A DNA stretch of 64,000 nt from an uncultured Nitrososphaeraceae archaeon. Its GTDB lineage: Archaea; Thermoproteota; Nitrososphaeria; Nitrososphaerales; Nitrososphaeraceae. The position numbers and the translations under genes are program-made. Under the pieces are notes generated by a model. That model did no database searches and was not told where the DNA came from. It worked only from the letters and a program-made list of their open reading frames with translations. This document shows, piece after piece, positions 1 to 64,000 of the stretch; position 1 is the first letter of the stretch, and each line of letters begins with the position of its first letter. Location of the stretch: the NCBI GenBank assembly GCA_963765895.1, contig CAVXZB010000019.1, positions 1 through 64,000 of the forward strand, given 5' to 3'.

Positions 1-57
1 TTTTCAGATAATCAATAAAAATGTCGAAAAATCTCCGCTGACCCACCGCAAGTATCG

Positions 58-1161
58 CTATGGAGTTCCGTATTTCCCTGATAGGTCAGTAAATGTCTCA
101 CCAACAGTAAGTGGTGGTATTACATGTATTGTTAAATTTGCCGGACCAGATATATAGCCAATTGTCGGATATTTTTTAGATACTTCAAACTCTGGATCTA
201 CAACTTGAGTTGCTTTTTCGACAGGAGCAGTGGAGGCAGCGCTGATAAGCGATGTGCTATATGTTGTTGCTATTAAGACTGAAGCCACAAACGGTATACT
301 GTATACTCCTACTGGTGTTTGTGGAGAAGTCTCTATTTTAAATAACGGAGGTTGAATTCTCTGGGCAGATACATGTAACCCGGTAGAACTGAAATTTGTG
401 AGCTTACTGAAAGTTATACTGGTAACATTATTAGAATAGGGCGTAGACATCTCAGCCGGAATCAACTGCGTTTCTCCTTGTCTTATCACTATATTCTTTG
501 GATGCGTTAATATGTCGATACCTGCGGGAGGAATAGCAACCCAACTTGTAAAATCTCTAACTTCATTTGATTTGTATGATTCTGCAGTATAAAATGATAA
601 GCCGTATCCAGTAGGATAGTTTAAAGAGCTCAGATCCAATCGTAGTCTAACATATCCTGGCCCTAACGTAGTCCCACCAAAAGGCATTGTATAGTTTATC
701 TTAGACTTTACAAGCGCAGAAGAACCTGATGATGATAATTGGTAAAGATATTCACTCCATTTCCCATCAACTGCTTCAATATAATAGTTGTAATTGGCTC
801 CGTTATATCCTGAAGTTGGAGGCAAGGAAACAATGGCAATAAGCATACCATACCTGATTTTTTTGAGTGGTTGACTATATGTAGAAGAATTTTCCAAATT
901 TGATTTTAACCAAAGTGTAGCATCTAGAGTTTTCCCATCACTAAGATAATCTACTGCCACTATGTTTGCATAGTCGGACTTTAAATGAGAGCTGTCATTA
1001 CCATAAGTTTGAACCCAATCATTTTTCTGATTTTTCATTTGTTCATCAGTTATGAAAATTTGATCAAATGCAGGAGATGCAGCAAAAGCATTGTGAAAAA
1101 AAGGATAGGAGAATAACAGAAATAATAATATAAAAACGATAACTATCGAAGTTAAGGGCAA
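58..1161 (-). CDS. Secreted/membrane-anchored hypothetical protein (Nitrososphaera-type expanded family), probably frameshifted near the C-terminal TM
   Basis: 367 aa ORF with signal peptide ending AFA-A; VDYLSDGKTLDATLWL-type motif; a hydrophobic continuation appears in another frame at the window edge. Confidence 0.6.
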   Translation of the reverse strand: MPLTSIVIVFILLFLLFSYPFFHNAFAASPAFDQIFITDEQMKNQKNDWVQTYGNDSSHLKSDYANIVAVDYLSDGKTLDATLWLKSNLENSSTYSQPLKKIRYGMLIAIVSLPPTSGYNGANYNYYIEAVDGKWSEYLYQLSSSGSSALVKSKINYTMPFGGTTLGPGYVRLRLDLSSLNYPTGYGLSFYTAESYKSNEVRDFTSWVAIPPAGIDILTHPKNIVIRQGETQLIPAEMSTPYSNNVTSITFSKLTNFSSTGLHVSAQRIQPPLFKIETSPQTPVGVYSIPFVASVLIATTYSTSLISAASTAPVEKATQVVDPEFEVSKKYPTIGYISGPANLTIHVIPPLTVGETFTDLSGKYGTP

Positions 1162-1646
1162 CGCAAATCCTCTATATGCCTAACCCTATCTGAAGTAGAT
1201 AAGGTTTTCATGTTTTGAGAGCCCAAAAGGGTGATGTACACTATATGAGAGAACATTTGTGCAAAGGAACGACAAAACAAATTGGACATCAGATGTATAG
1301 ACTGACAGTTCGATATACATGTAAGTTGAACAGGTAAGACTTCATGTGTGTATCAGTCATTGGCACGCGCTTATGCCGTTACTGTTCAATGTGCTGCTGC
1401 ACGCAAGCCGTTTGAACAGACCAGCTACTTACGCCACTTGATGTAAGCAACATGCTCTAGCGGCCGGCACTAAACCCCCAATTAAGCCTGCAGTGGCCAA
1501 GCCCGCAGTCCTAAAGTCTAGATTCCCCAGGCTCCTCACAATGGGACAGTCACATCAAGGCCAAGGGAAATTCATTGATTACAATACTGATACACAGAAA
1601 GTACCATCAGTATCCAAGCAGCTTAGAGTGCGATTGTATACGAAAT

Positions 1647-1973
1647 TTAACCACGTGGGATAGAGACTTTAAGAATATCACATGTTACTTTAGGCCCAGT
1701 TTCTATACACGCTCCGTAATACTGATTTGGTGGAAGTGCAGGCAGGTTATGTGTACGTTCGAGAAATTGGTCATGACATTCATCATGATCTGGACCGTAT
1801 GTACAGGGTCTATCTAAGCTGTCACCACCTATACCATTTTCTTGACATGAGTCGTCACAGTCTGTATCCGCCCGATTTGCCGATACACTTTGCGCTGATG
1901 GCACGCCTATCATTATTGTAGTGCCTAGCGACGCAACTAGCATCATTACAATTACACTTAAGATTATTTTCAT
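1647..1973 (-). CDS. Small secreted Cys-rich protein
   Basis: Start MKIILSVIV (ATG 1973), signal peptide, 6 Cys; shares QxYGxCxE..CDIL module with 3761..4411. Confidence 0.7.
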   Translation of the reverse strand: MKIILSVIVMMLVASLGTTIMIGVPSAQSVSANRADTDCDDSCQENGIGGDSLDRPCTYGPDHDECHDQFLERTHNLPALPPNQYYGACIETGPKVTCDILKVSIPRG

Positions 1974-1984
1974 TTTACTTGCAC

Positions 1985-2545
1985 CTAAGTGACTTGCCTC
2001 ACACACCAGTTTAGATCGTCTTCGGGATGGTCATGTATACAATAATCATATGCCCTTGCTTCTTGGTATATCCCACCGCTTAGATCATAAATAAGCTTAG
2101 GTATAGAGGGGGAGTAAGGGTCTATTACACTGTTCTGGCCACATGAATACATATTACGATAGCTAATGTGGACGCATGCCGTAGCAGCACTTGCATTCAA
2201 CTTATCTGACACCACGAAAAACCCTGCGTCTATTACACTATCATTTTTTAATGGTATTTCACTTTCCTTTACTGGATGACAGACGACCGGCTTGGGATTG
2301 GTATAATTAGGATTGAAATCCAAACATGCAGTAAGATTTGGGTTTACTAATTTAGCCCCTATGCCAGAGGGGTCTGTAGCCGACTGATATGTTCCAACTA
2401 AAAATAAGTGATATTTTGTCATACCCCTTGGAGAATATGAACTGCTTGCTGTCCAATACCCCTTACTTGCCATTACATTCGGTGCAATGGCCGAAATCAA
2501 TACGATGATGACAAGCGCACTAATTACTATTATTTTCATTCTCAT
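1985..2545 (-). CDS. Secreted Cys-rich protein
   Basis: Signal peptide; GFFVVSDKLN..AC..I.Y.N.Y.C module shared with 7483..7878. Confidence 0.7.
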   Translation of the reverse strand: MRMKIIVISALVIIVLISAIAPNVMASKGYWTASSSYSPRGMTKYHLFLVGTYQSATDPSGIGAKLVNPNLTACLDFNPNYTNPKPVVCHPVKESEIPLKNDSVIDAGFFVVSDKLNASAATACVHISYRNMYSCGQNSVIDPYSPSIPKLIYDLSGGIYQEARAYDYCIHDHPEDDLNWCVRQVT

Positions 2546-2550
2546 TTCCC

Positions 2551-2901
2551 CTAGTTCGCTGGCCCAAACTTACACGTATACTTATCTGTAACAGTTTGCC
2601 CTACCATCCAAACCGCCGAAGATGGACCATCACTACACCAAAAATCTGCTTCATCATCCATTGATGCGTTCGGTCCGACAATTGAACAGAATCCTAAGAC
2701 ATATCCATCGATGAACTCCGTCTGATTGATAAAACCATTAGGTGAATGCCATATATAGATATGACATTCTGGCTGACAAGGGTCTTTTGCATCAGCAACT
2801 CCATGATCATATCCAGGCAATATATCAGATATTGGATGTTTGGATAACGGAGCATGTGCAAGGCAGATGACAGTTAATAATGTGGTATGTATAAATTTCA
2901 A
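2551..2901 (-). CDS. Secreted Cys-rich paralog (HG..DAK..C..CH..GF.NQT.F..GY..GFC module), 5' end possibly truncated
   Basis: Clear paralogy with 3761..4411 and 4424..4822. Confidence 0.65.
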   Translation of the reverse strand: MKFIHTTLLTVICLAHAPLSKHPISDILPGYDHGVADAKDPCQPECHIYIWHSPNGFINQTEFIDGYVLGFCSIVGPNASMDDEADFWCSDGPSSAVWMVGQTVTDKYTCKFGPAN

Positions 2902-2922
2902 TGATTACCATACCATTGGCGA

Positions 2923-3549
2923 CTAGCCCAGAAATGGTCCCCCGCTAACGCCACCAGTGAATTTAGACGCTGTACCCTTCTTTTCAGTCCAATTATCGAT
3001 ACGTAGTTGATCTATTGGCGATTTATCTCCCTGTCGGTCAACGAAAGGTGTTCCATTTCCTAGCTGGCCTCGGTCTACTACTTGGGCCACCTGATTGCCT
3101 TCAAGATACAAGGTTACACGAACCGTGCCATCAGGTAGATTCTCCTTCGTACCCCTAAGATTATATGTTGAACCTGGCCGTAAATCAACATTCTCTGTTA
3201 CCTTTGTGTCTTTGAAATCCAGGTATTTTTTCTTATCACATGTGTTATATTCTTTCCCTATTCCGGTCTTGCCACCATTTATACCGAGATAGCCCTTGTA
3301 TCCCGCGACGCTTGAACAGCCATCACTATGCCGACCCCCCCCGAGTTGGAGAGTAGCTGTATCATTTGCCTTATAATCCGGCGGGATAGTGATTCTAACA
3401 TGAAAATCGGACGTAGCATCACCATTCCCCACGCCATATTGAAGACGATTGCACTTTTCAATCCCAGGACCACAGCCACTAGTATGCGTAGAAATTTCAT
3501 TTATGTCTGGACCATTTGGTTTGGATTTTCCAATTCTTGTGTTACTCAT
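2923..3549 (-). CDS. Hypothetical beta-sandwich (lectin/polysaccharide-lyase-like) protein
   Basis: 208 aa ORF; GGGRHSD and QLRIDNW motifs resemble AOA carbohydrate-binding-type proteins (recall, unverified). Confidence 0.5.
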   Translation of the reverse strand: MSNTRIGKSKPNGPDINEISTHTSGCGPGIEKCNRLQYGVGNGDATSDFHVRITIPPDYKANDTATLQLGGGRHSDGCSSVAGYKGYLGINGGKTGIGKEYNTCDKKKYLDFKDTKVTENVDLRPGSTYNLRGTKENLPDGTVRVTLYLEGNQVAQVVDRGQLGNGTPFVDRQGDKSPIDQLRIDNWTEKKGTASKFTGGVSGGPFLG

Positions 3550-3760
3550 GTCTATACTATAGTAAGTTCTATAGTAACAATATACTTATTCTTTTAAGAA
3601 GAAGATCCTGAAAAACTATACACCGTATTCTTCCGAGGCGTGATATTTACCAATTAAAGAGATCATAACTACCTTAAGTATATCATAATCGCTCTTGCAG
3701 ACGTATTGTTAATTGTCTTATGAAGTTGTTGAAATCATACCACCTGGTTATGGCAGCCGG

Positions 3761-4411
3761 CTAAGGAGTCCAAAAATCACTGCTGTTCATTGGTTTATAA
3801 CGCGCGTCCTGCGGACCTTTGTCACAATTAAATGAGGCCTGATCAACGACACTTCCAATACTTCCGAATTCGCTGTTGCTACAGAATCCCAAGCTATATC
3901 CTCTGACAAACTCCTGTGTCTGATTCATAAAGCCATTACCTCGCATACGTATCCACCAATGGCAGCCCTCGGGGTGATTGCAGCTAGCCTTTACATCGGC
4001 CTCTCCGTATTCAAGCCCAGATTGAAAATCTGCTTTTGGATTATCAGCTAATTTAAGATCATATAGACCTCCGGTAGTACTTCTGGTGTCGTTTAGAATA
4101 TCACATACAAGCCCTACACTTCTTTCTTCACATTCTCCATAATGTTGCCCTTTGAGTAGGTCAGGAAAGTCAGAAGTATCTTGGTCATCTGGGCCTGCAC
4201 AAGCCTTGAATCCTTGATGATATCCATTCATAAATTGTGCTGTATGATGACTTGCTTCATGTCCTATTGAATTGATATAGTTAGTACCTGGTAGTTTATC
4301 TGCGTCATTGCATCCGTGCTTATGTCCTAATTGATATTGAGTTAATGCAAAGGCACTTTGCGCGCCTATCATTAGGACTACTATTACAACTGCAATTAGC
4401 AAAGTTTTCAT
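3761..4411 (-). CDS. Secreted Cys-rich multi-module paralog
   Basis: Signal MKTLLIAVV..MIGAQSAFA; two HG..DA/GY..GF repeats plus a CDIL module. Confidence 0.75.
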   Translation of the reverse strand: MKTLLIAVVIVVLMIGAQSAFALTQYQLGHKHGCNDADKLPGTNYINSIGHEASHHTAQFMNGYHQGFKACAGPDDQDTSDFPDLLKGQHYGECEERSVGLVCDILNDTRSTTGGLYDLKLADNPKADFQSGLEYGEADVKASCNHPEGCHWWIRMRGNGFMNQTQEFVRGYSLGFCSNSEFGSIGSVVDQASFNCDKGPQDARYKPMNSSDFWTP

Positions 4412-4423
4412 TTACACATCCTC

Positions 4424-4822
4424 CTAGTTCGGGGTCCAAAATGTAGTGTTGTTATCATCTAGACTTCCAGGTTCTGCCCAGCGGACGCCTTTCGGTTCGT
4501 CATCACATGATTTAATATCTGCCTGCTCTGCGTCACTTCCTCCACCACGTGCATTTTCTGGCATACCACAGAAGCCATGTACGTAACCTTCAATGAACTC
4601 CTGAGTCTGGTCGATAAAACCATGACCGCGCATAAGGATCCACCAATGGCATACGTCTGGATAATTACAACCAGCCTTTGCATCTTGGGCCCCAATTGCA
4701 AGTCCTGATATAACATCAGCCATTGGATGTTTAGAGAATGGGGCGTCTTTTAACTCGGCTGCATAGGCACTCTGCGCGCCTATCATTAGACTTATTGTGA
4801 TTACACTTAGAATTATTTTCAT
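4424..4822 (-). CDS. Secreted Cys-rich paralog
   Basis: Signal MKIILSVI..MIGAQSAYA; CHWWI.MRG.GF..QTQEF shared with 3761..4411. Confidence 0.75.
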   Translation of the reverse strand: MKIILSVITISLMIGAQSAYAAELKDAPFSKHPMADVISGLAIGAQDAKAGCNYPDVCHWWILMRGHGFIDQTQEFIEGYVHGFCGMPENARGGGSDAEQADIKSCDDEPKGVRWAEPGSLDDNNTTFWTPN

Positions 4823-4928
4823 TTACTTGTCACCTAAGTGAGTTGTCTCACACACCAGTTGAGATCGAGTTATAGGGATAAGGAACACCACACGACGAAG
4901 ATAGGGAGGTCTATTGCTGGTTTGTTGG

Positions 4929-5324
4929 CTACTTCCATTCCCAAACCTTCAAATTGAAGGTACCTCCTTCATCGATGTCCAACTCCTTAACTCCCGGCAA
5001 GCTATTTAACCTTGCAAATTTCGGCGAGGAAGCCTGCCAGATAACTCCACCCCGCCAGCTCGCCTTTAGGCCACTTCCGGTAGGTCGCCCCCTTCCATGA
5101 GCCCACACACCTACAGTGTCCCCTTCTTTGGTTGTGCAGATTCCATTGAACTCTGCAATCAAGGTTCCTCCATGAGGGGTTGCGACGCCTGTATAGATAG
5201 ATGAATAGTCTGCACCGAACAATTTGCCAGTTCCCTGATAGGTCGCTTCCACTTTTCCGCCGGGGAGTGCCCTTATTCCTGCGAACTTCCCAGTTTCTTC
5301 GAATGCTAAATCTCCTAGAGCCAT
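4929..5324 (-). CDS. Hypothetical protein (all-beta, 131 aa)
   Basis: Clean ATG ORF with globular composition ending KVWEWK. Confidence 0.65.
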   Translation of the reverse strand: MALGDLAFEETGKFAGIRALPGGKVEATYQGTGKLFGADYSSIYTGVATPHGGTLIAEFNGICTTKEGDTVGVWAHGRGRPTGSGLKASWRGGVIWQASSPKFARLNSLPGVKELDIDEGGTFNLKVWEWK

Positions 5325-5392
5325 GTGACCGTGGAATCTAGGACTGCTATTTATGCGTTCTCAGTTCCCGAAAGGCTCTGTAGTTAAAAAGA

Positions 5393-5683
5393 ATGTACGT
5401 TCAAGATAATAGAGTGTCCCAAAATGAACAAAATGAGAATGGCAACGTTAGTATCCTTGCTAAAGAGATCAAATCACAGAAAGACTTTGAATATGCTCTA
5501 AGAGAAGAAAATGCACTTCTATTTGGTAAGATGCTTTCTGAATGTGGACAAAATAAAGACTACATCAGAGCTCGCTGTCTCCAAAGGAAAAAACTATTCA
5601 GCTGAATCGTTATCCATGCTTTTAGCATTACAACAACAAAAGATGATAAATGAATTGATTGCTAAAGTATCTGAATGGCACTA
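5393..5683 (+). pseudogene. Frameshifted hypothetical protein (ILAKEI..DFEYALREENALLF..YSAESL..QQQKMINELI)
   Basis: Frameshift near 5575; a second decayed copy lies at ~38360..38660 on the minus strand. Confidence 0.6.
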
Positions 5684-5949
5684 GCAGGGGACCGTTTGGG
5701 GGAATCATTCGAGCGCCCTATAACATTCATTGAATTTATCACTGTTTAGTTTAAAATGATAATATTCAATACATTGCCTAACTGTAATTACCTCTGGATA
5801 TGCCAAGTAATTCATATACAAATAGTGCATAGGTCCTTTTAGAGCCTCACCGATTTTGATTCCCTCGTATTTGATTTGGCATACACTCCAGGAGAAGTGG
5901 AATTAATTGATATTACGAAAAAGCCCGCATTCACTATACTATTATTGGT

Positions 5950-6165
5950 TAATGTAGTCATAGAGAGGCTTATCAACTCTCTCCTTCTGAGGTAAACCGA
6001 TGATATGATCAAAGTAGCAGTCTCCGATTATTCCTATGTCTTGTTTGTTATGGTCTTCAATGTTTCTAAATCCAAAATGGTTTATTATGCTGTCTTTCGA
6101 TTAGGCTGGATTACTGCCGTGCTGTTTCGAAACTAACTCACTTCTTTAGATCTTGGAAGGTCGCT
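5950..6165 (-). pseudogene. N-terminal remnant of a thaumarchaeal mobile-element terminase/helicase-like protein
   Basis: Broken translation TFQDLKK..HNKPFWI..GDCYFDHIIGLPQKERVDKPLYDY; family assignment from memory. Confidence 0.4.
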
Positions 6166-6318
6166 CTATTATATATCACAGCCTAAGTCTTAGCTTTTTC
6201 TACTCAAGCACCTATACACTGAAATATTTCCGAAAAGTATCAAGAATTATACTGAAAACGCGATTAACAAATAATCAGAAAAAGTGAGTAGGGCCAAGTG
6301 GGGCCAGGTTAAAGCTTA

Positions 6319-6924
6319 CTAACCAGCAGCATTTCCACCGTTACCGCCAGAGCCACCCTGTCCAAAGTGAGTTGTTTGTCCCGAGCCAATTTGTGTTGCA
6401 GTCGCTGCTCCTCCGCTGCCGCCACCGCCGCCGCCACCGCTCTGACCGACACCGCCGCCACCTGCTCCGCCGCCGCCGCTACCTGCAGCTGCTGCTGCAC
6501 TGTTGGTGGTTAGGCTTGTTGCTGCGCTAGCATCACCGCCGTTCGCGCCATTGCCGCCATTGCCACCACCGTTTAAACTTCCAGTGCTTCCATCTCCACC
6601 TGAACCGCCGTTATTGCCAGCTACGCCCATTCCTCCGGTTCCGCTTCCAACTGTTGCTGTCGTAGATGCTGATCCGCCGGCTGCACCACCGCCACCGCCA
6701 CCATGGCCGGCACCACCGCCACCGCCGCCGCCACCACCACCAGCTGCGGCTGCAGCTGCAGAGTTGCGAGTTGTCTGAGATGATGCGGCACCATTACCGC
6801 CCGTACCTCCACTACCTCCACTGGCAGCATATGCTATTTGATTTAGGGCTGGCAGTATTGTGAATGTGGCTGTTAGAGCCACAGTCAGGACTACCAGAAT
6901 CAAAAATGTATCTTGGTTTTTCAT
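6319..6924 (-). CDS. Secreted Gly/Ala-rich low-complexity protein
   Basis: Start MKNQDTFLILVV, signal peptide ending AYA-A, then poly-Ala and poly-Gly blocks. Confidence 0.75.
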   Translation of the reverse strand: MKNQDTFLILVVLTVALTATFTILPALNQIAYAASGGSGGTGGNGAASSQTTRNSAAAAAAGGGGGGGGGGAGHGGGGGGAAGGSASTTATVGSGTGGMGVAGNNGGSGGDGSTGSLNGGGNGGNGANGGDASAATSLTTNSAAAAAGSGGGGAGGGGVGQSGGGGGGGSGGAATATQIGSGQTTHFGQGGSGGNGGNAAG

Positions 6925-6972
6925 TCTAGTGTCATAGAATCTTCGAATAGAAAAAGGTTTCTTTAGCATCTA

Positions 6973-7260
6973 CTAATTTTTTATTATAGTTGATGATTCA
7001 ATGTTGCTTCTTAATTTTGCAATAAAACAGAAGTTGGTAAATTGAAAATACATACGCATGATGTCGTGGCCTAATTCATTGCATTTCGGCGGCGATAGAA
7101 TTACTGTATATACATGCTTGCATTTGACATCACGACAAATATAGTCTCGACATGAACAAATCCTTTCAGATTTGGTTACAAGGCCGTTGTAAGTATTGTA
7201 ACCAGATTTTGACCTGACGCTATAATTAGATTCGCCAATAATGGTAACAGCGTATGACAT
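6973..7260 (-). pseudogene. SWIM zinc-finger remnant (transposase-associated type)
   Basis: YSVRSKSG..CSCRDYICRDVKCKHV motif. Confidence 0.6.
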
Positions 7261-7482
7261 TTGGCGCCACGAGGCACGTCGTTTCGTCTCCCTCGCTAGC
7301 TATCATAGGGGCCACGTCCTTAATAGGTTTATTGAGCGCTTCCGCAACGGCAGACACAGCATTTTAAGCCTAGCAAAAGCACCTATAATAGGAGAATATC
7401 TACGTCATGTATAGACATTCTATACTACAACGTAATATCAATTAAGGACATACCTAGTGCTCTCTCTATTTCTGCAATAAAC

Positions 7483-7878
7483 GTGCAACTAGTCTACGCG
7501 CAATCTTTGGATTGGATATTAACTGTTAATCCTGTAAACGTAAATTTTGGAGACTCGGGTATACATATCTCTATTAAAGGACCGTTCAGTTATACAAACT
7601 CTGATTATATTCCCAATTCACAATCCGTGGGTTATTTCGTAGTGTCAGATAAACTGAATACGACTAAGGCTAAGGCATGTATACAAATTGGCTATCAAAA
7701 TTGGTATAACTGTGATGGTCAAACGATAGATGCCAATTCCTATTATACCAATACTAAGATCCTTGCTGACTTGGGACCAACATATGATGATATTAGGGTA
7801 CATGACGCTTGCCTTACTTACCATCACCTAAAGGAAGGGACAGATGAGTTCAACGAGTGTGAGAAGGCACTGGGTTAG
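7483..7878 (+). CDS. Chimeric Cys-rich protein, C-terminal half paralogous to 1985..2545
   Basis: GYFVVSDKLN..ACIQIGYQNWYNC; signal peptide appears eroded. Confidence 0.55.
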   Translation: MQLVYAQSLDWILTVNPVNVNFGDSGIHISIKGPFSYTNSDYIPNSQSVGYFVVSDKLNTTKAKACIQIGYQNWYNCDGQTIDANSYYTNTKILADLGPTYDDIRVHDACLTYHHLKEGTDEFNECEKALG

Positions 7879-8026
7879 CCTAGGGCGTGTGAGCAATGAA
7901 GACAATAATACTTAGCGCAGTCGCGGTATGTCTACTGATAGGCGCGCTAGTTTTCCCGATGAAAAATAATGGAAGGATTCAAATCCTTCTGGCAGATTAG
8001 ATCAATATCGTAGTAAAGTAAAAGCC

Positions 8027-8508
8027 TTGTATGGTGACGGGAAATTAGATATAAATGATATTGAGGAATTAAATAAATTAAATGATTGCATTGCAGAGGA
8101 GTATACAAGAGGCAGGATAAACAAAGAACAATACAACAAATTAGGAGAAGAAATATCAATAAATTATAGAAAAGTTTTCGCAAAAGAAATTGATTTAATT
8201 AATACCTTTAAAGGGGATCAACTAAAACAATTATTTAATATAAAAGGCAGCATAGAGGATACCTATTCGACAGGAAAGATAAGTGCTCTGTATTATAAAA
8301 ATTTGAAGATGAAGATATCAGAGTTGTCTGAAGAAATATTTGAGAGAATGATTGCTTCTCTGAACAATCTACCAAAAGACTCTAAAGTGTCAAAATTAGA
8401 TGGTGTAGAAAATGAAATATCTAACGCATACTCTAAGGAATTAATAACGAATTACATCACTCAATATTAAAAGAGAAACTTTCAAACTATGAAAAACCTA
8501 AGGCATAA
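8027..8508 (+). pseudogene. Helical repeat C-terminal fragment (Y..GKI...Y..L repeats)
   Basis: Three EYTRGRINKEQY / TYSTGKISALYY / AYSKELIT repeats; no N-terminus; frameshift near the end. Confidence 0.5.
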
Positions 8509-9130
8509 TCAAATGGACACTTGATATTTGTGGCCTCAATTTTTAAATTCAGATAAATGAACTCCTCAAAATATCAGAAAGGCATAACCATTTTTAAGAC
8601 TGAATACAAGTTTAGAAATGAGATAGACTAAAATTGAAAGGCATACCTGATAGCCTCATTCCTAACATCTCGACAAGATTGATTATAATATTCTTCTACC
8701 GGATCAGGATAGTTATTGGAAGATAAAAGGAGGAATGTGATTAACATAAGAAAACCGTGGTAAGACGATAGGTAATTCCTACTATTTAGATCCTAATTAG
8801 GAAAGGGATCACGTGAAAGAAAACCCCTTTTATCAAATATTTATTATCATATTGTGGAAATCAGTATATGGGATGTTCCAGCCAGTCTATTGCGAAACAT
8901 TGCGTCCCCTGTTCGCATTTTTAATGGAAATAGCGCCTTTTTAAGGTATTTACCGTTCAGTCGGAAAAACATACCATATCTGACATTAGGAAATATTTCA
9001 TTCGCTAATTCACTTTCAACGGGATGCCTTGCTCCGAAAAACTTGCCGCTTTCTAATACAGAAATGATTTTCATCACAAAAGTCGGAAATAGGGAGAACG
9101 ATGATTTGAAATTCCATTTGTATACTTTTT

Positions 9131-9189
9131 CCACCTAACCCGCATCAAAGTTGTCTCTTTATTACCACCCGAGTTATTATAATAGGTAA
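9131..9189 (+). mobile_element. att-like site 1 (class A core plus right arm)
   Basis: CCACCTAACCCG..CAAAGTTGTCTCTTTATTACCACCC..TATAATAGGTAA, closely matching 20727-20786. Confidence 0.65.
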
Positions 9190-9414
9190 TTGAGTACACA
9201 ATCCGTAATTAGTCAGGGCCTAGAACTTACAAAGGAAGATCCATTATACGCGTTTATGTACGCATTGAAATCTTCTGAGGCAAGAAGACAGTACCCAAAA
9301 AGATTGAAAATGCTATTTGACTACCTTAAACTATCCGGTTCGATACAAGAACAGGCCAATGAATTTCTTAATAAGATAAAAGAGAGGGGTGTAATCAACT
9401 CTTTCCTCTTGTAA
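9190..9414 (+). pseudogene. Tyrosine integrase N-terminal stub
   Basis: DPLYAFMYALKSSEARRQYPKRLKMLFDYL matches the N-terminus of thaumarchaeal integrases; no catalytic domain follows. Confidence 0.75.
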
Positions 9415-9523
9415 TATTAAAAAATTAAAAATTTCTATTTGGATAATTTTTATCAATGGTTAGATTTGGCCGATTATTGCATAATAAAATATCATTGTTA
9501 TATACTTAGGCTAAAGGAAAAAA

Positions 9524-9925
9524 TTGCATATGTCAGAAAAAGAAAAAGAAGTTGGAGCTGAAGCAATCCTTGTATCAATAAACTACAAGGACAGGACTTA
9601 TAGAGAAAGGATTAAAGATATCCATGCGGATAAAGATAAGATAAAAAAAGCTACAAGTGCCCTAAAGGCTCTTGGTTTTACCGTTCCGGCAGCAGACGGT
9701 ATTATAAGCATATCAATATTTGGAAAAAGAGAACTATTTGAGAACATATTTCAGATCAGACTTAACATGATTATATCAAAAGATACGGATAGCAATAAGA
9801 ATACTTCGAGTAGTAAATCTTCATTTAACCATTATTATGTTTCTGACAGAAATGTAAAAATCCCTAAGGAACTTGAAGGTCTGGTGTATGATGTTGTGTT
9901 TAGTAGAGAACCTACATTTGTGTAG
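9524..9925 (+). CDS. Stand-alone subtilase prodomain-like protein
   Basis: AE..L..LKALGFTV..ISISIFGKRELFE..IPKELEGLVYDVVFSREPTFV aligns with the prodomain of the neighbouring S8 protease. Confidence 0.7.
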   Translation: MHMSEKEKEVGAEAILVSINYKDRTYRERIKDIHADKDKIKKATSALKALGFTVPAADGIISISIFGKRELFENIFQIRLNMIISKDTDSNKNTSSSKSSFNHYYVSDRNVKIPKELEGLVYDVVFSREPTFV

Positions 9926-9960
9926 ACTATAATAATAAAATTTAGTTGAGACCTTTTCTA

Positions 9961-11444
9961 TTAAGGTATGCTATGCCATGCTTTGTATGCATCCACTAAC
10001 CCATGTCCTGTGGCCGCGTCATATCCTGGCCCTGCTGACTCTCCAGTACCTGCTATCTCCAGTCACGACATCGCGTGCCGTTCCTTCAAGGATTAATTTG
10101 ATATCATTGGGATGCAGACTCGGTTTTTTCTCAAGTAGTAATGCTACTATTCCTGCGACCATTGGCGTCGCACTTGAAGTACCACTAGCACATAGCCAGC
10201 CATCGTTTCTTGGTGTTTCATCACCATCTGGAAAGTTTCCGCCTGAAAACTCACCATCTACAGTGCTATTTGGCATTGTAGGCATTGTTATATAGACGCC
10301 TTTTGGTGCTAGTCCTACTAATCCGCATATGTCTGGAACATGCCTTCCAGGATATATTGAGCTATCAAAGCTACTAGCATAGCTTGATGCTTGGAGGTTG
10401 AGGTTTTCGTCAAAATAAGCACCACCGACAGAAATTACTTCAGACATACTTCCAGGCCATGCTTTCATGCCATGGTTTCCAGCGGCAAAGAGGACTGTTA
10501 TGCCATTTGCAACTGCATTAGCTATTTCTATTTCTAAAGGTATCAATTCAGGCGGTAGTGTTGAAGAAGTATCTATATCGTATCCCCAACTGTTGGTAAT
10601 TATATTGGGCCTCCACCTAACTGCCAATTTAAAAGCAAGTGTCGGATTCGTACCTTGTTTTACAGATACAAACTTAACTCCTGGTGCTACTCCTAATGCA
10701 TTTGCAGATATTCCAGTGACCATGTCCGTATTCATCAGTATTAGGATCAATTCCTGGCTCTGGTACTGCAATTGTAGATATGTTGTAGCCGCGACTTGTA
10801 TAATATGGGTGAGCAGAATAAAATCCTGTATCTACCAACGCTAACTTGACACCTCTGCCCAATACACCTTCTGTATGAAGCTGATCTGCTTTCATAAGCA
10901 TAGGAACATCTGCAGCTGGGTGTAGACTAAAATATGTAGGATCAGGATGAGGTGGAAATGCAGATGTAAAAAATATTGGCTGTTCAGGAATAACAACACC
11001 TTCCACTAAATCTTTGATGTTATCTGGTGCATTGAGAATACTCTGATCTTCAGGTGCACCATAAAACGAAACTTTCTTTTTGCTTATTGCAGAATTAAAA
11101 AGTTGAACTGTTTTTAACTTTAACTGAGTCTGACAATGTTTCTCTACTAAATCCACTTTACCTCCTATAGAAATAGATGCGGCACCAACTGCCAAAACTT
11201 GGAAGCCATTATCTTTTAATCCTTTAATGGTCGCTCCCACATTATCCATAACAGGGAGATAGTCTCTTACATTTCTAGACAGTACCCACTCATCTCCTTC
11301 GAGTACCTTGAACTCCTTAGACATTGGACGAAGGGCGACTTCTGCAGAAACATAGTCTTCAGGCCTACCTGATAGTGTTGTAGTTGTTTTAGCCTTAGAT
11401 CCAGCACGATTTTTTTTTGCGCTTTCTTTTAGCCTTTTTCTCAT
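9961..11444 (-). pseudogene. S8 family serine protease (two frameshifts)
   Basis: Catalytic motifs LVDTG, DEYGHG, FAAGN, SGTSSATP; true C-terminus GYDAATGHGLVDAYKAWHSIP* ends at 9961. Confidence 0.85.
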
Positions 11445-11646
11445 GCAGAGAATTGTTCGTTGCTGTTTATTTTATCTGTCTAAATTACATCTTTTATTTA
11501 TAAAACTTGATTAATCCAATAATAACGATTTATTAGATAACTTAATATCATCTCAACTTACGAAAAAAATCCTCAATCTTTTAGGGTTTTGTGTGATAAG
11601 TTCTACAATGTATTTCCGAAAAATAGAAGGATCATTCCAGCAAAGC

Positions 11647-11692
11647 TCAAATCCCTCGGGCCCGAATTAATCTTGTCCGCCTATTGGGGCCC
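11647..11692 (+). mobile_element. att-like site 2 (tRNA-like core TCAAATCCCTCGGGCCCG plus class C right arm)
   Basis: T-loop/acceptor-like sequence directly upstream of an integrase stub. Confidence 0.65.
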
Positions 11693-11708
11693 ACGTCTAT
11701 ATTTTTGA

Positions 11709-11930
11709 TTGTCTGAGACCATCATTGAGCAAGACCGAATGTCCTCATTTGTTTACGCTCTAAAAGCACCAATACAAAGAGGCTGTACCCTAAACGATTT
11801 GCATCCTTCCTAAGTTTTTTAGGTTATGAGGGCACTTTAGAAGGTCAAGCTAAACTGTTCCCAACAAACGCTAGAGAAAACGCTCAATAGGCAGAGGCTG
11901 AACTGATGAAATTCATATTATTCCAGAGGA
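11709..11930 (+). pseudogene. Tyrosine integrase N-terminal stub
   Basis: MSETIIEQDRMSSFVYALKAP/TKRLYPKRFASFLSFLGYEGTLEGQAKLF..ELMKFILFQ with a frameshift and a stop. Confidence 0.7.
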
Positions 11931-12181
11931 AATCAAATTACTCTAAGTTGATACGTTATTATTATTCGCATTGAACATCGAGTGTCCAGAAGTAATGTCG
12001 TTGGAACGTTATTGATATTTTCATCGTCCATGCTATTATTGAGTTTTAGGTAATAGCATATCCTATCCCACATCATTTGTTTTTAGAGTAAAAAATGACA
12101 CGATATAACATCTTTAACAACCTGCTTCATATGATTTAGAGCCATATTACACCATGGTGTATCCGTGTCATTATTATACCC

Positions 12182-12559
12182 GTGGGTGGCAAAATTGAGT
12201 CAAATTTGGTTCCCATTCCACCGAACCCGGACCAACGACATAGAGTAAGCTTTGAAGTTACCGGAAAGCAGTATAGTGATCTAATAAAATGGGAGAGGTC
12301 AATTGAAGATCGTTTATTTCGATATCAGGTAGAGACAGGAAAGATGTGGCCTGGAAGCGATGATGTAGTATGTGAATCAATCTTAGAAACATTCAGAGTA
12401 ATTGCCAAAGAAGGTGGAGACAATATTAGACCATATTACGGTGCAATTGGAGGAGCCTATATCTACAAATTCTGTCCTACTTCATTGGGTTTAATAACTA
12501 AAGTAGAAAATTCAGTTACACATGAAGAAATTGATCTAACTCAGTATGGAACATGGTAG
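12182..12559 (+). CDS. Hypothetical protein (phage-like GAIGGAYxYxFxPTSLG motif); 5' end read through the att-like site
   Basis: 125 aa ORF with a globular C-terminal motif. Confidence 0.5.
   Translation: MGGKIESNLVPIPPNPDQRHRVSFEVTGKQYSDLIKWERSIEDRLFRYQVETGKMWPGSDDVVCESILETFRVIAKEGGDNIRPYYGAIGGAYIYKFCPTSLGLITKVENSVTHEEIDLTQYGTW
12184..12236 (+). mobile_element. att-like site 3 (class A left arm plus core)
   Basis: GGGTGGCAAAATTGAGTCAAATTTGG..CCACCGAACCCGGACCAAC resembles 20693-20746. Confidence 0.6.
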
Positions 12560-12754
12560 TAATAGTAATATTTATAGCAATACCGTCGAAGCCACAGGAA
12601 TAACAGTAGTCACCAACTAATAAGACATTTGAACTCGACAGATGAATGGAAAAAATACAAAACACTAACCATGATCAAGACTTAACTTAACTACAGTACC
12701 TTATACAAGTGCTACGATGTTCGATACAATATAAAAAAGGAGTATTATTATGTT

Positions 12755-13155
12755 ATGTTCAAGATAATTGAAAATCAGCTTGCCACGGAAGGGATTCATG
12801 AATTTAGTTATCATGAATTAAAAGATGTTGATTATGAGACTGGAGGAATTACTGATATAGTATGGCCTGTAGCTGATGTGCGAGATCTATATGATGATGA
12901 TTCTAACGCTGTAGAAGACTATGAAAAAAAATTGATTTAGCATGGGAATTAATACAGAAAAATGGTAGAGTCGTTATATGTTGTGTAGCTGGAATATCTC
13001 GCAGCAATGCCATTGCACTTGGTCTCCTAGTCAAGTATTTTGACATGGATTTTTATGATGCATGGGAATTGGTTAAACAACGAGTACCCAGAGCATATAT
13101 AAATCCAAGTCATATTTCAAAACTAAAGAAATTGTTTGATGTCACTCTACCATAG
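12755..13155 (+). pseudogene. Dual-specificity (CX5R) protein phosphatase, frameshift in an A8 run
   Basis: Adding one A gives ..EKKIDLAWELIQKNGRVVICCVAGISRSNAIALGLL..VKQRVPRAYINP. Confidence 0.8.
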
Positions 13156-13490
13156 AAAGGAAATATGACAGACTCTCCTACTTCTGCACCTTCTAATACA
13201 AGATCCTACAATTTTGTCGAAGACTTTTATTGTGATGATCTAAGCATACCAATGATAAAGATCTTGTAATATCCAAATTACTGAGGCAGGATATACAAAA
13301 GTACAGGAGCCTGTTTCCTCAAATATCAGCGAGCTATCCAATCCAAAAGATATCAAGCGCGCCCTTTTTATTAAGCGTGTATATTGTGAAAAATATAAAA
13401 CTAAAAGATGCCTAGAATTCCAAACTCATTGGCTTTTGATACACTTTAAATTGTTACTTAAGGATCCAAGAACAGTTAAATATACTATAA

Positions 13491-15128
13491 TTGTCTAGTT
13501 TTGGAATGTCTGAACGTCAGCCGAAAACGATCTTGAGAGTAACGGCGGCAATAATTACGATATTAATCTTATCTATAAACAATATCGGATCATTATCTAA
13601 TATCGTAGCTGCACAGAATAATGATGATAACAATAACCTAGTTATTACAGATGGTATCGCTAGCGGTGATGTTACAGATAATAGCGCTGTCGTGTGGTCA
13701 CGCGCAAAAGATCGAGCTTTGATGCATGTCCAGTATGATACCGACCAATCCTTTTCGCATGCAAAGTCAAAGACTTTATTGGTAGATAAATTAACAGACT
13801 TTGCTGGCCATATAAAACTTGATTCACTTTCCCCAGATACCATTTATTATTATCGTGTATGGTTCTCTTCTGCTTCGGACAGCAATAACAATACCACTAA
13901 ATCATTGTCGACAAGACCGGATTCTGTGATAGGAAGTTTTAGGACAGCTCCTGATCATTTGACTAGCAAACCAATCAGTTTCGTTGTTGGAGGAGACCTT
14001 GGTGGACAGAATTATTGTAGACGGGATGGTACAGGAGGAATACCAGGCTATCCGATATTTTCAATAATGCAATCATTGTCTCCAGACTTCTTTATATTCA
14101 ACGGAGATCAAATTTATGGAGATAATGCGTGCTCTATAAATGGTCCATCAAATGTTACTGGATGGATAAATATAGAAGGAAATTTTCCAAGCGTTATTGA
14201 CAACAAGGTGAATTGGAATAATCAAACTCAGCTTCAAGATGTTTACAACAAACATTGGGAATATAATAGAGCAGATCCTCATTTACAAGGTGTTTTGCGC
14301 AATATATCAATGTATTCTCAGGCAGATGATCATGAAGTAGTAAATGACTATGGTGGTAAATGGTCCTATTGGACTAATGCTACTAAAAATAGAACAGGAT
14401 TTCCTAACGTAGTAAAAGCGGGCATCAATTCATTTTTTAATTTCTCGCCAATAGATAGAAACAAAGCAGAGCCAAACCGTATCTACAGGTCTTTTCATTG
14501 GGGCAAAGACTTTGATTTGTTTTTGTTAGACATGCATTCTTATCGCAGCCGAAATAATCTACCTGATACCGCACAGAACAATAAAACACTGTTAGGGAGA
14601 GATCAACTTCATTGGTTAGAACAAAGTCTTCTTAACTCTACTGCCACCTGGAAGGTTATTTCTGCAGACGTACCGGCTACAATACCAAACTGCTTCAATA
14701 AACAATTAGGTTGCGATAATTGGGCTACTAATGGTACTAGTGCCACTTTCAAAGAAACATTTACAAGAGAACGTTCAGATTTTCTAAGATTCTTAGATGA
14801 TCACAACATAAAAAATTTAGTTGTAGTGGCAACAGATGTACACTTCCCAATAAATATACTAGTTGAAGACGATCCTAATCGTGATGGACATAAGCTAATT
14901 TACCACGAGTTAGTTAGTGGACCATTGAGTGCAATTCCGCTTAAAGCTAATCCACTTGATCCAACCATTAATGCTATATCTAAATATCAAGAAAATCAAT
15001 TATTTAACTTTGGATATATCAAAATACAACAAGAGAAATCTGATAAAAAAGTACATTTAATATCAGAAGTAAGAGATGGAAATGGTCTTCTACGCCCTGG
15101 ATCACATTGGGATATACCGCCACAATGA
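13491..15128 (+). CDS. phoD: Alkaline phosphatase D family, secreted
   Basis: GIASGD, GDQIYGD, DDHEV, LLGRDQLHWL, TDVH motifs; N-terminal hydrophobic signal. Confidence 0.9.
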   Translation: MSSFGMSERQPKTILRVTAAIITILILSINNIGSLSNIVAAQNNDDNNNLVITDGIASGDVTDNSAVVWSRAKDRALMHVQYDTDQSFSHAKSKTLLVDKLTDFAGHIKLDSLSPDTIYYYRVWFSSASDSNNNTTKSLSTRPDSVIGSFRTAPDHLTSKPISFVVGGDLGGQNYCRRDGTGGIPGYPIFSIMQSLSPDFFIFNGDQIYGDNACSINGPSNVTGWINIEGNFPSVIDNKVNWNNQTQLQDVYNKHWEYNRADPHLQGVLRNISMYSQADDHEVVNDYGGKWSYWTNATKNRTGFPNVVKAGINSFFNFSPIDRNKAEPNRIYRSFHWGKDFDLFLLDMHSYRSRNNLPDTAQNNKTLLGRDQLHWLEQSLLNSTATWKVISADVPATIPNCFNKQLGCDNWATNGTSATFKETFTRERSDFLRFLDDHNIKNLVVVATDVHFPINILVEDDPNRDGHKLIYHELVSGPLSAIPLKANPLDPTINAISKYQENQLFNFGYIKIQQEKSDKKVHLISEVRDGNGLLRPGSHWDIPPQ

Positions 15129-15182
15129 GGAAGAAAAGCAACAGCTTCATAGCTTGGATTTTAAATACACTTTAAAGCCTTG

Positions 15183-15243
15183 CCAAACCCCCTTGGGCCC
15201 ATACTGATATCAGTCCTTAAATTGGGTTCTACCTAAAATAGGT
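15183..15243 (+). mobile_element. att-like site 4 (class B core plus right arm)
   Basis: CCAAACCCCCTTGGGCCC-ATACT-GATATCAGTCCTTAAATTGGGTTCTA; homologous to 51608-51660. Confidence 0.7.
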
Positions 15244-15691
15244 ATGTCCAATGAGATGATATCAGTTATACAAAAACAACAAAAAGTGGCAGGAGCGGAG
15301 ACAGAAGCAGAAGGACGAGTTTTCAACCAACGGTTTCAACATAATTATTTTGCTGAGTTAGAAACAACTTCATACTCACTGTTTGTGCTTGCTATGAGAT
15401 CCCCCCCAGACAAAACAGAAATACCCTCAGAGATTTGGATATTTTCTTGACTTTGCTCAGGTTGCAACAGAGATAGAAAAAATAACCTCAGTTGAGACGC
15501 GTTGTAATATGTTAGCTGATTTAGCAAAAAGCGACCACAAATGGCTTGTTAGTTGTATATTCAATTATCTCCAGTTGCTCAAGGCCAGAGTGGAATCTAA
15601 GGAAATTAAGGCTTCTACTCTTAGAAACAACGTCAAACCCATAAAGTTGTTCTTCGAGCAAATATCTAAAGACTATGGACGCTTTATCTAG
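15244..15691 (+). pseudogene. Tyrosine integrase N-terminal stub
   Basis: SYSLFVLAMRSP.. and WLVSCIFNYLQLLKARVESKEIKASTLRNNVKPIKLFFEQ; frameshifted and truncated. Confidence 0.75.
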
Positions 15692-16321
15692 CAATCCTTG
15701 GATCCTATATTATAACATAATACATATTGCCGATAGTGCAAAGAGAGAAAAGATCAATACTCCTATCCCAACGAATTAAATGTCCTGAAATACTTGAGAA
15801 AATGAAAATTCAGGTAGTTTCAATAAGTTTTGAGTGAATTCCCCCATGTTTTGCTAGTATCAAAGGCTTACACAAAAACATTGTTACAATACAGTGTCTA
15901 TTAATCTCCCATTTGTATACCTAAATGTCATTAGTGATATCGTTAGTGGTTTCGTGCTCAAAGGTCTAGCCCTTTACTAGTAACGTTTCGGTAAAGGCGG
16001 TATAGAAGGGACAATTAATAAACAGACTCAGTTTTATTATGTGCGTGGCTTATGGGGCGACGTTATCGTCATATAAAGCGTAATAACCGGGATCGCTATA
16101 GGAATTGATGCTGCTAGAAAAGTACCCACTACTTTTAACTGTGACCTCAAGGACTCGGGGATTGGAACACCTTCAATATCAAATGTGCTTTATTACTCCC
16201 AAAGCCGAAAAAGTAATAGGTTTAAGGCTGACTGATAGCCCTTGGAGATTTAGCAGTGATCTTTGCTCCAATGAACGTGGGATGAAAATGCTTTTAATCT
16301 TATCTAATGTATATCTTTCTA

Positions 16322-16585
16322 ATGAAGGCATATATCGTATTGTTTACGGCAGCGTTTCTGATAGCAGCAACAGCAATATTTGTCAATACTATGACTACTT
16401 ATGCACGGAGCCCAGAGAATATGATAGGAGGAGGAGCCAATATGACAGCGGATGCAAGCAAGCTAGCTCCTAGTGGAAGTACAAAAGGCGTAGTGGCACA
16501 AGGCGAGAAAATTTTCACAGTTGTTTGCCCTAGAGATTTTCAAAGTATTAGGCAATGCGAAGTCTTTACGGCCCAGCCTAGGTAG
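16322..16585 (+). CDS. Small secreted protein
   Basis: MKAYIVLFTAAFLIA..TYA signal peptide; C-terminal Cys pair. Confidence 0.55.
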   Translation: MKAYIVLFTAAFLIAATAIFVNTMTTYARSPENMIGGGANMTADASKLAPSGSTKGVVAQGEKIFTVVCPRDFQSIRQCEVFTAQPR

Positions 16586-17169
16586 TAGCAGTCAAGGCAC
16601 TTAAACCGCAGTAGTTAATGGCTACATAAAACAATCATATTTTTTAATTTCTGGGGGTTGGGGTGAATAATATTTTTAGCACTAAAACTGAGTCTTATTG
16701 TTAATGGTAATTTTCGCATGGATATATTTATCCATAGAATCCGTCATCGTTATCGTTGACTTTTCAAAATATACCGACAATTTTCCTAGAGCATAAAGGA
16801 TATTTATACCAGATCCACCCGCAGAAACACTTCCTAGTCATGATTTCAGCAGCACTACGAATTTGGAAATAATTCCAAAAGAGAGTAATATTGGTTTATT
16901 CTGCTGCATGATACAGAGTTACATGAACCAATGAGCTTGAGCTTGCATATAAGATTCGAAAGACGTATCTCCGAAAAACCGCTAGCGAGCTAAGAGTCTG
17001 TAAACTTCTAAATTTTGGAAGCCGTCTATTAATCCATTTATGAACTGCTAAAACGATCTCTCTTGGTAGTAGTAAAGTGAACTCGTTGGACATGAAACAA
17101 AGGTACGAGTAACTATATAAAGAAAAATCACACAAAAGCCACTTGGCTGGTGATAAACCCGCTTACGAA

Positions 17170-17280
17170 GGGGGCGGGTCAATCATTATGAATAGTTCTA
17201 TTGCCGGAGTGAAAGGATTTCCGGGCACACTACTGTCTACAGCGCCACCAAAGCGCCCATACGTTCATTTGCCCGAGCTC
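17170..17280 (+). pseudogene. Short-chain dehydrogenase internal fragment
   Basis: GSIIMNSSIAGVKGFPG..VYSATKA..RSFAR (YxxxK motif). Confidence 0.6.
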
Positions 17281-17528
17281 GATCTGATGGCACGTCTACG
17301 CTGGCATACTTGATTCGAAAAGCTAAGTTAAAAAGAGGAATACTTACACTATTGTATTGCATCCCACCGAACCCTATAACGTAACCTGGATCTATTTTTT
17401 TAAGGTATTCATATTAATTTAGGCTATAGGAATTTAGAAACTAGAATCGGGTTTTTGGTATGTTAAATTACTCCTCGTAGTAAAAATCTAGTCGTATCTA
17501 ACTATAAATGAAATAACAGCTCAGACAT

Positions 17529-18239
17529 TCATTTTATCGTTAAATGATATGTTACGTCTGTTACGTAGCTATTAGAATTGAGATCTGATGGTGGGGAGCT
17601 CCCGTTAAAGTGAACCATATGGGTCCCTCGAGACATAGGCTTTAGCATAACATACCATCCGTCAGCAGCTGAGATGGCTGGGCCTCCTTCAGCTACAGGA
17701 AAGATCGACTCCTTAGCCGGAGGATAAACAACGCTTATTGATGGAGATTGAACTCTATATGTTTTAATATTCGGGATATTGACTCCATCAACACTTGCAC
17801 TTACAGAAGCACCATTGTTGGAATTGATGGCACACTTGAGTAATTCAGGTCCAGTTTTAAGATTTCTATTTTCTTTAGTACTGCACTCGCCAGTAAAAAT
17901 ATTAAGAAATAATGCCTTCCCAGAAGGTATAGTACAGGTACAATCTAGTTTGCCACCACTTGTACCGAGTAAAAACCACACAGGTCCTTGTTGTCCTACA
18001 GCACAACGTGCTCCAGTGTTATCCGTCAGCGGACTTTTACTGGAAGGTGTTGAAATAAGCCATTGCCATTGCTTGGCTCCCCAATCACTGTATGTCAGAC
18101 CATAGGGTTTAGAGTCCAAGGGAAAAACAGCAGGGATTTGGCTTGTGGCATAAGCAGATAATATACAACTACTTGCTATTACGATTACAGTCATTCCAGT
18201 AAGAACAGCGATAGCAATATAAAATGGGGACTCTAGCAA
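17529..18239 (-). CDS. Secreted hypothetical protein (PYGLTY..W...W.WL / GPVWFL / ADGWYVMLKP family)
   Basis: Signal peptide plus conserved motifs of a family commonly expanded in AOA. Confidence 0.75.
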   Translation of the reverse strand: MLESPFYIAIAVLTGMTVIVIASSCILSAYATSQIPAVFPLDSKPYGLTYSDWGAKQWQWLISTPSSKSPLTDNTGARCAVGQQGPVWFLLGTSGGKLDCTCTIPSGKALFLNIFTGECSTKENRNLKTGPELLKCAINSNNGASVSASVDGVNIPNIKTYRVQSPSISVVYPPAKESIFPVAEGGPAISAADGWYVMLKPMSRGTHMVHFNGSSPPSDLNSNSYVTDVTYHLTIK

Positions 18240-18376
18240 TCAGGAAAATCCAAAAGGAGCAGGGATGATAATTTAAACAATTCGGTCTACTTTGGATACT
18301 GACTCCATAGCCCCACAAATATATATTAGTGATTTCTACAAATGAGGTTAAGTGTGAGGTTTGAGATCTAAAAAAT

Positions 18377-19738
18377 ATGATCTTCGAAGGCTTTCATAGA
18401 CATACGAGCAAGCTCGCCTTCATTCTGATGTGTATAATAATTTTATTGTTGGTCGCAGATATCTCTATCGCCAGGATCTATATACTCATATACGGTAACA
18501 TTTTTTCAGGAAGCAATCTCGGGATTTCTATTGATTGGAACGTACTTGGATTTACTCTAATAACGGCAATATGTCTAACGGGGCAGTTTATTATGTTAAA
18601 GGCTGTCACAATAAGAACTAAAGAGGTGAGTACGAAAGGACTCCTCCGCCTCTATAAAGTACAAAAATTAGTTTCTGGCATACAATACACAATAGTTGCA
18701 CTTTTCATCTCAATGATTCTGTAGATGTTATTTACTTCCAGCTATAATACAGTGTTGCTTGCAGCAACAATCGGAGTTAGTTATACCTTAGGAGCTATTA
18801 TGATGGGTTATCTTGCTTCAAGATTCTATCTTTGGTTCAAGGTAAATAAGAACTCAGTGGTACTAGCATACACACTTGCCTCCGCAATGCTCTTCATAAA
18901 TATTACATTTACATTAGTTTACGTTCTGAATTTGCTCACAGATCAACCCCTAATCATGCGACCGCATGCAGGTCACATGTCGGCAGCAATTTCCGAGGAC
19001 TCGATACTTTATTTGGGATACGTCATATCGGCACTCCTTTCATTTATACTGACTTGGATTGCTACATCTTTGTTAATGCGTCATCATTCTGACAAATTAG
19101 GGAGGATAAAGTACTGGCTTATCGTCTGACTCCCCTTAGGATATTTTTTGAGCCAATTCGCCCCATCATCCCTTAACCTATTTATCGAATTCCGTTCATC
19201 TGACCCCGTTACATTCGCAATTGTCTATAATCTCATTTTCGGCTTGAGTAAGACAATAGGCGGTATACTTTTTGGTATTGCGTTTTGGACGATAGCTAGA
19301 GGTCTTCGCCAAATTCAAGTCCGTGAATATATGGTAATTTCTGCATATGGCTTTGTACTGTTGTTTGTTTCAAACCAAGCCATTTTTCTCGTAAATTACG
19401 ATTATCCACCATTTGGACTTGCGACTGTATCCTTTGTCGGATTTTCATGCTTTTTAGTACTCATTGGCATCTATTCTGCAGCAATTTCAGTAGGGCAGGA
19501 CATTACACTCCGAAATTTGATCAGAAAATCTGCTCTAAAAGAGGCAGGTTTGTTACATAATATCGCATCCGCTCAGATGGAACAGCAGATAACTCAAACT
19601 GTCTTATCTATTGCAAAAAGAAACGAAGTTATTATGAGCGAAGAAACCGGCCTTGCCGCGTCTATTGAAGACGAAGATATTGTGAGATACACGAACGAGG
19701 TCCTAAAGGAAGTCATGAAGGAGAAGGATATAAAATAA
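18377..19738 (+). pseudogene. Multi-pass membrane protein split by two in-frame stops
   Basis: Three ORFs in the same frame; YPPFGLATVSF motif; many TM segments; divergent from the secreted gene. Confidence 0.75.
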
Positions 19739-20692
19739 CTGTCCGGAGGTTAAAAATGATGGACAGGTGGATTGCACAACTAAATAGTTCCCGAAAGGTG
19801 GTCGCGTGATTCGAGTTTATGGATACGATCGTGCAAATGTACCCAATTTTAGTTCTTCTTACCAGTAGGTTAATCCATATTATGTCCTCCTATCATTGAG
19901 TGAAGAATCATTTGAATGTCAAGCAGCTAACTATACCCTAGCAAATGTTCTATCTGTCACGGGATCCATAGCATTCATAGTACTAATTCTATTCTGCTAC
20001 AACAAATGAAACTTAGATATGATAGGATTCATTATATGAAATCCAATATACCACTTATGGATACCCTGACGTTATGATGCGTTGGAACTAAACGATAGCG
20101 CGGTCTAGGTTTTGGGTAACGAAACCTTGAAAAAAATTGCTGTAGAGCTCACTCGGATGATAAGAAACAGCGTTACAATTGATTAGATGCGAAGAGAAAG
20201 TGTGCAGGCCGAAATCCGCTTGAAGGTTAAAAAATACTGGGAAAATATGGCTATCCCCAAGACAGAGAGAAAAGGGCAACAGAGACAGTCTTAGAATAGG
20301 CAGGAATAATCATGAGAGATTGGGCCAAGTAGATCAGCATTAGCTAAGGAGAGTCTTCATTTCTTGCTTGAATATAAATGCCATTTCCAGTTTTTTGGAG
20401 GAGAGAATGAAATGGAATCGCGAGCTGGTGTCTACAGCATTTTTACAGGACGATCAAATTGCACCTTATTATAGTCAAAGACTATTGAAAACAAGATATG
20501 AAGTGCAATTAATGAAATCCATGTTACTGCACCGTCCAAAAGTCATCAAGTTAGCAGAAATCTATCTAATAGTCAATAGTCATAATCCATACTTGCTTTG
20601 ACGTCTTTTGCAGATTTAAACGACTTTCATATATGAAAAGGGTGTTACTATTCTGGAAGGGATTTTGTTTCATATGACATATATTTAACCTT

Positions 20693-20786
20693 GGGTGACA
20701 AAAATGAGTCAAATTTGTCTCGGATTCCACCGGGCCCGTACCAAACTTGTCCCTTTATTACCACCCATTCTGTTATAATAGGTAAT
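20693..20786 (+). mobile_element. att-like site 5, complete class A (left arm, core, right arm)
   Basis: GGGTGACAAAAATGAGTCAAATTTG / CCACCGGGCCCG / CCAAACTTGTCCCTTTATTACCACCC; the arms are imperfect inverted repeats. Confidence 0.7.
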
Positions 20787-20944
20787 GTCTTATCCTAGAT
20801 TCTAAGGTATATCAAACTAGTAACGAAAGCACAGATATAGGTTTAGAGGCCCAATATATTAATTATAATTTTGAATATTTTATAAGTGCGTAGATTCGTT
20901 CGTTGGTAACGTGAAGCAGCTGAATTGCAGAAACTCTAAATAAA

Positions 20945-21298
20945 TTATGGGATAATGTCGCGTATACGCGACAGTAGGGTAACGCATTTGTTATTTATAT
21001 CTTTCAGTTGGTTATCGCTCAAATTCGAGTGCGTCAGATCGAGATTCCGTTTTGCCATTTGAAAGTAGAAGGAATCCATAGTTTCGTAATCATCATAATT
21101 AGTAATGATTCTACGTCTTATCTTGGGACTAAAATTATCCCAACTCAATATAAACGTCTTTCTTGAGAGGGGTTCTTGTATAAGCATATTATAGATACTT
21201 TTGTATTCTTGACCTATAGTAGTAATTAATTCGTCGCGTAGTTTGCCTTCAGTCAGGTTTATTGTTGTAGTATCTAACGCTCTTCTATGTTCCTCCAT
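20945..21298 (-). CDS. Hypothetical protein
   Basis: 117 aa ORF downstream of the KAP NTPase. Confidence 0.45.
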   Translation of the reverse strand: MEEHRRALDTTTINLTEGKLRDELITTIGQEYKSIYNMLIQEPLSRKTFILSWDNFSPKIRRRIITNYDDYETMDSFYFQMAKRNLDLTHSNLSDNQLKDINNKCVTLLSRIRDIIP

Positions 21299-21386
21299 TA
21301 TTTTATACCTTGCAATATTTCATCCGCGCCTGCGTCAAGAAATTCCCCCAAATCACTATTCTTCATAAAGAGCTTCGGATAGGATG

Positions 21387-22578
21387 TCAATATTTCTTTA
21401 AATGATGAATACTTTTCGGATTGTTTATTGAACTTCTCAAGCGCTTTTCCATCAGGTACCTAACCTCTTCTTTTTTCAACTCTTTATAGTGCCTTAGAAT
21501 CTCTACCCTCTTATCGTCGTCTTTTACTAATTCTAAAAAAGTATTCCACTCCCGTCTAAACTTCAAAGCCTGAACAACTATTGATTCCTTAATGGGTTTG
21601 TCAAAGACAGATTTTGCCAGAATTATAGTATTAATGAATGTTTTTACCTGTCTTGGGTTCAACTCAACTCCTTTTTTAATTAGCCCTTTATTATTTTCAA
21701 ACTCTTCAACAAGATCAGAGCCTTGGAGATCTTCTGATATTATATGGCTTATGAATCTGGTTATATCTTGCTCTATCCAAGTTGGTATTTGGAACGGAAG
21801 TTGAACAATCTTCTGCAAATAGTCCAACCCTTTGATATCAGATTCCTCACCATATTTCTTTCTAACTAAAGAATTTATGGTATCCGAGTCCATACCTATA
21901 ACATATACAATTCCTTCGATATCAAAGAAACTCTTCATTGATTCTAGAACTTCTAAAGCTCTATCAGGGGTGCATCTATCTAAATCATCTATAAACACAA
22001 CAATTCTATAGCTTTTATCATCTTTTCTTGCCTCATCTAATCCCTTGCCAAGGAATTCTGTCACATGATAATAAATTGCTTTTTTTATCGTCAGCAACTG
22101 AACCATCTCCTTTCAGTTGATTAGTAAGCTTTTCGAAGTCCACTTCTGCGCTTGCACCTTTGATACCGTATGTAATTTTAGTTGATGCGATAAATGCGGC
22201 TGCAGTGCGCTTTACGCCATTTTTGAAACCATTCCATCTTTTTTCTTTCGCTTTTTTTGATGCGTCTAATGTTAGTTTAACAGTTCTGAGAAATGGGATT
22301 ACCGCAAGGTTTTCTTCCCTTTCATATCTCCAAGCATCAAACCAGACTGTTAAGACTATCTCATTTTCATCAAGAATTTTTTTTGTCATTCGCATCAATG
22401 ATGTCTTTCCAGTTCCCCATCCGCCAAAAATTCCAATAGCGAATCTTGGCGTAGAATTTATTATTATATTTGCTAGTTTCTGGCTATAATCGTTAAAGTC
22501 GAGCGCGTCTTCTGCGGTTGGCTCGTCAGTGATTATCTTTATTACATCAGACTTGGAACCTTTGTCGTTGTGCGACAA
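21387..22578 (-). pseudogene. KAP family P-loop NTPase (frameshift in the homopolymer at ~22085)
   Basis: Walker A GGWGTGKT, WFDAWRYE, Walker B VVFIDDLDRC, YLQKIVQLPF, NPRQVK. Confidence 0.85.
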
Positions 22579-22940
22579 TGTTATCGAATACTTAAATGGA
22601 CTCGAGTCTAATTATGTTATCGTGAACTAGATGACTACTAACAGTATAATTTTCGTAGAATTTTTTTACGTTTAAAAATCTCTAGTAAACAATTGTAATC
22701 TGAAAGGTTAAATAGCATTCGTAGCATGATTTTTGTATTTTGCTAGTAAATCAAACAATTATTTGATCATAAAGTAGATTCTCAGTAGCAATTTTTAACC
22801 CCTCCTATTGTGGTTCATGTAAAGCTCGGTAAAGCGTATCGATGATAGTTTGACTAAGTCATGACTTGCTGGCTAAAGAGTAACGCAGGATATAACGTCA
22901 AGACATTTCATCTAATGTTCAGCCAAAAAATTAATTCTGA

Positions 22941-23123
22941 TTATGACACATACGATAATTCTTTCCGCTCAAATTCCTGTATTCTTGATGATAAAGCCAT
23001 GACTTGGTCTGATAGCTGTGCTATAGCATCATGTTTCATTTTGCCACGATTTCTCAACGATTGATTTAGTTCTTCTATCTCCTCTCCCTTGGTCTGTATA
23101 TCTGCTCCCTGTCTTTCTAGCAA
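22941..23123 (-). pseudogene. C-terminal coiled-coil tail of a thaumarchaeal integrase
   Basis: EELNQSLR..KHDAIAQLSDQVMALSSRIQEFE resembles integrase tails (recall). Confidence 0.5.
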
Positions 23124-23229
23124 ATATGTTCGCTAAGTAGACGGAATTTTACATAAATCTGCTACTTCCTTATGAAGCAGCAATCAATTTTTGCGTCAAA
23201 TAGCTGAAACATGTTTTGCACTTTCGTAA

Positions 23230-23905
23230 CAAATACAAATAGGGACGAAATCACCATGTAAAGACCATAACAAAGAAGGAAAAATACTTAACCTGCATGA
23301 TCTGTGGAGAATTAAACCTACCTACCCAGACATCTACTTCGATGGTTGTAACGCATGGGGGAACGTCTCAGAGGGAATGGATATGCAGGTTTGCATGGGA
23401 CAAAATAAAGCTTATATGCAAAATCTGTAGTGCAATTATTGCAAAAGCGTATCCAAGATTACTTACTCATATTACAGCAAACTAGAATGCTGCTGAACTA
23501 CTGTACAAGGAAGATGCTGAAGAGAATATTGTTATCATAAATTTTGAAGGTTCGAAGACTTCAAATGAATTGGTAGGCAAGGAAGAGTCTCCCACGTTCT
23601 GAGTAAGATTTGGAGAGATTCATTTACCTTCAAATATGAGGATATGATATTTTCTAAATGGAATAAGCATATAAAATCACATTCTAATGAAAGACCTCGT
23701 GAAAAAAAGACTGGATAGCCAATGATATAATCCATCTTAACTATGATTCTATTCCTCAGATGATTAATTCTGATCATGATGGGAAAAATATTGTAGATGA
23801 GGTCACATACCTTGATTTAACAGAAAGTGACTCAAAGGCATATAGAAATGCTTACACAGTATAAGAAATGAAGAGTCTATAAGAAAGAGTAAGGGAAGAT
23901 AGTAT
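23230..23905 (+). pseudogene. Decayed paralog of the multi-Zn-finger gene at 24990..25653
   Basis: Collinear nucleotide similarity (GGAAAAATACTTA, ATAAATTTTGAA..TCGAAGAC, GATTCATTTACCTTCAAA). Confidence 0.7.
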
Positions 23906-24041
23906 CTTGATTTGTATGGTACGGAAATGAAATATAATCCGCGGCCCTAATGATACAGATAACTTTCAAATTACCTTTCATTTAATCAGATATTCTATTT
24001 TGAATCGAATACCTTTAAAGATTAGATTATCTCTTCTAGTA

Positions 24042-24083
24042 TAGGAACCAATTTTAACACCGATATCTGTTCAAACCCCCTTG
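24042..24083 (+). mobile_element. att-like site 6 (class B left arm plus core)
   Basis: TAGGAACCAATTTTAACACCGATATC-TGTTCAAACCCCCTTG. Confidence 0.65.
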
Positions 24084-24263
24084 TTTGTTTGTGCCTGATC
24101 AGGACATTTGTTACATGTTTGAGAGATATCAGGAGGCTATTATTCCATGACTTGTTGCTAAAGCAATTGTACTGATAAACTTTTTATTGAGTTGTTCATG
24201 CTTTCTATTCTTAGACTAACAATGAATTGCTGCTGTCATAATAATAAGTAAGATGTAAGAGCA

Positions 24264-24857
24264 TTGAAGTGCTTTAACTGCTATTCTGAATTTGTACCTA
24301 CACTATCAAAGCCTTTGTGCCAAGGGTGCGGCTTTTGCTACTATTGCAGAGATTTCTTTTCTTGTGTTCACTATGATGGAGGTAATACGGACCATAACAA
24401 AAAACAGAGGCAACAAGAACAACAACAGCTCTCACAATCTCCTTGGAATAATAGAAAGAACAAGAATAATATTCAAAACTGGGATTCCTATAATGATCTT
24501 GTTTCTTCCACCACGCTAACAGCGACAGCTACTGATCCTGAGGATAGTACTGCGGTAATAGTAATTGATGAATCACTAAGGCGCAAATTAGGAAAATTGC
24601 ATATTTTAGAGTTAGTCCAAAATCTGAGAAGTCCAGAGATGAATTGTTATGTTGATATAATTCCCACAGGTACTTCTGATAATGAAATAATCAGAGTATT
24701 TAATTCGTACGTAAATATTCCTGCTATTATTGTGACTTCAGATAAGGGCTTATGTGAAAGATTACCAGCAAACTCATTATTTATAAATAAAAAGAAAGGA
24801 AGTAATGCAGTCAGAGTAATTACCCAGGCAATAAGACATAGAATTTCAAGGTTATAA
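24264..24857 (+). CDS. Zn-ribbon plus PIN-like domain protein
   Basis: N-terminal CxxC x3; C-terminal IVIDES..SDNEI..IVTSDK acidic pattern typical of PIN folds. Confidence 0.55.
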   Translation: MKCFNCYSEFVPTLSKPLCQGCGFCYYCRDFFSCVHYDGGNTDHNKKQRQQEQQQLSQSPWNNRKNKNNIQNWDSYNDLVSSTTLTATATDPEDSTAVIVIDESLRRKLGKLHILELVQNLRSPEMNCYVDIIPTGTSDNEIIRVFNSYVNIPAIIVTSDKGLCERLPANSLFINKKKGSNAVRVITQAIRHRISRL

Positions 24858-24989
24858 TAATAATCCAAATGAGCTAACGCAAATCCTCATTCAAATTGCA
24901 AATAAGTAAATAAATAAACATTTTTTATTACTTACTTATCCCTGAAATTAGAGGCTCATTAAACATTGGTTTGCATTGCTCAGAATAAA

Positions 24990-25653
24990 TACAAATGGGG
25001 ACGATTGTAACATGACGATATCATAACAACAAAGGAAAAATACTTACCTTGTATGCTCTGTGGAAAAAGGAGAATTAAACCTTTACAGAGATATACTTCG
25101 ATGGGTATAACACAGATGCAACACGTCACTGCAGGAATGTGTAGAGAGTGTGCAAGGAAAAGAGTAAAATTAAAATGCAAACTTTGTGGTCAAATTATTG
25201 GGAAAGGATATCCTAAATTATTTCCTCGTACGTTAGGTCACTATCGCCCTTCTCAACTGCTATATAACGGAGAAATTGAAGAGAATATTATTTTTATAAA
25301 TTTTGAAAGCTCGAAGACATCAAATCAAATGTTTGTGGGAGATGACCATGCGTATACTTTAAGGTGCAAAATCTGCAGAGATTCATTTACCTTCAAAAAT
25401 CAAGGGACAACGTTTTCTAAATGGATTGATCACATAAAATCACATTATATTGATAAAGATTTGGTAAAAAAAGAGTGATTGCCAAAGATATGATCTATCT
25501 TAATTATGACTCTGTTCTTGAAATAATTAGCTCTTACCGGCATAACAACGATGCCACTTATCGTGAGTTAACAGAACGTGAAGGCGAAGCATACAGGAAT
25601 GCTTTACATCGTATAAGAAGCGAAGAATCTATGACAAAGAGTAAAGATAGGTA
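24990..25653 (+). pseudogene. Multi-Zn-finger protein (several CxxC plus C2H2), frameshift at an A-run ~25470
   Basis: CMLC, CREC, CKLC, CKIC..H...H; the downstream frame continues to the stop at 25653. Confidence 0.6.
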
Positions 25654-25715
25654 GCATCTCTACTTACCTACCTTGAATTGAAAACGTTTAATGCTTAGAT
25701 TGCTTTTAATAAATC

Positions 25716-25762
25716 TAGGAACCAATTTTAGCATCGATATCTGTCCGAACCCCCTTGGGCCC
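25716..25762 (+). mobile_element. att-like site 7 (class B left arm plus core)
   Basis: TAGGAACCAATTTTAGCATCGATATC-TGTCCGAACCCCCTTGGGCCC. Confidence 0.7.
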
Positions 25763-26020
25763 AAATCGATCTTGTTTAGTCTCTTACACTGATAGGACTA
25801 AACTCAGCTGTGGTAAATTCTTTGTTCTTACAAAATAATTTAGTAGAACAAAGGAACATTTTATATGACTTTATCAACGTGAAGAACTTGTTAAAAGAGC
25901 TTATACGTTTTGTTTATATAAGTAGGCGCAAAACCTTGCGGCCTCTGGCTTAAATGCAGAGGCTAAGCAAGGATCATGTGCAGTTAACCGCTGATCGGCT
26001 CTTTCAAGCGTGAATATATA

Positions 26021-26185
26021 ATGGCTGATATCGAAAATGAGAAAATCATACCACCATTAAAGTTAATGACCAAAAGTGAGGTAGTAAATGATTTGCTTAA
26101 ACTTCTAGATATGGTTCAAAAACATGCAGATAAGGAAGGATGTCAACATTGCCTTGATATACTAGAATCTGTCTTTGAACACTAA
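26021..26185 (+). CDS. Small 54-aa CxxC protein (not in the ORF track)
   Basis: MADIENEKIIPPLKL..EGCQHCLDILESVFEH*. Confidence 0.45.
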   Translation: MADIENEKIIPPLKLMTKSEVVNDLLKLLDMVQKHADKEGCQHCLDILESVFEH

Positions 26186-26267
26186 GAATAAAGACCTTTG
26201 GCCGGTCGGCACACGCTAGTTGAATATGATGCAATATTTAGGCCTACTATAAGGTGCTCACAAATTG

Positions 26268-26430
26268 ATATCTATAGATAGTAGCAATTGATGGATGTGA
26301 ACCAATATATTTAATTCAATCTATAGCCAAGTCTTAACACATCGGACAGTATCGGATTTTGACATGTCCCGTGTAATTATATCGGAAACACTGTCTTATA
26401 ATACAGATGTGCGGCGCGCCAGATTATAAA
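26268..26430 (+). repeat. ~165-bp dispersed repeat, copy 1
   Basis: GTAGCAATTGATGGATGTGAACCAATATATTTAATTCA..GCCAGATTATAAA also at 31088-31256. Confidence 0.85.
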
Positions 26431-26556
26431 TATTCTGGGTGACTATGTTAAGTCCTCGGATGCCGAGAATACGCTTTTCCTCAATGGCACTATTCATATT
26501 TCAATTTGAAAATCGCCATTTAAGGCGGGCTAGACGGCTACCTAAGAGAATAATAC

Positions 26557-27135
26557 ATGAATAATAATGACAGTGACAATGACAATAACATGACAGTGCA
26601 AATAGCAACGCTTGCTAATGGGTGTTTTTGGTGTAGCGAAGCAATCTTCAAAAGGCTCAAAGGCGTCAAATCGGTTCTACCTGGATATTCAGGAGGAATA
26701 GTAGAAAATCCTTCTTATGAGCAAGTATGTACAGGAAAAACAGGGCATACAGAGTCAATTCAAATAGAATTTGATCCAACAGTGATACCTTATGAAAAAA
26801 TCCTTGATGTTTTCTGGCATACTCATGATCCAACTACTCTTAATAGACAAGGCAACGATGTTGGCACACAGTATAGATCTGCAATTTTTTATCATGATCA
26901 AAAACAAAAAGAAATTGCCGAGAAGTCAAAAAGGGATCTTGAAAAAGCGGATGTTTACAAAAATCCAATTGTGACTGAAATTACTGCTTTTAAAAACTTT
27001 TATGTTGCAGAGGATTACCACAAAAATTACTATGAGGAACATCAGGATGCTCCATATTGCAGTGTTGTCATTAATCCCAAAGTACGCAAATTAATTCAGA
27101 AATATGGAAACGATCTAGAAAATAGATACAAGTAA
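26557..27135 (+). CDS. msrA: Peptide methionine sulfoxide reductase A
   Basis: GCFWC, GYSGG, HDPTTLNRQGNDVGTQYRS, AEDYH motifs. Confidence 0.95.
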   Translation: MNNNDSDNDNNMTVQIATLANGCFWCSEAIFKRLKGVKSVLPGYSGGIVENPSYEQVCTGKTGHTESIQIEFDPTVIPYEKILDVFWHTHDPTTLNRQGNDVGTQYRSAIFYHDQKQKEIAEKSKRDLEKADVYKNPIVTEITAFKNFYVAEDYHKNYYEEHQDAPYCSVVINPKVRKLIQKYGNDLENRYK

Positions 27136-27602
27136 TCTACTACACTGACATTTCGCCGCACAAATAGGCTAGATCAAGTAACGTTATCAAATAATATTTT
27201 CAGTGAATTACCAAATTAGGATCTCGAGCTCTATCGTTTCCTACCTTGCTATACTTCTGGTTCGACTTTCTAATGTATTAACTTGTGTATAGGCGACGCT
27301 ACGATATATAGAACGCGCCCTCATCACTGTCATTGTCATTATCATCCATTCCAGATCATGATTCTTGGATTGTCACTATCTGGCATTTTGGTTCTGATTC
27401 TTATAAGGAATATGCTGGTGAGAGATTCGAGAGAGATTCGAGAGTACATGGGAAGATGGGCAAAACGCTTTGATGCGCATATACACGAAAGACCTGAATG
27501 GAGTGACTAGAATCAGAAGAGAATGCCAAGAATATCCTAATAAAAGATTTGATGAGGCAATAGACGAGAAACTAACTGTTACGAGAGAAATGCGCGTGCC
27601 AA

Positions 27603-27845
27603 TTGCTAAAAATGCTTAGACTATTAGTTAACCATGGAGATCTAGGCAGATTGATAGCCCGAACAAGCGGCGCCATTATGATGATAAACGAATCTATTTT
27701 TATTGTTAAATCAAAATCTAGCTCCTCCACTTACAATATCAATACCACGAAACCTGGATTGGATTGTTCATGCCCAGATTCTATTTGTCGCGGCGCCAAA
27801 TGCAAGCACATACATGTAGTCGAATTTTATCGCCAACAAAATTGA
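27603..27845 (+). pseudogene. SWIM zinc-finger remnant
   Basis: CSCPDSICRGAKCKHI. Confidence 0.6.
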
Positions 27846-28333
27846 ATAGGATGACAGTGAATTATACACCCAAATAACACGTTCTAAATACTATTAGTTT
27901 TTCTCAGCTAACCACTTCTGATGCTGTTTCGTTTGCGCATTGTAAGAGAGTGACAAGGTTCCTGATCCCTTTATAATGATTTTAATCATGATATCGAATA
28001 ATGAATACAACGATAGCTATAGTGGTATCAACACTGACATATGCTATCCTTTTGTCTATAGTATGGTCAACAGCACTGACTCATTAGCTCCTGCAGCCAG
28101 TGCACAAACAGAAGGCAAAATCTCCTGCGTCAGATTATTATTGCCCCCCGTCTTACCTGAATGCCCACCTGCTAGGGCGCTGGAATTACCTGTAATGTTA
28201 TTACCAGTTAGAATTCTTAGTATATAGATGTCCGCCTACACCAGCAAGTAGTTGTTATCCGATGTGAATAAATATTTTGGACAACAGAAGTAATATTTAT
28301 GAGCAACAAAAATGATCATTCTAATTTGAGTAT

Positions 28334-28813
28334 ATGCCTCGTAAGACTATTGATGATGATAATAATGGCACCCTTTCGAACCAGAAAGGAGAAAAGGAGT
28401 CTCTGTTAGTGAAAAACAAACAGCCTGAAGAACAGTTATCGGTTGGACAAGATATTGAAACTGAAGTGCTTGAGGAAAAAGATGATGAAATGATATCTTC
28501 ATTAACACCAACTAAACGAAAGGTAGATGAACAATTATCAAAGGCAAAAGGAAAGAGGAAAAGAGGAAAAGAAAAAAGATTGGTAAAACATACTACGAAA
28601 TTGGTTGAATCGAGACTGACATCGGATCTGAAAAAAGAGCTTGCAAAACAAGCCAGTAATATAGATCAGATAACAAAAATTCTCAAGCCATTGCAAAAAT
28701 ACACTATAATGACAGAAAAACAGTTCAAGTCAATCAAGCAGATCGAGGTACAAATAAAGCAACTACAAAAACAGACCTTCGATATCCTAAAGGCAGTCCG
28801 AAAGGTCAAATAA
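28334..28813 (+). CDS. Basic coiled-coil hypothetical protein
   Basis: 159 aa K/Q/E-rich ORF. Confidence 0.55.
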   Translation: MPRKTIDDDNNGTLSNQKGEKESLLVKNKQPEEQLSVGQDIETEVLEEKDDEMISSLTPTKRKVDEQLSKAKGKRKRGKEKRLVKHTTKLVESRLTSDLKKELAKQASNIDQITKILKPLQKYTIMTEKQFKSIKQIEVQIKQLQKQTFDILKAVRKVK

Positions 28814-29184
28814 TTGTATCATGAATAAAAATAAAATAAACAGAGGATGAGGAAATGCTGGCATAGGCATGATGATTGATATCGCTGCGCCACCAAATCT
28901 AAAGATGCGTCTGATAAGAGTAATTCACACAGACTGAGGATCGGTCTATAATATTCATTCAGTGGAGTATACTGAATCGACTTAAAGTAATCAGAATGAA
29001 ATCGGAACAATTTAAACCTGATCAAATCGTTTGTAACAGTTTCTTATTCTGACGCTGACGTTGTCGTCAAAGAAGTGACCTTTTGATAAATGGAATAATG
29101 TATACTTAACCTTGACCCCAGACCATACCATAGACATATTGTTATTTGCAAAAAACTGATAGACCTAAAAGTAATGCTGAACCG

Positions 29185-29355
29185 TCAACGACAGAATCCA
29201 GCAAATAGGTTGTAAGTCTGTGCACTAACACTTGCTAGCGCCTTTTGTAATTCTTTGTTAGGGTTCCCGTGAACGTCAAACCTACTTATCCTAGAGACAC
29301 TGAAAATCTTTGGAAGTATCGTTTGCGATGCAATGCCCTTAATGTGAGCAAGTAC
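29185..29355 (-). pseudogene. C-terminal half of an ABM-like (dimeric alpha-beta barrel) protein
   Basis: VLAHIKG..SRFDVHGNPNKELQKALA..YNLFAGFCR*; its 5' part is replaced by the 76-aa gene. Confidence 0.5.
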
Positions 29356-29356
29356 A

Positions 29357-29587
29357 TTATCCTAACTTAATTTGTTGGTCTGTTTGTCTCTTTCTTCGAA
29401 TTTCCTCGTCCATTATCATAGCTAGCATTTGCTGCATGGCTTCTACCTCCGCTAAGTTATCCTCAACAATCCGCATGTTGAACTTGCCCGGGTCTACTGC
29501 CTTTTTCTTCTTTTCAATTTCTTTGTAAATCATTTTCTTGACTTCAGCTATTGTTAGTTCTTTTTGCTTTGGCTTTGGCTTTGGCAT
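29357..29587 (-). CDS. Small basic helical protein, paralog of 44015..44233
   Basis: KELT..KKMIYKEIEKK..NMRI.EDNL.EVE..RKRQTDQ..KLG conserved in both copies. Confidence 0.75.
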   Translation of the reverse strand: MPKPKPKQKELTIAEVKKMIYKEIEKKKKAVDPGKFNMRIVEDNLAEVEAMQQMLAMIMDEEIRRKRQTDQQIKLG

Positions 29588-30054
29588 TCATGATATGGTC
29601 ATTCTATAGGTGGCGATTTCTATAGTCAGAAGAACTGGGGGTAGAGGGACTCTAGTGTACTATTATTTGTTAGTAGGTTCTGGCTATTAATTATCTTAAT
29701 GGGATCAAAGGCACCCCAACTACCGAGAAGGTATACTATGTACAATTATCCTGGTCGCTTTTACTACTCCGATGTCACGGCGCAATCGAGGTTGATAACA
29801 ACTCACCCAGGGAAGAAATCTATCAAGTTTTACGACGATGATTATTCTATAATTTCTTCTTCAGCGGAACAATCCCATTATAGGCAAGGCTTGCTCAGAA
29901 ACCGAGCCAGCGGCGCTAGTAATCAACTGTTTATAGCAAGTTTGTTACCCTTCTAATGTTGTTATAGAACAAAACACATAGCTAAAGCTTCTAGCTTTGG
30001 TTCTGTAGCTGATATAAAAACTAAAGCTCATCAGTTAGCTGGGTAGACGGCTGT

Positions 30055-30849
30055 TTGGCTTCGAGGACTTGGAAGGGAAGTATAAGCTTTGGGTTAGTCA
30101 ATATCCCGGTAGGAGTGTATCTAGCTACAAAAAATGCAGAATTTTCCTTTAACCAACTATGTTCCAATGGTCATAGGATTCGTTATAAAAAATGGTGCCC
30201 TGTTGAGGAGCGAGAGGTAGCATATTCAGAAATAGAAAAAGGTTACGAGATTGCAAAGGACCAATATGTCGTACTTGAAAAGAAAGATTTAGAGACAATA
30301 AAACTCAAAACAACAAACACTATAGACATTAAAGAATTTGTAGACGAAAAAGAGCTCGATCCAATTATGATTGAAAAAAGCTATTTTATAACTCCGGACA
30401 ATAAGAACAAAAATGATAAGGCATACTCACTTCTTGTAAAAGTACTGACTGAAACTAAGAAAATAGCACTAGGAAAAATAGTGCTTAAGGATAAAGAGCA
30501 TGTTGTCGCTCTTCGACCCTATCAGAGAGTAATAGTAATGCATCTACTTCATTATATAGATGATATACGACCGGTAGATGAAATTAATGAACTTAGAGAT
30601 CTACAGCGTGCTGCTGTTGATAATAAAGAATTGTCATTGGGAAAACTGCTAGTTGAAAACCTATCTAGCGAACAGTTTGATCTAAGCAAGTATTCAGATG
30701 CATATTCTAAGGAACTAGAAAAACTGATAGAATCAAAGGTCAAGGGTAGAACGGTAGTCGCTGAACCACAAAAAGTCAAAGAGGAAGAGACCAGAGACCT
30801 TGTAGCAGCATTAAAGGCTAGCCTACAAAAGACAAAGGCAGAGGGATAA
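30055..30849 (+). CDS. ku: Prokaryotic Ku DNA end-binding protein (NHEJ)
   Basis: WKGSISFGLVNIPV, RIRYKK, KGYE, DLVAALKASL motifs. Confidence 0.93.
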   Translation: MASRTWKGSISFGLVNIPVGVYLATKNAEFSFNQLCSNGHRIRYKKWCPVEEREVAYSEIEKGYEIAKDQYVVLEKKDLETIKLKTTNTIDIKEFVDEKELDPIMIEKSYFITPDNKNKNDKAYSLLVKVLTETKKIALGKIVLKDKEHVVALRPYQRVIVMHLLHYIDDIRPVDEINELRDLQRAAVDNKELSLGKLLVENLSSEQFDLSKYSDAYSKELEKLIESKVKGRTVVAEPQKVKEEETRDLVAALKASLQKTKAEG

Positions 30850-31087
30850 ACACAACAATTACCAACATGTGCTGTGTGCGAACTAAGAGATTTGTGGGTT
30901 TCAGGACAAGTGTAATATATATCTAGAGTCAATAGAGCAGTAGAAAGTACAATGATCTTGCGAAACATAAATTAGAACTATTAATATTGTCCAAACTTAC
31001 TCATGACTAGCTGGTTTTATTGATAGGTAAAACTGTCAGTCAGACTTGATAAACACATAAACAAAATCTGTCGACGATACAAATTAT

Positions 31088-31256
31088 GATATCTATAAGT
31101 AGTAGCAATTGATGGATGTGAACCAATATATTTAATTCAGTCTATAGCCAGTAAGTCTTAATACATCATACAGTATCGGATTCTTGAAACACCCAGAATA
31201 ATTATATCGGAAACAAGCCTTCTAGTACAGTTGTGCGGTGCCGCCAGATTATAAAC
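31088..31256 (+). repeat. ~165-bp dispersed repeat, copy 2
   Basis: Matches 26268-26430. Confidence 0.85.
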
Positions 31257-31530
31257 ATTTTAAATAGCAGATTTGATGTATAGTGAAGCCTCGGCCTGAT
31301 GATAATTGATCATTTATATCATGATCCACCACAAAGTCCATATTTTTAAAGATAGTAGACTGACGCAATATGGTTTCAATAATTTAGCGAAAGCGGGCCG
31401 CATGCTAATATTATGAAAAAAGAGAAAAAAAGAGGTTTGCTTGAGGCACAAGGGATTCTTGTAAATTATAGTTGTATCAGATCGTGACTTGACATAAAAC
31501 ATATAATTTCGAAATAGTCAACTTAACATA

Positions 31531-31855
31531 GTGACAAAAATAGTAAGCATACCGATAGCCTTTGTAACACTGATACTTTTATCAACCACAGCATCATCGG
31601 TCTTCAGTACAGCACATGCTCAAACAAATGCAACATCAGCAAACCAAACAGGTAAGACGTCATCATCCGACAACAACACAATCTGAACAAGCATCACGAT
31701 CTATAAAAGGTGCAATAACTAGTACAAGACAGTTTTTAAACAACGCAACTCAGAAAATAGCTGGATCAAAACCCGTACAAGCTATTGTAAATGAAAGTTC
31801 AGATTTGCTGGGTAATGCAACAGTGGCGACAAAAAATTTCTTTAATCCTAAATAG
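31531..31855 (+). pseudogene. Small secreted protein, frameshifted
   Basis: GTG start VTKIVSIPIAFVTLILL..AHAQTN signal joins the 31616..31855 frame. Confidence 0.5.
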
Positions 31856-32001
31856 TCAAGTAAGAACTGCGCAGAAAATGTAGGAGGCATGCAAAACAAA
31901 TGATGTTACAACTCGTGGCCGCATTTCCAGATGATTAATAGACGATCACGTCTATATCGCTAGCGATATTTTAGACAGATAGAACAAGATAATACTAGGT
32001 A

Positions 32002-32229
32002 TTACTCTTCAGGCTTCAGATAGGCACGGAAGACAGTCAACGCGTCCAAATCTTGCTCTTCGGCGTGGAAGCTACAAAAATGCTCCCAGATCTGTTGATT
32101 TAGTTTCTTACAATCAAGTGAAGTATCTGCTATCTGAGTTTGGCATTTTGTACATGTATAATAAACCATTTTTATCTTCAAGCCAAGAAGAAGATAAGAT
32201 GACTTATTCAAATATTTCGGTGCTCCCAA
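32002..32229 (-). CDS. Small C2H2-type Zn-finger protein
   Basis: YTCTKC..WEHFCSFH. Confidence 0.5.
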   Translation of the reverse strand: MGAPKYLNKSSYLLLGLKIKMVYYTCTKCQTQIADTSLDCKKLNQQIWEHFCSFHAEEQDLDALTVFRAYLKPEE

Positions 32230-32605
32230 TTTTTATCAATAATTCATGAATGTCATAGGATAATAATTTCTAGAGCTGCGGATCAACTAAAGTCTTTTTA
32301 TTTCTTGATTTTATAAGCACAATTCTCGCGGCTAAAACCCAAGCGACATATCAAGAAACGACCAACCAATAAAACCGCTCCTTTGTTAAATGGTACGTGG
32401 TAGTTCGTTACTCACCAGTTCATTCGTAACCATCATGATTCGGGATATCCCTCGGTTTCAAAAAAGTGAGCACATTATAATTCATTAATCCATATTCAAC
32501 TTTATTAGTTGATGTGACACTGCTGTCTACATGAATTCTTTCTTGACTATGCATGCTGGGTTTAGGCGAACAAAAGAAAATGGGAAGAATTTCGATTTTA
32601 GGGCC

Positions 32606-33124
32606 CTATTTGCAGTATTGTGGCTTTTCGACGCATATTAGATGCTGAGTCCCATATATCGCAGTATTTCCGAAATGGCTCTTAGTCTTTGATGGTTTAA
32701 GCCAAAGACTTATGGCTGAACCGTCGATTAATTTTATGCTAGTTGGAACCTGATTTACAGGACCATCTTTCATGGTAACTATTGACGTACCGTTGATTGT
32801 AGTAGAATTACCTTTGATTAGTGGGGTTCCAGTAATTTTAAAATTTGATATTGTATGTGTATGCGGCGAAGTGCCGTCCTTTTTCATCATCTGAAATGCG
32901 GCATTAAATGTGGGAGATTTACTGTTCATGTTATCCATCCTAAAAACACCCGAGACTATCCAAGTTGGCTTGCCACTTTCATCATTCTGTAGACTTGTAA
33001 GTGCACCTTTAACTACATTCTTCTTACAGGCAGAATACTCCGGACAGTAACAAAGAAAGGCCTAATACAAAGGCTAGAGCAATTGTTGACGCCGCGCAGT
33101 AGTTATTATTAAGTTAGTTTTCAT
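32606..33124 (-). pseudogene. Secreted AOA-type protein (DGTSPHTHTISNF, HFGNT.IYG), frameshifted
   Basis: Family motifs present; upstream GALTSLQN..WIVSGVF lies in the same frame, signal peptide in another. Confidence 0.6.
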
Positions 33125-33254
33125 GTAGACATTAAACTTTCAAATTGGTTATAAAATTTTTATGGCCCTTATTTTCTCATCACTATAAAGCGACAAGAAA
33201 GACGGTCGTGGATATAATGCCTCAAATAGATAAACCTTTCTGGCGCAATGGAAT

Positions 33255-33415
<161 letters not shown>

Positions 33416-34163
33416 TACAATTCTCATCCGATACCAACCATACAGGAATGTATGGAGAAATTGAAATTGATGAGAGGGATTTTGTACCTATTGATAATTC
33501 ACTACAGATAGAAGTTTAGGATAAAGATGAAGAGGTGATGAGATAAGGCGATAGTCAAAACTGACCCAATTGATGCACTATTAATTATACAAGTACCAAA
33601 ACTAGAAGGAGCAATTATGCTGATGACAATAAGAGCAGCAAGGACATAGCCGACAATAACAATAATGACTGAACAGTGCTTTGTAGAGCTCGCGAAGGCT
33701 GTCGGTTACGCCGAACTTTGCTATACAGAGTTACAGAGAATTAGTATGAAGCAATCAGTAAGAACGGCTGGTATATACGGGATGCTCAATTTGATAGGCC
33801 AAGAGCAAGCAGAATCATTCAAACAGTGTCTTTCGTGTTCTGCGAAATTAAAGAAATGAAACTCGTTTTCTACTTATTACAGGAAAAATTTGATATCGCT
33901 TTTCAGAACTATTATCTTAAAAGAATAAGTGTATTATTATTATAACATGGGCTTGCCGGGCAAAGACATTTTGCTACATGTATCTTCTAGTAATATCCGC
34001 AGCGATTTCGGTTTAACTCGGATAATGTGCATACGCTATTTCAGGATATGATTCTGGATATAACCACGGATGTGATGATGCAAAAGTAGCTGATAAGTCA
34101 GAAAGATACATTAACCAACCCGAAAAAGGACCGAACTTTCACTCTGATACTTTATGCAAGGGT

Positions 34164-34559
34164 ATGAATCATGCTTCAACTCCTGCTCTATCCACCAATT
34201 CAATAAGTTGCCTTCCTCCGACCCTAAAAGCGAGACCTCCCTCACCCATAATGAGAGACCAGGGTGATGATGCAAGTTTTGGAATTGCTATAATTATTGC
34301 AATACTGGTCGTTATATCATGTATAGCACTTGCGATTAGTAAATTAATGAGGAGTGGTAAACGCAGAGAGATGCAACATTTTTGAGATTCTGTAAAGGAA
34401 AGTATATTAAGAAAACAAAATCATAAGTGCGCGCAATGTAAGCGAATCATTAACGTGGTTGACTGGGACCATAAGAATGGAGATATAATTAAACAATAAT
34501 AAATCAAATTGTCAGGCATATGTCCTAATTGTCACGCCATAAAATCGATAAGGAGATGA
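34164..34559 (+). pseudogene. Membrane-anchored HNH endonuclease
   Basis: TM helix, then F*DSVKESILRKQNHKCAQC..DWDHKNGD..NCQA/CPNCHAIK. Confidence 0.7.
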
Positions 34560-35279
34560 GTCTATTTGTTTGATTATATCCATTATAAGTATGCATGCCG
34601 GTGTTATGACTTAAGTATCTAGTTTGTGAAAGCTTCAGAATAGTTCTAGCCTATAATGGGCATTTTCACGTGCCCCATGAAGGATAACAAATTTTTATCA
34701 ATATACCTAGATCTTACTCTACGTCAGATATTACACAGTTAATGTACTGCTTCGTCAGTAATGTCCGCCAAAAACTGCATTTATAGGGAGAGGGCTAAAT
34801 TGTAGATACTATCTACCTCATTTTCATTTTTCGTTTATGCTAATGTATAATCAGTAAAAAGTATACTAGAGGTTTGGTCAAGGAGTTGAACACTCTTAGG
34901 CGCGCGCTCATACTATTAATTCAACTTACAGCGCATCATGGTTCCTCACTCCATTAATGTTATTAAGTGTTCTATTGAAGGAGCTACCAATAATTAGGAA
35001 CGGGTTAATGGTTGTCGTAATTCAAGGCAACTAGACTTCGGTGCCTAACTACATGATCAAATATAATATTAACTCTTCAATGAAGGGTCGCTTTCTGCCA
35101 ATAGGTCTTGAAAAATATGTTCCGTCATCTTATTCATCTTTTCCTGACAAAGAAGATAATAATATAATAATGAATAAAAAAATGTCACCCGATGACATAA
35201 ATATTCTCAAGTCGGCTGCCATGGAAAAAGGTTTATACAGAAAACGATGTGTAGAGATGTATCTTTGCTATCCCGATCA

Positions 35280-36136
35280 CTACACTCGAGGCAAAACGTG
35301 CTCGCACAGGCGCTCCATCTGGGCCTCTTCGTCGAAGACAGGGTTTAACAGAATATAGTTCACGCCCGCGTCTCTAAGGCGGATAATTTGGTCTACAATC
35401 TGCTGTGGCGATCCCCATACCGCAACTTGATCTGCCATTTCTGGCTTATGGTAAAAGGCACCGAACCACTCCCGCAGGCGGGATAGATTGTCTCCCAGGG
35501 CCAAATACAACCGCTTTGCTTTCGGAAAGTCGGCGGGCAGCTGTTTGATGTCTTCCAAAAAAGCATCCATCGGTGTCGAGCCCGCGCCGATGTAGCCGTC
35601 TCCCACTCCACCGCACGACGCAGCGCGACCTCGACATGTCCGCCGAACCAGATTGGGGGATGCGGCCTCTGGACTGGTTTCGGCTGCATCGGAATACTCT
35701 CAAGATGTGAGAAACGACCATCGAGTGTTACTTTGTCTTCTGTCCAGAGCCGCTTCATAATCTCCAGATTTTCGCGGAAGCGAGTGACGCGGCCCTCGGG
35801 CGGCAGTCCGTAAGCGGGATAGTGCCGGGTACTTGCGCCAAGTCCGACACCAACAATTAGGCGCCCGTCCGAAAGCACGTCAAGCGATGACAAGGCTTTC
35901 GCCAGGTCAATGGGGTTCCGCTGAGCGATCAGCAAAACGGCGATTCCGAGACGCAAACGTTTCGTGACTGCGGCCGCATATGTCAAGGTCGTCACGGACT
36001 CAAGAACAGGAGCAGTCCCGATAACTTGCTCAATGCACCATGCCGCAATCAATGGCAACTCTTCTGCTCGTCTCAAGAACCGCTGAATACGAGCAGGATC
36101 GGAATACGTTTGAGGAATAGCGATTGCGAACTCCAT
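35280..36136 (-). pseudogene. LLM-class flavin/F420-dependent oxidoreductase (one frameshift)
   Basis: RLGIAVL..NPIDLAKALSSLDVLSDGRLIVGVGLG, PKPVQRPHPPIWFGG; markedly higher GC than the flanks. Confidence 0.85.
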
Positions 36137-36755
36137 ACTATCGTCGGCTTACTCCGAGTTTTATTTAAATCTGCTCTTCTGATGTCTGAGGGGGATTTAT
36201 CGATCAATAAATGAGAACTGAATAAAAGAAGAAACTTGTGGAGGAAAATTAAACAAGGAAGAGGAAAAATATAGTCATTTAACACTACAAGCAAAAGATA
36301 AAACTTGATAGACTCTTCATGGTATTTCCCATATTAGAGTATAATGTGAATATTGTTTAACTGATATTGGCAAGGGATTTAAACAGGTATAGACTCAATG
36401 CATATAACTGACCGAACCGTGAAACTTTCTATGTTTGTATTCTAAACTGCATGATCCATCAAAAATATTTATTGACTGACATCTCAGCTCAGAATAATGG
36501 TTTTGGATTATTTTGAAGTAGGTCTAGATGGAATTAAACGGCGTGTGAAATTTGAACGAATATGTCCTCAATCATCTGGTACTGGAAAAACAGACTAAAA
36601 CGATAAACCGAAAAGGATTGACTATCATAGCAATTGTAGATGACATAAGACATAAGTTTGAATCGATTTTTGATAAATTAAGCGAATATAATTTCAGAAT
36701 CGCACCAATGGTGCATTTGACTTTCCTTGGCTTATTTAATGAGGATCGTAAAAGT

Positions 36756-37707
36756 GGCTATGTAGAAAACATCATCAATATTACAAGATTAGTTAGTCTA
36801 TGCATATTGTAGGTTATGCATCTGAATGATAGTTCCCTGTTTTGTGTCCTAGTTAATCTAGACATTATATGCTCTCCAAACAGTCTCTTTATGACTGAGA
36901 CTATGGTTTCATCCTTGTTATGGTGATTGTATAGTATTTTGGAATAACCGTGCTTCATCTGCTTCCTATACACACCATGTGTTCTCCATATAGGTACATG
37001 TTCATATCGAGCTGGAATTATGCTTAATGCATGCAAGCCGTCTCTTATCAAGAAATGATTGTCTTCACTATCATATCCCTTATCAGCTGTAACTACAGAT
37101 AATGGTAGAATTTCGGCTATTCTTGTTATGATTGGCCTGAAATCCATATTATCATGTCTTGTTGGAGCTCGTCTTATTTTGATTGAACATATGATTTGTT
37201 GTAATACATCTGCTCCAATAGATAATTTAGCATATTTTCTTCTCAATCCTGTTCGCTCAGTATAATATTGTGAAGCAGGAGTCATCTTAAATCCAGTAGA
37301 ATCTATTCCTGCAAAGATATGCTCGGTACCGCTTATTACAATGAATGAGGAAATTATCTTTTCCAGTAAGGTATTGCTAATTCTGCCTGCAAACTTTTGC
37401 AATGTTGTAAAATGAGGAATTTGTGATAGTCCTAAAAATAATCTAAGGTAATGCGCTTCAACCAGCCATTCGATAAACATCCTATAACTCTTACCTTCGT
37501 ACTGTCTTATTGTGAGCAATACTAAATGCTGCCACATCGTAAAGACATGGTTGCTCTTTCTATGAAGAAACAACGGTATCCTTGAATTTCTCAAGACACG
37601 GTACATAGTGCATGCCAATCTAACATATCTTGATTCTTTCAATATCCATATACGATCATACATCTAGAAAGCTCTAATGGTATTCAGAACATGGTTTCTA
37701 CAAAGCC
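36756..37707 (-). mobile_element. IS5-family insertion sequence
   Basis: TIR GGCTATGTAGAAA / TTTCTACAAAGCC; TSD CGTAAAAGT at 36747-36755 and 37708-37716. Confidence 0.9.
36758..37663 (-). CDS. IS5-family DDE transposase
   Basis: IDSTG, ADKGYDSE, ET..SVIKR.FG motifs. Confidence 0.9.
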   Translation of the reverse strand: MYDRIWILKESRYVRLACTMYRVLRNSRIPLFLHRKSNHVFTMWQHLVLLTIRQYEGKSYRMFIEWLVEAHYLRLFLGLSQIPHFTTLQKFAGRISNTLLEKIISSFIVISGTEHIFAGIDSTGFKMTPASQYYTERTGLRRKYAKLSIGADVLQQIICSIKIRRAPTRHDNMDFRPIITRIAEILPLSVVTADKGYDSEDNHFLIRDGLHALSIIPARYEHVPIWRTHGVYRKQMKHGYSKILYNHHNKDETIVSVIKRLFGEHIMSRLTRTQNRELSFRCITYNMHRLTNLVILMMFST

Positions 37708-38359
37708 CGTAAAAGTAATCCCACTTATATACAGCAAACAATTGAGCAAATAAGAAATTTTTTTGAAAATGAAGCGAAGAGAAAACAATTTGAACTAAGA
37801 TTTGATAGAGTAAGACCTGGTACCTTCTATCAACCTGGGACTCGTGATCAATTTGACTCATCAAATGATGGAACAGTATTTGTCAACGGCGACATAAATC
37901 ACGACGATAATTATAGGTTCCGGGATTTATCCAAAAGACTATCAAGTCATCTACAGGAAAAATTACCAACCATGTTTGATGCCAACTTTGGACCATAGTC
38001 TAATGCAGTCTGGTGTGCGTTGGATATTTTGATCGTGATGATTTCTGGATTGATCCGGGGTTAGAAGGCAATTTTCAGTAGCAGTAATTTTTCTAATCTT
38101 GATTTTAGTGTTACTGTCAAAGAGTTACATGTAATGACCTATGGAAAAAGGACTTTGGAGGATGCGAGATGCATTGAATGTATAATCTTAAACTAATTTT
38201 TATAAAGTTAATGCTGCAATTGCGTCAGGAATAAACCTGAAGAATAAGTTAAACTACATAAAACTATATGACATGGAATTAAAGTCTTAAATCTACTATT
38301 CAGCTCACGAAACCCAGCGATTTAAACTCAGCATAAATCATTGTGTTTGCTTTTGTAAC

Positions 38360-38660
38360 TTTTTACATTCGGATACTCTGGCATTCAATTCATTTATCAT
38401 CTTTTGCTGCTGCAATATCAATAGTATAAATAATGATTCGGCTGAATAGTTTTCGCCGTTGGAACTAACAGCGAGCATTGTAATCTTTATTGTGGCTACA
38501 TTCAGAAAGCATCTTATTAAAAAAGAAGTGCATTTTCTTCTCTTCGAGCATATCTAGAGTCTTTCCATGATTCGATCTCTTTAGCTAGGATATCAACATT
38601 GCCATCTTCATTTTGTTCATTTTAAGACACTTCGATTATCATCTTGAATTTACATTCTTT
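38360..38660 (-). pseudogene. Second decayed copy of the 5393..5683 gene
   Basis: Reverse complement matches 5375-5680, including upstream GGCTCTGT.GTTAAAAAGAATGTA. Confidence 0.65.
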
Positions 38661-39091
38661 TTAACAACAGAGCCGCAAAGGGAGAGGTGGAGGGGATTGT
38701 ATATTTACTAGAATAAGCCAGGTGTTGCTTAGTGAGCGTGATATCCATTTGGTCAGGTTTAGCACTGAGATCTATTCTACTAAAACATGGGCAGGAATCT
38801 CTTCTTTAGATAATTGGAGCTGCACTTGGTTTAGTCCCTATAATTATACCCAGGATACCCGGGTTATTTTCCAACCTAAGGTAGAATTTGAAGTATAATA
38901 AGTTGATATATCAAGAGTGCAATTAGAGTACGAATTTATCCCGGGTATCCTGGGTGCAATAGATGCATAAAGTGCTGTACTTATAATGTTAGTAATAGCA
39001 CGTAAATTGGCACTAGACAAAAAGCCCATTTTATACCATAACTTATTTGATTGGTACGATCAAATAAGGGAGATATCACTGCTCGGTCATG

Positions 39092-39938
39092 CTATTTGTC
39101 GACTCCTTTAGTTGCATTTAGAATTAATTGGGCGACTTCCTTTGGGTGAGATAGAAGCGAGAGATGACTAGAGGGAAGTGAGATAGTGGTAGCGTTCATC
39201 TGTTTTGCAAATAAACGTTCGACAGCAGGAGCGATATTGCGATCGTTTTCAGATACTTGATACCATGTCGGAAGTTGCTTCCAAGCTGGTGGGCCAGATT
39301 TTTCAGTAAAAATTGACATGTTAATTGGCTTTTGTGTAACGGCTAAGATCTTAGCTTGAGCCGGATCAATATCTGGAAATGAAGTATGGAACATATTCGG
39401 ATTAAAGTATGCAAAGCCCCCTCTATCAATGATTAGAGATCCTTTTGGAAATTTGGTGGGGTCGGTGAAGCTACTGATAGATTGACCTTCTTTAGGAACT
39501 AATGCAGCAATGTAGACGAGACCTTTGACATTGGGATTATTATAAGGCAGCGTTTGAGATTACCATTCCACCATATGAGTGCCCTACAAGAATAGTTGGT
39601 CCACCCAATAGATCAATTGCACGCTTTACTGTAGCTACGTCATCTGCCAGAGAATGAAGAGGAAGCTGTACTGCGATAACTTTATGTCCTGCTTTTAGTA
39701 GAATTGGGATTACTTTACTCCATGAAGATGCATCAGCTCCTGCACCATGAACTAAAACGATATTGATTTTAGTAGCATTTGTTATCTGGCCCTTTATTTC
39801 ATTAGGTTTTGTGAATGTTGTCATGTTCTGCGCATTTGCAAGACCAGCTTGTGTAGATAATGTAAGAGTTACAATAAGCATCACGGCTAGACATAGTGCG
39901 CCTAAAAGGTTTATCTGACTGTATTTTTCATATTGCAT
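39092..39938 (-). pseudogene. Secreted alpha/beta hydrolase (frameshift ~39540)
   Basis: VLVHGA, GHSYGG nucleophile elbow, PAWKQLPTWY, SSH motifs. Confidence 0.85.
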
Positions 39939-40414
39939 AAATCTTTATTCATTATCTATTGTATTTAAATTGGACAGTTACCAATAGGTAAGCAAATTTT
40001 TTCACTTACTTATGGCTAGCGGATCCTATTGATAGGTAAAACTATCTGATTGGTGATGAATTTAATATCTGTTGACTCCCAATTAATGACGCCATTGGAT
40101 AGTAGCAGCTAGTCGATGTGAATCAACATACTAATTCCGTTAATATGCAATAAGTTTAAAACATAGGACAACATTTGGACTTTTTAACGCATCCGGCATA
40201 ATTATCTCGAAAAGCGTTATAATCTGATAGGCGGCAACCCGATGATAAATATTATCAAAAATGCTGCGTCCTAGGTATAGACTGACGTCCCAGGACGGTG
40301 AAACATTAGTATGATATTTTAGTCTATTTGTCGTCATACACATGCCAATTTCTTGCTACATTGTTAAGAACTAAATCCTGTATTGTACCTTGAATGTAAG
40401 GGATATACTACAAG

Positions 40415-41362
40415 GGCTGTGTAGAAACCATCTCATACAGTCAAAGCTTTGTAAGAGTATAATACCAATAGTCTATTGAAAGAATCAATGTACGTCAGAC
40501 TTGCAGGTACTATGTTCCGTGTTTTGAAGCATGCAAGGATTCCTCTATTTTCTAACAGGAAAAGTAATCACATATTTACAATATGGCAGCACATAGTTCT
40601 AGTTGCTATACGACAGTATGAAGGTAAGAGTTATAGAATGTTTGTCGAGTGGTTAATTGAAGCCTATTACCTAAGGTCATTTCTACGGTTGTCACGTATT
40701 CCTCATTTTACAACATTGCAAAAGTTTACAGATAGAATCAATAATTCATTGCTTGAAAAGATAATTTCGTCATTCATTGTAATTAGTGGTACCAAGCATA
40801 TCTTTGCAGGAATAGATTCAACAGGATTTAAGATAACTCATGCATCACAATATTATACTGATCGAACAGAATTGAGAAGAAAATATGCGAAATTATCTAT
40901 TGGAGTAGATGTATTACAACAAATCATATGTACAATTAAGATAAGACGAGCTCCAACAAGGCATGATAATGTAGATTTCAGGCCAATTATAACAAGGACA
41001 TCAAATATTCTTCCATTATCTGTAGTTACAGCTGATAAGGGTTACGATAGTGAAGATAATCACCTTCTCGTAAGAGAGGACTTACATGCATTCAGTATTA
41101 TTCCTGCTCGATATGAACATGTACCGATGTGGAGAACACATGGTAAGTACAGAAAGCAGATGAAGCGTGGTTACTCCAAATTGCTGTACAATCAACGAAA
41201 CAAAGATGAAACCATAATATCAGTTATAAAACGACTATTTGGAGAGAATCTTATGTCTAGATTGACTAGAATGCAGAACAGAGAGTTATCATTTAGATGT
41301 ATCACCTACAATATGCATAGACTGACTAATCTTGTAATATTGATGATGTTTTCTACATAGCC
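40415..41362 (+). mobile_element. IS5-family insertion sequence
   Basis: TIR GGCTGTGTAGAAA / TTTCTACATAGCC; TSD ACTACAAG at 40407-40414 and 41363-41370. Confidence 0.9.
40476..41360 (+). CDS. IS5-family DDE transposase
   Basis: Close paralog of 36758..37663 with intact DDE motifs. Confidence 0.9.
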   Translation: MKESMYVRLAGTMFRVLKHARIPLFSNRKSNHIFTIWQHIVLVAIRQYEGKSYRMFVEWLIEAYYLRSFLRLSRIPHFTTLQKFTDRINNSLLEKIISSFIVISGTKHIFAGIDSTGFKITHASQYYTDRTELRRKYAKLSIGVDVLQQIICTIKIRRAPTRHDNVDFRPIITRTSNILPLSVVTADKGYDSEDNHLLVREDLHAFSIIPARYEHVPMWRTHGKYRKQMKRGYSKLLYNQRNKDETIISVIKRLFGENLMSRLTRMQNRELSFRCITYNMHRLTNLVILMMFST

Positions 41363-41415
41363 ACTACAAGCTATCTATATATATATATCCCATATCTGGA
41401 ATCTTCTGTACTGCT

Positions 41416-42325
41416 ATGTTGAAAATTAAAGGTTATACCGCAATTTTAGTGATATTCAGCGTGGCTTGCATAGGCATAGCGACTATTTCCCATCCTAATC
41501 ATATTAATGCTCTTATTAATAAGAACAATAATAATACAGGCAATAGTAATAGCACTACAACAACTATTGCTACTGATAAACTGATTACAAATATCTTGGC
41601 AAAGAATCTTGAAGATCATCTTAAAAAAGCGGGAGTTATCTTAGAAATAACAAGCAAATTACCTCAAGTGAGAAATGTATCTTATGCGCATTTACTCAAC
41701 CAAACATTAAACACGTTACATGGAATACCTGAACATGCAGATACAGAAAAAAGACAGGTGGCTAAGAACATAGTAGTCAGTAATACTGACTTGCGTGAAG
41801 TTTTCTTTATCATGCCGAATGGAGACGCATATTTATTTGAACCTTCTACACAACAGAATCTTACCACAAACAATTTTGCATTTAGAGATTATTTTCAAGG
41901 CTCAATTAAAACAAACGATGTTTATCTAGAAATGTGATAAATACCAAGACCGCTTCTAGTTTTAGACCAGGCGCGATAGCTATTCCTGTATATTCTTCTT
42001 CTAAGGATAACTCCAATATTGCCGGAGTATGGATTGGTGGAATTGATTTTAAAGTCTTTGACAAAGATCTTCAATCACTTAATCTACCATCAGGTGAAAG
42101 AGTTGTTTATACAGGCTACAAAGGACAGAAAATAGCAGATTCTGATATAAATAAAAGTAAAACTGTTTTGCTACTCTCAATAGTTTTAAGAATGCTCTAA
42201 ATGGAAAGTCAGGGTCAACAATAGATACCATAGATAACACAAAGATGTTAGTAACATATCAACCAGTGAAGGTATTTCATAATACTTGGATTGTTCTTTT
42301 GATGCAACCGATACCACCACAATAA
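41416..42325 (+). pseudogene. Secreted Cache-domain protein (frameshifts)
   Basis: PNGD.Y..EP..NFAFRDYFQG, AIAIPVY..AGVW.GGID motifs. Confidence 0.7.
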
Positions 42326-43391
42326 GAATCAATTATCACAAGCCTAAAGCGCTTGGCAGGTAGCGCTTAATTAGATCCTGTATTTTTCCTTGAACCCACT
42401 CTAAAGCTAGTATTCTTATCATAAACATATCGCGATTAAGAAGATCATCTGATTTCTGCATAGGTATTCTAAGCTGGTTATTTTAACATCTAGCATATGT
42501 CTAACCCTCTTAGCAAAATAACACACATCTTTAACTTCAGGAGAATTATGTTTGATATTATGAGCTCTAGTAGTATTGAGATTAAGGTCATTCATTCAAG
42601 TTTGTCAGAGTATTGTAGGAGATATAATATAGTGATACACTAAATATATGGAGTGCGAGTATGTGTATATATTTATTATTTATTTATTCATTAAGTCCTA
42701 ATACAGTTGAAGCACAAACATTCAGGTTTATCCTCTAAAGTACCATTACCATTGTCAGTAAACACCAAAGCGCATTTCCAGTTATACGAATTGAAGTAAA
42801 TATGTTATGTGACGATTCTACTGATAAGAAAATGGTATCAAGGGCTGTAACTATGGATATTTTGTTGGTTGGTTGCGGTGTGTGTCATAATTATGACTTA
42901 ATCAAATGATATTATTCTTCCGCCACAGATTCTTTCAAGCTCTCTCCTTTCAATACTGTTTATCAACTCTCTAATGTGTGGATCCTCACATTCTCTCTGA
43001 CGGTACCATTCATATATGTATCCTTTGCATCCCAATAACCTTGATTTAATGCATCTGATCTCAGCTAGTGCGGCGTTGCCTTGGACTAAGGTTACTAATG
43101 TAGGTGTAACAACTAACGCTAGGCTGATTGCTATTAATTGTTTCAATTATTTCTATTCACATCCTAAGTTCATGATTTATTTACTTATGGTACTTCTCGT
43201 ACTATTGAGCCGGTCGAGATAAGTAACAGTGTTATAATAAAATATACTGCCGTAAGATCCATGCTTATCCTACTCATCAATCCCATTTATTGATGTCACA
43301 TTCTACACTAACGGTATGTTTATCTTTTTTAGAAGAGGATTCGTATTGTAATCGATGTGAACTTAGTCTAAATGAATTGTGTGACACTGTT

Positions 43392-43871
43392 TCACTTTGT
43401 GGGTTTAATAATGCTAGCAGGATGAATTTCATTCCAGTTTTCTGAGCCAGTCTCATGGACCAATCTGCCACTAACAGATATTCTGTCACCTTGTGTTGGA
43501 AATTGATTAGTCCCATAGAGATTCGTGAGCTTCACGTCTTTACAATAGTCTCCCTTCCATGTCGTGAAATACCCCTTAATGCTGGCCAGACCGGGGTTAT
43601 GGCATATTTCTTCTACTATTATGTTCGTACAAGGTCCAGTAGGTGGTAAACATTTGATGTCCGCACAACGTGTATTCTTTTTTGGTTCACAATCCGGGCC
43701 ATTCTGTGAATACTTTGCATAGGCGCTATCCAACGTTAGAGTAAAATGTAGGTCGCCATCTGCCATGTCCACTGTTCCGCCGGGATGTATGCTGAAAACT
43801 TTTCCTGTGACTTTTATACAGGAACCAAATGGGTATTGAGAATTTGGAGTAATTGTCAGTATGGTCGACAT
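43392..43871 (-). CDS. OB-fold-like hypothetical protein
   Basis: DGDLHFTL..GDRISVSG..WNEIHP motifs. Confidence 0.65.
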   Translation of the reverse strand: MSTILTITPNSQYPFGSCIKVTGKVFSIHPGGTVDMADGDLHFTLTLDSAYAKYSQNGPDCEPKKNTRCADIKCLPPTGPCTNIIVEEICHNPGLASIKGYFTTWKGDYCKDVKLTNLYGTNQFPTQGDRISVSGRLVHETGSENWNEIHPASIIKPTK

Positions 43872-44014
43872 AGTCGATCAACTCGACATTATAAAACAAA
43901 GATTAGACGCTATTTTAAAACGGTTTTCTTTTTAAAAAATGGGCCTGTCCGTATCCCTCTACCTACAGTTCCTCAGTCTATAGAAAACCAATAACGATAG
44001 AATGCCATGATTGC

Positions 44015-44233
44015 ATGCAAAAGCGAAAAGAACTGACAGTCGACGATATTAAAAAAATGATTTACAAAGAAATTGAAAAGAAGCAGAAACAACTCGACCC
44101 AGATAAGCATAATATGCGGATTATGGAAGACAACCTGACGGAAGTAGAAACCCTCCAATTCGTGTTAGCAATGGTCATGGACGAAGAGCGATTAAGAAAG
44201 AGACAAACAGACCAACTGATGAAGTTAGGTTAG
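44015..44233 (+). CDS. Small basic helical protein, paralog of 29357..29587
   Basis: High similarity, including upstream DNA. Confidence 0.75.
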   Translation: MQKRKELTVDDIKKMIYKEIEKKQKQLDPDKHNMRIMEDNLTEVETLQFVLAMVMDEERLRKRQTDQLMKLG

Positions 44234-44370
44234 GTTAGGATAGGATAGGTTAACAGCCTATATGCCTACTACAAAGGGGGGAGGTTTAATGAACTATGGA
44301 AAGCGTTCAGTCAGACATACAAATAGATACATTATATACTTCTACTCTATCGTACATTTAACATAAGTAA

Positions 44371-44667
44371 ATGAGATTTCTAATTACGACAAAGGTATTT
44401 GAAACCATCCAAAACGAACCCGATCTGAAGAGACACGCTGAACATATAGATGCACAGATAAAGCGAATTATGAATTCCGGCAAACTCGTGGAAGGAGGAC
44501 AGTTTGCAGATAGCAGGGGTCATTTCTTTTTGATAGACATAGAAAATGAAAATGAGATGCTAGAGTTGCTTAACAGGGGACTGCTCGATACTTGCTCCAT
44601 AGAAAGCCATCCTATAGTATCGTTTAAAGATCTCTTCGATTTCTTCGAAAGGAACCCAGTTCGTTAA
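44371..44667 (+). CDS. YCII/muconolactone-isomerase-like dimeric alpha-beta barrel protein
   Basis: MRFLI..SGKLVEGG.FAD.RG.FFLID..IESHP. Confidence 0.6.
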   Translation: MRFLITTKVFETIQNEPDLKRHAEHIDAQIKRIMNSGKLVEGGQFADSRGHFFLIDIENENEMLELLNRGLLDTCSIESHPIVSFKDLFDFFERNPVR

Positions 44668-46091
44668 GTCCCATTTCTAGTCCATAACAGAAGAGAACAG
44701 ACACTCACTCTACTTCTGGTGATGCGCATTGCCACCACCCGAATTGGTATTTGTTGGAACTACCGAGCCGTGATGCGAATCTCCCTGGCCTCCGGTATCC
44801 AGGATGCTTGCAGAGTGGCGACTCATGGCATTGTCGCCTTAATTCAAATTTATTGCAAGTGCCAAATTATGACTGTAAAACATTCCAACTGCTGAACCAA
44901 TGATCATTACTATTGTCAATTCAATAACCAACGTTGCCGGGTTAGGGCGGCCCTTCATTACATCCATAAGTTTTTACTTAGTGACATCTAGGCTCACCTT
45001 GTCTTCAGTATAGATCTGCACAGCATTCTATTTAGGAATAGCAGAAACTAAGTGGAAATCTATCAATCTATTGTTGAACACCTCTACTCCTCAAGAATTC
45101 TTTAGCAATGTTCAGCACAGCTTGGTTCTTCGTCGGTGCGACATTTAGATATGTTGTATGATTTGCAACCGCACCATCTATCTATCTATAACTATATCAT
45201 TAGTTTTTCCATAAACCAAAAACTTGTTCTTTCTCTTCCCGTTCTTTTCTAATCTTAGCCGTACGGGTTGTTTCGACTATCATTTCTAATGTATTATAGA
45301 ACTCGATACGTTCTTTCCAGGATAGGGCCTTGAGGAATTCCTCTCATTCCTGCAATGGAGCGAAAAAGTCCGGTTCGTCATGATCATCCGTTATTCCTGG
45401 TGTCATATTTGGTTCTATCGTAATATGGACACCTTATCACTTAATACTGCTATTCGTTTGTGGTGCGACGGCATCGCTAGTGCTATTAAATGCTAAATTT
45501 ATCTTTATATCACTAAACATTTGCTGAACTTGCCTCAATTAGCGTTCCTTCTAAACTGTGAATGTTATCACGGCATAGTAAGACTGTACCCTTAAGGTCT
45601 TCTATAACGTCCTTATTTTCATGAGCTTCATTTCTTACCTGGCTAATAGTCTCTTGCTGACATTCATATTCTTTGATTATTCTATCAGGGTTTTATGTCT
45701 AGGCTCATGTAGCCTCTGAATCCCATGTCCTTCTATGAGCTCATTAGATTCCTAACTTATGTGAATAGACGCCTGTTCTACAGGAGGAATTTACTTGTAT
45801 AGATAATGGTTGCTATGACTCCTACGAAGTACGGGAGAATATCAATATTGCTACTTCATCCGAGGCTTCAATTGGAACGATAAATTATGACCATAATTTA
45901 ATTATCTCTCTTCAGTAACTTCTCCTTCTTCAACAATGAGGTTTGTTATCTCTGAACCATCGACATGTCTTATTATGATATTGTATAAGTGGTCCATGCC
46001 TTGATCCCTATTCTCGCACTCGAAAGTTCCAGATATCTTGAAACTATAACGCTTTCTTTCTGTCATTGAATTCCACGTCTCAAGTAACTAA

Positions 46092-46307
46092 TCATTTATC
46101 CTTTTTTATCTCATCCGTGGCGTGCTGAAAGATTTTAGCCATTGATGTATTACTACTACTACTGCCGTTACTAGTTGGTGTGTGTGTCGTAAATGTGTCA
46201 TTCCCAAGTGCTTTCACATTAGCACTAAGCGAGGCAAGTGAAGCAGATCCTGCCAGGACCATTGTAACTACAAGGATAGTCATCAGAATAATTTTCTTGG
46301 TTAACAT
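46092..46307 (-). CDS. Small secreted protein
   Basis: Signal peptide MLTKKIILMTILVV..VKA. Confidence 0.45.
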   Translation of the reverse strand: MLTKKIILMTILVVTMVLAGSASLASLSANVKALGNDTFTTHTPTSNGSSSSNTSMAKIFQHATDEIKKDK

Positions 46308-47867
46308 TGTTAGTTAGTTTACTGGACTCCTATTTGATAAAGACGTCATTTTTCTTGCTTACCTCTTATCACTAGTATGGCTGCGGATTACCACGGCCTG
46401 CTTAGCCACAGAATGTATGACAGCCTTTGTGCAGATGGGTAAATTGCTTGATAAGGTAGATCGTATATTATTAGTATAGAGAGGGGGACCGAACACGCAT
46501 GACTATGACTAAGTCTAAGCACACCTCCTTATTTTAGTGTTCCAAGTGTCAGAAGAATTATCTGTCCAGACACTATGTAGTTAGACATTTCAAGGAAAGT
46601 CATACTGATACTATGAATGAGGGTCTTAAATTAAGCGCCTATTACTCAAGGATTCCAATTTCTGCTGGAGAGCAACGTTACTAGCTAAATCTAACAAGTG
46701 GCTAGCGAATATAAAGAACAGCAGCTGTTTCGCTGTAAGCTATGTCACCAACTTAGAAAAGGGAGAGAATGGATCAGTCATCTAGACTCAACGCATAGGA
46801 TTCGTATAGATCTCTTACAAAAATGCCAAGAGACCGGTCAGATACTCATTCAAATTACATCGGGAGATTGAATTAAAAAATGATTAGCAAAAACAGCATC
46901 AATAACGACAGTAGCAATAGCAATTTAATAGAGTTTACATTGAGGGAACTAGGGATAATACAAAGCGCAGTATTTCTGAGATCATATTGAGGACGAGGTT
47001 TCACACCTGACACAGGATCTAGTGTCTACATTGGATCGGGCCAACGCGTTGCTGAAGGACCAGTGACGAGTATAATAATATCTCGATGATACGGTGTACG
47101 ATGCCATCTTTCATTTGACTATAAGATACAGGAGGCAAAATTAGACATAGACGGCAGAATTTGATACTAGTAGCAAATATTTAGGTACCAATAGCAAAGC
47201 CATCCCCAGAGCTAGTATAAAGGGCAATTATATCCATTGGGATAACGATATACTCCCACTAGTAAAGGAGCAGTATGATATTGCCACAAGGGAGAGAATA
47301 CCTCTAACACTCATAGGTCTTCTATACATATTTGAATTACAAGTCCTAAGAGTTATTCGTACCAGAGGATACACGAAAGCGTATAATGATAAACAGCACC
47401 GACAACAATAGCAATACCAGCGCTGACAAAGATAATAGGAAGCTAAATTCCTGGCCGCCTCGCCTATTCTAGTCTGGGGCTGGATACCATTACTCTTGTC
47501 AACAAGTAACAGCAACAACAACGGCAACGGCTCAATACCACATAATAATATAGAAGACATGGATAAGATGATCAATGCGATGGATCTAGTACTCAAGCAT
47601 TACAAAGACAATGAGGAAGAGCTAGCGATATCGGACCTAGCAAAGTACGTAACCGCTTTGCTCAGATTCAATACCTTCCTGTTTCCTGCAATAGACAAAC
47701 TGATCATGCTTCAGGAAAAGGGCAGCAATAGCGATAGAACTACAACGAGACACAGCAGAGATGATCAAACGATACAGTAGTTTCTATAGTTAGAACGACA
47801 TAATATAAAACAGGTAAGTAGATAACAATGACAATATCAAACCCAAAATTTAAGGTAACTAAACCCC

Positions 47868-48095
<228 letters not shown>

Positions 48096-49032
48096 AATAA
48101 CAGCTAAACCAGCAAAGACAATCGATATTAAAGTGAATTACCCTATCGAACAACTAAGCGCTAGTTATTACCTTCATTATTTTATTTATTTTATTTTATC
48201 TTATCTTATTTTAATTTATGAATGACAACGGCAACTTATTTAACGTTTTTTAGCCTTAGGAACACAAGGGAGCGCTGGTGCCCCATCGCTACTATACATA
48301 TGAACAAGGACTCAACTCCAACAGTATCGTCCGTAGTAGCCAGTTGAACGAAGTCGACAGGGGCACCACACCCCGCCACTATACCTTTACGTCATCAGTT
48401 AGTGATGACAGTCAGATTGGAGTGGCATAGTAGAAATACGCAATCGAGTATATAGTATTGTTAGCTGTTAGTTATAGGTTAATTTTCTATATGTCAGATA
48501 TAGTAGAATCAAATAGTGAGTGAGTCAGTTAGTTAGTTAGTTAATTAGTTAGTTATAAGAGGTACAAAGCATATCTGTCTATAGGACACATGTATTTAAA
48601 TTATTAACTAATTTACATGGGTCTGGAAAGCGTTCACCTACGAGCAGGAGAACCTATAATTAAACAATGAAATATGGGTTCGGACAGATTATGTAGGTTG
48701 GTAACAATCTTAGCGTATCTTACAGGATATTGCAAGATATTAAGGTATATTATTGGACCCAATTAATTAGGTTAAAGAAAGTAGTTCAGTTACGTGTGTG
48801 GCGATAGCGCTTAAGGGGTTGGCATTCAAGCAACCAGTTAAGGGCTCAGTCTTTTTCGGACTTATAGCCCACTTACCAACCAAATGGGCCTCAGAACATG
48901 TAAGCCATCAATCAATCAAGTGCTTACTTATGGGACCATTTCTAAACCGACACTCGTAGCTAACTTACCTGCATAGGAGGCTAAATCTACCTATAAAAAA
49001 ATATATTATATACTCTAGGTTTTAGTGCATAC

Positions 49033-50560
49033 GTGAAACGAATCTTCTTTCTCTTCACTGTATTACTAATCACCGCGGTCATGGCATTGCTTAGTTCTAC
49101 GCTATTTCTTATCTCCCAATCTGCGAGAGGAGAGCAAGCCTCCAGGAGCTATTGCTTCTCCTGATATACCTGTTAGTCATCATGACCGCGTTTATACGGC
49201 TGATCAATTCTCAAACACTATATCTGTGACAGATCCGGTAGACAACAAGCTTCAGGGCGTCATCCGCCTCGGAGACCCGCTACCAGGCAATCTGAGCCCA
49301 CTTTATCATGGGCAACTGCTGGTACATGGAATGGGCTCCTCGCCTGATCATCACACCATCGTAGTAGTCTCGATTGGCTCTAATTCAGTAGCTTTCATCG
49401 ACACTGCTACCAATGCCATAAAACACATAACCTATGTCGGGCGCTCACCACATGAAGCCCTCGTTACTCCAGACGGTAAGGAGATTTGGGTGACCGTCCG
49501 TGGTGAGAACTATATCTCAGTTCTTAATGGTACTACATATCAAGAGAAGACACGTATCATCGTGACCAAACGGTCCAGGTATGCAGATTTTTTCGCCTGA
49601 TGAGAAATATGGTTATGTCTGCTCTTCAGTTACTCCTCAGACAGTTGTAATCACGGTCGCTGATCACAAAATTGTCGGACGGGTACCTCAGCTCAGCGGG
49701 TTCAGTCCAAACATTGCGGTGACACCAGATGGCAAGCAGATCTGGTTCACGTTAAAGGATATTGGCAAGACAGAGGTGTTTGATGCCCGTCCACCTTTCT
49801 CCATCTTGAAAACCATCAACACAGGTCCGATTACCAATCATGTCAACATAGCTCACAAGGCAAAAGGCACTTTTGCCTACGTCACAGTCGGCGGGCTCAA
49901 CGAGGTACAGGTCTTTCGCACAGATGACTTCTCCAAAATCGCAACCATTCCGGTCGGTAAACTGCCGCATGCGATCTGACCGTCTGGCGATGGAACACTT
50001 GTCTACGTTGGACTTGAGAATGAGGACCGTCTCGTTGCAATCAATACGCTGACTAACAAGATGATTGCAAGCAGTTCAACTGGCCAAGGGCCTCAGGCTA
50101 TAACGTATGTACCAAATGCTGTGTCGAACGGTTCTGGAACTCAGCGACTGCAGCCGCTTGGCATAGCTGGAAATGTCACTCATCTATCTCTTGTTGCCGC
50201 CACCAGCACCAATCCATGGCAGGGCCATCATCAATAATGATACTAACGCACCCACCAGCATATCGTTATTTGATCAGGGATTGGTACAAGTGCCTGCAGG
50301 CCGCAGTTACTGGACTTGAACCCAAATATGCCTATGTGCTCGCTCTCTCACTTAATCCCAATGGCACTGGTGCCCTTGAACCCCTGCAGCAGTTCATAAC
50401 CAACCCTGCTGGATCTGCTATCGTTAACACAGTAGGTCCTATCCGACAAATAGTGCAGGACACCGTACCACCAAGATACCTCGTCATAGTTCCTGGCATC
50501 ACTAAACAGCACGGTGCTCCTGTTCAGATCCAGCTAGGTAATGGACGTTCGGTTGAGTAA
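49033..50560 (+). pseudogene. YncE/YVTN beta-propeller secreted protein (frameshifts and a TGA in place of Trp)
   Basis: HDRVYTADQFSNT, YVGRSPHEA, TGPITNHVN, AYVTVGG motifs. Confidence 0.85.
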
Positions 50561-50573
50561 TGGATGTTGATTA

Positions 50574-50699
<126 letters not shown>

Positions 50700-50731
50700 G
50701 GCTGTATATAGCTGATTATATTATGTTGTGT

Positions 50732-51142
50732 CTATGGCCAACTTGCAAAGTTATATTGCTGCCACATTTCCTTGATTTTACCATTTGAAATACGAAAGAG
50801 ATCGAAGCCTGTTGCAACATATGGTTTACCTGTAGGTGGATTCCCAAACAATGGTCTTGTATTCGTTCCACTATTTGTCCATCTAATCAGCACCTTGTCT
50901 CCTTTGGCAAAAATATCATCATGTACAAGTTTTCTATCTGAAACAGCCGCTATTAGCGCGGATGCATATTTCTTTGTTCCTTCAGGACCTTTGCGTAATT
51001 CTTCAGGAAGGACAGGATTGTGTAAAACAAAATCAGGAGACAAAATCTCATCTGCTATTTCTAGCTTGCCATTTTGAAAAATGTCATTGTGATAACGCAG
51101 CGCTAGAGTTTGATTTTTATCCTCCTCTTGTTCTGTAGTCAT
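50732..51142 (-). CDS. SnoaL-like / ester cyclase protein
   Basis: ADEILSPDFV.H, GDKV..RW...GT, PPTGK, FRISNGKIKE. Confidence 0.85.
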   Translation of the reverse strand: MTTEQEEDKNQTLALRYHNDIFQNGKLEIADEILSPDFVLHNPVLPEELRKGPEGTKKYASALIAAVSDRKLVHDDIFAKGDKVLIRWTNSGTNTRPLFGNPPTGKPYVATGFDLFRISNGKIKEMWQQYNFASWP

Positions 51143-51582
51143 AAAATTCTACAATACAGAGTGGTATATAAGGTTCTTTAAAATTGGTAGAAAACATATG
51201 CGCTTAAAGAAAAATAATCTCTTAATAGTAATATTTAGTTCGGTTAGTTCACATCAGTATGAAGAATAAGTCAAGTTTCGATCCTATCGGGAAAATGTCA
51301 GAAAAAGTGTCTCATAACTAATGTTATGGAATATATCATACAGTAGTATGCATAACCCAGTTCTGATATGGAGCTTTTTGCAAATCTTATGGAACCAAGA
51401 GTTATCTGCGTACTTCGTTTATCATCCTCTCTAGCACTGTGACGGCCATCCATCCCAGCATACGAGGTCGAGTAAGTGAGAAAGCATTGCGACCCCATTC
51501 AACGAGATCGTTCTGAACGCAGGCAGTAGACTAGCCCTAATCGTAGTTGGAGACGCCATCGTTCAATGGATAGTTAGATAAT

Positions 51583-51660
51583 GGGCCCTTAATTGGGTCA
51601 AATTTGATTCACACACCCCTGGGCCAATACTGATATCACCCTTAAATTGGGTTGTACATA
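51583..51660 (+). mobile_element. att-like site 8 (class C left arm, degenerate core, class B right arm)
   Basis: GGGCCCTTAATTGGGTCAAATTTG..ACCCCTGGGCC-AATACTGATATCACCCTTAAATTGGGTTGTA. Confidence 0.65.
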
Positions 51661-51682
51661 AAATAAGTGTATACCAAAACAA

Positions 51683-52125
51683 TGGTGTCAGCAATACAAA
51701 AACAACAAAAAACAGGAGCAGGATTATGACCAGAAGGAGGAGCCTTAAATAGGCCGTTTCAGCATGATTATTACTCTCAAATAGAAACTAACACATAATT
51801 GTTATTTGTGCTTGTTGGATATTTTTCCCGAATTTGCTCGCGTCGCAACTGAAAAAACAACCCCAAGTGAGGTACGTTGTATATGTTAGCTCGATTGGCA
51901 AAATTTGACCACTACTGGCTTGTTAGTTGCACATTCATTTATCTTAAATTGCTCAAGGCCAGAGTGGAATCCAAGGAAATTTAAGGCTTCCATTCTTAAA
52001 CAATATCTAGCCAATAAAGCTGTTCTTGGAGCAAATAGATATTGATATTCCTTGGAAAAAGCTCATGCGTGGTATATGCCTAGGGAAAGAAATATGCAAA
52101 TGATCATGTTCCAAGACTTGAAGGT
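51683..52125 (+). pseudogene. Tyrosine integrase N-terminal stub (paralog of 15244..15691)
   Basis: Collinear DNA similarity; LLKARVESKEI..PIKLFLEQIDIDIPWKKL..YANDHVP. Confidence 0.75.
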
Positions 52126-52542
52126 ATTACGCTCAGACCAGGACTTAACCTGAAGTCTTATCTAGTGAGTACAAGTCTATAGTAATATTCAATATATATA
52201 TGACTTGATGGTCCTTTTTACAACCAATCATCTTTTAGCATGATGACGATGATTATAACACAACTAATCTCTTTTACTGATTGTTCTTCTCTATGTCAAA
52301 AATGTGGTATATATCCTTTATTGGTTCCCGAACTTCGATCTCTTGAAAGTCATATCCTTTATCAAGATAGATAAAGATTCTGTTTCTCTCTTCATTGATA
52401 TTATAAGACGATCTTTTAACTACGCTATTATCAAGTGTATTTATTGCTCGCTTTCATATCATCATACGTATTAGCCGCAGGTATAACAACAACAGATAAT
52501 AGAATACCTATAATATTAGATTGACTAATGAAATCTAGCTGT

Positions 52543-52635
52543 GGGCCCATGATAAATGTCAAATTTAGTTCACAAACCACTGGCCCCCACTACGATATCA
52601 GTGCTTTTATGTGGATTCCTAAGTATAATAGGCGA
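52543..52635 (+). mobile_element. att-like site 9 (class C left arm, degenerate core, B-like right arm)
   Basis: GGGCCCATGATAAATGTCAAATTT-AGTTCACAAACCACTGGCCCC-ACTACGATATCAGTGC..TATAATAGG. Confidence 0.55.
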
Positions 52636-52674
52636 TAGGAAAAGATTGGATCAAAACATGGATGAGGTATTCTT

Positions 52675-52785
52675 ACCAAAACTCATGGATATTGTATCTA
52701 GGTGCATTGAAGTTCCCTCTTAGAAGATACAAGTATCAAGGAAATTTGGCTAGGTTTCTAGACTTTTACGGAATAAGAGGATAAA
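52675..52785 (+). pseudogene. Tyrosine integrase N-terminal stub
   Basis: NSWILYLGALKFPLRRYKYQGNLARFLDFYG*. Confidence 0.6.
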
Positions 52786-52854
52786 TGCGAGGCATCGGAA
52801 GCCATAAAGGAATGCTTATGAAATTGTTAAATCAATTAGTGTATATCTTTAGCC

Positions 52855-53091
52855 ATGGTCACAGAGGACAATAACAGCACCCAAGAAGATAGTATTAATG
52901 AATTTTCTGAAGTTCCCAGAGAAGCAATAGTCAAACCAGAAGACGAAAGACCTATAAAAACGGTAAAGAGGCCTGAGGAAGAATTACCAGGGAATGAAAA
53001 TACACATGACGACGAAGGTATAGATGATACAGTTGATATGGATGAACACGGTAGTCCAGATTGGGATCCAGCTATAGGTCCTGGAGTTTAG
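52855..53091 (+). CDS. Small acidic hypothetical protein
   Basis: 78 aa D/E-rich ORF with ATG start. Confidence 0.5.
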   Translation: MVTEDNNSTQEDSINEFSEVPREAIVKPEDERPIKTVKRPEEELPGNENTHDDEGIDDTVDMDEHGSPDWDPAIGPGV

Positions 53092-53323
53092 AATATAGAT
53101 TCCTCTACTATGCAGCCTTTTGAGGCATTTTTAAATCAATCCATATCTAAGATTCAAGTTCCTCTCTCATGACTGAAGTGATCCAATCCGGATTGGTGTC
53201 ATACATGTCAGAGGTGTCCGATGGTTGCAATACACAGGCAATCGCTAAAGCAGAGGTTTGCTATTACAAACAACAAAGTATTACCATTTTAGGGCACAAA
53301 CCACTGACATAAATATACATATT

Positions 53324-53916
53324 TTATTTTAGCATGTCACTCTGTATAATTCCCTTCCATCCTTTTTTTGCTTGCTCTACCGATGTCATAATCGCTTCCA
53401 TATCAGCAAAGATTATACTGTTTGCTAATCTACTCATAATCGCTACATAATTTGCCATATTAGAGATTGTATTTCTATATGTTTGAGCTGCCCATGTAGG
53501 AGCCACCCAGTGGTAAAGATAGTTGATTTCATCATCATGAGTGGGAAGATATGGATTTAACCCTGATTGAAAAGATATCATAATTTCATTTAGTGTCTCC
53601 AGATAACCATCTAAAATTTCTTTTATGTTCTGACAAGTTTGCTCTAGATAATCCATTTTAAAATACATATTTGAAATCTGGCTATAACGTGAAATCTCAA
53701 TTGTTACTTCGTCTATTGATTTTCAATACAGTCTTTGATTTCCTTTAGAATTTTTCTAGTTGCATTCAGATGTAGCTGCTGATTTTCAGTGTTACCACTT
53801 ACTATTTGCGATGAGACATTATCGGTTGATTGTATAGTTGAGCTTTTATCCTCTGTGAAATAAGAGGAAGGAGATGTTGATGTTTTATCCTCTCGCCACT
53901 CTCTTCTTCCTGTCAT
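53324..53916 (-). pseudogene. Helical hypothetical protein, split
   Basis: Two adjacent minus-strand ORFs of related composition. Confidence 0.4.
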
Positions 53917-54042
53917 TATGTAATATACCTAATGCAATCATATAATAAAAGTTGATAAAAATGGTTTATAGAATTCAGAGCTGAACTATGCACCTTTCTT
54001 GCTACTGGCATATTGCTAGGCAGGTTCATACCAGTTTCATAA

Positions 54043-54960
54043 TTGTTAATAATTGTGATGTACAAAAATAGTTTGCGATCTTGGAAAAACGACAAAGAAA
54101 ATTGTACTTTCAGCCCCCCAAATAATGAATCACCTCCTAATTTAGGCAATTGCTCGATATTTTTTATAGGAAATGCTACTGTGCTTATTCGCTATGCTGG
54201 ATTTACAATACTTACAGATCCAACCTTTATTCATTTGCATGAAAAAGTACATTTAGGCTACGGTCTCTCCAGTACTAGGCTGAAAAACCCAGCCATAGGT
54301 ATCAAAGATTTGCCTCCACTCGACCTTATTTTACTCTCTCATTTTCACGGAGATCATTTTGATCAGGTGGCCATACGTGAACTGGACAAATCATTACCTA
54401 TCGTTACTACCTTACATGCTACAGAAGAATTAAGTTTACGAGGATTTACCAACCCGCAGAATCTAGATACATGGGAGAACATTTAATTTGTGAAAGGCAA
54501 TATACAGCTTATTATCACTGCAACTCCAGGAAGACATGGACCACTTCCAATGTCAATTTTTCTTCCGCAAGTAATGGGTAGTATTCTTGACTTTCATACT
54601 AAGGATGGTAATCATCTACTTAGGCTGTATATTACTGGCGACACATTGGTATTTGATTCCATCAAGGAAATTCCCAAACGCTATTCTGATATTGATGTAG
54701 CATTACTTCACCTTGGTGGAACTACAGTTATGGGTATTATGCTTACAATGGACGGAAAAGAAGGTGTTGAAATGTTTAAGATAATTAATCCAAAGAAGGC
54801 TAATCCAATCCATTATAATGATTATGATGTTTTCAAATCAACACTTGAGGACTTCCAGATACTAGTCAGAGAGGCAGGACTTGATCAAATACATTACTTA
54901 ATGCAAGGAGAGATATACAATTTTGAAGTAAGTAGCCAAAAACAACAAGAAGGATACTAA
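54043..54960 (+). pseudogene. MBL-fold metallo-hydrolase with an internal TAA
   Basis: ILTDP, SHFHGDHFD, PGRHG, YITGDT, PIHY motifs; both ORFs in the same frame. Confidence 0.85.
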
Positions 54961-55561
54961 TAGTATGACATCGAAACATAATTCTCTATCGCTGTTCCTA
55001 GCCATCTCGGCTTGGTTGGGAATGTATCTGCTTGTATCATCAAAAGGATTATGAATCACATTTCAAGTCCACGCGTCAAAAGGCACAGTTACTTGACTGT
55101 CATGGCCGGTCCATTTTGATTATGGATGGTAATAATAATAATAATAACTATGGTCATAATACCAAAAATAAGAATAATTGGTCCAGCAGGAATATTTTTT
55201 AGTTAGCTCCTTACATTTAGTTAGTTTTATAGTTATAGTATAAAGTGAAATCTTTTCTGAATAGTTAATTTGTCTGTCTGACATCTTGTATTGAAACTAC
55301 TTATTCCTAATACTTAGGATAGACAATGAATCATACACACAATATCGGTATATATTACTACGGTTTGATTCTTGAAAGCGTCATTTAAAATACAATATCT
55401 GACATTTTGTTGCGTATTTTACTTAAATTTTTATTTTTATTTTATTAAAATTAAATAAACTTAAATACCTTGCCATCTTTAGTATAAACGATATAATTGG
55501 ATTTTTTAATTAGCCTTGGACTCTCTGTTCCACTACCAATCAGTCATAGTTTGATTAGTAA

Positions 55562-56074
55562 GTGGAATCTGATGCTATAATGGGGCAACGGCTGTCAGCC
55601 AAGAAGCATATTCTAGACAAGCACGATTATCAGATACTCAATCTTCTTCTGACACAGGGCGCAGATAATAACGCTATTTCTGAAAAACTGAGAATTCCAT
55701 TATCCACAGTACAAAGAAGATCAAGGATTCTATTAAGAGAGGGATATGTTAAGCAGATATTCCAACCCAATTACAAGAAATTAGGATTAAAGAAAGGTTT
55801 ACTTCATGTATATATACGAACTGGCAATATGAAGGAAATGGCAGAAGAACTATTATCAAGAGAGGGTATAATGTCCGCTGGAATTCATGTCGGTAATTCC
55901 GATATAGTAGGAGAATTTGTTTATGAAGATAGCGAACAATTAGTGGATCTGATTTCACATGTAAAGAAGAAAGATGAGGTAGATAGAGTAGTGTGGTCAG
56001 AAGAGGTCTTTCTCCTCCCGGGAAAAGAACATAGCATTCTTGCAGTCTTGGACAGAATAATTGATAGACAGTAA
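55562..56074 (+). CDS. Lrp/AsnC family transcriptional regulator
   Basis: ISEKLRIPLSTVQRR HTH; VGNSDIV, VVWSEEV. Confidence 0.85.
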   Translation: MESDAIMGQRLSAKKHILDKHDYQILNLLLTQGADNNAISEKLRIPLSTVQRRSRILLREGYVKQIFQPNYKKLGLKKGLLHVYIRTGNMKEMAEELLSREGIMSAGIHVGNSDIVGEFVYEDSEQLVDLISHVKKKDEVDRVVWSEEVFLLPGKEHSILAVLDRIIDRQ

Positions 56075-56130
56075 TAGAATTAATCAAAGGGCAGTAAATA
56101 ATTCAGTCTTATGATTCAGGATGAGATGAG

Positions 56131-56490
56131 ATGATACTAATAGTTGATGACGATTATGATATTGTATTGTTAATGAAGCTTAGTCTAGAGAAAGCAGGTC
56201 TTTCGGTATCATATTTTACTGATCCGTTAATGGCCTTGGAATCGTTTAGGCAGACGCCATCCAGTTATGATCTTGTAATCTCAGATATCCGAATGCCACA
56301 TCTTAATGGCTATGAATTTGTACGACAAATCAAAATGATTAGACGGGATGTAAAAGTCATTCTTATGAGTGCATTTGAATTAATGGATGCACCCAACTCT
56401 TTTTCAAATTCTGATATAGAAAAATTTCTAGAAAAGCCTATAACACTACACAAGCTAAATGAAATAGTACTCAAATACGCAAGGAGTTAA
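56131..56490 (+). CDS. Stand-alone response regulator receiver
   Basis: ILIVDDD, DLVISDIRMP, MSAF, EKP. Confidence 0.92.
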   Translation: MILIVDDDYDIVLLMKLSLEKAGLSVSYFTDPLMALESFRQTPSSYDLVISDIRMPHLNGYEFVRQIKMIRRDVKVILMSAFELMDAPNSFSNSDIEKFLEKPITLHKLNEIVLKYARS

Positions 56491-58465
56491 TCATAATTAA
56501 ATAAGAAAAGATGTAACTTTCTGATACAACTAACAGTGCAGATGATTCTTTGACTTTAACCTTAAACTAACATTACTTTGGTCTTTTGTATCTGGTTGTT
56601 TTCTGTACAAGTGACTTGGCATCTTCTTTATTTGTCATATCGGTCCTTATTAGAAAGAGGACTCATTCTGTAAATATATAGGATAAGACAACGAAGATTC
56701 AAGCGACAAGCATCTGACAATATAGGATGATGTAACGCCAGACCTAATTACATTGGAACAATTTGTTCATTAGATGTTTCTTAGATGTGCATCATTGCAG
56801 CATTGTATGCTAGCATAAACGCGTAACTGTATTCCTAATACTCTTCATTGTTTGCAGGTTCGTTAGCTTGGGGTTAGTGACAATCATGGCAAATTCTGCT
56901 TAGGAAGTAACGCTTGAATATCTGGGTTTTCTCACAAAGACTTCATCAAACAAAAAAAATCACCAGTGCATTAGAAAATACGACACTTAAATCTTATTGT
57001 TTCTTTGCCAATTGTTTAGCAGGTTATTTATCCAGTGGATGATTACTGAAATGGCATTTTGCATTATCAGTTTAATAAGGGAGATATAAAGAAGATATTT
57101 TATCTTGCGACACAACAGTCTGATTAGCCCACCTAGTACACAATTGAAATACTTTTCTTCTCTAATAATCGAATTGACTGAGCTTGAGAATTATTTACTT
57201 TTAACCTTTTTTGTTACCAATGCACTTCAAACTCATTGCGGGTTATTTCTCCACGAGTAATTACCTTATTATTCCTACCTTATCTCTTCCAAACATTTGG
57301 GTAAGTTATCATTTACCCTAATCAGAACCTGATGAGGGTATAACATAAACTATAAGCACGCCATCAAAGCCTATGGGACTTATGGATAATACATCTAAAT
57401 CTTTTATCGCCTCGTTAATCCTAGTATTCCAATCTTCTAGTTTTTCCCACTGAAACGGCTTAGGATATTCTCGTAGTATAACCTTAGTCTTTACCCCTTT
57501 CATATAGATATTAGTTTATTTAGTAACGTGCCTTTAATATATTACCAACAAGAAATGGGTTCTAAATTCGATACGTTTGTCATTGAGTAATTGAATTGAC
57601 CAAGTAAATTACCACTGCAGCCTCCTAACCTCTGGAAATTTTGGTTCAGTGAGCCTATTACAGGAGGAATGGAAGTACCGGAGGTAATTCAGATATGTAT
57701 GAGCTTATCATTCTAGATGCTATTTCGGGATTAAGTGAGGTGCTGAAGCCATTGTATCACAACTCCTATAAACGGAATGTTAACATGCTGATCCATCAGT
57801 CACCCGTTAATCGTATCCTTTACATGAACTGATATAGTTCATCCGTAATAGCGATCATGGAAAGCATAAGATGAGGTGCTGTACAGAGCTGTAAATATAC
57901 CTTCAAGTCGCACGAACTAATTTGGCTCACCACACGCCAGAGTATGCCGGTCTACCTAAATCCATATTTTTATCGGATTAGCTAATACTTGCTCATGCTT
58001 TCGAATCACAAAGAAAAGGTATTGATGTCAGCAATTAATTCTGACTTCGCAACTAATGATGAGCATTATTGATCGTAATCATATATCTCATTCGTCGTAC
58101 AAAGCATCATTCTGTGAAGTGATGATTCGACTAATGGCTGAAAATCTGACTAGAATAGGCCCTTTCCGGAATCTCACACACTAATCACCAAATTGCGGCG
58201 TATGTGCAAAGCATGTCGGATAATCGGTAGCAAGTTAGATCATATAACCATACTAGGCTTATATGCACATTCGTTTAAGATAACTCTGGACAGAGCTAAA
58301 GTAAAATATCGCAGATTTATTCCTGTGCGATGTCCTGTAACGGTACTAAAGTTATAGCTCTAATAATCAGATTATATCAAAAATTAATCAGCTTTAATAT
58401 ACTTAATTTCATTTCATACCGTTGGTAAGATTTGGATCATTTGGACAATGGAGTTTTACCTATAG

Positions 58466-58999
58466 CTAGATATGCCATTCTAATTCATGTTCTTTTCTTT
58501 CTTTAACGTCATCAAAATCTAGGTTACAATAATGACATTTCAGACATGTTACTAACCTAAGAGGATAGTCTATGTTTCTTTGAATGCTCCTAGCTTCTTC
58601 GAATTCCTCTTCAACCATTCTTCTTGAAGATGATTGATAAACAGTATGATAAGTTATTGGTTTATTTTTCTCCAAATATTCTTCTTGTGGCTGATAATGT
58701 AATGCTTCCTTGTACCGCTTAATTAAATGTCTTAGAGTGTAGTTCCAACCTTGCTTAAAATCTCCCACATGATAAGATTCTGCCACAATATGGGTATACC
58801 TTGTATTGGGATCTGTTTTTGCAAGGAATAATAATTCTTCTGGCTTAATGACACCTGCAGAATCAAGTATAGGTAAACAAAGAGCAAATTCTGTTTCATA
58901 TACGTTAGACCAAAGCTGTATTTTTTGGTTTTGCAATTCTTCTTCCTTATTGTCATTAACTTGGAAACCTAATGATTTTCCATCTGTTATCATTGTCAT
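58466..58999 (-). CDS. Hypothetical protein with a C-terminal C2H2 finger
   Basis: KCHYC..EHELEWH. Confidence 0.6.
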   Translation of the reverse strand: MTMITDGKSLGFQVNDNKEEELQNQKIQLWSNVYETEFALCLPILDSAGVIKPEELLFLAKTDPNTRYTHIVAESYHVGDFKQGWNYTLRHLIKRYKEALHYQPQEEYLEKNKPITYHTVYQSSSRRMVEEEFEEARSIQRNIDYPLRLVTCLKCHYCNLDFDDVKERKEHELEWHI

Positions 59000-59624
59000 C
59001 TATTATACCTTTATCCCTCTAAAATATCAACAAACGTCGGTAAAGATGAAGCTACAATTGAACCTCCAGCAACGATTATGAATTTTGAGTTATTAGTCAT
59101 CTATCAGTATAGGCATCCTACCTTAATAACCTAATGTTAAACTCGTTATATGCAATACCCATCTGCCAGATTATCTCATTTTATCATTGTTCTCAGGCCA
59201 TGTATCAGAGTCTGCTACTAGCTTCGTATTATTTTTTCTTACATCTTTGTTTGATTTGAAGCTGAAAGCGGGGAAGATTTATTCTGCCTTTTTCTGCAGA
59301 TTCACAATCAATCTTTAACCACTTGGCCTTCCAAATTCCCATGCTGAGAAGAATTTTGGGTGTGACCTCAATTATAACACGAACCTTGTAATTTCTCATT
59401 TTTACAGCCAATAACTGCCTCACAAATCTGAAATGTACTGTTTTACCTCATCCACGCACCTTCATCTTCTAATCCTTGTACGTTTTCATATTCTCTATCA
59501 GAACTAATTGCATCAGTCAATATTGGTTGTGACTAGAATATATTCATATAGACATATCTTTGAACGAGGCCAAACAGAAATCCAGATACTGTACAAATTA
59601 TGTATTGTTCGTTAGAATATGCAA

Positions 59625-59840
59625 TTATTCAAGCGCCATAAATTCTTGATTTTGTACAGTTTTACTCCGGGTACTGGGGACTCCCAGCCTTTCTGTAGTC
59701 ATTCTTTGAAATGTATATGTGATTCTGTGGTCAATTTTCAAATGGCTCAGAAAAGCCATCCCATCATTAACTATATCTTTAACTATTAATCCTCGTCCAC
59801 AAATACTACACTTAATAACGTGTTCATCCTTATCTACCAT
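59625..59840 (-). CDS. Small C2H2 Zn-finger protein
   Basis: KCSIC..SHLKIDH. Confidence 0.55.
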   Translation of the reverse strand: MVDKDEHVIKCSICGRGLIVKDIVNDGMAFLSHLKIDHRITYTFQRMTTERLGVPSTRSKTVQNQEFMALE

Positions 59841-59916
59841 ATTATAACCATAGACGGCAAACTATTTGTATAGTACTCTGCAATTGGTTGGCTTTTTACC
59901 TATAAGATAAGAACTA

Positions 59917-60210
59917 TTATTGTAATTTGATTATCTCGTCCCAAGTCCCAGTTATCGACAACATATAATATTTACCTGTATTACCAGATTCAAATTGTAT
60001 GATATCTCCTGACAATATTTGAATTCGAAATAATCTGTTTAAGAACTGCAAGAAGCTAGGCCCTGCCACAATGCTTTTTGCTTCTTTTTCAAGGGGTTTA
60101 CTGTAGTACTTTAGCAGTGCGTCACTTAATCCCAAACGACTTATTTCTTCAGCCAAATCAGACTGATCAATAAAAGTCGAATTTCTCTTGTAAACTCGAA
60201 GCGTTGCCAT
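59917..60210 (-). CDS. Conserved-looking thaumarchaeal hypothetical protein
   Basis: Clean 97 aa ATG ORF. Confidence 0.6.
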   Translation of the reverse strand: MATLRVYKRNSTFIDQSDLAEEISRLGLSDALLKYYSKPLEKEAKSIVAGPSFLQFLNRLFRIQILSGDIIQFESGNTGKYYMLSITGTWDEIIKLQ

Positions 60211-60600
60211 TACGGTGTATTTGTCTGTTCATTCTCATTTATAATCTTATTTGGGTCAATATGGTAAAGTACCGTACTAACCTGTAATAACAATAACATG
60301 GATAATATTTATGTTATCAGAGGAAATACCTGTAGAAATAACAACAAATTTTGGTCTAGTTAATGCGTACGAACTGACCAGAAATATTTAACTGGTATTT
60401 GTAAAAAAATAGAATTTTCAGAAAGATATCCTAGCATGAGGGCTAAGAGATAAAAGGAAGGGGTTTTTGGGAAAAGTGACTAAGACAAATTGAGATGTAG
60501 CAGGCGGCATCCAGAACCTTGGGAAGAGTACACTTATATCTGTATAAGTATATTATATGAATATGCGTGGTAATAACTTTTGATTCAGAATAGTTTTCCA

Positions 60601-60912
60601 ATGATGGAGTGGCATGTGAAACATTTGGAAAAGGTAGTTTTGAAATTTGTAACAGGACTAGCAGAAAATGCAACCTCTTGGGAAAAAAGAATGAATAAAC
60701 GTTATGGTAGAATAAATAATGTTGCTAGACAAATAAACTATGACATAAAACAAGGTGCTACTTATGATCAAGTTCTCTTGCTTTTACAAAGAATCCGGAA
60801 TGATTCCTCCTTTTCTAGTCTTCGAGATAATAATGGTTCTTTAGAAAGATTAGGTGAGTTAGAGAAACACTTTCAGCAGCAACCCCTAGAGAGAACGAAG
60901 TGGTGGTATTAA
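60601..60912 (+). CDS. Conserved-looking thaumarchaeal hypothetical protein
   Basis: MMEWHVKHLEK..QINYDIKQG; clean ORF. Confidence 0.65.
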   Translation: MMEWHVKHLEKVVLKFVTGLAENATSWEKRMNKRYGRINNVARQINYDIKQGATYDQVLLLLQRIRNDSSFSSLRDNNGSLERLGELEKHFQQQPLERTKWWY

Positions 60913-61179
60913 TCTCTTGGCCTCCACATGAGAGATAAATCTTTAGGGATAGGATTATAGATTAAATTGATGGCAATAGAAGAGGCCCTGATACTTATCA
61001 TATTACCATATATTGAATCATAATCAAGTAGTTGGTTAATTGGCTTTAAATTGTAAATTGTACCAATTGTGAATATTTCGATCGAAAAATTATTGTTAAG
61101 TTAACAGGACCTTTAATACGGTGATTACATTTATATATAGATAAGTATTACATACTTATGTGGATGATGGATAAATAAA

Positions 61180-61356
61180 ATGCCAATGCTTATGTTAAAA
61201 TGCAAAACTTGTGGTGAAGTATTTCCGGGGTTATACGTTCCTGAACGAAGTACTGATGATTTTAAGTCAACTTCTACGAATGCAAATCCTTCACATACGT
61301 GCTCAAGAAAACACACAAATGAATACGATACGATAGATTATATGGACTGGTCTTGA
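61180..61356 (+). CDS. Small Zn-ribbon protein (58 aa, not in the ORF track)
   Basis: MPMLMLKCKTCGEVFPGLY..HTCSRKHTNEY..DWS*. Confidence 0.6.
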   Translation: MPMLMLKCKTCGEVFPGLYVPERSTDDFKSTSTNANPSHTCSRKHTNEYDTIDYMDWS

Positions 61357-61363
61357 GCGCAAT

Positions 61364-62562
<1,199 letters not shown>

Positions 62563-63056
62563 CTAATCGCCATATGATCCGATGCCATCCCATCAATTCA
62601 ACATTAAGATAGTTTTGGATTTCATAACGATACACTTATATCAACATCAGTATATAATACAGATATGTCTATAAATCATGTATCTAAGGATTGGAGATTG
62701 CTCCACAGCGATTATCCGCTAAAGGAGATTATTTTATGAATACCAAGGTAATGAACAAGGAAAATGATTATGGGAACATGAAGTTAGTTGTAAAATTACA
62801 TGATATATGAAAGGATGTAAAGTTTTACGTATCATAATGAAAAAAGCCAACCAAGAAATCACAGTCAATAACAAGGTTTGACTCTGCAGTGCTTGTCAAG
62901 ACAAAACAAAAAATTGGGTCTTATTGTAGGGATCACCAATATTATGTTACTGCAATGCTTGATATGCTATTGAAGATCATGAGAAGGTGTTGAAATAATA
63001 ATAATAATAAGATTGGATTGGTTTATGAAGAGTAGTAAGGCAGAATAATAATAATA

Positions 63057-63194
63057 ATGTCAAAACAGAATAGGAAAATAGGCTCGATGACATTTGAATA
63101 TACCGTAAAAAAATGTGGTACTTCATCGCATGTTATTCTTCCTGCTTCAATGGTAGGAAAGAGAGTCAAGATAACAGTTGAAACATGTGATTAG
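63057..63194 (+). CDS. DUF2080/AbrB-like small protein (45 aa)
   Basis: TVKKCGTSSHVILPASMVGKRVKITV. Confidence 0.55.
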   Translation: MSKQNRKIGSMTFEYTVKKCGTSSHVILPASMVGKRVKITVETCD

Positions 63195-63522
63195 TAATAC
63201 CTTCTTATCAAATAGTAGTAAATTAAAGCCTAGATGTAGTACTTTATATGCAAAGACTTCCAACAACATCAATCATAAGCTTTCGTAAGTAGTTGATTTT
63301 CCTAGAACAGATCCCCAAGTATAGACACTATTCAAGATATCGGAAATATCTAAAGAGCCACCACTAAGGAATAGAAATCAACTAATAGGTACGAACAATT
63401 GATATAGCATGATTGTATATAATGTGTTGTTGGCACACACAGATCCATTATTTTGTTATCGATATTTAATTGTGAATGTATATTGTCCCCAAACTAACCC
63501 ATGGAGGATGTTCTTAAAATAG

Positions 63523-63906
63523 ATGACACTCTGCGAAAGATGTAAGAAAAATGAAGAATACCATAATTGTTCTACTTGTGGCCAACATCTGTGCATAAGC
63601 TGTTTTAATACAGTTCATTTTGGTATAAATGCTGCGAGATCTGGTAAATCAATGGTATACAACAAATGTATCTTTTGTTGTGAAGTTTATGCAACCAATG
63701 CAAAAAGTAGCGTTTGCGATAAATGCACTATTATACTAGCTTGGAAGTCAGGGATGGATTGTCTTGCTGCAGTAAACCGGCTCTCTGATTTATTAAGAAC
63801 AAACAAACTGGATTCTAATTTCAAAAATGAAAATTATTGCAAAGAACGATTCGGCATGCATGCCACCCAAGTTATAATGGATGCAATCGATTCCTCAAGG
63901 AGATGA
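63523..63906 (+). CDS. Cys-rich Zn-finger (B-box-like) protein
   Basis: CERC..CSTC..LCISCF..H, CIFC..CDKC. Confidence 0.55.
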   Translation: MTLCERCKKNEEYHNCSTCGQHLCISCFNTVHFGINAARSGKSMVYNKCIFCCEVYATNAKSSVCDKCTIILAWKSGMDCLAAVNRLSDLLRTNKLDSNFKNENYCKERFGMHATQVIMDAIDSSRR

Positions 63907-64000
63907 TAAAAATCAATCCCAGTCATTGCGATGCAGAAGGACTTTCAGATAGGATAAGCGATAGAAGTGTGTTATTCCTTTTGTATCACGTGAGTCTATC

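Follow-up and report, generated by a model that had tools for sequence, protein, structure and literature searches.

Co-oriented tRNA-like sites and the units between them

We analyzed a window of 64,000 nucleotides of contig C19 of an uncultured Nitrososphaeraceae archaeon, in which positions 9131-52785 carry a row of short tRNA-like cores separated by units of 0.6-26 kb with genes on both strands and IS copies inside. A first-pass annotation had proposed nine such sites in one orientation; 9/9 were present, all on the + strand of the window. The exact 18-mer of the core at 11647 gave one match and that of the 15183/25745 core two, where 0.01 was expected by chance in either case. Profiles built from genome-wide copies of the left and right arms that flank the cores recovered seven of the nine sites (9142, 11665, 12176, 15198, 20684, 51574 and 52539), and the remaining two, at 24069 and 25743, have in common a 42-nt left arm plus core with 90% identity. 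In addition, a tenth site was detected at 17360, and an eleventh (left arm and core) lies just beyond the window at C19:68508. The 4.9-Mb genome holds 37 arm-defined sites, eight of them in C19:9-69 kb, 8/8 on the + strand.

Site 1 (9100-9191, +) is a Lys(CTT)-type junction with a degenerate left arm, a core at 9131-9144 with one substitution in CACCGAACCCG, and a class A right arm; right arms carry a TATA-like box ahead of the integrase start. It is followed by an integrase N-terminal stub with an open 74-aa frame (9190-9411, +), and 9131-9393 is 95% identical to C16:6835-6575, the homology of the stub to this copy ending at 9393. The cargo at 9524-11444 consists of a 133-aa ORF on the + strand and, on the - strand, a subtilase (Peptidase_S8) that spans two overlapping ORFs. 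Site 2 (11647-11712, +) has a tRNA-Arg(CCT) 3'-end core (tRNA at C19:144872) with a 1-nt deletion and then a class A right arm, which leads into an integrase N-terminal stub interrupted by stops (11709-11932, +). Site 3 (12176-12234, +; E 1.4e-11) is attR-like, with a left arm of the GTCAAATTTG type and an intact Lys(CTT)-type core at 12218-12232. An intact PhoD-like phosphatase (13491-15128, +) follows, and its 3' flank terminates in the next core, here and in three same-genus relatives. That core belongs to site 4 (15183-15249, +), where a CAT-tRNA core at 15183-15200 is joined to a class B right arm and to an integrase N-terminal stub that runs in two frames to about residue 154 of the C14 reference frame (15244-15688, +).

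Site 5 (17360-17375, +), which the first-pass annotation did not contain, has a Lys(CTT)-like core (14/16) and a right flank similar to sites of the relative G007. Site 6 (20684-20786, +) is a full junction of left arm, core at 20725-20739 (ATTCCACCGGGCCCG) and class A right arm. Between sites 6 and 7 are a KAP-family NTPase split into two ORFs with the break at an A7 run (21390-22578, -) and the only other integrase piece in the window, a C-terminal fragment of an unrelated integrase family (C18 type; 22959-23120, -; 70% identity over 54 aa). Site 7 (24042-24083, +) combines a second left-arm class with a truncated CAT-tRNA core and is a sibling of site 8 (25716-25762, +), which has the same left-arm class and an intact CAT-tRNA core. 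The next 26 kb (25763-51573) are free of sites and contain MsrA, Ku, a truncated luciferase-like gene, hydrolase and dCache fragments, SnoaL and two IS transposases (36761-37663, -; 40476-41357, +). Site 9 (51574-51674, +) consists of a left arm, a degenerate CAT-tRNA core with two substitutions and a class B right arm, and decayed integrase N-terminal remnants follow at 51871-52100 (+; profile E 5e-4 and 0.35), paralogous to 15507-15607 with 84% identity. Finally, site 10 (52539-52635, +) joins a left arm to a core that resembles, apart from one extra C, the 3' end of the tRNA at C78:61936, and then to a class B right arm followed by a weak integrase N-terminal remnant (52632-52781, +; 83% identity to the C78 stub). 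The site is paralogous to C78:76176-76369, with 83% identity across the junction 52556-52750 including both flanks.

The cargo units hold several genes, on both strands, and some of these genes are truncated (the luciferase-like, hydrolase and dCache genes); a metallo-beta-lactamase-fold gene carries an in-frame stop. ORFs of at least 100 aa cover 0.40 of 9131-52785 and 0.60-0.81 of most later 44-kb blocks of the contig. The IS at 40415-41362 exists in about 45 near-identical copies and that at 36755-37708 in about seven, in a genome that is IS-swollen. The assembly is repeat-rich, metagenome-style and comprises 88 contigs; amoA on contig C24 is spread over three frames. Since the assembly may hold indel errors of this kind, the split S8 and KAP genes count as weak evidence of decay. 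Both flanks of the array (1-9130 and 53-64 kb) are patchy, multi-copy DNA with no synteny in 25 relatives.

tRNA counterparts of the cores and remnants of integrases

The cores had been described as resembling the T-loop and acceptor 3' end of a tRNA. They are indeed copies of the 3' ends of host tRNA genes located elsewhere, four in number: Lys(CTT), Arg(CCT), a CAT-anticodon tRNA and the tRNA at C78:61936, but not all are intact: 6/9 are altered by substitution, indel or truncation within the segment shared with the tRNA, with one or two changes or a truncation each. The array comprises four core types and one orphan type, not one common core. Intact cores are found only at 12218 (11/11 identity to tRNA-Lys(CTT) in the shared segment), 15183 (18/18 to the 3' end of the CAT-anticodon tRNA at C64:125530-125603) and 25743 (16/16 to the same end, at 25748), and sites 4 and 8 flank 10.6 kb as a perfect direct repeat. 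The orphan core at 20727 has no tRNA counterpart in its own genome or in five relatives and resembles a Lys-type left part fused to a GGGCCCG right part. About ten ectopic Lys-type cores stand above background in the genome. No tRNA gene was detected within the window by ARAGORN or by Rfam searches to E 10, and the array is not anchored at an intact tRNA there. The contig begins 9 kb upstream, and an anchor tRNA, if any, is out of view because the left contig end stops within a multi-copy ORF. At sites 7 and 8, arm plus core (42 nt) are 90% identical and the duplicated DNA around them 71-77%, which hints at past or present constraint on these sites.

At five sites, what follows about 45-80 bp downstream is a tyrosine integrase reduced to its N-terminal part; the first-pass annotation had reported such stubs at five sites, within about 100 bp. 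A stub profile made from eight integrase N-terminus copies from outside the window matched exactly those five places, all on the + strand, three strongly (15398-15688, E 7e-19; 9190-9411, E 3e-12; 11729-11887, E 1e-7) and two weakly (52011-52100, E 5e-4; 52632-52781, E 0.014). The distance from core end to stub start codon is 43-45 nt at 9190, 11709 and 15244. No remnant of the catalytic half of this family was found in any frame of the window with a profile (best E 1.8), and PF00589 had no match in the window.

The first-pass annotation had suggested looking for intact integrases with matching N-termini, and intact or near-intact members of the family lie directly after tRNA genes on C14 (434-aa ORF), C78 (435 aa) and C64, on the same side of the att site as the remnants; intact members in the genome lie at C14, C78, C64 and C41. 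The C14 protein shows an R...HxxR...H...Y pattern by eye and scores 23.2 bits with Phage_integrase, below the 27.1 cut-off. Class B right arms occur four times in the genome, each with a stub, and for the three in the window, the nearest intact integrase in the assembly is just 41% identical. Sequence comparison supports the view that the stubs are remnants of a tyrosine-integrase family that is intact beside tRNA genes elsewhere in the genome. All five remnants come from the N-terminal part, and the 44 kb contain no C-terminal piece of this family. We would tentatively put this down to ascertainment; the stubs would survive because they lie directly beside the arms, by which sites are recognized.

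Proposed stacking and decay of elements in the light of relatives

Homology blocks in relatives start or stop at the cores of five sites (9131, 12232, 15183-15200, 20725 and 25745-25762), as expected if strain breakpoints fall at cores, and the PhoD flank breaks within the core at 15183-15200 in 3/3 same-genus relatives examined. In the complete genome of G007, tRNA-Lys(CTT) is followed within 38 kb by four arm-defined, co-oriented Lys-type sites; i.e., a canonical single-type array at a tRNA. Similarly, contig C38 of the present genome opens with the 3' end of tRNA-Lys, and Lys-type sites follow at 2159 and 11064. The element at the tRNA at C78:61936 has a full integrase and, at 76057, a Lys-type left arm and core shortly before its end at 76156. 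A left-arm 17-mer occurs in 22/41 family genomes sampled (the 22 including the unpublished G048), and controls gave no matches.

We propose, with a probability of roughly 70%, that the region preserves dead integrative elements of one broad tRNA-targeting tyrosine-recombinase family, accumulated by tandem and nested accretion and then reduced by deletional decay. Site anatomy, tRNA matches, stubs and breakpoints in relatives are observed. In a live element, attP would consist of a left arm, a stretch of 11-18 nt copied from a tRNA 3' end and a right arm with the integrase promoter, the integrase gene starting about 45 bp past the core. Integration into a tRNA, or into the att copy of an earlier element, would stack the units head to tail and leave junctions of left arm, core, right arm and integrase; later deletions would have taken the integrase bodies and much of the cargo. 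Left arm-core-right arm junctions are the expected product of tandem integration, and together with stubs and breakpoints they support, in part, the earlier proposal of repeated tandem integration followed by loss of the integrase body. Co-orientation does not require site-specific capture, because homologous recombination between elements at different tRNA loci also keeps polarity. The mixed core types may have arisen because fossil junctions of another type travel as passengers in some elements, the live-looking C78 element being an example, and because homologous or IS-mediated rearrangement joined array pieces from different tRNA loci with polarity kept. Such rearrangement in an IS-swollen genome would account both for the mixed core types and for the missing anchor tRNA; no scar proving the mixing of the four core types was found. 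Also to be set against the proposal are the absence of an anchor tRNA in the window, the still perfect cores at 12218, 15183 and 25743, the conservation of arm plus core at sites 7 and 8, and the fact that all five integrase remnants are N-terminal.

A different reading, which we consider unlikely, is the strong version of the first-pass proposal: the array would work as a platform for capture, its non-autonomous cassettes (CIME-like, bounded by att sites) being moved in trans by integrases encoded elsewhere in the genome, with unlike cores perhaps recombining via GGGCCC. Intact family integrases in the genome, the direct repeat formed by sites 4 and 8, the breakpoints at cores, the conservation of sites 7 and 8 above their flanks and the hybrid look of the 20727 core all favor it. 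However, most of the cores are mutated, class B right arms occur only with stubs and lack a close intact integrase, part of the cargo is truncated, each unit once had its own integrase, and the complete relative has single-type arrays at its tRNA. Rearrangement by an integrase supplied in trans, as the first-pass annotation had envisaged, is accordingly improbable for most sites and conceivable only for the 15183/25743 pair. Excision joints were sought in low-depth contigs of four public runs; no joint between like cores was seen, and there was one weak joint, 12238->15190, with a side of 25 letters. We are still more doubtful of the broader idea of a widespread element family in Nitrososphaeraceae-like archaea with modular att sites (conserved arms and a swappable tRNA-mimicking core), whose decayed units, reduced to arms, core and the 5' end of the integrase gene, would still be substrates in trans and whose unlike, GGGCCC-sharing cores would recombine; the mixed array without an anchor would then be a functioning gene-exchange locus and not a relic.

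It is also rather improbable that 9-69 kb is one large composite island that was assembled elsewhere, arrived whole and decayed in place. The C78 paralogue of site 10 with its flanks and the C16 copy of 9131-9393 indicate that blocks with whole junctions have been copied, and composite excision is known for CIME-ICE tandems, as outlined in PMC5704250. Nevertheless, no matching outer att pair was found, and no insertion boundary is visible because both flanks are themselves patchy, multi-copy and non-syntenic. An assembly artefact, in which unrelated contigs were joined at repeats, is suggested by the repeat-rich assembly and by the three frames of amoA; yet contigs of the public runs X1-X4, which may be the source sample, cross the cores at 12218, 20727, 24069 and 25743 with 0-2 differences, and the same junction types occur on other contigs and in relatives. 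We give this explanation hardly any credence. Under the preferred reading of stacked and decayed elements, the region is a natural record of tRNA-targeting elements piling up, losing their integrases and being scrambled in an IS-swollen soil ammonia oxidizer. The att family itself is a useful by-product: in this genome, cores for five or more tRNAs are attached to its left arm, which provides a ready series for studying target switching by tyrosine integrases and markers for decayed islands missed by integrase-based searches.

Comparison with known systems

She and colleagues reportedly described, in 2001, SSV-type 'suicidal' integrases and gene capture in archaeal chromosomes. SSV-type systems, including those in Badel et al. 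2020 (PMC7253208), share with the array integrase fragments beside tRNA-derived att sites and elements trapped in the chromosome. In those systems, att lies inside the integrase ORF, and integration therefore leaves an N part of the gene at one end of the element and a C part at the other. Here, the start codon follows the core by about 45 bp, and there is no C-terminal part.

The first-pass annotation had likened the array to an integron, and this analogy fails. Integrons, including archaeal ones as presented by Ghaly et al. 2022 (PMC9668308), likewise form a row of gene-bearing units with recombination sites in one orientation. However, no IntI or integrase catalytic domain is present in the window, each unit once had its own integrase, and in the attC hairpin test 9/9 sites folded no better than shuffles (z -1.04 to +1.46). 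Integron cassettes mostly hold one promoterless ORF in one orientation; the units here are multi-gene and partly broken, lie on both strands and have the TATA-like box in their right arms.

A closer likeness is to the CIME tandems of the ICESt1/ICESt3 model and to IME-CIME tandems at tRNA genes, for which a three-step model of decay and accretion is outlined in PMC5704250. As described there, elements integrate into the att copy of a resident element, residents decay to integrase-less units that are still att-bounded, junctions join the end of one element to the start of the next, and mobilization in cis or trans is possible. The present array differs in its archaeal host, in having four tRNA specificities in one co-oriented run, in lacking a target gene at its visible end and any conjugation genes seen, and in that most cores are mutated. 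PMC8371274 also describes that tandem elements undergo homologous recombination with one another and that integrases can be lost once an element has integrated. The array further resembles the cryptic integrated elements of Thaumarchaeota, which, in the account of Krupovic et al. 2019 (PMC6563490), are tyrosine-recombinase elements targeting tRNA 3' ends, with short att sites (median 17 bp), arrays by site re-use, and nesting. That survey catalogued integrase-bearing elements, and the portion of its text considered here describes no run of ten decayed sites with mixed types. We regard the region as a rich instance of a process already known; it reveals neither a new gene-capture machine nor a new mechanism.

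Attachment sites and their tRNA counterparts

The first-pass annotation had listed nine co-oriented att cores resembling tRNA 3' ends, and all nine (9/9) lie where it placed them, on the + strand; exact core motifs occurred far above chance expectation. The conserved flanks of the cores were then modelled as three profiles, seeded with their copies throughout the genome. One, from 18 seeds, represents a left arm in which GTCAAATTTG occurs; the other two represent the right arm, the flank that precedes the integrase start, in its class A (11 seeds) and class B (4 seeds) forms. The left-arm profile matched the genome at 28 places (E<1e-3), the class A profile at 13 and the class B profile at just 4. 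Merged, the matches defined 37 sites, eight of which lie in C19:9-69 kb (C19 being the window's own contig), all eight on the + strand. The arm scan recovered 7/9 of the listed sites. The sites at 24069 and 25743 have a different left-arm class and are linked to each other by a 42-nt repeat (90% identity) and by their core. Beyond the nine, a Lys-like core was detected at 17360 and a further site at C19:68508. Both arms were present at the junctions 20684-20786, 51574-51674 and 52539-52635, and in degenerate form at 9100-9191. The sites showed no hairpin signal when folded. The smallest decayed unit encountered, a 450-bp mini-remnant after tRNA-Arg(CCT), lies outside the window (G000:C19:144420-144950) and consists of a right arm, ~20 integrase codons and a left arm whose core is degenerate.

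The genome has 34 tRNA matches (Rfam), and the expected correspondence between cores and host tRNA 3' ends was found for four of its tRNAs. The CAT-anticodon tRNA at C64:125530 accounts for cores 15183 (18/18), 25748 (16/16), 24069 (truncated) and 51610 (degenerate); the tRNA at C19:144872, whose anticodon was read by eye as Arg(CCT), for core 11647; tRNA-Lys(CTT) for cores 9131, 12218 and 17360; and the tRNA at C78:61936 for core 52568. The tRNA-Lys(CTT) gene is split between two contig starts, running off that of C23 and resuming at that of C38, and its anticodon was confirmed by ARAGORN on an identical 3' end in the complete relative genome G007. The exception was the 20727 core, with no tRNA counterpart in its own genome or in 5 relatives. 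Three of the nine cores (3/9) are unblemished. ARAGORN also called a 'tRNA-Lys(ttt)' on C24, which appeared spurious. Neither ARAGORN nor Rfam detected a tRNA gene in the window; no anchor tRNA for the array was found there, and the contig start overlaps no contig end.

Integrase remnants and evidence of decay

Eight integrase copies from beyond the window provided a profile of the N-terminal 145 residues, with which we searched the window's six-frame translation. The profile matched the five places at which integrase stubs had been proposed (9190, 11709, 15244, 51683 and ~52675) and nowhere else in the window; three matches were strong and two weak. A profile of the catalytic half (12 copies) found no match in the window (best E 1.8), nor did PF00589. 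Elsewhere in the genome, this integrase family is present in every state of decay: full-length copies adjoin tRNAs on C14, C78 and C64, with one more on C41; long but frameshifted copies lie on C16, C38, C84 and at C19:308 kb; and short N-only and C-only pieces also occur. Full-length integrases with matching N-termini exist in public metagenomes (385-443 aa, N-termini 72-82% identical to the 9190 stub), some carrying the source label integrase. The stub endpoints vary by site, from ~residue 97 to ~residue 178 of the reference frame; therefore, the stubs look like products of independent deletions rather than of one fixed cut. Partition of the gene in the SSV manner was ruled out by the anatomy.

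The window covers the opening 64 kb of C19, a 441-kb contig in an assembly of 4.9 Mb, 88 contigs and 88% completeness. Archaeal amoA is present, indicating that the host is an ammonia-oxidising archaeon. This gene, outside the window at G000:C24:168102-168652, is spread over three reading frames with two shifts within ~80 nt, reflecting either indel errors of the assembly or a pseudogene copy. Some frameshifts of the assembly may therefore be errors; for this reason the argument for decay leaves aside the split cargo genes (S8 and KAP) and draws on truncations, the loss of catalytic halves, mutations in the cores and a single in-frame stop. Composition was no marker of the array (GC 0.34-0.40 versus 0.33-0.39 for the contigs).

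Genomes of family relatives are mostly 1-3.6 Mb, and two are close to 5 Mb. Two insertion sequences with a DDE_Tnp_1 transposase lie in the window, at 40415-41362 (~45 genome copies at >=99% identity) and 36755-37708 (~7 genome copies); this burst of IS copies is the probable cause of both the genome's large size and the fragmentation of its assembly. A ~175-bp repeat starting TGATATCTATAGATAGTAGCA (26260-26434, 31079-31259, 40087-40150; >40 copies in the genome) is often preceded by a conserved ~45-nt segment (30995-31037, 40004-40046) and is not tied to att sites; a MITE-like element and a shared regulatory module are both possible readings. Two long arrays repeat one tetranucleotide in one orientation, (GATT)x44 at 47917-48093 and (GATT)x33 at 50567-50699, and flank a 2.5-kb GC-richer segment (GC 0.45). 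The flank before the array, 1-9130, also looks mobile: the contig start holds a multi-copy 367-aa ORF without a Pfam match, and blocks are 71-91% identical to the cargo (C19:299669-301694) of an element at the tRNA C19:308537. A metallo-beta-lactamase-fold gene broken by an in-frame TAA (54043-54957) and a 162-aa fragment of an HflX-like GTPase (61646-62131) indicate that gene breakage continues beyond the last att site.

Integron label and residual mobility

The array had been described as integron-like. It has no resident integrase, its sites do not fold, and wherever a unit has retained its right arm, a remnant of that unit's integrase is retained as well. Unlike the cassettes of an integron, the units span 0.6-26 kb; they carry genes in both orientations, and among their contents are two IS copies and several genes that are truncated. 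We therefore do not call it integron-like.

Assembled (Logan) contigs of the four public sequencing runs X1-X4, which may be the source sample and contain at most 0.37 of the sampled words, cross four cores. Over 9000-28000 they are short pieces at a depth of ~1-5 and show no joint between like cores; one weak joint, 12238->15190, has a side of 25 letters, under the tool's caution line, in these low-depth contigs. In one contig of run X2, position 13394 is linked to 15160 through 15 letters of other sequence; this variant lacks PhoD, and its ends do not fall at an att core. In the relative G004, contig C325 has the PhoD block beside a second block, which in the window follows core 25762. A clean empty site or circular permutation was considered and dropped because there is no core at the outer end of this arrangement. 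Block 25777-26260 proved to be a multi-copy module with no link to cores. Block 45866-46378 is similar to element right ends on C7, C52 and C38, but no site follows it. The sites at 15183 and 25743 form a perfect repeat around 10.6 kb, and an integrase specific to the CAT tRNA is encoded on C64; judging from the sequences, this is the one candidate pair that could still work.

Construction of the array

The order of a live element is exemplified at C78:61936-76213 (integrase of 435 aa): tRNA, right arm with a TATA-like box, integrase start ~45 nt past the core, cargo, left arm and core copy. In the complete genome of G007, tRNA-Lys(CTT) is followed by four arm-defined, co-oriented Lys-type sites in 38 kb, the textbook outcome of one site used repeatedly, and the same arrangement stands at the C38 start in the window's own genome. 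Junctions in the window bearing both arms are the product expected between two stacked elements. As predicted for strain breakpoints, homology blocks of relatives begin or end at the cores of five sites. Moreover, three genomes of the same genus share the PhoD 3' flank as far as the core, and beyond it each continues with a different sequence. Together, these comparisons indicate that integration and replacement at these cores took place repeatedly in the lineage.

Four core types in one polarity with no tRNA at the visible end are unusual. The C78 element contains, shortly before its end, a fossil Lys-type arm with its core, indicating that foreign junctions are carried as passengers. This passenger junction, together with the ~45 near-identical copies of one IS and ~10 ectopic Lys-type cores in the genome, makes a mixed, unanchored array less strange. 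If arrays at different tRNAs recombine homologously through their conserved arm and integrase 5' regions, the tRNA-to-integrase polarity is always kept. We infer that the mixed core types arose through rearrangement and nesting; no scar that proves either was found.

The original observation is real and well made, and the mechanism is already known. The array follows the accretion-and-decay route that PMC5704250 describes for bacterial CIMEs and that PMC6563490 and PMC8371274 mention for archaea in general terms. Among such systems, it is a rich example, with the att family as a useful by-product.

Follow-up and report, generated by a model that had tools for sequence, protein, structure and literature searches.

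Mirrored arms flank the short cores of tRNA-targeting integrase elements in Nitrososphaerales

Results

Nine sites in a 64-kb stretch of archaeal DNA

The DNA studied here, which we call the window, consists of the first 64 kb of contig C19 (CAVXZB010000019.1) in the genome of an uncultured Nitrososphaeraceae archaeon (4.9 Mb in 88 contigs). Nine sites, labeled a-i, are found in it, each with a short core accompanied by a left arm, a right arm or both (Table 1). The arms were sorted into types, referred to as T1 and T2, by similarity to a reference arm, so that the figures for arm conservation are partly circular. Weight matrices for scanning the window were trained on right arms from other genomes only, with 29 distinct arms for T1 and 10 for T2. 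All nine sequence strings quoted in the original prediction, which had been made from the letters alone, were found where it had placed them.

Table 1. Positions of the nine sites and of the integrase remnants in the window.
Feature	Position	Strand	Remarks
Site a, core	9131-9142	+	degenerate tRNA 3' end (T-stem 3' strand, acceptor 3' strand, discriminator)
Site a, right (P') arm, T1	9143-9170	+	matrix 28.8 bits; AT box 9158-9164, probable integrase TATA box
Integrase N-terminal remnant after site a	9190-9414	+	74-aa ORF, TTG start 48 nt past core
Site b	core 11653-11664; T1 right arm 11665-11692	+	GGGCC-type outer box; matrix 17.3 bits; class C right arm of the original prediction
Integrase N-terminal remnant after site b	11735-11932	+	tblastn, 33% identity to residues 30-95 of C14 integrase, E 5.8e-9
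Site c, attR-type	T1 left (P) arm 12184-12211; linker about 8 nt; core 12218-12229	+	7.3 bits on - strand, corrected p 0.0007
Site d	core 15188-15201; T2 right arm 15202-15229	+	matrix 12.2 bits
Integrase N-terminal remnant after site d	15404-15658	+	tblastn to residues 41-119 of C14 integrase, E 9.5e-11
Site e, attP-like P-O-P'	T1 left arm 20693-20720; core 20727-20738; T1 right arm 20739-20766	+	matrix 34.2 bits
Site f	T2 left arm about 24044-24071; truncated core 24074-24083	+	arm at 24042-24067 in the original prediction
Site g	T2 left arm about 25718-25745; core 25750-25763	+	arm at 25716-25741 in the original prediction
Site h, hybrid	51582-51655; T1 left arm 51582-51609; degenerate core 51616-51626; T2-like right arm	+	repeat family D7
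Site i, hybrid	52543-52617; T1 left arm 52543-52570; core 52577-52589; T2 right arm 52590-52617	+	matrix 38.0 bits

The core of site a recurs with the same arm in three relatives (L009, L042 and L044), where an intact, intron-bearing tRNA lies upstream. The degenerate cores of sites a and c have 6 nt exactly in common, or 14 nt when one mismatch is allowed. An 18-nt stretch at 15184-15201, which includes the core of site d, is an exact match to the 3' end of a tRNA-Met gene (C64:125586-125603). ARAGORN found no tRNA gene in the 64-kb window and Rfam gave no match there, showing that the cores are neither live tRNA genes nor known RNAs.

There is no intact integrase in the window, and none of its 97 ORFs of at least 75 aa had a Pfam integrase match. 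Translation of the DNA past the right arms, both in the window and at sister copies in the rest of the genome, yielded pieces of a tyrosine recombinase. When intact genomic copies were used as tblastn queries, integrase remnants were detected directly downstream of the right arms of sites a, b and d. Past site a, positions 9226-9393 match residues 25-76 of the C14 integrase, and the TTG at 9190 is the only possible start codon. The remnant found behind site d recurs in the DNA past site h (family D8, 84% identity). Neither translation nor tblastn produced an integrase match downstream of site e, and from its sequence the integrase of this site appears to have been deleted just past the promoter region.

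Several other features were noted in the window. Split genes appear as adjacent ORFs at 10022-11444, 21390-22578, 35283-36136, 39095-39938, 54043-54957 and 61646-62559, encoding a subtilase, a KAP P-loop NTPase, a luciferase-like monooxygenase, an alpha/beta hydrolase, a metallo-beta-lactamase fold protein and an HflX-like GTPase; they reflect either a pseudogene-rich region or frameshift errors in the assembly. Two DDE_Tnp_1 transposase genes are present at 36761-37663 (-) and 40476-41357 (+), together with three copies of a 64-nt repeat (26266-26329, 31087-31150 and 40087-40150), two of them 95% alike and the third 61%, one copy being near a transposase gene. These genes and repeats look like IS copies or IS ends. 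Two arrays of a tandem repeat with an 8-nt period (family D1, 40 registers) lie about 2.5 kb apart, at 47842-48155 and about 50506-50700.

The sites are junctions of tRNA-targeting integrase elements

The complete layout is preserved in other genomes, where a tRNA gene, often intron-bearing, is followed by the right arm and then by an integrase of 400-450 aa on the same strand. We examined 110 related loci, of which the core was callable in 95; one with a wrongly called core was dropped, and 93 were scored for an upstream tRNA T-arm with a pattern of our own. A T-arm was found directly upstream of the core in 74 of these 93 loci. The aligned intact integrases retain the R...HxxR...H...Y catalytic residues, and the C14 integrase (434 aa) matched Pfam PF00589 with an E-value of 6.6e-5 and 23.2 bits, under the 27.1 cut-off. 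Five elements (C78, C19_308k, L108, G020C15 and G027C9) have a real tRNA at attL and an exact repeat of 12-14 nt at attR. Judging from the intact layout in the relatives, the right and left arms are the P' and P arms of the element, which remain in attL and attR, respectively. The original prediction, which had taken the sites for att sites with symmetric arms, was supported in that they are att junctions of integrase-borne elements, and the arms are mirror images that belong to the element (P and P') and not to the host.

The sequences further suggest how the sites arose. Sites h and i appear to join the end of a T1 element to the start of a T2 element, and site e looks like a P-O-P' junction of the kind made by tandem insertions. 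The window as a whole would then be a gene-poor, pseudogene-rich graveyard of tandem insertions of at least two element types, which fits both its many split genes and the arrays described in the main text of a study of Thaumarchaeota (PMC6563490).

In G000, an intact tRNA-Met gene followed by a 400-aa integrase occupies C64:125530-126899; the integrase is about 30% identical to the family studied here, and the right flank is unrelated. Because this tRNA-Met has the same core as sites d and g, the window may represent the continuation of an array beginning at that tRNA on another contig.

Other elements and left flanks were also noted. A minimal element of 3.6 kb was seen in G027 (C9, oriented stretch 354-3979), between a tRNA and a 12-nt repeat; it contains the integrase (402 aa), a convergent 70-aa gene for a NikA-like ribbon-helix-helix protein and a few ORFs. 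A second integrase family, of 407 aa and with 43.8 bits against PF00589, occurs at G000 C18:69-1402, C59:40776-41690 and C26:558-1460, convergent to a T1 left arm and core with about 40 conserved nt between. A C-terminal remnant of this C18-type integrase is present in the window at 22959-23120 (-), with no recognizable att site beside it. Another kind of left flank, seen before tRNA-type cores at G000 C16:6835-6900 and C38:79488-79560, in L090 and L094, and at the second core copy of G017 C12, consists of a AAAGCTAAATA-like box, about 12 nt, and a small CCC..GGG hairpin-like motif with TACATG; this AAAGCTAAATA-box flank probably represents the P arm in a different family of elements with the same tRNA targets. 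A third type has the palindrome ATACACTAGTGTAT directly before a tRNA-Lys-type core (G000 C38:173521-173560, G005 C25 and C16, and L112).

Two other explanations of the sites were rejected. The left arm and core are not halves of split, permuted or intron-bearing tRNAs, since the DNA upstream of the T-loop part lacks T-stem pairing and intact tRNAs in relatives carry the same cores. Nor are the sites MITEs with terminal inverted repeats, since half sites stand alone and always lie beside a tRNA-like core and an integrase gene.

The arms form an inverted repeat

The arms were compared as inverted repeats by counting how many of 2000 dinucleotide shuffles reached the observed score. The original prediction had sorted them into three classes of inverted repeats. 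Its classes A and B were well beyond chance: the score was reached by 10 shuffles for the two arms of site e and by 1 for the left arm of c against the right arm of a, and by 2 and 1, respectively, for the left arms of f and g against the right arm of d. Class C was weak as paired, the left arms of h and i against the right arm of b being equaled by 64 and 14 shuffles. The cores had also been described as bracketed by the arms. This is true of site e, where a matching pair of T1 arms flanks the core and which is attP-like as had been supposed; all other sites are half sites or have unmatched arms. When the left and right flanks of the same site were compared, no repeat was seen at sites h, i and g, with 1563, 1862 and 1918 of 2000 shuffles reaching the score.

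The + strand of the window was then scanned with the matrices from other genomes. The T1 matrix found the right arms of a, b and e, and the T2 matrix those of d and i, with 0.10 and 0.25 hits of at least 12 bits, respectively, expected per shuffled window. On the - strand, the left arms of c, e, h and i appeared in the T1 tail only (corrected p 0.0005-0.0017) and those of f and g in the T2 tail only (corrected p 0.011-0.018). Against the right-arm matrix the left arms score only -2 to 9 bits and are degenerate copies.

To extend the comparison beyond the window, we assembled 12 pairs of attL and attR, or P-O-P' sites, drawing on the same genome, on public loci and on relatives sampled as 40-kb stretches (win_e, win_a_c, win_d_g, win_d_f, C78, C19_308k, L108, G020C15, G027C9, G017C12, L094 and G008C33). 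Among 80 public loci, a search for attR as exact repeats of at least 12 nt within 10 kb gave credible results only for L094 and L108. The 40-kb stretches around 11 integrases of relatives contained a second core copy in six cases, five of which were used as pairs. The pairs are partly dependent, since win_d_g and win_d_f have the same right arm (d) and win_e and win_a_c are near relatives, leaving about seven lineages. Eight of the 12 pairs, the first eight of those named, had a significant inverted repeat, with 0-6 of 1000 shuffles reaching the score (0 for win_a_c). The gapped score was not significant for the other four: G027C9 (155 of 1000), G017C12 (140), L094 (557) and G008C33 (944). L094 is a hybrid junction, and G008C33 and G017C12 have the most distant integrases (about 38-42% identity). 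The flanks on the host side, B against B', scored at background (4-7) wherever they were independent of the arms. Mirrored arms therefore extend well beyond the window, into other Nitrososphaerales genomes.

The arms are mirrored about a fixed axis

For each pair, every possible axis was tried, and complementary positions were counted from 9 to 37 nt out on both sides. The best axis fell 9.0 nt before the end of the core in eight pairs and at 9.5 nt in L108, which has two one-base gaps, making nine of the 12 pairs in total. At the best axis, 15-21 of the 29 positions were complementary, compared with 12-16 for the runners-up. The three pairs without a repeat had other centers, at a background level of 13-14 of 29; the best axis of G027C9 was nevertheless 9.0. 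At site e, the axis lies between 20729 and 20730, and 19 of the 29 arm positions are complementary at center 9.0.

The core ends at the discriminator, in agreement with the ARAGORN tRNA end in C78, which places the axis between tRNA positions 64 and 65, 9 nt upstream of where the discriminator ends. Five pairs have a real tRNA, and in these attL and attR are identical for 12-14 nt counted from the discriminator, so that the block of identity starts 3-5 nt to the left of the axis. This is the position expected if an exchange region of 6-8 bp were centered on the axis, in which case the remaining identity would serve only to restore the tRNA end. G008C33 and G017C12 have longer blocks of identity, of 18 and 21 nt, and these, together with the missing repeat and the distant integrases, suggest a different crossover in the two. 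With about seven lineages, the fixed axis could be inherited rather than selected. The 8-12 bp beside the axis are not symmetric, and the arms start 9.5 bp from it, which is far out for a single Cre-like monomer.

The arm type follows the integrase clade

The three classes of the original prediction reduce to two types in the window. Classes A and C, which differ mainly in the outer box, are both T1, with a TTTATT-like AT box in common and an inner box built on CAAA.TTG (GTCAAATTTG in the left-arm form). Class B does stand apart as T2, its inner box being based on GATATC. Further arm types, T3 among them, exist in other genomes.

When all left arms were scored against all right arms, the matrix was block-shaped, with 6-14 for T1-T1 and 7-16 for T2-T2 combinations, and mostly 4-8, with one 9, between types. 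The original prediction had suggested testing left and right arms for covariation; their types do match, but a pair from the same element is not clearly better than one from different elements. The symmetry is therefore that of a consensus common to both arms and does not represent free compensation. In other genomes, an inverted T2 arm at the exact mirror register was found in three of 19 loci without an upstream tRNA (best 18.3 bits) and in none of the 74 with one.

A quick maximum-likelihood IQ-TREE search was made with 79 integrases, leaving out 14 loci without an ORF of at least 330 aa. A T2 clade of 21 rows and a T1/T3 clade of 49 rows were both strongly supported. The arm type tracks the integrase clade, as originally predicted, with 14 label changes on the tree compared with 38.9 for shuffled labels and none of 200 shuffles as low, a tie that linkage alone would predict because the arm adjoins the gene. 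Distinct 13-nt cores numbered 18 with T1 arms and seven with T2 arms, five of them common to both, and the arm type thus follows the clade of the integrase independently of the tRNA target. Arms were still recognizable between integrases only about 45-58% identical.

The right arm overlaps the probable integrase promoter

The first possible start codon of the integrase lies at a median of 49.5 nt past the core and is mostly limited by an in-frame stop located at +40 to +53. The center of the AT box, at positions 16-22 of the arm, is at a median of 30.5 nt upstream of the start codon (IQR 24-38.5; 44 loci). In archaea, TATA boxes have their centers about 26-27 nt upstream of the transcript start, and leaderless mRNAs are frequent. 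Taken with this spacing, the distance between the AT box and the start suggests that the P' arm probably contains the TATA box of the integrase.

Promoter function by itself could account for the conservation of the right arm. If so, the right arm would be kept as the BRE/TATA of the integrase, and the left arm would be a decaying inverted duplicate or an outward promoter, neither having a role in recombination. Such an explanation is in keeping with the distance of the AT box from a start that an in-frame stop bounds in most loci, the resemblance of the arm AT boxes to boxes upstream of the tRNA genes of the same loci, and a left arm that is much weaker than the right. It leaves unexplained why the left arm is kept in exact mirror register at one tRNA position in nine of the 12 pairs, and why the mirroring takes in the inner and outer boxes in addition to the AT box. 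No consistent leftward ORF was seen beside the left arm at 11 sites, of which four had no ORF of at least 30 aa within 200 nt and one had a start near the mirrored position, and the left arm is accordingly not, in general, the promoter of a leftward gene. We consider a promoter role alone to be unlikely.

The integrase model and the neighboring genes

An AlphaFold model of the integrase (mean pLDDT 79.7) was disordered at residues 1-26, with helices from residue 30. The body was predicted to consist of a helical core-binding domain and a catalytic domain, with a single long C-terminal helix at residues 363-432. Foldseek ranked archaeal XerA best, followed by IntI, Cre, XerH and the Tn1549 integrase, and an integrase profile run against the sequences of solved structures returned nothing at E 0.01 or better. 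The original prediction had proposed that the arms are bound by the N-domain of the integrase. This proposal was not supported, since the predicted body is Xer/Cre-like and two-domain, with no separate arm-binding domain. In the absence of a lambda-type domain from the model, any contact between integrase and arm would be made through the Xer/Cre-like body, perhaps by extra protomers.

This predicted lack of an arm-binding domain is also what might be expected if the arms were bound by something other than the integrase, namely a DNA-bending protein of the element or host, such as a ribbon-helix-helix protein, a directionality factor, or TBP at both AT boxes. The inner boxes are short and palindrome-like, for example TCAAATTTGA and GATATC, and the 3.6-kb G027 element carries the NikA-like ribbon-helix-helix gene and little else besides its integrase. 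A winged-helix accessory protein was proposed, in the text of the report, to bind the P and P' arms of SNJ2 (PMC5861418). We nevertheless found no conserved neighbor gene: among 132 small ORFs within 700 nt after the integrase gene, only two passed the Pfam cut-off, one NikA-like ribbon-helix-helix and one VapB-like, with one further match below it, and none of the 132 matched a MarR-like family. A separate arm-binding factor is, in our estimate, distinctly improbable.

Site e had also been compared to integron attC, as a fold-back site. On such a reading, the two arms would pair with each other on a single DNA or RNA strand, and the resulting hairpin would serve as the substrate for recombination or as a regulatory RNA. 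Folded as RNA, the - strand of site e, the only one to stand out and then only mildly, does form a full-length hairpin (-24.3 kcal/mol, z -1.96, equaled by 6 of 200 shuffles), and all five of its transition mismatches become wobble (G.U) pairs on that strand, at this site only; but as single-stranded DNA site e does not exceed the shuffles in stability (z -0.25 on both strands; 71 and 80 of 200), wobble pairs are not enriched over the nine pairs, where the mismatches are near random (13 G.T, 24 A.C and 58 of 95 other), both arms hold the consensus of their type with no free compensation, the arms are kilobases apart once integrated, and the core, which has to recombine with a double-stranded attB, would sit in the loop and not in the stem. 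The attC-like reading is not supported, and we regard folding of this kind as very improbable.

Discussion

The evidence leans, in our view, towards the nine sites being junctions of successively integrated, largely decayed elements at tRNA 3' ends: attL-type where a core is followed by a right arm, attR-type where a left arm precedes a core, and attP-like where both arms are present. These elements would belong to one family of Nitrososphaerales tyrosine integrases, with the mirrored arms acting as sites for the recombination machinery. The original prediction of element-borne, mirrored and lineage-linked arms was thus right in outline and is partly supported.

On this junction model, the attP of the free element would be a near-palindrome of about 75-80 bp. 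Its P and P' arms, of 28 bp each and made up of inner, AT and outer boxes, would enclose a spacer of 20-28 bp with the tRNA-identical core of 12-14 nt inside. Strand exchange would be centered on the mirror axis, and the arms would be bound as double-stranded DNA by the recombination machinery, most likely by the integrase, whose gene is the only one invariably linked to them. The P' arm would also hold the TATA box of a leaderless integrase mRNA, and occupancy of the arm would then couple recombination to expression of the integrase.

A more speculative extension, which we put forward as doubtful, is that an integrase without an arm-binding domain builds a directional intasome on the near-palindromic attP of 75-80 bp. 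The symmetric arms, with a TATA-like box about 28 bp from the crossover, would either bring in extra integrase protomers by way of the 70-residue C-terminal helix or recruit TBP to bend the DNA, and the recombination state would directly switch the integrase promoter. If true, a directional intasome on symmetric arms would represent a third route to directionality, beside heterobivalent integrases and the topological filters imposed by accessory sites.

The junctions are a variant of known tRNA-targeting att junctions. Krupovic et al. (2019; PMC6563490) described integrated elements of thaumarchaea, 39 of them in tRNA genes, whose att repeats have a median of 17 bp and go down to 8. As reported in the main text of that study, those elements are like the present ones in having a tyrosine recombinase, in using the 3' parts of tRNAs, including intron-bearing ones, in their short att sites, and in the re-use of sites that leads to arrays; a term search of the same main text found no description of mirrored P and P' arms or of a fixed axis, both of which are present here. 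A 2021 review of archaeal tyrosine recombinases mentions inverted repeats, in the text available to us, only for dif and tRNA stems. A literature search joining Nitrososphaera-type names, integrase and attP retrieved one general review only.

In its site layout, the SNJ2 module of haloarchaeal pleolipoviruses is similar, with a 14 bp core at the 3' end of a tRNA and conserved P and P' flanks (PMC5861418). According to the text of that report, SNJ2 needs the co-transcribed Orf2 and Orf3, whereas no such genes are conserved here within 700 nt after the integrase; symmetry of the arms was not found in the parts of the report covered, while the arms described here are mirrored (PMC5861418).

The likeness to Cre/loxP and Xer/dif lies in the predicted two-domain fold of the integrase and in a dyad around a short exchange region. 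In loxP, repeats of 11-13 bp directly flank a spacer of 6-8 bp. In contrast to loxP and dif, the DNA next to the axis is here asymmetric tRNA sequence, and the partner attB has no arms. The spacing differs as well, since the 11-13 bp repeats of dif, as given in the text of PMC8371274, abut a 6-8 bp spacer, whereas the present arms extend from about 9.5 to about 37 bp from the axis.

Heterobivalent integrases carry a separate N-terminal arm-binding domain, and none is seen in the model of the integrase studied here. The arm sites of such integrases are not known to form a simple mirror pair. The attP sites of this group (lambda, P2, mv4 and the Tn916 family) are otherwise like the present ones in having arms of the element around a short core, and the attB of mv4, in the source text covered, is likewise a bare core at a tRNA 3' end. 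Integron attC is similar in being an imperfect inverted repeat and in overall length. Its active form is a folded single strand in which the crossover takes place within the stem. Here, by contrast, the core lies between the arms in a 24-nt spacer, the fold of the single-stranded DNA is not stable, and the sequence of the arms is conserved by type.

In ammonia-oxidizing archaea, the very short att repeats (PMC6563490) make integrated elements difficult to delimit. An arm of 28 bp beside the core, with a mirrored arm at a fixed register, is a much stronger signature of an element, and it can be used to locate element ends, solo scars and tandem arrays. The axis between tRNA positions 64 and 65 provides a testable prediction of where this family of integrases cuts. 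Finally, the overlap of the P' arm with a probable TATA box suggests a simple link between recombination and the expression of the integrase.
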